DNA of 64,000 bases from Eledone cirrhosa (Eukaryota): NCBI GenBank assembly GCA_964016885.1, contig OZ024760.1:30380001-30444000 (forward strand). Direction: 5' to 3'. Of this stretch, positions 1 to 64,000 are shown piece by piece; the first letter of the stretch is position 1, and each line of letters opens with the position of its first letter. The translations under genes and the position numbers were made by a program. The notes beneath the pieces are model-generated. The model was not told the origin of the DNA and ran no database searches. It was given only the letters and a program-made list of their open reading frames with translations.

Positions 1-377
1 GTGTAGTGTAATCTAATATAATGTAATGTAATATAATGTAATGTGTAATGTAATGTAATGTAATGTAACGTGTAATGTAATGTAATGTAATGTAATGTGT
101 AATGTAAAGTAATGTAATGTAATGTAATGTGTAATGTAATGTAATGTAATGTAATGTAATGTGTAATGTAATGTAACTTAATGTAATGTAATGTAATGTA
201 ATTTAATGTGTGATGTGATGTAATGTAATGTAATGTAATGTGTAATGTAATGTGTAATGTAATGTGTAATGTAATGTAATGTATTGTAATGTAATGTAAT
301 TGTTTCTAATTTAGGCACAAGGTCAGCAATTACCCTGTGCATTACTGGTACTTTATTTTATCGACACCGTAAGGATG

Positions 378-381
378 AAAA
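378..381 (-). terminator. Possible Pol III T4 terminator inside the SINE (representative)
   Basis: Minus strand GCTTTTCA (+ strand TGAAAAGC) is about 105 nt from the 5' end and is present in all 17 copies. T4 is the minimal metazoan Pol III stop signal. Confidence 0.4.
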
Positions 382-399
382 GCAAAGTCAACCTCGGTG

Positions 400-411
400 G
401 GATTTGAACTC
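400..411 (-). promoter_or_regulatory. Pol III B box (representative; same offset in all copies)
   Basis: GAGTTCAAATCC matches the GTTCRANNC core and lies 51 nt downstream of the A box. Confidence 0.8.
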
Positions 412-462
412 AGATCGTAAAGGGACGTAACTATGTGGGAAAGCATGGCGTCCGACCCTCTA

Positions 463-474
463 CCGATACTGCCA
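463..474 (-). promoter_or_regulatory. Pol III type-2 internal promoter A box (representative; same offset in all copies)
   Basis: TGGCAGTATCGG lies about 10 nt inside the 5' end (GGCGG at 484) and resembles TRGCNNARYGG. Copy 4 has TGTCAG instead of TGGCAG. Confidence 0.7.
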
Positions 475-3295
475 ATCCACCGCCGTTTGTAATGTAATGT
501 AATGTAATGTAATGTGTAATGTAATGTAATGTAATGTGTAATGTAATGTAATGTAATGTAATGTAATGTAATGTAATGTTTAATGTAATGTAATGTAATG
601 TAATTTAATGTAATGTAATGTAATGTTTAACGTAATGTAATGTAATGTAATGTAATTTTTAATGTAATGTAATGTAATGTAATGTAATGTAACGTAATGT
701 AATGTAATGTAATGTAATGCAATGTAATGTAATGTAATGAAATGTAATGTAATGTGTAATGTAATGTAGTGTAATGTAATGTAATGTAATGAAATGTAAT
801 GTAATGTGTAATGTAATGTAATGTAATGTAATGTAATGTAATGTGTAATGTAATGTAATGTAATGTGTAATGTAATGTAATGTAATGTAATATGTAATGT
901 AAGGTAATGTTTAATGTAATGTAATGTAATGTAATGTAATGTAATGTGTAATATAATGTAATGTAATGTAATGTAATATAATGTAATATAATGTAATGTA
1001 TAATGTAATGTAATGTAATGTAATGCAATGTGTAATGTAATGTAATGTAATGTAATGTAATGTAATGTAATGTAATGTAATGTAATGTAATGTAATGTAA
1101 TGTGTAATGTAATGTAATGTAATGTGTAATGTAATGTAATGTAATGTATAATGTAATGTAATGTAATGTAACTTAATGTAATGTCATGTGTAATGTAATG
1201 TAATGTAATGTAATGTGTAATGTAATGTAATGTAATGTAATGTAATGTGTAATGTAATGTAATGTAATATAATGTTTAATGTAATGTAACGTAATGTAAT
1301 GTAATGTAATGTGTAATGTAATGTAATGTAATGTAATGTAATGTAATGTAATGTAATGTAATGTAATGTGCAATGTAATGTAATGTAATGTAATGTAATG
1401 TAATGTAATGTAATGTGTAATGTGTAATGTAATTTAATGAAATGTAATGTAATGTAATTTAATGTAATGTAATGTTATGTAATGTAATGTAATGTAATGT
1501 AATGTAATCTAATGTTTAATGCAATGTAATGTAATGTAATGTGTAATATAATGTAATGTAATGTAATGTAATTTAATATAATGTAATGTGTAATGTAATG
1601 TAATGTAATGTAATGTAATGTAATGCAATGTGTAATGTAATGTAATGTAATGTAATGTAATGTGTAATGTAATGTAATGTAATGTGATGTAATGTGTAAT
1701 GTAATGTAATGTAATATAATGTTTAATGTAATGTAATGTAATGTAATGTATTGTAATGTGTAACGTAAAGTAATGTAATGTAATGTAATGTGTAATGTAA
1801 TGTAATGTGTAATGTAATGTAATGTAATGTAATGTACTGTGTAATGTAATGTAACTTAATGTAATGTAATGTAATGTAATGTGTAATGTAATGTAATGTA
1901 ATGTAATGTAATGTAATGTAATGTAATGTGTAATGTAATGTAATGTAATGTAATGTGTAATGTAATGTAATGTAATGTGTAATGTAATGTAATGTAATGT
2001 GTAATGTAATGTAATGTAATGTAATGTGTAATGTAATGTAATGTAATGTGTAATGTAATGTAATGTAATGTAATGTGTAATGTAATGTAATGCAATGTAA
2101 TGTAATGTGTAATGTAATGTAATGTAATGTGTAGTGTAATGTAATATAATGTAATGTAATGTAATGTAATGTAATGTAATGTAATGTGTAATGTAATGTA
2201 ACTTAATGTAATGTAATGTAATGTAATGTAATGTAATGTAATGTAATGTAATGTAATGTAATGTGTAATGTAATGTAATGTAATGTAATGTAATATAATG
2301 TGCAATGTAATGTAAGGTAATGTTATGTAATGTAATGTAATGTAATGTAATGTAATGTAATGTAATGTTTAATGCAATGTAATGTAATGTAATGTGTAAT
2401 ATAATGTAATGTAATGTAATGTAATTTAATATAATGTAATGTGTAATGTAATGTAATGTAATGTAATGTAATGCAATGTGTAATGTAATGTAATGTAATG
2501 TAATGTAATGTGTAATGTAATGTAATGTAATGTGATGTAACGTGTAATGTAATGTAATGTAATATAATGTTTAATGTAATGTAATGTAATGTATTGTAAT
2601 GTGTAACGTAAAGTAATGTAATGTAATGTAATGTGTAATGTAATGTAATGTGTAATGTAATGTAATGTAATGTGTAATGTAATGTAACTTAACGTAATGT
2701 AATGTAATGTAATGTAATGTAATGTGTAATGTAATGTAATGTAATGTAATGTGTAATGTAATGTAATGTAATGTAATGTGTAATGTAATGTAATGTAATG
2801 TGTAATGTAATGTAATGTGTAATGTAATGTAATGTAATGTAATGTGTAATGTAATGTAATGTAATGTGTAATGTAATGTAATGTAATGTAATGTGTAATG
2901 TAATGTAATGCAATGTAATGTAATGTGTAATGTAATGTAATGTAATGTGTAGTGTAATGTAATATAATGTAATGTAATGTAATATAATGTAATGTGTAAT
3001 GTAATGTAATGTAATGTAACGTGTAATGTAATGTAATGTAATGTAATGTGTAATGTAATGTAATGTAATGTGTAATGTAATGTAACGTAAAGTAATGTAA
3101 TGTAATGTAATGTGTAATGTAATGTAATGTGTAATGTAATGTAATGTAATGTAATGTAATGTGTAATGTAATGTAACTTAATGTAATGTAATGTAATGTA
3201 ATGTGTGATGTGATGTGATGTAATGTAATGTAATGTGTAATGTAATGTGTAATGTAATGTGTAATATAATGTAATGTATTGTAATGTAATGTAAT

Positions 3296-3483
3296 TGTTT
3301 CTAATTTAGGCACAAGGTCAGCAATTACCCTGTGCATTACTGGTACATTATTTTATCGACACCGTAAGGATGAAAAGCAAAGTCAACCTCGGTGGGATTT
3401 GAACTCAGATCGTAAAGGGACGTAACTATGCTGGAAAGCATGGCGTCCGACCCTCTACCGATACTGCCAAACCACCGCCGTTT
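3296..3483 (-). mobile_element. tRNA-derived SINE copy 2 (H2)
   Basis: Same 188-bp element. Markers GTACATT, GACACCG, GCCAAACC. Confidence 0.85.
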
Positions 3484-6400
3484 GTAATGTAATGTAATGT
3501 AATGTAATGTAATGTTTAATGTAATGTAATGTAATGTAATGTAATGTAATGTAATGTAATGTAATGTGTAATGTAATGTAATGTGATGAAAATGTAATGT
3601 AATATGTAATGTAATGTGTAATATAATGTAATGTGTAATGTAATGTAATGTAATGTAATGTAATGTAATGTAATGTGTAATGTAATGTAATGTAATGTAA
3701 TGTAATGTAATGTAATGTAATGTAATGTAATGTAATGTTTAATGTAATGTAATGTAATGTAATGTAATGTAATGTAACGTAATGAAATGTAATGTAATGT
3801 AATGTAATGTAATTTTTAATGTAATGTAATGTAATGTAATGTAATGTAATGTAATGTAGTGTACTGTAATGTAATGAAATGTAATGCAATGTAATGTAAT
3901 GTGCAATGTAATGTAGTGTAATGTAATGTAACGTAATGAAATGTAATGTATTGTGTAATGTAATGTAATGTAATGTAATGTGTAATGTAATGTAATGTAA
4001 TGTGTAATGTAGTGTAATGTAATGTAATATGTAATGTAAGGTAATGTTTAATGTAATGTAATGTAATGTAATGTAATTTGTAATATAATGTAATGTAATG
4101 TAATGTAATATAATATAATATAATGTAATGTATAATGTAATGTAATGTAATGTAATGTAATGCAATGTGTAATGTAATGTAATGTAATGTAATTTAATGT
4201 AATGTCATGTAATGTAACTTAATGTAATGTCATGTGTAATGTAATGTAATGTAATGTGTAATGTAATGTAATGTAATGTAATGTAATGTGTAATGTAATG
4301 TAATATAATGTTCAATGTAATGTAACGTAATTCTAATGTAATGTAATGTGTAATGTAATGTAATGTAATGTAATGTAATGTAATGTAATGTAATGTGCAA
4401 TGTAATGTAATGTAATGTAATGTGTAATGTAATGTAATGTAATGTAATGTAATGTAATGTAATGTGTAATGTGTAATGTAATTTAATGAAACGTAATGTA
4501 ATGCAATGTAATGTAATGTAATGTAATGTAACGTAATGTAATGTTTAATGTAATGTAATGTAATGTAATGTGTAATATAATGTAATGTAATGTAATGTAA
4601 TTTAATATAATGTAACGTGTAATGTAATGTAATGTAATGTAATGTAATGTGTAATGTAATGTAATGTAATGTAATGTAATGTAATGTAATGTGTAATGTG
4701 TAATGTAATATAATGTGTAATGTAATGTAATGTAATGTAATGTAATGTAATGTTATGTAATGTAATGTAATGTAATGTTTAATGTAATGTAATGTAATGT
4801 GTAATATAATGTAATGTAATGTAATGTAATTTAATATAATGTAATGTGTAAAGTAATGTAATGTAATGTAATGTAATGTAATGCAATGTGTAATGTAATG
4901 TAATGTAATGTAATGTAATGTAATGTGTAGTGTAATGTAATGTGTAATGTAATGTAATGTAACGTAATGTAATGTAATATAATGTAATGTGTAATGTAAT
5001 GTAATGTAATGTAATGTGTAATGTAATGCAATGTAATGTGTTATGTAATGTAATGTAATGTAATGAAAATGTAATGTAATGTGTAATGTAATGTGTAATA
5101 TAATGTAATGTGTAATGTAATGTAATGTAATGTAATGTAATGTGTAATGTAATGTAATGTAATGTAATGTAATGCAATGTAATGTAATGTAATGTAATGT
5201 AATGTTTAATGTAATGTAATGTAATGTAATGTAATGTAATGTAATGTAATGTAATGTTTAATGTAATGTAATGTAATGTAATGTAATTTTTAATGTAATG
5301 TTATGTAATGTAATGTAATGTAATGTAATGTAATGTAGTGTACTGTAATGTAATGAAATGTAATGTAATGTGTAATGTAATGTAGTGTAATGTAATGTAA
5401 TGTAATGAAATGTAATGTAATGTAATGTAATGTAATGTAATGTAATGTAATGTAATGTAATGTGTAATGTAATGTAATGTAATGTGTAATGTAATGTAAT
5501 GTAATGTAATGTAATATGTAATGTAAGGTAATGTTTAATGTAATGTAATGTAATGTAATGTAATGTAATGTGTAATATAATGTAATGTAATGTAATGTAA
5601 TATAATGTAATATAATGTAATGTATAATGTAATGTAATGTAATGTAATGCAATGTGTAATGTAATGTAATGTAATGTAATGTAATGTGTAATGTAATGTA
5701 ATGTAATGTGTAATGTAATGTAATGTAATGTGTAATGTAATGTAATGTAATGTAACTTAATGTAACATCATGTGTAATGTAATGAAATGTAATGTAATGT
5801 GTAATGTAATGTAATGTAATGTAATGTAATGTAATGTAATGTAATGTAATGTGTAATGTAATGTAATGTAATGTAATGTAATATAATGTTTAATGTAATG
5901 AAATGTAATGTAATGTAATGTAATGTAATGTTATGTAATGTAATGTAATGTAATGTAATGTAATGTAATGTAATGTAATGTAATGTAATGTAATGTAATG
6001 TGTAATGTAATGTAATGTAATGTAATGTAATGTAATGTGTAATGTAATGTAATGTAATGTAATGTAATGTAATGTAATGTGTAACGTAAAGTAATGTAAT
6101 GTAATGTAATGTGTAATGTAATGTAATGTGTAATGTAATGTAATGTAATGTAATGTAATGTGTAATGTAATGTAACTTAATGTAATGTAATGTAATGTAA
6201 TGTAATGTAATGTGTAATGTAATGTAATGTAATGTAATGTGTAATGTAATGTAATGTAATGTAATGTGTAATGTAATGTAATGTAATGTGTAATGTAATG
6301 TAATGTAATGTGTAATGTAATGTAATGTAATGTAATGTGTAATGTAATGTAATGTAATGTGTAATGTAATGTAATGTAATGTAATGTGTAATGTAATGTA

Positions 6401-6793
6401 ATGCAATGTAATGTAATGTGTAATGTAATGTAATGTAATGTGTAGTGTAATGTAATATAATGTAATGTAATGTAATATAATGTAATGTGTAATGTAATGT
6501 AATGTAATGTAACGTGTAATGTAATGTAATGTAATGTAATGTGTAATGTAATGTAATGTAATATGTAATGTAATGTAACGTAAAGTAATGTAATGTAATG
6601 TAATGTGTAATGTAATGTAATGTGTAATGTAATGTAATGTAATGTAATGTAATGTGTAATGTAATGTAACTTAATGTAATGTAATGTAATGTAATGTGTG
6701 ATGTGATGTGATGTAATGTAATGTAATGTAATGTGTAATGTAATGTGTAATGTAATGTGTAATGTAATGTAATGTATTGTAATGTAATGTAAT

Positions 6794-6981
6794 TGTTTCT
6801 AATTTAGGCACAAGGTCAGCAATTACCCTGTGCATTACTGGTACATTATTTTATCGACACCGTAAGGATGAAAAGCAAAGTCAACCTCGGTGGGATTTGA
6901 ACTCGGATCGTAAAGGGACGTAACTATGCTGGAAAGCATGGCGTCCGACCCTCTACCGATACTGCCAAACCACCGCCGTTT
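6794..6981 (-). mobile_element. tRNA-derived SINE copy 3 (H2 plus private SNP)
   Basis: Markers GTACATT, GCCAAACC, private ACTCGGAT. Confidence 0.85.
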
Positions 6982-9900
6982 GTAATGTAATGTAATGTAA
7001 TGTAATGTAATGTTTAATGTAATGTAATGTAATGTAATGTAATGTAATGTGTAATGTAATGTAATGTGATGAAAATGTAATGTAATATGTAATGTAATGT
7101 GTAATATAATGTAATGTGTAATGTAATGTAATGTAATGTAATGTAATGTAATGTAATGTAATGTGTAATGTAATGTAATGTAATGTAATGTAATGTAATG
7201 TAATGTAATGTAATGTAATGTAATGTAATGTTTAATGTAATGTAATGTAATGTAATGTAATGTAATGTAACGTAATAAAATGTAATGTAATGTAATGTAA
7301 TGTAATTTTTAATGTAATGTAATGTAATGTAATGTAATGTAATGTAATGTAGTGTACTGTAATGTAATGAAATGTAATGCAATGTGTAATGTAATGTAGT
7401 GCAATGTAATGTAACGTAAAGAAATGTAATGTATTGTGTAGTGTAATGTAATGTAATGTAATGTAATGTAATGTGTAATGTAATGTAATGTAATGTGTAA
7501 TGTAATGTAATGTAATGTAATGTAATATGTAATGTAAGGTAATGTTTAATGTAATGTAATGTAATGTAATGTAATTTGTAATATAATGTAATGTAATGTA
7601 ATGTAATATAATATAATATAATGTAATGTATAATGTAATGTAATGTAATGTAATGCAATGTGTAATGTAATGTAATGTAATGTAATTTAATGTAATGTAA
7701 TGTAATGTAATGTAATGTGTAATGTAATGTAATGTAATGTGTAATGTAATGTAATGTAATGTAATGTAATGTGTAATGTAATGTAATATAATGTTTAATG
7801 TAATGTAACGTAATTCTAATGTAATGTAATGTGTAATGTAATGTAATGTAATGTAATGTAATGTAATGTAATGTAATGTAATGTAATGTGCAATGTAATG
7901 TAATGTAATGTAATGTGTAATGTAATGTAATGTAATGTAATGTAATGTAATGTAATGTGTAATGTGTAATGTAATTTAATGAAACGTAATGTAATGCAAT
8001 GTAATGTAATGTAATATAATGTAACGTAATGTAATGTTTAATGTAATGTAATGTAATGTAATGTGTAATATAATGTAATGTAATGTAATGTAATTTAATA
8101 TAATGTAACGTGTAATGTAATGTTATGTAATGTAATGTAATGTGTAATGTAATGTAATGTAATGTAATGTAATGTAATGTGTAATGTGTAATGTAATATA
8201 ATGTGTAATGTAATGTAATGTAATGTAATGTAATGTAATGTAATGTTATGTAATGTAATGTAATGTAATGTTTAATGTAATGTAATGTAATGTGTAATAT
8301 AATGTAATGTAATGTAATTTAATATAATGTAATGTGTAAAGTAATGTAATGTAATGTAATGTAATGTAATGCAATGTGTAATGTAATGTAATGTAATGTA
8401 ATGTAATGTAATGTGTAATGTAATGTAATGTGTAATGTAATGTAATGTAACGTAATGTAATGTAATATAATGTAATGTGTAATGTAATGTAATGTAATGT
8501 AATGTGTAATGTAATGCAATGTAATGTGTAATGTAATGTAATGTAATGAAAATGTAATGTAATGTGTAATGTAATGTGTAATATAATGTAATGTGTAATG
8601 TAATGTAATGTAATGTAATGTAATGTAATGTAATGTGTAATGTAATGTAATGTAATGTAATGTAATGCAATGTAATGTAATGTAATGTAATGTTTAATGT
8701 AATGTAATGTAATGTAATGTAATGTAATGTAATGTAATGTTTAATGTAATGTAATGTAATGTAATGTAATTTTTAATGTAATGTAATGTAATGTAATGTA
8801 ATGTAATGTAATGTAATGTAGTGTACTGTAATGTAATGAAATGTAATGTAATGTGTAATGTAATGTAGTGTAATGTAATGTAATGTAATGAAATGTAATG
8901 TAATGTGTAATGTAATGTAAAGTAATGTAATGTAATGTAATGTAATGTAATGTGTAATGTAATGTAATGTAATGTGTAATGTAATGTAATGTAATGTAAT
9001 ATGTAATGTAAGGTAATGTTTAATGTAATGTAATGTAATGTAATGTAATGTAATGTGTAATATAATGTAATGTAATGTAATGTAATATAATGTAATATAA
9101 TGTAATGTATAATGTAATGTAATGTAATGTAATGCAATGTGTAATGTAATGTAATGTAATGTAATGTAATGTAATGTAATGTGTAATGTAATGTAATGTA
9201 ATGTGTAATGTAATGTAATGTAATGTGTAATGTAATGTAATGTAATGTAACTTAATGTAACATCATGTGTAATGTAATGAAATGTAATGTAATGTGTAAT
9301 GTAATGTAATGTAATGTAATGTGTAATGTAATGTAATGTAATATAATGTTTAATATAATGTAACGTAATGTAATGTAATGTAATGTAATGTAATGTAATG
9401 TAATGTAATGTGCAATGTAATGTAATGTAATGTAATGTAATGTGTAATGTAATGTAATGTAATGTAATGTAATGTAATGTAATGTAATGTAATGTAATGT
9501 AATGTGTAATGTGTAATGTAATTTAATGAAATGTAATGTAATGTAATGTAATGTAATGTAATGCAACGTAATGTAATGTAATGTGTAATGTAATATAATG
9601 TAATCTAATGTAATGTAATGTAATGTAATGTGTAATGTAATGTAATGTAATGTAATGTAATATAATGTTTAATGTAATGAAATGTAATGTAATGTAATGT
9701 AATGTAATGTAATGTAATGTAATGTAATGTTATGTAATGTAATGTAATGTAATGTAATGTAATGTAATGTAATGTAATGTAATGTAATGTGTAATGTAAT
9801 GTAATGTAATGTAATGTAATGTAATTTGTAATGTAATGTAATGTAATGTAATGTAATGTAATGTAATGTAATGTAATGTAATGTAATGTAATGTAATGTA

Positions 9901-12001
9901 ATGTAACGTAATGTAATGTAATGTAATGTAATATGTGATGTAATGTAATGTAATGTAATGTAATATGTGATGTAATGTAATGTAATGTAATTTAATGTAA
10001 TGTCTAATGTAATGTAATGTAATGTAATGTAATGTAATGTAATGTAATGTGTAATGTAATGTAATGTAATGTAATGTGTAATGTAATGTAATGTAATGTA
10101 ATGTGTAATGTAATGTTAAGTAATGTAATGTGTAATGTAATGTAATGTAATGTAATGTAATGTGTCATGTAGTGTAACGTAATGTAATGTAATGTAATGT
10201 AATATGTAATGTAATGTAATGTAATGTAATGTAATGTAATGTAATGTAATGTAATGTAATGTAATGTGTAATGTGTAATGTAATGTAATGTAATGTGTAA
10301 TGTAATGTAATGTAATGTAATGTGTAATGTAATGTAATGTAATGTAATGTAACGTGCAATGTAATGTAATGTAATGTGTAATGTAAAGTAATGTATAATG
10401 TAATGTAATGTAATGTAATGTAACGTGCAATGTAATGTAATGTAATATAATGTGTAATGTAATGTAATGTAATGTAATGTAATGTAACGTTTAATGTAAT
10501 GTAAAGTAATGTAATGTAATGTAATATAATGTAATGTAATGTAATGTAATGCAATGTAATGTAATGTAATGTAATGAAATGTAATGTGTAATGTGTAATG
10601 TGTAATGCAATGTAATGTAACGTAATGTAATGTAATGTAATGTAATGTAATGTAATGTAATGTAATGTGTAATGTAATGTGATGTAATGTAATGTAATGT
10701 AATGTAATGTAATGTAATGTAATGCAATGTAATGTAATGTAATGTAATGTAATGTAATGTAATGTAATGTGTAATGTAATGTAATGTGTAATGTAATGTA
10801 ACGTTATGTAATGTAATGTATAATGTAATGTAATGTAATGTGTAATGTAATGTAATGTAATGTGTAATGTATTGTAATGTAATGTAATGGGAAATGTAAT
10901 GTAATGTAATGTAATGTAATGTAATGCAATGTAATGTGTAATGTAATGTAATGTAATGTAATGTAATGTGCAATGTAATGTAATGTGTAATGTAATGTAA
11001 TGTATAATGTAATGTAATGTAATGTGTAATGTAATGTAATGTAATGTGTAATGTAATGCAATGTAATGTAATGTAATGTAATGCAATGTAATGTAATGCA
11101 ATGTAATGCAATGCAATGTAATGTAATGTAATGAAAGTAATGTGTAATGTGTAATGCAATGTAATGTAACGTAATGTAATGTGTAATGTAATGCAATGTA
11201 ATGTAATGTAATGTAATGTAATGTAATGTAATGTAATGTGTAATGTAATGTAATGTAATGTAATGTAATGTGTAATGTAATGTAATGTAATGTAATGTGT
11301 AATGTAATGTAATGTAATGTAATGTAATGTAATGTGTAATGTAATGTAATGTAATGTAATGTGTGATGTAATGTAATGTGTAATGTAATGTAATGTTATG
11401 TAATGTAATGTATAATGTAATGTAATGTAATGTGTAATGTAATGTAATGTAATGTGTAATGCATTGTAATGTAATGTAATGTAATGTAATGTAATGTAAT
11501 GTAATGTGTAATGTAATGTAATGTAATGTAATGTGTAATGTAATGTAATGTAATATAATGCAATGTGCAATGTAATGTAATGTATAATGTAATGTAATGT
11601 AATGTGTAATGTAATGTAATGTAATGTGTAATGTAATGTAATGTAATGTGTAATGTAATGTAATGTAATGTGTAGCGTAATGTAATATAATGTAATGTAA
11701 TATAATGTAATGTGTAATGTAATGTAATGTAATGTAACGTGTAATGTAATGTAATGTAATGTAATGTAATGTAATGTGTAATGTAATGTAATGTAATGTA
11801 ATGTAATGTGTAATGTAATGTAACGTAAAGTAATGTAATGTAATGTAATGTGTAATGTAATGTAATGTAATGTAATGTAATGTAATGTGTAATGTAATGT
11901 AACTTAATGCAATGTAATGTAATGTAATGTGTAATGTAATGTGTAATGTAATGTGTAATGTAATGTGTAATGTAATGTAATGTATTGTAATGTAATGTAA
12001 T

Positions 12002-12189
12002 TGTTTCTAATTTAGGCACAAGGTCAGCAATTACCCTGTGCATTACTGGTACTTTATTTTATCGACACCGTAAGGATGAAAAGCAAAGTCAACCTCGGTG
12101 GGATTTGAACTCAGATCGTAAAGGGACGTAACTATGTGGGAAAGCATGGCGTCCGACCCTCTACCGATACTGACAATCCACCGCCGTTT
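12002..12189 (-). mobile_element. tRNA-derived SINE copy 4 (H1 plus private A-box SNP)
   Basis: Markers GTACTTT, TATGTGGGA, private ACTGACAAT. Confidence 0.85.
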
Positions 12190-14273
12190 GTAATGTAATG
12201 TAATGTAATGTAATGTTTAATGTAATGTAATCTAATGTAATGTAATGTAATGTAATGTAATGTAAGGTGTAATGTAATGTAATGTAATGAAAATGTAATG
12301 TAATGTGTAATGAAATGTGTAATATAATGTAATGTGTAATGTAATGTAATGTAATGTGTAATGTAATGTAATGTAATGTAATGTAATGTAATGTTTAATG
12401 TAATGTAATGTAATGTAATGTAATGTAATGTAATGTAATTTTTAATGTAATGTAATGTAATGTAATTTTTAATGTAATGTAATGTAATGTAATGTAATGT
12501 AATGTAATGTAATGTAATGTAATGTAGTGTAATGTAATGTAATGAAATGTAATGTAATGTGTAATGTAATGTAATGTAGTGTAATGTAATGTAATGTAAT
12601 GTAATGTAATGTAATGTAATGTAATGTAATGAAATGTAATGTAATGTGTAATGTAATGTAATGTAATGTAATGTAATGTAATGTAATGTAATATGTAATG
12701 TAATGTAATGTAATGTGTAATGTAATGTAATGTAATGTAATATGTAATGTAAGGTAATGTTTAATGTAATGTAATATGTAATGTAAGGTAATGTTTAATG
12801 TAATGTAATGTAATGTAATGTAATGTAATGTGTAATATAATGTAATGTAATGTAATATAATGTAATATAATGTAATGTATAATGTAATGTATAATGTAAT
12901 GTAATGTAATGTAATGCAATGTGTAATGTAATGTAATGTAATGTAATGTAATGTAATGTAATGGAATGTAATGTGTAATGCAATGTAATGTAATGTGTAA
13001 TGTAATGTAAATTAATGTATAATGTAATGTAATGTAATGTAACTTAATGTAATGTCATGTGTAATGTAATGTAATGTAATGTGTAATGTAATGTAATGTA
13101 ATATAATGTTTAATGTAATGTAACGTAATGTAATGTAATGTGTAATGTAATTTAATGTAATGTAATGTAATGTAATGTAATGTAATGTGCAATGTAATGT
13201 AATGTAATGTAATTTAATGTAATGTAATGTGTAATGTGTAATGTAATTTAATGAAATATAATGTAATGTAACGTAATGTAATGTAATGTGTAATGTAATG
13301 TAATGTAATGTAATTTAATGTAATGTGTAATGTAATGTAATGTAATGTAATGTAATATAATGTGCAATATAATGTAATGTAATGTAATGTAATGTAATGT
13401 AATGTTATGTAATGTAATGTAATGTAATGTAATGTAATGTAATGTAATTTAATATAATGTAATGTGTAATGTAATGTAATGTAATGTAATGCAATGTGTA
13501 ATGTAATGTAATGTAATGTAATGTAATGTGTAATGTAATGTAATGTGTAATGTAATGTAATGTAACGTAATGTAATGTAATGTAATGTAATGTGTAATGT
13601 AATGTAATGTAATGTGTAATGTAATGTAATGTAATGTAATGTGTAATGTAATGTAATGTAATGTGTAATGTAATGTAACGTAAAATAATGTAATGTAATG
13701 TGTAATGTAATGTAATGTGTAATGTAATGTAATGTAATGTAATGTGTAATGTAATGTAATGTAATGTGTAATGTAATGAAATGTAATGTGTAATGTAATG
13801 TAATGTAATGTAATGTGTAATGTAATGTAATGTAATGTGTAATGTAATGTAATGTAATGTAATGTGTAATGTAATGTAATGTAATGTGTAATGTAATGTA
13901 ATGTAATGTGTAGTGTAATGTAATATAATGTAATGTAATATAATGTAATGTGTAATGTAATGTAATGTAATGTAATGTAACGTGTAATGTAATGTAATGT
14001 AATGTAATGTGTAATGTAATGTAATGTAATGTAATATGTAATGTAATGTAACGTAAAGTAATGTAATGTAATGTAATGTGTAATGTAATGTAATGTGTAA
14101 TGTAATGTAATGTAATGTATTGTAATGTGTAATGTAATGTAACTTAATGTAATGTAATGTAATGTAATGTGTGATGTGATGTAATGTAATGTAATGTACT
14201 GTGTAATGTAATGTGTAATGTAATGTGTAATGTAATGTGTAATGTAATGTAATGTATTGTAATGTAATGTAAT

Positions 14274-14461
14274 TGTTTCTAATTTAGGCACAAGGTCAGC
14301 AATTACCCTGTGCATTACTGGTACATTATTTTATCGACACCGTAAGGATGAAAAGCAAAGTCAACCTCGGTGGGATTTGAACTCAGATCGTAAAGGGACG
14401 TAACTATGCTGGAAAGCATGGCGTCCGACCCTCTACCGATACTGCCAATCCACCGCCGTTT
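14274..14461 (-). mobile_element. tRNA-derived SINE copy 5 (H3)
   Basis: Markers GTACATT, GACACCG, TATGCTGGA, GCCAATCC. Confidence 0.85.
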
Positions 14462-16043
14462 GTAATGTAATGTAATGTAATGTAATGTTTAATGTAATGT
14501 AATGTAATGTAATGTAATGTAATGTAATGTAATGTAATGTAATGTGTAATGTAATGTAATGTTATGAAAATGTAATGTAATGTGTAATGTAATGTGTAAT
14601 ATAATGTAATATGTAATGTAATGTAATGTAATGTAATGTAATGTGTAATGTAATATAATGTAATGTAATGTTTAATGTAATGTAATGTAATGTAATGTAA
14701 TGTAATGTAATGTAATGTAATGTTTAATGTAATGTAATGTAATGTAATGTAATGTAATGTAATGTAATGTTTAATGTAATGTAATGTAATGTAATGTAAT
14801 GTAATGTAATGTAATGTTATGTAATGTAATGTAGTGTAATGTAATGTAATGAAATGTAATGTAATGTGTAATGTAATGTAGTGTAATGTAATGTAATGTA
14901 ATGAAATGTAATGAAATGTAATGTGTAATGTAATGTAATGTAATGTGTAATGTAATGTAATGTAATGTAATATGTAATGTAAGGAAATGTTTAATGTAAT
15001 GTAATGTAATGTAATGTAATGTAATGTGTAATATAATGTAATGTAATGTAATGTAATATAATGTAATATAATGTAATGTATAATGTAATGTAATTTAATG
15101 CAATGTGTAATGTAATGTAATGTAATGTAATGTAATGGAATGTCATGTGTAATGTAATGTAATTTAATATAATGTAATGTGTAATGTAATGTAATGTAAT
15201 GTAATGTAATGTAATGCAATGTGTAATGTAATGTAATGTAATGTAATGTAATGTAATGTAATGTGTAATGTAATGTAATGTAATGTAATGTAATGTGTAA
15301 TGTAATGTAATGTAATATAATGTTTAATGTAATGTAATGTAATGTAATGTATTGTAATGTGTAACGTAAAGTAATGTAATGTAATGTAATGTTTAATGTA
15401 ATGTAATGTGTAATGTAATGTAATGTAATGTAATGTAATGTGTAATGTAATGTAACTTAATGTAATGTAATGTAATGTAATGTAATGTGTAATGTAATGT
15501 AATGTAATGTAATGTGTAATGTAATGTAATGTAATGTAATGTAATGTGTAATGTAATGTAATGTAATGTGTAATGTAATGTAATGTAATGTGTAATGTAA
15601 TGTAATGTAATGTAATATGTAATGTAATGTAATGTAATGTAATGTAATGTGTAATGTAATGTAATGTGTAATGTAATGTAATGTAATGTGTAATGTAATG
15701 TAATGTGTAGTGTAATGTAATATAATGTAATGTAATATAATGTAATGTGTAATGTAATGTAATGTAATGTAACGTGTAATGTAATGTAATGTAATGTAAT
15801 GTGTAATGTAATGTAATGTAATGTGTAATGTAATGTAACGTAAAGTAATGTAATGTAATGTAATGTGTAATGTAATGTAATGTGTAATGTAATGTAATGT
15901 AATGTGTAATGTAATGTAACTTAATGTAATGTAATGTAATGTAATGTAATGTGTGATGTGATGTAATGTAATGTAATGTAATGTGTAATGTAATGTGTAA
16001 TGTAATGTGTAATGTAATGTAATGTATTGTAATGTAATGTAAT

Positions 16044-16231
16044 TGTTTCTAATTTAGGCACAAGGTCAGCAATTACCCTGTGCATTACTGGTACATTATT
16101 TTATCGACACCGTAAGGATGAAAAGCAAAGTCAACCTCGGTGGGATTTGAACTCAGATCGTAAAGGGACGTAACTATGCTGGAAAGCATGGCGTCCGACC
16201 CTCTACCGATACTGCCAATCCACCGCCGTTT
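16044..16231 (-). mobile_element. tRNA-derived SINE copy 6 (H3)
   Basis: Reads identical to copy 5. Confidence 0.85.
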
Positions 16232-17505
16232 GTAATGTAATGTAATGTAATGTAATGTAATGTAATGTAATGTAATGTAATGTAATGTAATGTAATGTAA
16301 TGTAATGTAATGTTTAATGTAATGTAATGTAATGTAATGTAATGTGTAATGTAATGTAATGTAATGAAAATGTAATGTAATGTGTAATGTAATGTGTAAT
16401 ATAATGTAATGTGTAACGTAATGTAATGTAATGTAATGTAATGTAATGTAATGTAATGTAATGTGTAATGTAATGTAATGTAATGTAATGTAATGTAATG
16501 TAATGTAATGTAATGTAATGTTTAATGTAATGTAATGTAATGTAATGTAATGTAATGTAATGTAATGTAATATAATGTGCAATATAATGTAATGTAATGT
16601 AATGTAATGTTATGTAATGTAATGTAATGTAATGTAATGTTTAATGTAATGTAATGTAATGTAATGTGTAATATAATGTAATGTAATGTAATGTAATTTA
16701 ATATAATGTAATGTGTAATGTAATGTAATGTAATGTAATGCAATGTGTAATGTAATGTAATGTAATGTAATGTAATGTAATGTGTAATGTAATGTAATGT
16801 GTAATGTAATGTAATGTAACGTAATGTAATGTAATGTAATGTAATGTGTAATGTAATGTAATGTAATGTGTAATGTAATGTAATGTAATGTGTAATGTAA
16901 TGTAATGTAATGTGTAATGTAATGTAACGTAAAATAATGTAATGTAATGTGTAATGTAATGTAATGTAATGTGTAATGTAATGTAATGTAATGTGTAATG
17001 TAATGTAATGTAATGTGTAATGTAATGTAATGTAATGTAATGTGTAATGTAATGTAATGTAATGTGTAATGTAATGTAATGTAATGTAATGTGTAATGTA
17101 ATGTAATGTAATGTAATGTGTAATGTAATGTAATGTAATGTGTAGTGTAATGTAATATAATGTAATGTAATATAATGTAATGTGTAATGTAATGTAATGT
17201 AATGTAATGTAACGTGTAATGTAATGTAATGTAATGTAATGTGTAATGTAATGTAATGTAATGTAATATGTAATGTAATGTAACGTAAAGTAATGTAATG
17301 TAATGTAATGTGTAATGTAATGTAATGTGTAATGTAATGTAATGTAATGTATTGTAATGTGTAATGTAATGTAATGTAATGTAATGTAATGTAATGTAAT
17401 GTGTGATGTGATGTAATGTAATGTAATGTACTGTGTAATGTAATGTGTAATGTAATGTGTAATGTAATGTGTAATGTAATGTCATGTATTGTAATGTAAT
17501 GTAAT

Positions 17506-17693
17506 TGTTTCTAATTTAGGCACAAGGTCAGCAATTACCCTGTGTATTACTGGTACATTATTTTATCGACACCGTAAGGATGAAAAGCAAAGTCAACCTC
17601 GGTGGGATTTGAACTCAGATCGTAAAGGGACGTAACTATGCTGGAAAGCATGGCGTCCGACCCTCTACCGATACTGCCAATCCACCGCCGTTT
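17506..17693 (-). mobile_element. tRNA-derived SINE copy 7 (H3b)
   Basis: H3 with TGTGTATTAC instead of TGTGCATTAC. GTCATGTATT in the left flank. Confidence 0.85.
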
Positions 17694-19151
17694 GTAATGT
17701 AATGTAATGTAATGTAATGTAATGTAATGTTTAATGTAATGTAATGTAATGTAATGTAATGTAATGTAATGTAATGTGTAATGTAATGTAATGTAATGAA
17801 AATGTAATGTAATGTGTAATGTAATGTGTAATATAATGTAATATGTAATGTAATGTAATGTAATGTAATGTAATGTGTAATGTAATGTAATGTAATGTAA
17901 TGTAATGTTTAATGTAATGTAATGTAATGTAATGTAATGTAATGTAATGTAATGTTTAATGTAATGTAATGTAATGTAATGTAATGTAATGTAATGTAAT
18001 GTAATGTAGTGTAATGTAATGTAATGAAATGTAATGTAATGTGTAATGTAATGTAGTGTAATGTAATGTAATGTAATGAAATGTAATGTAATGTGTAATG
18101 TAATGTAATGTAATGTAATGTAATGTAATGTAATGTAATGTAATGTGTAATGTAATGTAATGTAATGTGTAATGTAATGTAATGTAATGTAATATGTAAT
18201 GTAAGGAAATGTTTAATGTAATGTAATGTAATGTAATGTAATGTAATGTGTAATATAATGTAATGTAATGTAATGTAATGTCATGTGTAATGTAATGTAA
18301 TTTAATATAATGTAATGTGTAATGTAATGTAATGTAATGTAATGTAATGTAATGCAATGTGTAATGTAATGTAATGTAATGTAATGTAATGTAATGTAAT
18401 GTGTAATGTAATGTAATGTAATGTAATGTAATGTGTAATGTAATGTAATGTAATATAATGTTTAATGTAATGTAATGTAATGTAATGTATTGTAATGTGT
18501 AACGTAAAGTAATGTAATGTAATGTAATGTGTAATGTAATGTAATGTAATGTAATGTGTAATGTAATGTAACTTAATGTAATGTAATGTAATGTAATGTA
18601 ATGTGTAATGTAATGTAATGTAATGTGTAATGTAATGTAATGTGTAATGTAATGTAATGTAATGTAATGTGTAATGTAATGTAATGTAATGTAATGTGTA
18701 ATGTAATGTAATGTAATGTGTAATGTAATGTAATGTAATGTAATGTGTAATGTAATGTAATGTAATGTGTAATGTAATGTAATGTAATGTAATATGTAAT
18801 GTAATGTAATGTAATGTAATGTAATGTGTAATGTAATGTAATGTAATGTGTAATGTAATGTAATGTAATGTGTAATGTAATGTAATGTGTAGTGTAATGT
18901 AATATAATGTAATGTAATATAATGTAATGTGTAATGTAATGTAATGTAATGTAATGTGTAATGTAATGTAATGTAATGTGTAATGTAATGTAACGTAAAG
19001 TAATGTAATGTAATGTAATGTGTAATGTAATGTAATGTGTAATGTAATGTAATGTAATGTGTAATGTAATGTAACTTAATGTAATGTAATGTGTAATGTA
19101 ATGTGTAATGTAATGTGTAATGTAATGTAATGTATTGTAATGTAATGTAAT

Positions 19152-19339
19152 TGTTTCTAATTTAGGCACAAGGTCAGCAATTACCCTGTGCATTACTGGT
19201 ACATTATTTTATCGACACCGTAAGGATGAAAAGCAAAGTCAACCTCGGTGGGATTTGAACTCAGATCGTAAAGGGACGTAACTATGCTGGAAAGCATGGC
19301 GTCCGACCCTCTACCGATACTGCCAATCCACCGCCGTTT
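19152..19339 (-). mobile_element. tRNA-derived SINE copy 8 (H3)
   Basis: Reads identical to copies 5 and 6. Confidence 0.85.
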
Positions 19340-22300
19340 GTAATGTAATGTAATGTAATGTAATGTAATGTTTAATGTAATGTAATGTAATGTAATGTAA
19401 TGTAATGTGTAATGTAATGTAATGTAATGAAAATGTAATGTAATGTGTAATGTAATGTGTAATATAATGTAATGTGTAATGTAATGTAATGTAATGTAAT
19501 GTAATGTAATGTAATGTAATGTAATGTGTAATGTAATGTAATGTAATGTAATGTAATGTAATGTAATGTAATGTAATGTAATGTTTAATGTAATGTAATG
19601 TAATGTAATGTAATGTAATGTAATGTAATGTTTAATGTAATGTAATGTAATGTAATGTAATTTTTAATGTAATTTAATGTAATGTAATGTAATGTAATGT
19701 AATGTAGTGTACTGTAATGTAATGAAATGTAATGTAATGTGTAATGTAATGTAGTGTAATGTAATGTAACGTTATGAAATGTAATGTAATGTGTAATGTA
19801 ATGTAATGTAATGTAATGTAATGTAATGTAATGTGTAATGTAATGTAATGTAATGTGTAATGTAATGTAATGTAATGTAATATGTAATGTAAGGTAATGT
19901 TTAATGTAATGTAATGTAATGTAATGTAATGTGTAATATAATGTAATGTAATGTAATGTAATATAATGTAATATAATGTAATGTATAATGTAATGTAATG
20001 TAATGTAATGCAATGTGTAATGTAATGTAATGTAATGTAATGTAATGTAATGTAATGTTTAATGTAATGTAATGTAATGTAATGTAATGTAATGTAATGT
20101 AATGTAATGTAATGTAATGTAGTGTAATGTAATGTAATGAAATGTAATGTAATGTGTAATGTAATGTAGTGTAATGTAATGTAATGTAATGAAATGTAAT
20201 GTAATGTGCAATGTAATGTAATGTAATGAAATGTAATGTAATGTGTAATGTAATGTAGTGTAATGTACTGTAATGTAATGAAATGTAATGTAATGTGTAA
20301 TGTAATGTAGTGTAATGTAATGTAACGTTATGAAATGTAATGTAATGTGTAATGTAATGTAATGTAATGTAATGTAATGTAATGTGTAATGTAATGTAAT
20401 GTAATGTGTAATGTAATGTAATGTAATGTAATATGTAATGTAAGGTAATGTTTAATGTAATGTAATGTAATGTAATGTAATGTGTAATATAATGTAATGT
20501 AATGTAATGTAATATAATGTAATATAATGTAATGTATAATGTAATGTAATGTAATGTAATGCAATGTGTAATGTAATGTAATGTAATGTAATGTAATGTA
20601 ATGTAATGTAATGTGTAATGTAATGTAATGTAATGTGTAATGTAATGTAATGTAATGTATAATGTAATGTCATGTAATGTAACTTAATGTAATGTCATGT
20701 GTAATGTAATGTAATGTAATGTAATGTGTAATGTAATGTAATGTAATGTAATGTAATGTGTAATGTAATGTAATGTAATATAATGTTTAATGTAATGTAA
20801 CGTAATGTAATGTAATGTAATGTGTAATGTAATGTAATGTAATGTAATGTAGTGTAATGTAATGTAATGTAATGTAATGTAATGTGCAATGTAATGTAAT
20901 GTAATGTAATGTGTAATGTAATGTAATGTAATGTAATGTAATGTGTAATGTGTAATGTAATTTAATGAAATGTAATGTAATGCAATGTAATGTAATGTAA
21001 TGTAATGTAACGTAATGTAATGTAATGTTTAATGTAATGTAATGTAATGTAATGTGTAATATAATGTAATGTAATGTAATGTAATTTAATATAATGTAAC
21101 GTGTAATGTAATGTAATGTAATGTAATGTGTAATGTAATGTAATGTAATGTAATGTAATGTAATGTAATGTGTAATGTGTAATGTAATATAATGTGTAAT
21201 GTAATGTAATGTAATGTAATGTAATGTAATGTTATGTAATGTAATGTAATGTAATGTAATGTTTAATGTAATGTAATGTAATGTAATGTAATGTGTAATA
21301 TAATGTAATGTAATGTAATGTAATTTAATATAATGTAATGTGTAATGTAATGTAATGTAATGTAATGTAATGTAATGCAATGTGTAATGTAATGTAATGT
21401 AATGTAATGTAATGTAATGTGTAATGTAATGTAATGTGTAATGTAATGTAATGTAACGTAATGTAATGTAATATAATGTAATGTGTAATGTAATGTAATG
21501 TAATGTAATGTGTAATGTAATGTAATGTAATGTAATGTGTAATGTAATGTAATGTAATGAAAATGTAATGTAATGTGTAATGTAATGTGTAATATAATGT
21601 AATGTGTAATGTAATGTAATGTAATGTAATGTAATGTAATGTAATGTAATGTGTAATGTAATGTAATGTAATGTAATGTAATGTAATGTAATGTAATGTA
21701 ATGTAATGTTTAATGTAACGTAATGTAATGTAATGTAATGTAATGTAATGTTTAATGTAATGTAATGTAATGTAATGTAATTTTTAATGTAATGTAATGT
21801 AATGTAATGTAATGTAATGTAATGTAATGTAATGTAGTGTACTGTAATGTAATGAAATGTAATGTAATGTGTAATGTAATGTAGTGTAATGTAATGTAAT
21901 GTAATGAAATGTAATGTAATGTGTAATGTAATGTAATGTAATGTAATGTAATGTAATGTAATGTGTAATGTAATGTAATGTAATGTGTAATGTAATGTAA
22001 TGTAATGTAATATGTAATGTAAGGTAATGTGTAATATAATGTAATGTAATGTAATGTAATATAATGTAATATAATGTAATGTATAATGTAATGTAATGTA
22101 ATGTAATGCAATGTGTAATGTAATGTAATGTAATGTAATGTAATGTAATGTAATGTAATGTAATGTAATGTGTAATGTAATGTAATGTAATGTGTAATGT
22201 AATGTAATGTAATGTATAATGTAATGTCATGTAATGTAACTTAATGTAATGTCATGTGTAATGTAATGTAATGTAATGTAATGTGTAATGTAATGTAATG

Positions 22301-23760
22301 TAATGTAATGTAATGTAAAGTGTAATGTAATGTAATGTAATATAATGTTTAATATAATGTAATGTAATGTAATGTAATGTAATGTGTAATGTAATGTAAT
22401 GTAATGTAATGTAATGTAATGTAATGTAACGTGCAATGTAATGTAATGTAATGTAATGTGTAATGTAATGTAATGTAATGTAATGTAATGTGTAACGTGT
22501 AATGTAATTTAATGAAATGTAATGTAATGCAATGTAATGTAATGTGTAATGTAATGTAACGTAAAATAATGTAATGTAATGTAATGTGTAATGTAATGTA
22601 ATGTGCAATGTAATGTAATGTAATGTAATGTAATGTGTAATGTAATGTAATGTAATGTGTAATGTAATGTAATGTAATGTAATGTGTAATGTAATGTAAT
22701 GTAATGTAATGTAATGTAATGTAATGTAATGTAATGTAATGTTTAATGTAATGTAATGTAATGTAATGTAATGTAATGTAATGTAATGTAATATAATGTG
22801 CAATATAATGTAATGTAATGTAATGTAATGTTATGTAATGTAATGTAATGTAATGTAATGTTTAATGTAATGTAATGTAATGTAATGTGTAATATAATGT
22901 AATGTAATGTAATTTAATATAATGTAATGTGTAATGTAATGTAATGTAATGTAATGCAATGTGTAATGTAATGTAATGTAATGTAATGTAATGTAATGTG
23001 TAATGTAATGTAATGTGTAATGTAATGTAATGTAACGTAATGTAATGTAATGTAATGTAATGTAATGTGTAATGTAATGTAATGTAATGTGTAATGTAAT
23101 GTAATGTAATGTGTAATGTAATGTGTAATGTAATGTAATGTAATGTGTAATGTAATGTAACGTAAAATAATGTAATGTAATGTGTAATGTAATGTAATGT
23201 GTAATGTAATGTAATGTAATGTAATGTGTAATGTAATGTAATGTAATGTGTAATGTAATGTAATGTAATGTGTAATGTAATGTAATGTAATGTAATGTGT
23301 AATGTAATGTAATGTAATGTGTAATGTAATGTAATGTAATGTAATGTGTAATGTAATGTAATGTAATGTAATGTGTAATGTAATGTAATGTAATGTGTAG
23401 TGTAATGTAATATAATGTAATGTAATATAATGTAATGTGTAATGTAATGTAATGTAATGTAATGTAACGTGTAATGTAATGTAATGTAATGTAATGTGTA
23501 ATGTAATGTAATGTAATGTAATATGTAATGTAATGTAACGTAAAGTAATGTAATGTAATGTAATGTGTAATGTAATGTAATGTGTAATGTAATGTAATGT
23601 AATGTATTGTAATGTGTAATGTAATGTAATGTAATGTAATGTAATGTAATGTAATGTGTGATGTGATGTAATGTAATGTAATGTACTGTGTAATGTAATG
23701 TGTAATGTAATGTGTAATGTAATGTGTAATGTAATGTCATGTATTGTAATGTAATGTAAT

Positions 23761-23948
23761 TGTTTCTAATTTAGGCACAAGGTCAGCAATTACCCTGTGT
23801 ATTACTGGTACATTATTTTATCGACACCGTAAGGATGAAAAGCAAAGTCAACCTCGGTGGGATTTGAACTCAGATCGTAAAGGGACGTAACTATGCTGGA
23901 AAGCATGGCGTCCGACCCTCTACCGATACTGCCAATCCACCGCCGTTT
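23761..23948 (-). mobile_element. tRNA-derived SINE copy 9 (H3b)
   Basis: Reads identical to copy 7, including the GTCATGTATT flank. Confidence 0.85.
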
Positions 23949-26900
23949 GTAATGTAATGTAATGTAATGTAATGTAATGTTTAATGTAATGTAATGTAAT
24001 GTAATGTAATGTAATGTAATGTGTAATGTAATGTAATGTAATGAAAATGTAATGTAATGTGTAATGTAATGTGTAATATAATGTAATATGTAATGTAATG
24101 TAATGTAATGTAATGTAATGTGTAATGTAATGTAATGTAATGTAATGTAATGTTTAATGTAATGTAATGTAATGTAATGTAATGTAATGTAATGTAATGT
24201 TTAATGTAATGTAATGTAATGTAATGTAATGTAATGTAATGTAATGTGTAATGTAATGTAATGTAATGTAATGTAATGTTTAATGTAATGTAATGTAATG
24301 TAATGTAATGTAATGTAATGTAATGTAATGTGTAATGTAATGTAATGTAATGAAAATGTAATGTAATGTGTAATGTAATGTGTAATATAATGTAATGTGT
24401 AATGTAATGTAATGTAATGTAATGTAATGTAATGTAATGTAATGGGTAATGTAATGTAATGTAATGTAATGTAATGTAATGTAATGTAATGTTTAATGTA
24501 ATGTAATGTAATGTAATGTTTAATGTAATGTAATGTAATGTAATGTAATTTTTAATGTAATGTAATGTAATGTAGTGTAATGTAGTGTAATGTAATGTAA
24601 TGAAATGTAATGTAATGTGTAATGTAATGTAATGTAATGTAATGTAATGTAATTTTTAATGTAATGTAATGTAATGTAATGTAGTGTAATGTAATGTAAT
24701 GAAATGTAATGTAATGTGTAATGTAATGTAGTGTAATGTAATGTAATGTAATGAAATGTAATGTAACGTGTAATGTAATGTAGTGTAATGTAATGTAATG
24801 TAATGAAATGTAATGTAATGTGTAATGTAATGTAATGTAATGTAATGTAATGTAATGTAATGTGTAATGCAATGTAATGTAATGTGTAATGTAATGTAAT
24901 GTAATGTAATATGTAATGTAAAGTAATATTTAATGTAATGTAATGTAATGTAATGTAATGTAATGTGTAATATAATGTAATGTAATGTAATGTAATATAA
25001 TGTAATATAATGTAATGTATAATGTAATGTAATGTAATGTAATGCAATGTGTAATGTAATGTAATGTAATGTAATGTAATGTAATGTAATGTAATGTGTA
25101 ATGTAATGTAATGTAATGTGTAATGTAATGTAATGTAAAGTGTAATGTAATGTAGTGTAATGTAATGTAACTTAATGTAATGTCATGTGTAATGTAATGT
25201 AATGTAATGTAATGTGTAATGTAATGTAATGTAATGTGTAATGTAATGTAATGTAATAAAATGTTTAATGTAATGTAACGTAATGTAATGTAATGTAATG
25301 TAATGTAATGTAATGTGCAATGTAATGTAATGTAATGTAATGTAATGTGTAATGTAATGTAATGTAATGTAATGTAATGTGTAATGTGTAATGTAATTTA
25401 ATGAAATGTAATGTAATGTAATGTAATGTAATGTAATGTAATGTAATGTAACGTAATGTAATGTAATGTAATGTGTAATGTAATGTAATGTAATGTAATG
25501 TAATGTAATGTAATGTAATGTGTAATGTAATGTAATGTAATGTAACGTAATATAACGTGTAATGTAATGTAATGTAATGTAATGTAATGTTATGTAATGT
25601 AATGTAATGTAATGTAATGTGTAATGTAATGTAATGTAATGTAATGTAATGTAATGTAATGTAATGTGTAATGTAATGTAATGTGTAATGTAATGTAACG
25701 TAATGTAATGTAATGTAATGTAATGTAATATGTAATGTAATGTAATGTAATGTAATTTAATGTAATGTCTAATGTAATGTAATGTAATGTAATGTAATGT
25801 AATGTGTAATGTAATGTAATGTTAAGTAATGTAATGTGTAATGTAATGTAATGTAATATAATGTAATGTGTCATGTAGTGTAACGTAATGTAATGTAATG
25901 TAATGTAATATGTAATGTAATGTAATGTGTAATGTAATGTAATGTAATGTAATGTGTAATGTAATGTAATGTAATGTAATGTAATGTAATGTGTAATGTA
26001 ATGTAATGTAATGTAATGTAATGTAATGTGTAATGTAATGTAATGTGTAACGTAACGTAATGTGATGTAATGTAATGTAATGTAATGTAATGTAATGTAA
26101 TGTAATGTAATGTAATGTAATGTAATGTGTAATGTAATGTAATGTAATGTAATGTAATGTAATGTGTAATGTAATGTAATGTAATCTAATGTAATGTGTA
26201 ATGTAATGTAATGTAATGTAATGTAATGTAATGTAATGTAATGTAATGTAATGTAATGTGTAACGTAATGTAATGTAATGTAATGTAACGTAATGTAATG
26301 TAATGTAATGTAATGTAATGTAATGTGTAATGTAATGTAATGTAATGTAATGTAATGTAAAGTAATGTAATGAATTGTAATGTGTAATGTGTAATGCAAT
26401 GTAATGTAACGTAATGTAATGTAATGTAATGTAATGTAATGTAATGTAATGTAATGTAATGTAATGTAATGTAATGTAATGTAATGTAATGTAATGTAAT
26501 GTAATGTAATGTAATGTAATGTGTAATGTAATGTAATGTAATGTGTAATGTAATGTAATGTAATGTAATATGTAATGTAAAGTAATATTTAATGTAATGT
26601 AATGTAATGTAATGTAATGTAATGTGTAATATAATGTAATGTAATGTAATGTAATATAATGTAATATAATGTAATGTATAATGTAATGTAATGTAATGTA
26701 ATGCAATGTGTAATGTAATGTAATGTAATGTAATGTAATGTAATGTAATGTGTAATGTAATGTAATGTAATGTGTAATGTAATGTAATGTAAAGTGTAAT
26801 GTAATGTAGTGTAATGTAATGTAACTTAATGTAATGTCATGTGTAATGTAATGTAATGTAATGTAACGTGTAATGTAATGTAATGTAATGTGTAATGTAA

Positions 26901-29640
26901 TGTAATGTAATAAAATGTTTAATGTAATGTAACGTAATGTAATGTAATGTAATGTAATGTAATGTAATGTGCAATGTAATGTAATGTAATGTAATGTAAT
27001 GTGTAATGTAATGTAATGTAATGTAATGTAATGTAATGTGTAATGTGTAATGTAATTTAATGAAATGTAATGTAATGTAATGTAATGTAATGTAATGTAA
27101 TGTAATGTAACGTAATGTAATGTAATGTAATGTGTAATGTAATGTAATGTAATGTAATGTAATGTAATGTAATGTAATGTGTAATGTAATGTAATGTAAT
27201 GTAACGTAATATAACGTGTAATGTAATGTAATGTAATGTAATGTAATGTTATGTAATGTAATGTAATGTAATGTAATGTAATGTGTAATGTAATGTAATG
27301 TAATGTAATGTAATGTAATGTGTAATGTAATGTAATGTGTAATGTAATGTGTAATGTAATGTAACGTAATGTAATGTAATGTAATGTAATGTAATATGTA
27401 ATGTAATGTAATGTAATGTAATTTAATGTAATGTCTAATGTAATGTAATGTAATGTAATGTAATGTAATGTGTAATGTAATGTAATGTTAAGTAATGTAA
27501 TGTGTAATGTAATGCAATGTAATATAATGTAATGTGTCATGTAGTGTAACGTAATGTAATGTAATGTAATGTAATATGTAATGTAATGTAATGTGTAATG
27601 TAATGTAATGTAATGTAATGTGTAATGTAATGTAATGTAATGTAATGTAATGTAATGTAATGTGTAATGTAATGTAATGTAATGTAATGTGTAATGTAAT
27701 GTAATGTGTAACGTAACGTAATGTAATGTAATGTAATGTAATGTAATGTAATGTAATGTAATGTAATGTAATGTAATGTGTAATGTAATGTAATGTAATG
27801 TAATGTAATGTGTAATGTAATGTAATGTAATCTAATGTAATGTGTAATGTAATGTAATGTAATGTAATGTAATGTAATGTAATGTAATGTAATGTAATGT
27901 AATGTGTAACGTAATGTAATGTAATGTAATGTAATGTAATGTAATGTAATGTAATGTGTAATGTAATGTAATGTAATGTAATGTAATGTAAAGTAATGTA
28001 ATGAAATGTAATGTGTAATGTGTAATGCAATGCAATGTAATGTAATGTAATGTAATGTAATGTAATGTAATGTAATGTAATGTAATGTAATGTAATGTAA
28101 TGTAATGTAATGTAATGTAATGTAATGTGTAATGTAATGTAATGTAATGTAATGTAATGTAATGTAATGCAATGTAATGTAATGTAATGTAATGTAATGT
28201 AATGTAATGTAATGTAATGTGTAATGTGTAATGTAATGTAATGTAATGTGTATTGTAATGTAATGTAATGTGTAATGTAATGTAATGTAATGTGTAATGT
28301 AATGTAATGTGTAATGTAATGTAATGTGTAATGTAATGTAATGTTATGTAATGTAATGTATAATGTAATGTAATGTAATGTAATGTGTAATGTAATGTAA
28401 TGTTATGTAATGTAATGTATAATGTAATGTAATGTAATGTAATATGTAATGTAATGTAATGTGTAATGTAGTGTAATGTAATGTAATGTAATATGTAATG
28501 TAATGTAATGTAATGTGTAATGTAATGTAATGTAATGTGATGTAACGTGCAATGTAATGTAATGTAATGTAATGTGTAATGTAATGTAATGTAATGTAAT
28601 GTAATGCAATGTAATGTAATGTAATGTAATGTAATGTAATGTAATGTAATGTAATGTAATGTAATGTAATGTAATGTGTAATGTAATGTAATGTAATATA
28701 ATGTAATGTAATGTAATGTAATGTGTAATGTAATGTAATGTAATGTAATGCGCAATGTAATGTGATGTAATGTAATGTGTAATGTAAAGTAATGTATAAT
28801 GTAATGTAATGTAATGTAATGTAATGTGTAATGTAATGTAATGTAATGTAATGTGTAATGTAATGTAATGTAATGTGTAATGTAATGTAATGTAATGTAA
28901 TGTGTAATGTAATGTAATGTAATGTAATGTAATGTAATGTAATGTGTAATGTAATGCAATGTAATGTAATGTAATGCAATGTAATGTAATGTAATGTAAT
29001 GTAATGTAATGAAATGTGATGTGTAATGTGTAATGCAATGTAATGTAACGTAATGTAATGTAATGTAATGTAATGTAATGTAATGTAATGTAATGTAATG
29101 TAATGTAATGTAATGTAATGTAATGTAATGTAATGTAATGTAATGTAATGTAATGTAATGTAATGTGTAATGTAATGTAATGTAATGTAATGTGTAATGT
29201 AATGTAATGTAATGTAATGTAATGTGTAATGTAATGTAATGTAATGTAATGTAATGTGTAATGTAATGTAATGTAATGTAATGTGTAATGTAATGTAATG
29301 TAATGTAATGTGTAATGTAATGTAATGTAATGTAATGTAATGTGTAATGTAATGTAATGTGTAATGTAATGTAATGTATAATGTAATGTAATGTAATGTA
29401 ATGTGTAATGTAATGTAATGTAATGTGTAATGTATTGTAATGTAATGTGCAATGTAATGTAATGTAATGTAATGTATAATGTAATGTAATGTAATGTGTA
29501 ATGTAATGTAATGTAATGTAATGTAATGTGTAATGTAACGTAATGTAATGTAATGTGTAATGTAATGTAATGTAATGTAATGTGTAATGTAATGTAATGT
29601 AATGTAATGTGTAATGTAATGTATTGTAATGTAATGTAAT

Positions 29641-29828
29641 TGTTTCTAATTTAGGCACAAGGTCAGCAATTACCCTGTGCATTACTGGTACTTTATTTTA
29701 TCGACCGCGTAAGGATGAAAAGCAAAGTCAACCTCGGTGGGATTTGAACTCAGATCGTAAAGGGACGTAACTATGCTGGAAAGCATGGCGTCCGTCCCTC
29801 TACCGATACTGCCAATCCACCGCCGTTT
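29641..29828 (-). mobile_element. tRNA-derived SINE copy 10 (H4)
   Basis: Markers GTACTTT, GACCGCG, TCCGTCCC. Confidence 0.85.
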
Positions 29829-32800
29829 GTAATGTAATGTAATGTAATGCAATGTAATGTAACGTAATGTAATGTAATGTAATGTAATGTAATGTAATGT
29901 AATGTGTAATGTAATGTGATGTAATGTAATGTAATGTAATGTAACGTAATGTAATGTAATGTAATGTAATGTAATGTAATGTAGTGAAAATGTAATGTAA
30001 TGTGTAATGTAATGTGTAACGTAATGTAATGTAATGTAATGTAATGTAATGTAATGTAATGTAATGTAATGTAATGTAATGTAATGTGTAATGTAATGTA
30101 ATGTAATGTAATGTTTAATGTAATGTAACGTAATGTAATGTAATGTAATGTTTAATGTAATGTAATGTAATGTAACGTGCAATGTAATGTAATGTAATGT
30201 AATGTGTAATGTAAAGTAATGTATAATGTAATGTAATGTAATGTAATGTGTAATGTAATGTAATGTAATGTAAAGTAATGTAATGTAATGTAATGTAATG
30301 TAATGTGTAATGTAATGTAATGTAAAGTAATGTAATGTGTAATGTAACGTAATGTAATGTAATGTAATGTGTAATGTAATATAATGTAATGTAATGTAAT
30401 GTGTAATGTAATGTAATGTGTAATGTAATGTAATGTAATATAATGTAATATAATGTAATGTATAATGTAATGTAATGTAATGTAATGCAATGTGTAATGT
30501 AATGTAATGTAATGTAATGTAATGTAATGTAATGTGTAATGTAATGTAATGTAATGTGTAATGTAATGTAATGTAAAGTGTAATGTAATGTAGTGTAATG
30601 TAATGTAACTTAATGTAATGTCATGTGTAATGTAATGTAATGTAATGTAACGTGTAATGTAATGTAATGTAATGTGTAATGTAATGTAATGTAATAAAAT
30701 GTTTAATGTAATGTAACGTAATGTAATGTAATGTAATGTAATGTAATGTAATGTGCAATGTAATGTAATGTAATGTAATGTAATGTGTAATGTAATGTAA
30801 TGTAATGTAATGTAATGTAATGTGTAATGTGTAATGTAATTTAATGAAATGTAATGTAATGTAATGTAATGTAATGTAATGTAATGTAATGTAACGTAAT
30901 GTAATGTAATGTAATGTGTAATGTAATGTAATGTAATGTAATGTAATGTAATGTAATGTAATGTGTAATGTAATGTAATGTAATGTAACGTAATATAACG
31001 TGTAATGTAATGTAATGTAATGTAATGTAATGTTATGTAATGTAATGTAATGTAATGTAATGTAATGTGTAATGTAATGTAATGTAATGTAATGTAATGT
31101 AATGTGTAATGTAATGTAATGTGTAATGTAATGTGTAATGTAATGTAACGTAATGTAATGTAATGTAATGTAATGTAATATGTAATGTAATATAATGTAA
31201 TGTAATTTAATGTAATGTCTAATGTAATGTAATGTAATGTAATGTAATGTAATGTGTAATGTAATGTAATGTTAAGTAATGTAATGTGTAATGTAATGCA
31301 ATGTAATATAATGTAATGTGTCATGTAGTGTAACGTAATGTAATGTAATGTAATGTAATATGTAATGTAATGTAATGTGTAATGTAATGTAATGTAATGT
31401 AATGTGTAATGTAATGTAATGTAATGTAATGTAATGTAATGTAATGTGTAATGTAATGTAATGTAATGTAATGTGTAATGTAATGTAATGTGTAACGTAA
31501 CGTAATGTAATGTAATGTAATGTAATGTAATGTAATGTAATGTAATGTAATGTAATGTAATGTGTAATGTAATGTAATGTAATGTAATGTAATGTGTAAT
31601 GTAATGTAATGTAATCTAATGTAATGTGTAATGTAATGTAATGTAATGTAATGTAATGTAATATAATGTAATGTAATGTAATGTAATGTGTAACGTAATG
31701 TAATGTAATGTAATGTAATGTAATGTAATGTAATGTAATGTGTAATGTAATGTAATGTAATGTAATGTAATGTAAAGTAATGTAATGAAATGTAATGTGT
31801 AATGTGTAATGCAATGCAATGTAATGTAATGTAATGTAATGTAATGTAATGTAATGTAATGTAATGTAATGTAATGTAATGTAATGTAATGTAATGTAAT
31901 GTAATGTAATGTAATATGTAATGTAATGTAATGTAATGTAATGTAATGTAATGTAATGCAATGTAATGTAATGTAATGTAATGTAATGTAATGTAATGTA
32001 ATGTAATGTGTAATGTGTAATGTAATGTAATGTAATGTAATGTGTATTGTAATGTAATGTAATGTGTAATGTAATGTAATGTAATGTGTAATGTAATGTA
32101 ATGTGTAATGTAATGTAATGTGTAATGTAATGTAATGTTATGTAATGTAATATATAATGTAATGTAATGTAATGTAATGTGTAATGTAATGTAATGTTAT
32201 GTAATGTAATGTATAATGTAATGTAATGTAATGTAATATGTAATGTAATGTAATGTGTAATGTAGTGTAATGTAATGTAATGTAATATGTAATGTAATGT
32301 AATGTAATGTAATGTGTAATGTAATGTAATGTAATGTGATGTAACGTGCAATGTAATGTAATGTAATGTAATGTGTAATGTAATGTAATGTAATGTAATG
32401 TAATGTAATGCAATGTAATGTAATGTAATGTAATGTAATGTAATGTAATGTAATGTAATGTAATGTAATGTAATGTAATGTAATGTAATGTGTAATGTAA
32501 TGTAATGTAATATAATGTAATGTAATGTAATGTAATGTGTAATGTAATGTAATGTAATGTAATGTGCAATGTAATGTGATGTAATGTAATGTGTAATGTA
32601 AAGTAATGTATAATGTAATGTAATGTAATGTAATGTAATGTAATGTGTAATGTAATGTAATGTAATGTAATGTGTAATGTAATGTAATGTAATGTGTAAT
32701 GTAATGTAATGTAATGTAATGTGTAATGTAATGTAATGTAATGTAATGTAATGTAATGTAATGTAATGTAATGTGTAATGTAATGCAATGTAATGTAATG

Positions 32801-33454
32801 TAATGCAATGTAATGTAATGTAATGTAATGTAATGTAATGAAATGTGATGTGTAATGTGTAATGCAATGTAATGTAACGTAATGTAATGTAATGTAATGT
32901 AATGTAATGTAATGTAATGTAATGTAATGTAATGTAATGTAATGTAATGTAATGTAATGTAATGTGTAATGTAATGTAATGTAATGTAATGTGTAATGTA
33001 ATGTAATGTAATGTAATGTAATGTGTAATGTAATGTAATGTAATGTAATGTAATGTAATGTGTAATGTAATGTAATGTAATGTAATGTAATGTAATGTGT
33101 AATGTAATGTAATGTAATGTAATGTGTAATGTAATGTAATGTAATGTAATGTAATGTGTAATGTAATGTAATGTGTAATGTAATGTAATGTATAATGTAA
33201 TGTAATGTAATGTAATGTGTAATGTAATGTAATGTAATGTGTAATGTATTGTAATGTAATGTGCAATGTAATGTAATGTAATGTAATGTATAATGTAATG
33301 TAATGTAATGTGTAATGTAATGTAATGTAATGTAATGTAATGTGTAATGTAACGTAATGTAATGTAATGTGTAATGTAATGTAATGTAATGTAATGTGTA
33401 ATGTAATGTAATGTAATGTAATGTGTAATGTAATGTATTGTAATGTAATGTAAT

Positions 33455-33642
33455 TGTTTCTAATTTAGGCACAAGGTCAGCAATTACCCTGTGCATTACT
33501 GGTACTTTATTTTATCGACCGCGTAAGGATGAAAAGCAAAGTCAACCTCGGTGGGATTTGAACTCAGATCGTAAAGGGACGTAACTATGCTGGAAAGCAT
33601 GGCGTCCGTCCCTCTACCGATACTGCCAATCCACCGCCGTTT
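33455..33642 (-). mobile_element. tRNA-derived SINE copy 11 (H4)
   Basis: Reads identical to copy 10. Confidence 0.85.
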
Positions 33643-36600
33643 GTAATGTAATGTAATGTAATGCAATGTAATGTAACGTAATGTAATGTAATGTAATGTA
33701 ATGTAATGTAATGTAATGTGTAATGTAATGTGATGTAATGTAATGTAATGTAATGTAACGTAATGTAATGTAATGTAATGTAATGTAATGTAATGTAGTG
33801 AAAATGTAATGTAATGTGTAATGTAATGTGTAACGTAATGTAATGTGTAATGTAATGTAATGTAATGTAATGTAATGTAATGTAATGTAATGTAATGTGT
33901 AATGTAATGTAATGTAATGTAATGTTTAATGTAATGTAACGTAATGTAATGTAATGTAATGTTTAATGTAATGTAATGTAATGTAACGTGCAATGTAATG
34001 TAATGTAATGTAATGTGTAATGTAAAGTAATGTATAATGTAATGTAATGTAATGTAATGTGTAATGTAATGTAATGTAATGTAAAGTAATGTAATGTAAT
34101 GTAATGTAATGTAATGTGTAATGTAATGTAATGTAAAGTAATGTAATGTGTAATGTAACGTAATGTAATGTAATGTAATGTGTAATGTAATATAATGTAA
34201 TGTAATGTAATGTGTAATGTAATGTAATGTGTAATGTAATGTAATGTAATGTAATGTAATGTAATGTAATGTGTAATGTAATGTAATGTAATGTAATGTG
34301 TAATGTAATGTAATGTAATGTAATGTAATGTGTAATGTAATGTAATGTGTAATGTAATGTAATGTAATGTAATGTAATGTAATGTAATGTAATGTGTAAT
34401 GTAATGTAATGTAATGTGTAATGTAATGTAATGTAATGTAATGTAATGTAATGAAATGTAATGTGTAATGTGTAATGCAATGTAATGTAACGTAATGTAA
34501 TGTAATGTAATGTAATTTAATGTAATGTAATGTAATGTAATGTAATGTAATGTGTAATGTAAAGTAATGTGTAATGTAATGTAATGTAATGTAATGTGTA
34601 ATGTAATGTAATGTAATGTAATGTAATGTAATGTGTAATGTAATGTAATGTAATGTAATGTGTAATGTAACGTAATGTAATGTAATGTAATGTGTAATGT
34701 AATGTAATGTGTAATATAATGTAATGTAATGTAATGTAATGTGTAATGTAATGTAATGTAATGTAATGTGTAATGTAATGTAATGTAATGTAATGTAATG
34801 TAATGAAATGTAATGTGTAATGTGTAATGCAATGTAATGTAACGTAATGTAATGTAATGTAATGTAATGTAATGTAATGTAATGTAATGTAATGTAATGT
34901 AATGTAATGTAATGTAATGTAATGTAATGTAATGTAATGTAATGTAATGTAATGTAATGTGTAATGTAATGTGATGTAATGTAATGTAGTGTAATGTAAT
35001 GCAATGTAATGTAATGTAATATAATGTAATGTAATGTAATGTAATGTAATGTAATGTAATGTAATGTAATGTGTAATGTAACGTAATGTAATGTGTAATG
35101 TAATATAATGTAATGTAATATGTAATGTAATGTAATGTTTAATGTAATGTAATGTAATATAATGTAATATAATGTAATGTATAATGTAATGGAATGTAAT
35201 GTAATGTAATGTAATGCAATGTGTAATGTAATGTAATGTAATATAATGTTTAATGTAATGTAACGTAATGTAATGTAATGTAATGTGTAATGTAATGTAA
35301 TGTAATGTAATGTAATGTAATGTAATGTAATGTGTAATGTAATGTAATGTAATGTGTAATGTAATGTAACGTAATGTAATGTGTAATGTGTAATGTAATT
35401 TAATGTAAAGTAATGTAAGGTAATGTAATGTAATGTAACGTAATGTAATGTAATGTAATGTAATGTAATATGTAATGTAATGTAATGTAATGTAATTTAA
35501 TGTAATGTCTAATGTAATGTAATGTAATGTAATGTAATGTAATGTGTAATGTAATGTAATGTTAAGTAATGTAATGTGTAATGTAATGCAATGTAATATA
35601 ATGTAATGTGTCATGTAGTGTAACGTAATGTAATGTAATGTAATGTAATATGTAATGTAATGTAATGTGTAATGTAATGTAATGTAATGTAATGTGTAAT
35701 GTAATGTAATGTAATGTAATGTAATGTAATGTAATGTGTAATGTAATGTAATGTAATGTAATGTGTAATGTAATGTAATGTGTAACGTAACGTAATGTAA
35801 TGTAATGTAATGTAATGTAATGTAATGTAATGTAATGTAATGTAATGTAATGTGTAATGTAATGTAATGTAATGTAATGTAATGTGTAATGTAATGTAAT
35901 GTAATCTAATGTAATGTGTAATGTAATGTAATGTAATGTAATGTAATGTAATATAATGTAATGTAATGTAATGTAATGTGTAACGTAATGTAATGTAATG
36001 TAATGTAATGTAATGTAATGTAATGTAATGTGTAATGTAATGTAATGTAATGTAATGTAATGTAAAGTAATGTAATGAAATGTAATGTGTAATGTGTAAT
36101 GCAATGCAATGTAATGTAATGTAATGTAATGTAATGTAATGTAATGTAATGTAATGTAATGTAATGTAATGTAATGTAATGTAATGTAATGTAATGTAAT
36201 GTAATATGTAATGTAATGTAATGTAATGTAATGTAATGTAATGTAATGCAATGTAATGTAATGTAATGTAATGTAATGTAATGTAATGTAATGTAATGTG
36301 TAATGTGTAATGTAATGTAATGTAATGTAATGTGTATTGTAATGTAATGTAATGTGTAATGTAATGTAATGTAATGTGTAATGTAATGTAATGTGTAATG
36401 TAATGTAATGTGTAATGTAATGTAATGTTATGTAATGTAATATATAATGTAATGTAATGTAATGTAATGTGTAATGTAATGTAATGTTATGTAATGTAAT
36501 GTATAATGTAATGTAATGTAATGTAATATGTAATGTAATGTAATGTGTAATGTAGTGTAATGTAATGTAATGTAATATGTAATGTAATGTAATGTAATGT

Positions 36601-37739
36601 AATGTGTAATGTAATGTAATGTAATGTGATGTAACGTGCAATGTAATGTAATGTAATGTAATGTGTAATGTAATGTAATGTAATGTAATGTAATGTAATG
36701 CAATGTAATGTAATGTAATGTAATGTAATGTAATGTAATGTAATGTAATGTAATGTAATGTAATGTAATGTAATGTAATGTGTAATGTAATGTAATGTAA
36801 TATAATGTAATGTAATGTAATGTAATGTGTAATGTAATGTAATGTAATGTAATGTGCAATGTAATGTGATGTAATGTAATGTGTAATGTAAAGTAATGTA
36901 TAATGTAATGTAATGTAATGTAATGTAATGTAATGTGTAATGTAATGTAATGTAATGTAATGTGTAATGTAATGTAATGTAATGTGTAATGTAATGTAAT
37001 GTAATGTAATGTGTAATGTAATGTAATGTAATGTAATGTAATGTAATGTAATGTAATGTAATGTGTAATGTAATGCAATGTAATGTAATGTAATGCAATG
37101 TAATGTAATGTAATGTAATGTAATGTAATGAAATGTGATGTGTAATGTGTAATGCAATGTAATGTAACGTAATGTAATGTAATGTAATGTAATGTAATGT
37201 AATGTAATGTAATGTAATGTAATGTAATGTAATGTAATGTAATGTAATGTGTAATGTAATGTAATGTAATGTAATGTGTAATGTAATGTAATGTAATGTA
37301 ATGTAATGTGTAATGTAATGTAATGTAATGTAATGTAATGTAATGTGTAATGTAATGTAATGTAATGTAATGTAATGTAATGTGTAATGTAATGTAATGT
37401 AATGTAATGTGTAATGTAATGTAATGTAATGTAATGTAATGTGTAATGTAATGTAATGTGTAATGTAATGTAATGTATAATGTAATGTAATGTAATGTAA
37501 TGTGTAATGTAATGTAATGTAATGTGTAATGTATTGTAATGTAATGTGCAATGTAATGTAATGTAATGTAATGTATAATGTAATGTAATGTAATGTGTAA
37601 TGTAATGTAATGTAATGTAATGTAATGTGTAATGTAACGTAATGTAATGTAATGTGTAATGTAATGTAATGTAATGTAATGTGTAATGTAATGTAATGTA
37701 ATGTAATGTGTAATGTAATGTATTGTAATGTAATGTAAT

Positions 37740-37927
37740 TGTTTCTAATTTAGGCACAAGGTCAGCAATTACCCTGTGCATTACTGGTACTTTATTTTAT
37801 CGACCGCGTAAGGATGAAAAGCAAAGTCAACCTCGGTGGGATTTGAACTCAGATCGTAAAGGGACGTAACTATGCTGGAAAGCATGGCGTCCGTCCCTCT
37901 ACCGATACTGCCAATCCACCGCCGTTT
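37740..37927 (-). mobile_element. tRNA-derived SINE copy 12 (H4)
   Basis: Reads identical to copy 10. Confidence 0.85.
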
Positions 37928-40778
37928 GTAATGTAATGTAATGTAATGCAATGTAATGTAACGTAATGTAATGTAATGTAATGTAATGTAATGTAATGTA
38001 ATGTGTAATGTAATGTGATGTAATGTAATGTAATGTAATGTAACGTAATGTAATGTAATGTAATGTAATGTAATGTAATGTAGTGAAAATGTAATGTAAT
38101 GTGTAATGTAATGTGTAACGTAATGTAATGTGTAATGTAATGTAATGTAATGTAATGTAATGTAATGTAATGTAATGTAATGTGTAATGTAATGTAATGT
38201 AATGTAATGTTTAATGTAATGTAACGTAATGTAATGTAATGTAATGTTTAATGTAATGTAATGTAATGTAACGTGCAATGTAATGTAATGTAATGTAATG
38301 TGTAATGTAAAGTAATGTATAATGTAATGTAATGTAATGTAATGTGTAATGTAATGTAATGTAATGTAAAGTAATGTAATGTAATGTAATGTAATGTAAT
38401 GTGTAATGTAATGTAATGTAAAGTAATGTAATGTGTAATGTAACGTAATGTAATGTAATGTAATGTGTAATGTAATATAATGTAATGTAATGTAATGTGT
38501 AATGTAATGTAATGTGTAATGTAATGTAATGTAATGTAATGTAATGTAATGTAATGTGTAATGTAATGTAATGTAATGTAATGTGTAATGTAATGTAATG
38601 TAATGTAATGTAATGTGTAATGTAATGTAATGTGTAATGTAATGTAATGTAATGTAATGTAATGTAATGTAATGTAATGTGTAATGTAATGTAATGTAAT
38701 GTGTAATGTAATGTAATGTAATGTAATGTAATGTAATGAAATGTAATGTGTAATGTGTAATGCAATGTAATGTAACGTAATGTAATGTAATGTAATGTAA
38801 TTTAATGTAATGTAATGTAATGTAATGTAATGTAATGTGTAATGTAAAGTAATGTGTAATGTAATGTAATGTAATGTAATGTGTAATGTAATGTAATGTA
38901 ATGTAATGTAATGTAATGTGTAATGTAATGTAATGTAATGTAATGTGTAATGTAACGTAATGTAATGTAATGTAATGTGTAATGTAATGTAATGTGTAAT
39001 ATAATGTAATGTAATGTAATGTAATGTGTAATGTAATGTAATGTAATGTAATGTGTAATGTAATGTAATGTAATGTAATGTAATGTAATGAAATGTAATG
39101 TGTAATGTGTAATGCAATGTAATGTAACGTAATGTAATGTAATGTAATGTAATGTAATGTAATGTAATGTAATGTAATGTAATGTAATGTAATGTAATGT
39201 AATGTAATGTAATGTAATGTAATGTAATGTAATGTAATGTAATGTAATGTAATGTAATGTAATGTGTAATGTAATGTGATGTAATGTAATGTAGTGTAAT
39301 GTAATGCAATGTAATGTAATGTAATATAATGTAATGTAATGTAATGTAATGTAATGTAATGTAATGTAATGTAATGTGTAATGTAACGTAATGTAATGTG
39401 TAATGTAATATAATGTAATGTAATATGTAATGTAATGTAATGTTTAATGTAATGTAATGTAATATAATGTAATATAATGTAATGTATAATGTAATGGAAT
39501 GTAATGTAATGTAATGTAATGCAATGTGTAATGTAATGTAATGTAATATAATGTTTAATGTAATGTAACGTAATGTAATGTAATGTAATGTGTAATGTAA
39601 TGTAATGTAATGTAATGTAATGTAATGTAATGTAATGTGTAATGTAATGTAATGTAATGTGTAATGTAATGTAACGTAATGTAATGTGTAATGTGTAATG
39701 TAATTTAATGTAAAGTAATGTAAGGTAATGTAATGTAATGTAATGTAACGTAATGTAATGTAATGTAATGTAATGTAATGTAATGTAATGTAATGTAATG
39801 TAATGTAATGTAATGTAATGTAATGTAATGTGTAATGTAATGTAATGTAATGTAATGTAATGTAATGTGTAATGTAATGTAATGTGTAATGTAATGTAAT
39901 GTAATGTAATATAATGTAATATAATGTAATGTATAATGTAATGTAATGTAATGCAATGTGTAAGGTAATGTAATGTAATGTAATGTAATGTAATGTAAGG
40001 TAATGTGTAATGTGTAATGTAATGTAATGTAAAGTAATGTAATGTGTAGTGTAATGTAATTTAATGTAATGTAGCGTAATGTGTAATGTAGTGTAATGTA
40101 ATATAATGTTTAATGTAAAGTAACGTAATGTAATGTAATGTAATGTGTAATGTAATGTAATGTAATGTGTAATGTAATGTAATGTAATGTAATGTAATGT
40201 AATGTGTAATGTGTAATGTAATGTAATGTAATGTAATGTAATGTTATGTAATGTAATGTAGTGTAATGTAATGTAATGCAACGTAATATAATGTAATGTA
40301 ATGTAATGTAATGTGTAATGTAATGTAATGTAATGTGTAATGTAATGTAATGTAATGTGTAATGTAATGTAATGTAATGTGTAATGTAATGTAATGTAAT
40401 GTGTAATGTAATGTAATGTATAATGTAATGTAATGTTATGTAATGTAATGTATAATGTAATGTAATGTAATGTAATGTAATGTGTAATGTAATGTAATGT
40501 AGTGTAATGTATAATGTAATGTAATGTGTAATGTAATGTAATGTAATGTGTAATGTAATGTAATGTAATGTAATGTAATGTGCAATGTAATGTAATGTAA
40601 TGTAATGTGTAATGTAATGTAATGTATAATGTAATGTAATGTAATGTACTGTGTAATGTAATGTAATGTAATGTAATGTGTAATGTAATGTAATGTAATG
40701 TAATGTAATGTAATGTAATGTGTAATGTAATGTAATGTAATGTAATGTGTAATGTAATGTATCGTAATGTAATGTAAT

Positions 40779-40966
40779 TGTTTCTAATTTAGGCACAAGG
40801 TCAGCAATTACCCTGTGCATTACTGGTACTTTATTTTATCGACCCCGTAAGGATGAAAAGCAAAGTCAACCTCGGTGGGATTTGAACTCAGATCGTAAAG
40901 GGACGTAACTATGCTGGAAAGCATGGCGTCCGAACCTCTACCGATACTGCCAATCCACCGCCGTTT
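40779..40966 (-). mobile_element. tRNA-derived SINE copy 13 (H5 plus private SNP)
   Basis: Markers GTACTTT, GACCCCG, flanks GTATCG and TTTGTGAT, private CGAACCTC. Confidence 0.85.
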
Positions 40967-43866
40967 GTGATGTAATGTAATGTAATGTAATGTTTAATGT
41001 AATGTAATGTAATATGTAATGTAATGTAATGTAATGAAAATGTAATATAATGTGTAATGTAATGTGTAATGTAATGCAATGTGTAATGTAATGTAATGTA
41101 ATGTAATGTAATGTGTAATGTAATGTAATGTAATGTAATGTAATGTAATGTAATGTAATGTTTAATGTAATGTAACGTAATGTAATGTAATGTAATGTTT
41201 AATGTAATGTAATGTAACGTAACGTAATGTAATGTAATGTAATGTAATGTAATGTAATGTAATATAATGAAGTGTAATGTAATGTAATGAAATGTAATGT
41301 AATGTGTAATGTAATGTAGTGTAGTGTAATGTAATGAAATGTAATGTAATGTAATGTAATGTAATGTAATGTAATGTAATGTAATGTAATGTAATGTAAT
41401 GTAATGTGATGTAATGTAACGTGTAATGTAATGTAATGTAATGTGAAATGTAATGTAATGTAATGTAATATGTAATGTAATGTAATGTTTAATGTAATTT
41501 AATGTAATGTAATGTAACGTGTAATATAATGTAAAGTAATGTAATGTAATGTAATATAATGTAATATAATGTAATGTCTAAAGTAATGTAATGTAATGTA
41601 ATGTAATGCAATGTGTAATGTAATGTAATGTAATGTAATGTAATGTAATGTAATGTGTAATGTAATGTAATGTAATATAATGTTTAATGTAATGTAACGT
41701 AATGTAATGTAATGTAACGTAATGTAATGTAATATAATGTAATGTGTAATGTAATGTAATGTAATGTAATGTGTAATGTAATGTAATGTAATGTAATGTG
41801 TAATGTAATGTAATGTAATGAAAATGTAATGTAATGTGTAATGTAATGTGTAATATAATGTAATGTGTAATGTAATGTAATGTAATGTAATGTAATGTAA
41901 TGTAATGTGTAATGTAATGTAATGTAATGTAATGTAATGTAATGTAATGTAATGTAATGTAATGTTTAATGTAACGTAATGTAATGTAATGTAATGTAAT
42001 GTAATGTTTAATGTAATGTAATGTAATGTAATGTAATTTTTAATGTAATGTAATGTAATGTAATGTTATGTAATGTAATGTAATGTAATGTAGTGTACTG
42101 TAATGTAATGAAATGTAATGTAATGTGTAATGTAATGTAGTGTAATGTAATGTAATGTAATGAAATGTAATGTAATGTGTAATGTAATGTAATGTAGTGT
42201 ACTGTAATGTAATGTAATGTAATGTAATGTGTAATGTAATGTAATGTGTAATGTAATGTAATGTGTAATGTAATGTAATGTAACGTAATGTAATGTAATA
42301 TAATGTAATGTGTAATGTAATGTAATGTAATGTAATGTGTAATGTAATGTAATGTAATGTAATGTGTAATGTAATGTAATGTAATGAAAATGTAATGTAA
42401 TGTGTAATGTAATGTGTAATATAATGTAATGTGTAATGTAATGTAATGTAATGTAATGTAATGTAATGTAATGTGTAATGTAATGTAATGTAATGTAATG
42501 TAATGTAATGTAATGTAATGTAATGTAATGTTTAATGTAACGTAATGTAATGTAATGTAATGTAATGTAATGTTTAATGTAATGTAATGTAATGTAATGT
42601 AATTTTTAATGTAATGTAATGTAATGTAATGTAATGTAATGTAATGTAATGTAATGTAGTGTACTGTAATGTAATGAAATGTAATGTAATGTGTAATGTA
42701 ATGTAGTGTAATGTAATGTAATGTAATGAAATGTAATGTAATGTGTAATGTAATGTAATGTAATGTAATGTAATGTAATGTAATGTGTAATGTAATGTAA
42801 TGTAATGTGTAATGTAATGTAATGTAATGTAATATGTAATGTAAGGTAATGTGTAATATAATGTAATGTAATGTAATGTAATATAATGTAATATAATGTA
42901 ATGTATAATGTAATGTAATGTAATGTAATGCAATGTGTAATGTAATGTAATGTAATGTAATGTAATGTAATGTAATGTAATGTAATGTAATGTGTAATGT
43001 AATGTAATGTAATGTGTAATGTAATGTAATGTAATGTATAATGTAATGTCATGTAATGTAACTTAATGTAATGTCATGTGTAATGTAATGTAATGTAATG
43101 TAATGTGTAATGTAATGTAATGTAATGTAATGTAATGTAAAGTGTAATGTAATGTAATGTAATATAATGTTTAATATAATGTAATGTAATGTAATGTAAT
43201 GTGTAATGTAATGTAATGTAATGTAATGTAATGTAATGTAATGTAACGTGCAATGTAATGTAATGTAATGTAATGTGTAATGTAATGTAATGTAATGTAA
43301 TGTAATGTAATGTAATGTGTAACGTGTAATGTAATTTAATGAAATGTAATGTAATGCAATGTAATGTAATGTGTAATGTAATGTAACGTAAAATAATGTA
43401 ATGTAATGTAATGTGTAATGTAATGTAATGTGCAATGTAATGTAATGTAATGTAATGTAATGTGTAATGTAATGTAATGTAATGTGTAATGTAATGTAAT
43501 GTAATGTAATGTGTAATGTAATGTAATGTAATGTGTAGTGTAATGTAATATAATGTAATGTAATACAATGTGTAATGTAATGTAATGTAATGTAACGTGT
43601 AATGTAATGTAATGTAATGTGTAATGTAATGTAATGTAATGTAATGTGTAATGTAATGTAACGTAAAGTAATGTAATGTAATGTAATGAGTAATGTAATG
43701 TAATGTGTAATGTAATGTAATGTAATGTAATGTGTAATGTAATGTAACTTAATGTAATGTAATGTAATGTAATGTGTGATGTGATGTAATGTAATGTAAT
43801 GTACTGTGTAATGTAATGTGTAATGTAATGTGTAATGTAATGTAATGTATTGTAATGTAATGTAAT

Positions 43867-44054
43867 TGTTTCTAATTTAGGCACAAGGTCAGCAATTACC
43901 TTGTGCATTACTGGTACATTATTTTATCGACACCGTAAGGATGAAAAGCAAAGTCAACCTCGGTGGGATTTGAACTCAGATCGTAAAGGGACGTAACTAT
44001 GCTGGAAAGCATGGCGTCCGACCCTCTACCGATACTGCCAATCCACCGCCGTTT
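43867..44054 (-). mobile_element. tRNA-derived SINE copy 14 (H3 plus private SNP)
   Basis: Markers GTACATT, GACACCG, private TTACCTTGTG. Confidence 0.85.
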
Positions 44055-44799
44055 GTAATGTAATGTAATGTAATGTAATGTAATGTAATGTAATGTAATG
44101 TGTAATGTAATGTAATGTAATGTAATGTAATGTTTAATGTAATGTAATGTAATGTAATGTAATGTAATGTAATGTAATGTAATGTAATGTGTAATGTAAT
44201 GTAATGTAATGAAAATGTAATGTAATGTGTAATGTAATGTGTAATATAATGTAATGTGTAATGTAATGTAATGTAATGTAATGTAATGTAATGTAATGTA
44301 ATGGGTAATGTAATGTAATGTAATGTAATGTAATGTAATGTAATGTAATGTTTAATGTAATGTAATGTAATGTAATGTTTAATGTAATGTAATGTAATGT
44401 AATGTAATTTTTAATGTAATGTACTGTAATGTAGTGTAATGTAGTGTAATGTAATGTAATGAAATGTAATGTAATGTGTAATGTAATGTAATGTAATGTA
44501 ATGTAATGTAATTTTTAATGTAATGTAATGTAATGTAATGTAGTGTAATGTAATGTAATGAAATGTAATGTAATGTGTAATGTAATGTAGTGTAATGTAA
44601 TGTAATGTAATGAAATGTAATGTAACGTGTAATGTAATGTAGTGTAATGTAATGTAATGTAGTGTAATGTAATGTAATGTAATGAAATGTAATGTAATGT
44701 GTAATGTAATGTAATGTAATGTAATGTAATCTAATGTAATGTGTAATGTAATGTAATGTAATGTGTAATGTAATGTAATGTAATGTAATATGTAATGTA

Positions 44800-47700
44800 A
44801 AGTAATATTTAATGTAATGTAATGTAATGTAATGTAATGTAATGTAATGTGTAATATAATGTAATGTAATGTAATGTAATATAATGTAATATAATGTAAT
44901 GTATAATGTAATGTAATGTAATGTAATGCAATGTGTAATGTAATGTAATGTAATGTAATGTAATGTAATGTAATGTAATGTAATGTAATGTGTAATGTAA
45001 TGTAATGTAATGTGTAATGTAATGTAATGTAAAGTGTAATGTAATGTAGTGTAATGTAATGTAACTTAATGTAATGTCATGTGTAATGTAATGTAATGTA
45101 ATGTAATGTGTAATGTAATGTAATGTAATGTGTAATGTAATGTAATGTAATAAAATGTTTAATGTAATGTAACGTAATGTAATGTAATGTAATGTAATGT
45201 AATGTAATGTGCAATGTAATGTAATGTAATGTAATGTAATGTGTAATGTAATGTAATGTAATGTAATGTAATGTGTAATGTGTAATGTAATTTAATGAAA
45301 TGTAATGTAATGTAATGTAATGTAATGTAATGTAATGTAATGTAACGTAATGTAATGTAATGTAATGTGTAATGTAATGTAATGTAATGTAATGTAATGT
45401 AATGTGTAATGTAATGTAATGTAATGTAACGTAATATAACGTGTAATGTAATGTAATGTAATGTAATGTAATGTTATGTAATGTAATGTAATGTAATGTA
45501 ATGTGTAATGTAATGTAATGTAATGTAATGTAATGTAATGTAATGTAATGTGTAATGTAATGTAATGTGTAATGTAATGTAACGTAATGTAATGTAATGT
45601 AATGTAATGTAATATGTAATGTAATGTAATGTAATGTAATTTAATGTAATGTCTAATGTAATGTAATGTAATGTAATGTAATGTAATGTGTAATGTAATG
45701 TAATGTTAAGTAATGTAATGTGTAATGTAATGTAATGTAATATAATGTAATGTGTAATGTAATGTAATGTAATAAAATGTTTAATGTAATGTAACGTAAT
45801 GTAATGTAATGTAATGTAATGTAATGTAATGTGCAATGTAATGTAATGTAATGTAATGTAATGTGTAATGTAATGTAATGTAATGTAATGTAATGTGTAA
45901 TGTGTAATGTAATTTAATGAAATGTAATGTAATGTAATGTAATGTAACGTAATGTAATGTAATGTAATGTGTAATGTAATGTAATGTAATGTAATGTAAT
46001 GTAATGTGTAATGTAATGTAATGTAATGTAACGTAATATAACGTGTAATGTAATGTAATGTAATGTAATGTAATGTTATGTAATGTAATGTAATGTAATG
46101 TAATGTGTAATGTAATGTAATGTAATGTAATGTAATGTAATGTAATGTAATGTGTAATGTAATGTAATGTGTAATGTAATGTAACGTAATGTAATGTAAT
46201 GTAATGTAATGTAATATGTAATGTAATGTAATGTAATGTAATTTAATGTAATGTCTAATGTAATGTAATGTTATGTAATGTAATGTAATGTAATGTAATG
46301 TGTAATGTAATGTAATGTGTAACGTAACGTAATGTGATGTAATGTAATGTAATGTAATGTAATGTAATGTAATGTAATGTAATGTAATGTAATGTAATGT
46401 AATGTAATGTGTAATGTAATGTAATGTAATGTAATGTAATGTGTAATGTAATGTAATGTAATCTAATGTAATGTGTAATGTAATGTAATGTAATGTAATG
46501 TAATGTAATGTAATGTAATGTAATGTGTAACGTAATGTAATGTAATGTAATGTAACGTAATGTAATGTAATGTAATGTAATGTAATGTAATGTGTAATGT
46601 AATGTAATGTAATGTAATGTAATGTAAAGTAATGTAATGAAATGTAATGTGTAATGTGTAATGCAATGTAATGTAACGTAATGTAATGTAATGTAATGTA
46701 ATGTAATGTAATGTAATGTAATGTAATGTAATGTAATGTAATGTAATGTAATGTAATGTAATGTAATGTAATGTAATGTAATGTGTAATGTAATGTAATG
46801 TAATGTGTAATGTAATGTAATGTAATGTAATATGTAATGTAAAGTAATATTTAATGTAATGTAATGTAATGTAATGTAATGTAATGTGTAATATAATGTA
46901 ATGTAATGTAATGTAATATAATGTAATATAATGTAATGTATAATGTAATGTAATGTAATGTAATGCAATGTGTAATGTAATGTAATGTAATGTAATGTAA
47001 TGTAATGTAATGTGTAATGTAATGTAATGTAATGTGTAATGTAATGTAATGTAAAGTGTAATGTAATGTAGTGTAATGTAATGTAACTTAATGTAATGTC
47101 ATGTGTAATGTAATGTAATGTAATGTAACGTGTAATGTAATGTAATGTAATGTGTAATGTAATGTAATGTAATAAAATGTTTAATGTAATGTAACGTAAT
47201 GTAATGTAATGTAATGTAATGTAATGTAATGTGCAATGTAATGTAATGTAATGTAATGTAATGTGTAATGTAATGTAATGTAAAGTAATGTAATGTAATG
47301 TGTAATGTGTAATGTAATTTAATGAAATGTAATGTAATGTAATGTAATGTAATGTAATGTAATGTAATGTAACGTAATGTAATGTAATGTAATGTGTAAT
47401 GTAATGTAATGTAATGTAATGTAATGTAATGTAATGTAATGTGTAATATAATGTAATGTAATGTAACGTAATATAACGTGTAATGTAATGTAATGTAATG
47501 TAATGTAATGTTATGTAATGTAATGTAATGTAATGTGTAATGTAATGTAATGTAATGTAATGTAATGTAATGTGTAATGTAATGTAATGTGTAATGTAAT
47601 GTGTAATGTAATGTAACGTAATGTAATGTAATGTAATGTAATGTAATATGTAATGTAATGTAATGTAATGTAATTTAATGTAATGTCTAATGTAATGTAA

Positions 47701-50700
47701 TGTAATGTAATGTAATGTAATGTGTAATGTAATGTAATGTTAAGTAATGTAATGTGTAATGTAATGCAATGTAATATAATGTAATGTGTCATGTAGTGTA
47801 ACGTAATGTAATGTAATGTAATGTAATATGTAATGTAATGTAATGTGTAATGTAATGTAATGTAATGTAATGTGTAATGTAATGTAATGTAATGTAATGT
47901 AATGTAATGTAATGTGTAATGTAATGTAATGTAATGTAATGTGTAATGTAATGCAATGTGTAACGTAACGTAATGTAATGTAATGTAATGTAATGTAATG
48001 TAATGTAATGTAATGTAATGTAATGTAATGTGTAATGTAATGTAATGTAATGTAATGTAATGTGTAATGTAATGTAATGTAATCTAATGTAATGTGTAAT
48101 GTAATGTAATGTAATGTAATGTAATGTAATGTAATGTAATGTAATGTAATGTGTAACGTAATGTAATGTAATGTAATGTAATGTAATGTAATGTAATGTA
48201 ATGTGTAATGTAATGTAATGTAATGTAATGTAATGTAATGTAATGTAATGTAATGTAATGTAATGTAATGTAATGTAATGTGTAATGTAATGTAATGTAA
48301 TGTGTAATGTAATGTAATGTAATGTAATATGTAATGTAAAGTAATATTTAATGTAATGTAATGTAATGTAATGTAATGTAATGTGTAATATAATGTAATG
48401 TAATGTAATGTAATATAATGTAATATAATGTAATGTATAATGTAATGTAATGTAATGTAATGCAATGTGTAATGTAATGTAATGTAATGTAATGTAATGT
48501 AATGTAATGTGTAATGTAATGTAATGTAATGTGTAATGTAATGTAATGTAAAGTGTAATGTAATGTAGTGTAATGTAATGTAACTTAATGTAATGTCATG
48601 TGTAATGTAATGTAATGTAATGTAACGTGTAATGTAATGTAATGTAATGTGTAATGTAATGTAATGTAATAAAATGTTTAATGTAATGTAACGTAATGTA
48701 ATGTAATGTAATGTAATGTAATGTAATGTGCAATGTAATGTAATGTAATGTAATGTAATGTGTAATGTAATGTAATGTAATGTAATGTAATGTAATGTGT
48801 AATGTGTAATGTAATTTAATGAAATGTAATGTAATGTAATGTAATGTAATGTAATGTAATGTAATGTAACGTAATGTAATGTAATGTAATGTGTAATGTA
48901 ATGTAATGTAATGTAATGTAATGTAATGTAATGTAATGTGTAATATAATGTAATGTAATGTAACGTAATATAACGTGTAATGTAATGTAATGTAATGTAA
49001 TGTAATGTTATGTAATGTAATGTAATGTAATGTAATGTAATGTGTAATGTAATGTAATGTAATGTAATGTAATGTAATGTGTAATGTAATGTAATGTGTA
49101 ATGTAATGTGTAATGTAATGTAACGTAATGTAATGTAATGTAATGTAATGTAATATGTAATGTAATGTAATGTAATGTAATTTAATGTAATGTCTAATGT
49201 AATGTAATGTAATGTAATGTAATGTAATGTGTAATGTAATGTAATGTTAAGTAATGTAATGTGTAATGTAATGCAATGTAATATAATGTAATGTGTCATG
49301 TAGTGTAACGTAATGTAATGTAATGTAATGTAATATGTAATGTAATGTAATGTGTAATGTAATGTAATGTAATGTAATGTGTAATGTAATGTAATGTAAT
49401 GTAATGTAATGTAACGTGTAATGTAATGTAATGTAATGTAATGTGTAATGTAATGTAATGTGTAACGTAACGTAATGTAATGTAATGTAATGTAATGTAA
49501 TGTAATGTAATGTAATGTAATGTAATGTAATGTGTAATGTAATGTAATGTAATGTAATGTAATGTGTAATGTAATGTAATGTAATGTAATGTAATCTAAT
49601 GTAATGTGTAATGTAATGTAATGTAATGTAATGTAATGTAATGTAATGTAATGTAATGTAATGTAATGTGTAACGTAATGTAATGTAATGTAATGTAATG
49701 TAATGTAATGTAATGTAATGTGTAATGTAATGTAATGTAATGTAATGTAATGTAATGTAATGTAATGTAATGTAATGTAATGTAATGTGTAATGTAATGT
49801 AATGTAATGTAATGTAATGTAATGTAATGCAATGCAATGTAATGTAATGTAATGTAATGTAATGTAATGTAATGTAATGTAATGTAATGTGTAATGTGTA
49901 ATGTAATGTAATGTAATGTAATGTGTATTGTAATGTAATGTAATGTGTAATGTAATGTAATGTAATGTGTAATGTAATGTAATGTGTAATGTAATGTAAT
50001 GTGTAATGTAATGTAATGTTATGTAATGTAATGTATAATGTAATGTAATGTAATGTAATGTGTAATGTAATGTAATGTTATGTAATGTAATGTATAATGT
50101 AATGTAATGTAATGTAATATGTAATGTAATGTAATGTGTAATGTAGTGTAATGTAATGTAATGTAATATGTAATGTAATGTAATGTAATGTAATGTGTAA
50201 TGTAATGTAATGTAATGTGATGTAACGTGCAATGTAATGTAATGTAATGTAATGTGTAATGTAATGTAATGTAATCTAATGTAATGTGTAATGTAATGTA
50301 ATGTAATGTAATGTAATGTAATGTAATGTAATGTAATGTAATGTGTAACGTAATGTAATGTAATGTAATGTAATGTAATGTAATGTAATGTAATGTGTAA
50401 TGTAATGTAATGTAATGTAATGTAATGTAATGTAATGTAATGTAATGTAATGTAATGTAATGTAATGTAATGTGTAATGTAATGTAATGTAATGTGTAAT
50501 GTAATGTAATGTAATGTAATATGTAATGTAAAGTAATATTTAATGTAATGTAATGTAATGTAATGTAATGTAATGTGTAATATAATGTAATGTAATGTAA
50601 TGTAATATAATGTAATATAATGTAATGTATAATGTAATGTAATGTAATGTAATGCAATGTGTAATGTAATGTAATGTAATGTAATGTAATGTAATGTAAT

Positions 50701-52000
50701 GTGTAATGTAATGTAATGTAATGTGTAATGTAATGTAATGTAAAGTGTAATGTAATGTAGTGTAATGTAATGTAACTTAATGTAATGTCATGTGTAATGT
50801 AATGTAATGTAATGTAACGTGTAATGTAATGTAATGTAATGTGTAATGTAATGTAATGTAATAAAATGTTTAATGTAATGTAACGTAATGTAATGTAATG
50901 TAATGTAATGTAATGTAATGTGCAATGTAATGTAATGTAATGTAATGTAATGTGTAATGTAATGTAATGTAATGTAATGTAATGTAATGTGTAATGTGTA
51001 ATGTAATTTAATGAAATGTAATGTAATGTAATGTAATGTAATGTAATGTAATGTAATGTAATGTAACGTAATGTAATGTAATGTAATGTGTAATGTAATG
51101 TAATGTAATGTAATGTAATGTAATGTAATGTAATGTGTAATATAATGTAATGTAATGTAACGTAATATAACGTGTAATGTAATGTAATGTAATGTAATGT
51201 AATGTTATGTAATGTAATGTAATGTAATGTAATGTAATGTGTAATGTAATGTAATGTAATGTAATGTAATGTAATGTGTAATGTAATGTAATGTGTAATG
51301 TAATGTGTAATGTAATGTAACGTAATGTAATGTAATGTAATGTAATGTAATATGTAATGTAATGTAATGTAATGTAATTTAATGTAATGTCTAATGTAAT
51401 GTAATGTAATGTAATGTAATGTAATGTGTAATGTAATGTAATGTTAAGTAATGTAATGTGTAATGTAATGCAATGTAATATAATGTAATGTGTCATGTAG
51501 TGTAACGTAATGTAATGTAATGTAATGTAATATGTAATGTAATGTAATGTGTAATGTAATGTAATGTAATGTAATGTGTAATGTAATGTAATGTAATGTA
51601 ATGTAATGTAATGTAATGTGTAATGTAATGTAATGTAATGTAATGTGTAATGTAATGTAATGTGTAACGTAACGTAATGTAATGTAATGTAATGTAATGT
51701 AATGTAATGTAATGTAATGTAATGTAATGTAATGTAATGTGTAATGTAATGTAATGTAATGTAATGTAATGTGTAATGTAATGTAATGTAATCTAATGTA
51801 ATGTGTAATGTAATGTAATGTAATGTAATGTAATGTAATGTAATGTAATGTAATGTAATGTGTAACGTAATGTAATGTAATGTAATGTAATGTAATGTAA
51901 TGTAATGTAATGTGTAATGTAATGTAATGTAATGTAATGTAATGTAAAGTAATGTAATGAAATGTAATGTGTAATGTGTAATGCAATGCAATGTAATGTA
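44800..52000. repeat. SINE-free array of ~1.5-2.2-kb higher-order satellite units (ends approximate)
   Basis: AGTAATATTT recurs at 44801, 46843, 48340 and 50532. GTCTAAT recurs at 45651, 46253, 47685, 49192 and 51389. Confidence 0.75.
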
Positions 52001-53552
52001 ATGTAATGTAATGTAATGTAATGTAATGTAATGTAATGTAATGTAATGTAATGTAATGTAATGTAATGTAATGTAATGTGTAATGTAATGTAATGTAATG
52101 TAATGTAATGTAATGTAATGCAATGCAATGTAATGTAATGTAATGTAATGTAATGTAATGTAATGTAATGTAATGTGTAATGTGTAATGTAATGTAATGT
52201 AATGTAATGTGTATTGTAATGTAATGTAATGTGTAATGTAATGTAATGTAATGTGTAATGTAATGTAATGTGTAATGTAATGTAATGTGTAATGTAATGT
52301 AATGTTATGTAATGTAATGTATAATGTAATGTAATGTAATGTAATGTGTAATGTAATGTAATGTTATGTAATGTAATGTATAATGTAATGTAATGTAATG
52401 TAATATGTAATGTAATGTAATGTGTAATGTAGTGTAATGTAATGTAATGTAATATGTAATGTAATGTAATGTAATGTAATGTGTAATGTAATGTAATGTA
52501 ATGTGATGTAACGTGCAATGTAATGTAATGTAATGTAATGTGTAATGTAATGTAATGTAATGTAATGTAATGCAATGTAATGTAATGTAATGTAATGTAA
52601 TGTAATGTAATGTAATGTAATGTAATGTAATGTGTAATGTAATGTAATGTAATATAATGTAATGTAATGTAATGTAATGTGTAATGTAATGTAATGTAAT
52701 TTAATGTGCAATGTAATGTGATGTAATGTAATGTGTAATGTAAAGTAATGTATAATGTAATGTAATGTAATGTAATGTAATGTGTAATGTAATGTAATGT
52801 AATGTAATGTAATGTGTAATGTAATGTAATGTGTAATGTAATGTAATGTAATGTAATGTGTAATGTAATGTAATGTAATGTAATGTAATGTAATGTAATG
52901 TAATGTGTAATGTAATGCAATGTAATGTAATGTAATGCAATGTAATGTAATGTAATGTAATGTAATGTAATGTAATGTAATGTAATGAAATGTGATGTGT
53001 AATGTGTAATGCAATGTAATGTAACGTAACGTAATGTAATGTAATGTAATGTAATGTAATGTAATGTAATGTAATGTAATGTAATGTAATGTAATGTAAT
53101 GTGTAATGTAATGTAATGTAATGTAATGTAATGTGTAATGTAATGTAATGTAATGTAATGTAATGTGTAATGTAATGTAATGTAATGTAATGTAATGTGT
53201 AATGTAATGTAATGTAATGTAATGTGTAATGTAATGTAATGTAATGTAATGTAATGTGTAATGTAATGTAATGTAATGTAATGTAATGTATAATGTAATG
53301 TAATGTAATGTAATGTGTAATGTAATGTAATGTAATGTGTAATGTATTGTAATGTAATGTAATGTGCAATGTAATGTAATGTAATGTAATGTATAATGTA
53401 ATGTAATGTAATGTGTAATGTAATGTAATGTAATGTAATGTGTAATGTAACGTAATGTAATGTAATGTGTAATGTAATGTAATGTAATGTAATGTGTAAT
53501 GTAATGTAATGTAATGTAATGTGTAATGTAATGTATTGTAATGTAATGTAAT

Positions 53553-53740
53553 TGTTTCTAATTTAGGCACAAGGTCAGCAATTACCCTGTGCATTACTGG
53601 TACTTTATTTTATCGACCGCGTAAGGATGAAAAGCAAAGTCAACCTCGGTGGGATTTGAACTCAGATCGTAAAGGGACGTAACTATGCTGGAAAGCATGG
53701 CGTCCGTCCCTCTACCGATACTGCCAATCCACCGCCGTTT
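53553..53740 (-). mobile_element. tRNA-derived SINE copy 15 (H4)
   Basis: Markers GTACTTT, GACCGCG, TCCGTCCC. Confidence 0.85.
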
Positions 53741-56576
53741 GTAATGTAATGTAATGTAATGCAATGTAATGTAACGTAATGTAATGTAATGTAATGTAAT
53801 GTAATGTAATGTAATGTGTAATGTAATGTGATGTAATGTAATGTAATGTAATGTAACGTAATGTAATGTAATGTAATGTAATGTAATGTAATGTAGTGAA
53901 AATGTAATGTAATGTGTAATGTAATGTGTAACGTAATGTAATGTGTAATGTAATGTAATGTAATGTAATGTAATGTAATGTAATGTAATGTGTAATGTAA
54001 TGTAATGTAATGTAATGTTTAATGTAATGTAACGTAATGTAATGTAATGTAATGTTTAATGTAATGTAATGTAATGTAACGTGCAATGTAATGTAATGTA
54101 ATGTAATGTGTAATGTAAAGTAATGTATAATGTAATGTAATGTAATGTAATGTGTAATGTAATGTAATGTAATGTAAAGTAATGTAATGTAATGTAATGT
54201 AATGTAATGTGTAATGTAATGTAATGTAAAGTAATGTAATGTGTAATGTAACGTAATGTAATGTAATGTAATGTGTAATGTAATATAATGTAATGTAATG
54301 TAATGTGTAATGTAATGTAATGTGTAATGTAATGTAATGTAATGTAATGTAATGTAATGTAATGTGTAATGTAATGTAATGTAATGTAATGTGTAATGTA
54401 ATGTAATGTAATGTAATGTAATGTGTAATGTAATGTAATGTGTAATGTAATGTAATGTAATGTAATGTAATGTAATGTAATGTAATGTAATGTGTAATGT
54501 AATGTAATGTAATGTGTAATGTAATGTAATGTAATGTAATGTAATGTAATGTAATGAAATGTAATGTGTAATGTGTAATGCAATGTAATGTAACGTAATG
54601 TAATGTAATGTAATGTAATTTAATGTAATGTAATGTAATGTAATGTAATGTAATGTGTAATGTAAAGTAATGTATAATGTAATGTAATGTAATGTAATGT
54701 GTAATGTAATGTAATGTAATGTAATGTAATGTAATGTGTAATGTAATGTAATGTAATGTAATGTGTAATGTAACGTAATGTAATGTAGTGTAATGTGTAA
54801 TGTAATGTAATGTGTAATGTAATGTAATGTAATGTAATGTAATGTGTAATGTAATGTAATGTAATGTAATGTGTAATGTAATGTAATGTAATGTAATGTA
54901 ATGTAATGAAATGTAATGTGTAATGTGTAATGCAATGTAATGTAACGTAATGTAATGTAATGTAATGTAATGTAATGTAATGTAATGTAATGTAATGTAA
55001 TGTAATGTAATGTAATGTAATGTAATGTAATGTAATGTAATGTAATGTAATGTGTAATGTAATGTGATGTAATGTAATGTAGTGTAATGTAATGCAATGT
55101 AATGTAATGTAATATAATGTAATGTAATGTAATGTAATGTAATGTAATGTAATGTAATGTACTGTGTAATGTAATATAATGTAATGTAATATGTAATGTA
55201 ATGTAATGTTTAATGTAATGTAATGTAATATAATGTAATATAATGTAATGTATAATGTAATGGAATGTAATGTAATGTAATGTAATGCAATGTGTAATGT
55301 AATGTAATGTAATATAATGTTTAATGTAATGTAACGTAATGTAATGTAATGTAATGTGTAATGTAATGTAATGTAATGTAATGTAATGTAATGTAATGTA
55401 ATGTAATGTGTAATGTAATGTAATGTAATGTGTAATGTAATGTAACGTAATGTAATGTGTAATGTGTAATGTAATTTAATGTAAAGTAATGTAAGGTAAT
55501 GTAATGTAATGTAACGTAATGTAATGTAATATGTAATGTAATGTAATGTAATGTAATGTAATGTAATGTAATGTAATGTAATGTAATGTAATGTAATGTA
55601 ATGTAATGTAATGTGTAATGTAATGTAATGTAATGTAATGTAATGTAATGTGTAATGTAATGTAATGTGTAATGTAATGTAATGTAATGTAATATAATGT
55701 AATATAATGTAATGTATAATGTAATGTAATGTAATGCAATGTGTAAGGTAATGTAATGTAATGTAATGTAATGTAATGTAAGGTAATGTGTAATGTGTAC
55801 TGTAATGTAATGTAAAGTAATGTAATGTGTAGTGTAATGTAATTTAATGTAATGTAGCGTAATGTGTAATGTAGTGTAATGTAATATAATGTTTAATGTA
55901 AAGTAACGTAATGTAATGTAATGTAATGTAATGTAATGTGTAATGTAATGTAATGTAATGTGTAATGTAATGTAATGTAATGTAATGTAATGTGTAATGT
56001 GTAATGTAATGTAATGTAATGTAATGTAATGTTATGTAATGTAATGTAGTGTAATGTAATGTAATGCAACGTAATATAATGTAATGTAATGTAATGTAAT
56101 GTGTAATGTAATGTAATGTAATGTGTAATGTAATGTAATGTAATGTGTAATGTAATGTAATGTAATGTGTAATGTAATGTAATGTAATGTGTAATGTAAT
56201 GTAATGTGTAATGTAATGTAATGTTATGTAATGTAATGTATAATGTAATGTAATGTAATGTAATGTAATGTAATGTGTAATGTAATGTAATGTAGTGTAA
56301 TGTATAATGTAATGTAATGTGTAATGTAATGTAATGTAATGTGTAATGTAATGTAATGTAATGTAATGTAATGTGCAATGTAATGTAATGTAATGTAATG
56401 TGTAATGTAATGTAATGTATAATGTAATGTAATGTAATGTACTGTGTAATGTAATGTAATGTAATGTAATGTGTAATGTAATGTAATGTAATGTAATGTA
56501 ATGTAATGTAATGTAATGTGTAATGTAATGTAATGTAATGTAATGTGTAATGTAATGTATCGTAATGTAATGTAAT

Positions 56577-56764
56577 TGTTTCTAATTTAGGCACAAGGTC
56601 AGCAATTACCCTGTGCATTACTGGTACTTTATTTTATCGACCCCGTAAGGATGAAAAGCAAAGTCAACCTCGGTGGGATTTGAACTCAGATCGTAAAGGG
56701 ACGTAACTATGCTGGAAAGCATGGCGTCCGACCCTCTACCGATACTGCCAATCCACCGCCGTTT
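56577..56764 (-). mobile_element. tRNA-derived SINE copy 16 (H5)
   Basis: Markers GACCCCG, flanks GTATCG and TTTGTGAT. Confidence 0.85.
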
Positions 56765-59675
56765 GTGATGTAATGTAATGTAATGTAATGTTTAATGTAA
56801 TGTAATGTAATATGTAATGTAATGTAATGTAATGAAAATGTAATATAATGTGTAATGTAATGTGTAATGTAATGCAATGTGTAATGTAATGTAATGTAAT
56901 GTAATGTAATGTGTAATGTAATGTAATGTAATGTAATGTAATGTAATGTAATGTTTAATGTAATGTAACGTAATGTAATGTAATGTAATGTTTAATGTAA
57001 TGTAATGTAACGTAACGTAATGTAATGTAATGTAATGTAATGTAATGTAATGTAATGTAATATAATGAAGTGTAATGTAATGTAATGAAATGTAATGTAA
57101 TGTGTAATGTAATGTAGTGTAGTGTAATGTAATGAAATGTAATGTAATGTAATGTAATGTAATGTAATGTAATGTAATGTAATGTAATGTAATGTAATGT
57201 AATGTGATGTAATGTAACGTGTAATGTAATGTAATGTAATGTGAAATGTAATGTAATGTAATGTAATATGTAATGTAATGTAATGTTTAATGTAATTTAA
57301 TGTAATGTAATGTAACGTGTAATATAATGTAAAGTAATGTAATGTAATGTAATATAATGTAATATAATGTAATGTCTAAAGTAATGTAATGTAATGTAAT
57401 GTAATGCAATGTGTAATGTAATGTAATGTAATGTAATGTAATGTAATGTAATGTGTAATGTAATGTAATGTAATATAATGTTTAATGTAATGTAACGTAA
57501 TGTAATGTAATGTAATGTGTAATGTAATGTAATGTAATGTAATGTAATGTAATGTGTAATGTAATGTAATGTAATGTAATGTGTAATGTAATGTAATGTA
57601 ATGTGTAATGTGTAATGTGTAATGTGTAATGTAATTTAATGTAATGTAATGTAATGTAATGTAACGTAACGTAATGTAATGTAATGTAATGTAATATAAT
57701 GTAATATAATGTAATGTATAATGTAATGTAATGTAATGTAATGCAATGTGTAATGTAATGTAATGTAATGTAATGTAATGTAATGTAATGTGTAATGTAA
57801 TGTAATGTAATGTGTAATGTAATGTAATGTAAAGTGTAATGTAATGTAGTGTAATGTAATGTAACTTAATGTAATGTCATGTGTAATGTAATGTAATGTA
57901 ATGTAACGTGTAATGTAATGTAATGTAATGTGTAATGTAATGTAATGTAATAAAATGTTTAATGTAATGTAACGTAATGTAATGTAATGTAATGTAATGT
58001 AATGTAATGTAATGTGCAATGTAATGTAATGTAATGTAATGTAATGTGTAATGTAATGTAATGTAATGTAATGTAATGTAATGTGTAATGTGTAATGTAA
58101 TTTAATGAAATGTAATGTAATGTAATGTAATGTAATGTAATGTAATGTAATGTAACGTAATGTAATGTAATGTAATGTGTAATGTAATGTAATGTAATGT
58201 AATGTAATGTAATGTAATGTGTAATATAATGTAATGTAATGTAACGTAATATAACGTGTAATGTAATGTAATGTAATGTAATGTAATGTTATGTAATGTA
58301 ATGTAATGTAATGTAATGTAATGTGTAATGTAATGTAATGTAATGTAATGTAATGTAATGTGTAATGTAATGTAATGTGTAATGTAATGTGTAATGTAAT
58401 GTAACGTAATGTAATGTAATGTAATGTAATGTAATATGTAATGTAATGTAATGTAATGTAATTTAATGTAATGTCTAATGTAATGTAATGTAATGTAATG
58501 TAATGTAATGTGTAATGTAATGTAATGTTAAGTAATGTAATGTGTAATGTAATGCAATGTAATATAATGTAATGTGTCATGTAGTGTAACGTAATGTAAT
58601 GTAATGTAATGTAATATGTAATGTAATGTAATGTGTAATGTAATGTAATGTAATGTAATGTGTAATGTAATGTAATGTAATGTAATGTAATGTAATGTAA
58701 TGTGTAATGTAATGTAATGTAATGTAATGTGTAATGTAATGTAATGTGTAACGTAACGTAATGTAATGTAATGTAATGTAATGTAATGTAATGTAATGTA
58801 ATGTAATGTAATGTAATGTGTAATGTAATGTAATGTAATGTAATGCAATGTGTAAGGTAATGTAATGTAATGTAATGTAATGTAATGTAAGGTAATGTGT
58901 AATGTGTACTGTAATGTAATGTAAAGTAATGTAATGTGTAGTGTAATGTAATTTAATGTAATGTAGCGTAATGTGTAATGTAGTGTAATGTAATATAATG
59001 TTTAATGTAAAGTAACGTAATGTAATGTAATGTAATGTGTAATGTAATGTAATGTAATGTGTAATGTAATGTAATGTAATGTAATGTAATGTAATGTGTA
59101 ATGTGTAATGTAATGTAATGTAATGTAATGTAATGTTATGTAATGTAATGTAGTGTAATGTAATGTAATGCAACGTAATATAATGTAATGTAATGTAATG
59201 TAATGTGTAATGTAATGTAATGTAATGTGTAATGTAATGTAATGTAATGTGTAATGTAATGTAATGTAATGTGTAATGTAATGTAATGTAATGTGTAATG
59301 TAATGTAATGTGTAATGTAATGTAATGTTATGTAATGTAATGTATAATGTAATGTAATGTAATGTAATGTAATGTAATGTGTAATGTAATGTAATGTAGT
59401 GTAATGTATAATGTAATGTAATGTGTAATGTAATGTAATGTAATGTGTAATGTAATGTAATGTAATGTAATGTAATGTGCAATGTAATGTAATGTAATGT
59501 AATGTGTAATGTAATGTAATGTATAATGTAATGTAATGTAATGTACTGTGTAATGTAATGTAATGTAATGTAATGTGTAATGTAATGTAATGTAATGTAA
59601 TGTAATGTAATGTAATGTGTAATGTAATGTAATGTAATGTAATGTGTAATGTAATGTATCGTAATGTAATGTAAT

Positions 59676-59863
59676 TGTTTCTAATTTAGGCACAAGGTCA
59701 GCAATTACCCTGTGCATTACTGGTACTTTATTTTATCGACCCCGTAAGGATGAAAAGCAAAGTCAACCTCGGTGGGATTTGAACTCAGATCGTAAAGGGA
59801 CGTAACTATGCTGGAAAGCATGGCGTCCGACCCTCTACCGATACTGCCAATCCACCGCCGTTT
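59676..59863 (-). mobile_element. tRNA-derived SINE copy 17 (H5)
   Basis: Reads identical to copy 16, including flanks. Confidence 0.85.
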
Positions 59864-62800
59864 GTGATGTAATGTAATGTAATGTAATGTTTAATGTAAT
59901 GTAATGTAATATGTAATGTAATGTAATGTAATGAAAATGTAATATAATGTGTAATGTAATGTGTAATGTAATGCAATGTGTAATGTAATGTAATGTAATG
60001 TAATGTAATGTGTAATGTAATGTAATGTAATGTAATGTAATGTAATGTAATGTAATGTAATGTTTAATGTAATGTAACGTAATGTAATGTAATGTAATGT
60101 TTAATGTAATGTAATGTAACGTAACGTAATGTAATGTAATGTAATGTAATGTAATGTAATGTAATGTAATATAATGAAGTGTAATGTAATGTAATGAAAT
60201 GTAATGTAATGTGTAATGTAATGTAGTGTAGTGTAATGTAATGAAATGTAATGTAATGTAATGTAATGTAATGTAATGTAATGTAATGTAATGTAATGTA
60301 ACGTAATGTAATGTAATGTGATGTAATGTAACGTGTAATGTAATGTAATGTAATGTGAAATGTAATGTAATGTAATGTAATATGTAATGTAATGTAATGT
60401 TTAATGTAATTTAATGTAATGTAATGTAACGTGTAATATAATGTAAAGTAATGTAATGTAATGTAATATAATGTAATATAATGTAATGTCTAAAGTAATG
60501 TAATGTAATGTAATGTAATGCAATGTGTAATGTAATGTAATGTAATGTAATGTAATGTAATGTAATGTGTAATGTAATGTAATGTAATATAATGTTTAAT
60601 GTAATGTAACGTAATGTAATGTAATGTAATGTGTAATGTAATGTAATGTAATGTAATGTAATGTAATGTAATGTGTAATGTAATGTAATGTAATGTAATG
60701 TGTAATGTAATGTAATGTAATGTGTAATGTGTAATGTGTAATGTGTAATGTAATTTAATGTAATGTAATGTAATGTAATGTAACGTAACGTAATGTAATG
60801 TAATGTAATGTAATGTAATGTAATGTAATGTAATGTAATGTAATGTGTAATGTAATGTAATGTAATGTAACGTAATATAACGTGTAATGTAATGTAATGT
60901 AATGTAATGTAATGTTATGTAATGTAATGTAATGTAATGTAATGTAATGTGTAATGTAATGTAATGTAATGTAATGTAATGTAATGTGTAATGTAATGTA
61001 ATGTGTAATGTAATGTGTAATGTAATGTAACGTAATGTAATGTAATGTAATGTAATGTAATATGTAATGTAATGTAATGTAATGTAATTTAATGTAATGT
61101 CTAATGTAATGTAATGTAATGTAATGTAATGTAATGTGTAATGTAATGTAATGTTAAGTAATGTAATGTGTAATGTAATGCAATGTAATATAATGTAATG
61201 TGTCATGTAGTGTAACGTAATGTAATGTAATGTAATGTAATATGTAATGTAATGTAATGTGTAATGTAATGTAATGTAATGTAATGTGTAATGTAATGTA
61301 ATGTAATGTAATGTAATGTAATGTAATGTGTAATGTAATGTAATGTAATGTAATGTGTAATGTAATGTAATGTGTAACGTAACGTAATGTAATGTAATGT
61401 AATGTAATGTAATGTAATGTAATGTAATGTAATGTAATGTAATGTGTAATGTAATGTAATGTAATGTAATGTAATGTGTAATGTAATGTAATGTAATCTA
61501 ATGTAATGTGTAATGTAATGTAATGTAATGTAATGTAATGTAATGTAATGTAATGTAATGTAATGTGTAACGTAATGTAATGTAATGTAATGTAACGTAA
61601 TGTAATGTAATGTAATGTAATGTAATGTGTAATGTAATGTAATGTAATGTAATGTAATGTAAAGTAATGTAATGAAATGTAATGTGTAATGTGTAATGCA
61701 ATGCAATGTAATGTAATGTAATGTAATGTAATGTAATGTAATGTAATGTAATGTAATGTAATGTAATGTAATGTGTAATGTAATGTAATGTAATGTAATG
61801 TAATGTAATGTAATGCAATGCAATGTAATGTAATGTAATGTAATGTAATGTAATGTAATGTAATGTAATGTAATGTGTAATGTGTAATGTAATGTAATGT
61901 AATGTAATGTGTATTGTAATGTAATGTAATGTGTAATGTAATGTAATGTAATGTGTAATGTAATGTAATGTGTAATGTAATGTAATGTGTAATGTAATGT
62001 AATGTTATGTAATGTAATGTATAATGTAATGTAATGTAATGTAATGTGTAATGTAATGTAATGTTATGTAATGTAATGTATAATGTAATGTAATGTAATG
62101 TAATATGTAATGTAATGTAATGTGTAATGTAGTGTAATGTAATGTAATGTAATATGTAATGTAATGTAATGTAATGTAATGTGTAATGTAATGTAATGTA
62201 ATGTGATGTAACGTGCAATGTAATGTAATGTAATGTAATGTGTAATGTAATGTAATGTAATGTAATGTAATGCAATGTAATGTAATGTAATGTAATGTAA
62301 TGTAATGTAATGTAATGTAATGTAATGTAATGTAATGTGTAATGTAATGTAATGTAATATAATGTAATGTAATGTAATGTAATGTGTAATGTAATGTAAT
62401 GTAATGTAATGTGCAATGTAATGTGATGTAATGTAATGTGTAATGTAAAGTAATGTATAATGTAATGTAATGTAATGTGTAATGTAATGTAATGTAATGT
62501 AATGTGTAATGTAATGTAATGTAATGTGTAATGTAATGTAATGTAATGTAATGTGTAATGTAATGTAATGTAATGTAATGTAATGTAATGTAATGTAATG
62601 TGTAATGTAATGCAATGTAATGTAATGTAATGCAATGTAATGTAATGTAATGTAATGTAATGTAATGTAATGAAATGTGATGTGTAATGTGTAATGCAAT
62701 GTAATGTAACGTAATGTAATGTAATGTAATGTAATGTAATGTAATGTAATGTAATGTAATGTAATGTAATGTAATGTAATGTAATGTAATGTAATGTAAT

Positions 62801-64000
62801 GTAATGTAATGTAATGTAATGTAATGTAATGTAATATGTAATGTAATGTAATGTAATGTAATGTGTAATGTAATGTAATGTAATGTAATGTAATGTGTAA
62901 TGTAATGTAATGTAATGTAATGTAATGTGTAATGTAATGTAATGTAATGTAATGTGTAATGTAATGTAATGTAATGTAATGTAATGTGTAATGTAATGTA
63001 ATGTGTAATGTAATGTAATGTAATGTAATGTAATGTAATGTGTAATGTAATGTAATGTGTAATGTAATGTGTAATGTAATGTAACGTAATGTAATGTAAT
63101 GTAATGTAATGTAATATGTAATGTAATGTAATGTAATGTAATTTAATGTAATGTCTAATGTAATGTAATGTAATGTAATGTAATGTAATGTGTAATGTAA
63201 TGTAATGTTAAGTAATGTAATGTGTAATGTAATGCAATGTAATATAATGTAATGTGTCATGTAGTGTAACGTAATGTAATGTAATGTAATGTAATATGTA
63301 ATGTAATGTAATGTGTAATGTAATGTAATGTAATGTAATGTGTAATGTAATGTAATGTAATGTAATGTAATGTAATGTAATGTGTAATGTAATGTAATGT
63401 AATGTAATGTGTAATGTAATGTAATGTGTAACGTAACGTAATGTAATGTAATGTAATGTAATGTAATGTAATGTAATGTAATGTAATGTAATGTAATGTG
63501 TAATGTAATGTAATGTAATGTAATGTAATGTGTAATGTAATGTAATGTAATCTAATGTAATGTGTAATGTAATGTAATGTAATGTAATGTAATGTAATGT
63601 AATGTAATGTAATGTAATGTGTAACGTAATGTAATGTAATGTAATGTAACGTAATGTAATGTAATGTAATGTAATGTAATGTGTAATGTAATGTAATGTA
63701 ATGTAATGTAATGTAAAGTAATGTAATGAAATGTAATGTGTAATGTGTAATGCAATGCAATGTAATGTAATGTAATGTAATGTAATGTAATGTAATGTAA
63801 TGTAATGTAATGTAATGTAATGTAATGTGTAATGTAATGTAATGTAATGTAATGTAATGTAATGTAATGCAATGCAATGTAATGTAATGTAATGTAATGT
63901 AATGTAATGTAATGTAATGTAATGTAATGTGTAATGTGTAATGTAATGTAATGTAATGTAATGTGTATTGTAATGTAATGTAATGTGTAATGTAATGTAA

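Follow-up and report, generated by a model that had tools for sequence, protein, structure and literature searches.

The 17 SINE copies in the 64,000-nucleotide stretch of DNA analysed here (the window; C21:30,380,001-30,444,000, within a 35.4-Mb contig of the 3.0-Gb genome) stem from a single SINE insertion that multiplied along with satellite DNA. Taken as a whole, we consider it very probable that this insertion, made into a 1.3-Mb satellite present at a single locus, was multiplied passively through local duplications, kilobases in size, by which the array as a whole is reshaped, the SINE being a neutral marker of the array's history rather than a structural unit of it.

Common descent of the window copies

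Using a script, we recovered 17 SINE copies of 188 bp each, at exactly the coordinates given in the initial annotation and all on the same strand, with 0 copies on the opposite one (Table 1). All 16 start-to-start spacings (2995, 3498, 5208, 2272, 1770, 1462, 1646, 4609, 5880, 3814, 4285, 3039, 3088, 9686, 3024 and 3099 bp) were likewise reproduced. The copies carry 0-5 substitutions relative to copy 1, with a mean pairwise divergence of 1.7% and a maximum of 3.2%. The two fixed flanks described in the initial annotation, GTATT or GTATC followed by three GTAAT on the left and the junction CGCCGTTT-GT on the right, are present in 17/17 copies, but they do not represent separate features; both belong to one 17-bp target-site duplication, which explains why exactly three GTAAT precede the element and why TT stands at its right junction. 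Because the right-hand 2 nt of the annotated 188 bp fall within this duplication, the SINE body is only 186 bp long.

Across the array, 77 of the 170 SINE matches have the window's junction and form one lineage marked by private substitutions: T36 is found in 77/77 lineage copies versus 0/87 other array copies and 0/42 dispersed copies, A81 in 70/70 versus 0/91 and 1/42, and T98 in 77/77 versus 4/90 and 1/42. In the tree, built from copies with at least 150 aligned bases after merging of identical rows, the lineage forms one clade (support 0.985, 47 distinct sequences), and the 17-bp target-site duplication is exact on both sides in 51/77 lineage copies and near-exact in the others. The private substitutions, the single duplication and the clade support together bear out the earlier claim that the 17 copies come from one insertion co-amplified with its satellite. 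Along the array, sub-variants of the lineage (35-bp and 8-bp deletions, sets of substitutions) form contiguous blocks, and rare 60-mers are common mainly to neighbouring 50-kb bins, as expected from local stepwise duplication. In two public RAD-seq runs labelled as the same species, T36 is carried by at most 23/2,308 and 34/2,068 SINE reads (1.0-1.6%); these runs barely cover the junctions and thus say little on the array in other individuals.

Table 1 Coordinates of the satellite, its SINE copies and the duplicated blocks in the window.
Feature	Position	Strand	Remark
Pentamer satellite (GTAAT)n, including variant monomers	1..64000	+	part of the 1.30-Mb array
Target-site duplication (17 bp) of the founder insertion, left copy	284..300	+	includes TT of the GTATT variant monomer
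SINE copy 1	301..488	-	body 301-486 (186 bp); last 2 nt belong to the target-site duplication
Run of four T (T4) on the SINE sense strand	378..381	-	lineage-private; possible internal Pol III stop
B-box motif	400..411	-	unchanged in 17/17 window copies, exact in 72/77 lineage copies
A-box-like motif of the tRNA-type head	463..474	-	imperfect match to the usual consensus
Target-site duplication (17 bp) of the founder insertion, right copy	487..503	+	
SINE copy 2	3296..3483	-	
SINE copy 3	6794..6981	-	
SINE copy 4	12002..12189	-	
SINE copy 5	14274..14461	-	
SINE copy 6	16044..16231	-	
SINE copy 7	17506..17693	-	
SINE copy 8	19152..19339	-	
SINE copy 9	23761..23948	-	
SINE copy 10	29641..29828	-	
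Near-exact block with one SINE mid-way	32883..34961	+	repeated 4,285 bp downstream; ends 572 and 1,318 bp from a SINE
SINE copy 11	33455..33642	-	
SINE copy 12	37740..37927	-	
SINE copy 13	40779..40966	-	
SINE copy 14	43867..44054	-	
SINE copy 15	53553..53740	-	
SINE copy 16	56577..56764	-	
SINE copy 17	59676..59863	-	
Near-exact SINE-free block	60932..62821	+	repeated 2,054 bp downstream

Genomic context of the array

The enclosing (GTAAT)n array extends on C21 from about 29,659,530 to 30,955,860 (1.30 Mb), contains no N (all tiles from 29.65 to 30.96 Mb were examined) and lies 4.4 Mb from the contig end. Within the window, (TGTAA)n, amounting to about 12,069 copies, makes up the sequence outside the SINEs. 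Genome-wide, 13,841 of the 13,909 matches to (GTAAT)8, all 106 forward matches to (GTAAT)27 and 55/55 matches to a variant pattern lie inside the C21 array, and the right junction of the window has 67 matches, 67/67 of them on C21 and on one strand; a satellite match on C13 is a short microsatellite. The initial annotation had raised the possibility of one large block per chromosome and of a centromeric or pericentromeric architecture, but these four pattern counts give one C21 locus, to which both the satellite and the junction are confined in this assembly. The satellite is thus one locus as assembled, and unassembled arrays elsewhere are possible.

Monomer purity is flat along the array (0.75-0.83), and foreign inserts besides the SINE family are nearly absent, the non-satellite islands listed consisting of SINE pieces no longer than about 200 bp, runs of variant monomers and one 66-bp piece. 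With 170 matches per 1.30 Mb, the SINE density is within the range of the flanking DNA, where 210 kb hold 41 matches, 19 of them long.

A dispersed tRNA-derived SINE

Read on the minus strand, the element has an A-box-like motif, a B box, a short body and a 3' end that faces the left flank. ARAGORN found no whole tRNA in it, and Rfam returned chance matches only, none below E=4.5. Genome-wide, a 22-mer taken from the 3' end is matched exactly at 364 forward and 354 reverse sites. Among 30 dispersed loci picked by this 22-mer, a sample that leans towards the 3' variant of the window lineage which the 22-mer matches, ATTA directly follows the 3' end in 23/30 copies, 7/30 have target-site duplications 15-20 bp long that begin with this ATTA, and the 5' ends vary through truncation. 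With its A/B-box head, its dispersal at high copy number in both orientations, its variable 5' truncation and its target-site duplications, the element is a tRNA-derived SINE; the window lineage is full length and about 5% from the dispersed consensus. It may resemble the octopus tRNA-derived SINEs OK, OR1 and OR2, with which it would share a tRNA-type head, a short body and dispersal in both orientations. OR1 is described as a CORE-SINE in the available text of PMC4824008, and by-eye comparison with the bivalve rows of the MetaSINE alignments in the supplement of that paper gave no evident match. CORE-SINEs are characterised by a CORE domain of about 60 bp, MetaSINEs by a 66-bp Meta-domain that follows the head. 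Short-read contigs of two other organisms also contain the SINE; those contigs do not reach the array junction.

Separate insertions and probable target preference

The other 93 array matches fall into 24 junction classes, with differing 5' ends, truncations and private substitutions. Grouping by hand, in which 25 junction classes (window lineage included) were merged or split and one 6-copy internal-fragment class was left out, gave 22 founders with an intact 3' end; since certain truncated classes may have arisen from others by deletion, we set a cautious floor of 15 founders. About 15-22 separate SINE insertions have therefore occurred in the array. Duplications are present in most of the array founders checked, and for several founders the 15-20-bp duplication includes a variant monomer, which argues for separate insertion. 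The present copy numbers of the founders span 1 to 77 (77, 25, 20, 10 and 8 for the largest), and the class of 25 copies does not come out as a clade in the tree. One lineage makes up 77/170 copies, which weighs somewhat against purely passive multiplication, although drift may give such dominance.

All 170/170 array matches lie on one strand, versus 28 plus and 13 minus in the flanking 210 kb, and the chance of one strand for all 15 founders is 6e-5. In the SINE-masked array, ATTA occurs 189 times on the plus strand versus 214,819 times on the minus strand (about 1,100-fold). ATTAT, which constitutes 3.4% of sites, is the insertion point of 10/22 founders (p=1e-9), an excess that could stem in part from the SINE's own tail, the variant being present on both sides for some founders only; ATTAT is also the commonest junction of dispersed copies. 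We infer that a target preference for ATTA(T) likely fixes both orientation and 3' register in the array. The initial annotation had read the shared orientation and 3' junction as proof of one origin, an argument that fails here, since about 15-22 separate insertions share both. Because ATTA lies nearly only on one strand, a shared orientation in such a strand-asymmetric satellite says nothing on common origin or function; target preference alone would suffice.

Duplicated blocks and the position of the SINE

A seeded scan identified 64 near-exact ungapped blocks of at least 1.2 kb, 48 of which contain no SINE, and the SINE-free tandem duplications include some of 12.3, 4.9, 3.2 and 3.0 kb. 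Among the ends of SINE-bearing blocks, 0/32 lie inside a SINE and 2/32 within 100 bp of one, and in a cruder test 7.7% of ends are near a SINE versus 9.3% at random, block ends being the points where near-identity decays rather than proven breakpoints. The longest SINE-free stretches measure 175, 77 and 73 kb, and those above 20 kb add up to 724 kb. Exact 150-mers recur no less in SINE-free 50-kb bins (0.36-0.60) than in SINE-rich ones (0.14-0.65). Within the window lineage, spacing ranges from 638 bp to 313 kb, with a CV of 0.74 below 20 kb. The proposal of the initial annotation that SINE plus tract is the true repeat unit, with the SINE as its anchor, is not borne out by the SINE-free blocks, the block ends and the 724 kb of long SINE-free gaps. 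We also considered whether the array had grown out of a SINE tail and rejected this, as the SINE marking the right border is flanked on either side by a 15-bp duplication and hence entered an existing AT-rich edge.

Discussion

In the history that we favour, a dispersed tRNA-type SINE family that inserts with 15-20-bp target-site duplications beginning at ATTA(T) landed about 15-22 separate times in the array, and the strand asymmetry of ATTA would, through target preference, have led to a single orientation. The founders would then have reached their present 1 to 77 copies by duplications like the recent ones of 1-12 kb, most of which are free of SINEs and whose ends fall outside the element. 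These blocks probably arose by unequal exchange or break-induced replication, both discussed as mechanisms for satellites in the available text of PMC8122249. With their differing copy numbers and block-wise variants, the 15-22 insertions provide natural markers for the turnover of a simple array as well as locus-specific probes.

A functional or mechanistic role of the SINE, in which SINE-to-SINE recombination sets the unit or the B box binds TFIIIC as a barrier, is very unlikely. Such a role would fit the recurrence of the window copies every 1.5-9.7 kb, the B box that is the same in all 17 of them and the alternation of two SINE variants, at a period of about 6.5 kb, immediately to the right of the window. 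However, its recombination form is largely refuted by the block ends, the SINE-free blocks and gaps and the uneven spacing, and conservation of the putative promoter boxes is not above expectation: the lineage has 4 distinct substitution states in the B box and 6 in the A box versus 4.8 expected per 12 bp, both boxes are exact in only 120/170 array copies, and amplification also affected lineages truncated within the B box (8 copies) or without the A box (6 copies). The array is also a strong strand-biased target in which many separate insertions occurred, so that the 17 copies might each have been retrotransposed on their own from a single active master into a favoured target; this is contradicted by the shared target-site duplication and is extremely improbable, given that all 17 copies have one 5' end and one 17-bp duplication including a rare variant monomer, that the T23+T36 pattern is found at 30 places in the array versus 3 in the rest of the genome, and that variants lie in contiguous blocks. 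The internal T4 run, found in 67/77 lineage copies versus 0/42 dispersed copies, points in the same direction: in vertebrates such a run is a Pol III stop, and here it would probably make Pol III transcripts shorter. The assembly of low-complexity arrays is prone to error, and this one is known from a single assembly, yet we regard it as highly unlikely that the copy number is an artefact arising from over-expansion of a few copies, since the copies differ by heritable block-wise variants. Short-read contigs at the right junction, with depths of 254-331 versus 3.5-17.6 for the listed 300-1,600-nt contigs (two runs), argue weakly in the same sense, being likely derived from the assembly's own sample, holding fewer than 31 nt on the satellite side and having depths that give no copy number.

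Passive amplification of the SINEs would also accommodate a role of the satellite itself in segregation, and it is conceivable, if rather doubtful, that the (AATGT)n block is an octopod chromosome-specific centromere or pericentromere, stamped with about 20 same-strand SINE insertions as lineage barcodes that would still be passengers. The array's 1.3 Mb without N, its position 4.4 Mb from the contig end, the near absence of inserts besides the SINE family (a single foreign piece, of 66 bp, in the listed islands) and its local homogenisation would suit such an assignment, and simple satellites flank Drosophila centromeres according to the available text of PMC6516634. However, no other chromosome of the assembly carries the satellite, the 60-mer matrix lacks mirror-symmetric layers round a young core, purity is flat, complex retroelement islands are absent, and large simple satellites are often non-centromeric, as illustrated by Table 1 of PMC6516634 (centromeric, pericentric and heterochromatic sites) and by human Yq12. 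The literature searched, with most subscription papers beyond reach, describes neither this array nor any cephalopod centromere, and in a preprint presenting a 325-genome centromere atlas the terms octopus, Eledone, SINE, mollusc and cephalopod are absent from the main text, supplements aside. Were the assignment true, centromeric satellite turnover would be readable directly from copy number and variant blocks, and the array would matter more if CENP-A maps there.

Comparison with known systems

With the centromeric tRNA and B-box barriers of S. pombe, the C21 array shares a B-box motif, but its copies are retroposed, are not placed at the array borders and show no excess conservation of the boxes. 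With the G2/Jockey-3-containing centromere islands of Drosophila melanogaster, as far as these are described in the available text of PMC6516634, it has in common non-LTR retroelement sequence within simple pentamer satellites. There, complex islands bound by CENP-A are present at every centromere, whereas the C21 array holds isolated 186-bp elements at one locus; an element or architecture common to all centromeres was not found, the junction being restricted to C21 (67/67, with unassembled arrays possible), and complex retroelement islands do not occur among the islands listed. The SINE-derived satellites (sSat) of squamates, in the available text of PMC10702118, likewise consist of SINE sequence that DNA-level processes have multiplied in tandem. 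However, the sSat unit is a 70-290-nt part of a SINE arranged head to tail, whereas on C21 the monomer is GTAAT, a pentamer unrelated to the SINE, and whole SINEs are parted by 0.6 kb to tens of kb of satellite; nor did the SINE seed the array, as indicated by the boundary copy with its duplication on both sides.

The AluY fragments in human Yq12 satellites appear to be the closest known case. According to the available text of bioRxiv 10.1101/2022.12.01.518724, an AluY fragment within the HSat1B unit represents a locally expanded clade, Alu pieces also lie amid the pentamer-derived HSat3, and the iterative tandem duplications are attributed to unequal exchange; HSat1B/DYZ2 and HSat3-associated AluY are placed there on Yq12 and the acrocentric arms, which are heterochromatic and not centromeric. 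Both systems have a SINE that is carried in satellite DNA and was multiplied by local expansion as one clade, which on C21 is the clade of the window lineage. They differ in that HSat1B, as described in the same text, has a fixed three-part unit of about 2.5 kb with an Alu fragment 20% diverged, whereas the C21 array has no fixed SINE-containing tandem unit, its spacing being variable and 48/64 blocks being SINE-free. Moreover, the C21 SINE is full length and young with a readable target-site duplication, and the array contains many separate one-strand insertions among duplications that are mostly SINE-free. That a retroelement can be amplified passively within a satellite is thus already known from human Yq12, and the C21 array offers a clean example of it.

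Expansion of the SINE lineage within the array

Two deletion variants occur among the 77 array copies descended from one SINE insertion: seven copies lack 8 bp, and seven carry a further deletion, bringing the loss to 35 bp in all. The 8-bp-deletion copies, followed by the 35-bp-deletion copies, lie in adjoining blocks, which are a record of expansion in steps. The lineage is divided by 313 kb devoid of any of its copies, where the only SINE hits are four non-lineage ones; this sector may represent the expansion of a SINE-free piece from within the lineage's own domain.

Outside the window, runs of the variant monomer CAATG, one per 1-4 kb, mark a sub-domain of the array that constitutes a higher-order structure nearly without SINEs. 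Short pure runs of TTAAT, GAAAT and GTAAC also lie within the array and show that single variants were expanded there by slippage.

Coordinates of features in and at the ends of the (GTAAT)n array
Feature	Position
8-bp- and 35-bp-deletion copies	C21 29,729,489-29,786,351
Sector free of lineage copies	C21 30,067,525-30,380,300
CAATG-run sub-domain	C21 ~30,113,900-30,165,000
Pure runs (TTAAT, GAAAT, GTAAC)	C21:29,840,250, 30,324,222, 30,324,440
66-bp insert	C21:30,346,515
(AATAT)n-like sequence, left end	L090:9530-10000
(AATAT)n-like sequence, right end	L105:5780-6080

Array ends, dispersed copies and a foreign insert

Because the array grades into (AATAT)n-like sequence at both ends, its structure suggests an origin from an AATAT/AATGT microsatellite. 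Beyond the right end (L105) lies a GA-rich repeat with TCTAGA words.

Dispersed copies of the window's SINE are frequently arranged head-to-tail (loci L039, L051 and L056; array-flanking loci L087 and L113), one copy being inserted directly before the head of another, and 'goes back' joints of this SINE point to the same arrangement.

Among the array islands listed, a 66-bp piece is the sole foreign insert outside the SINE family. This short piece looks like the terminal part of a different octopus retroposon, and its base composition faces the opposite way.
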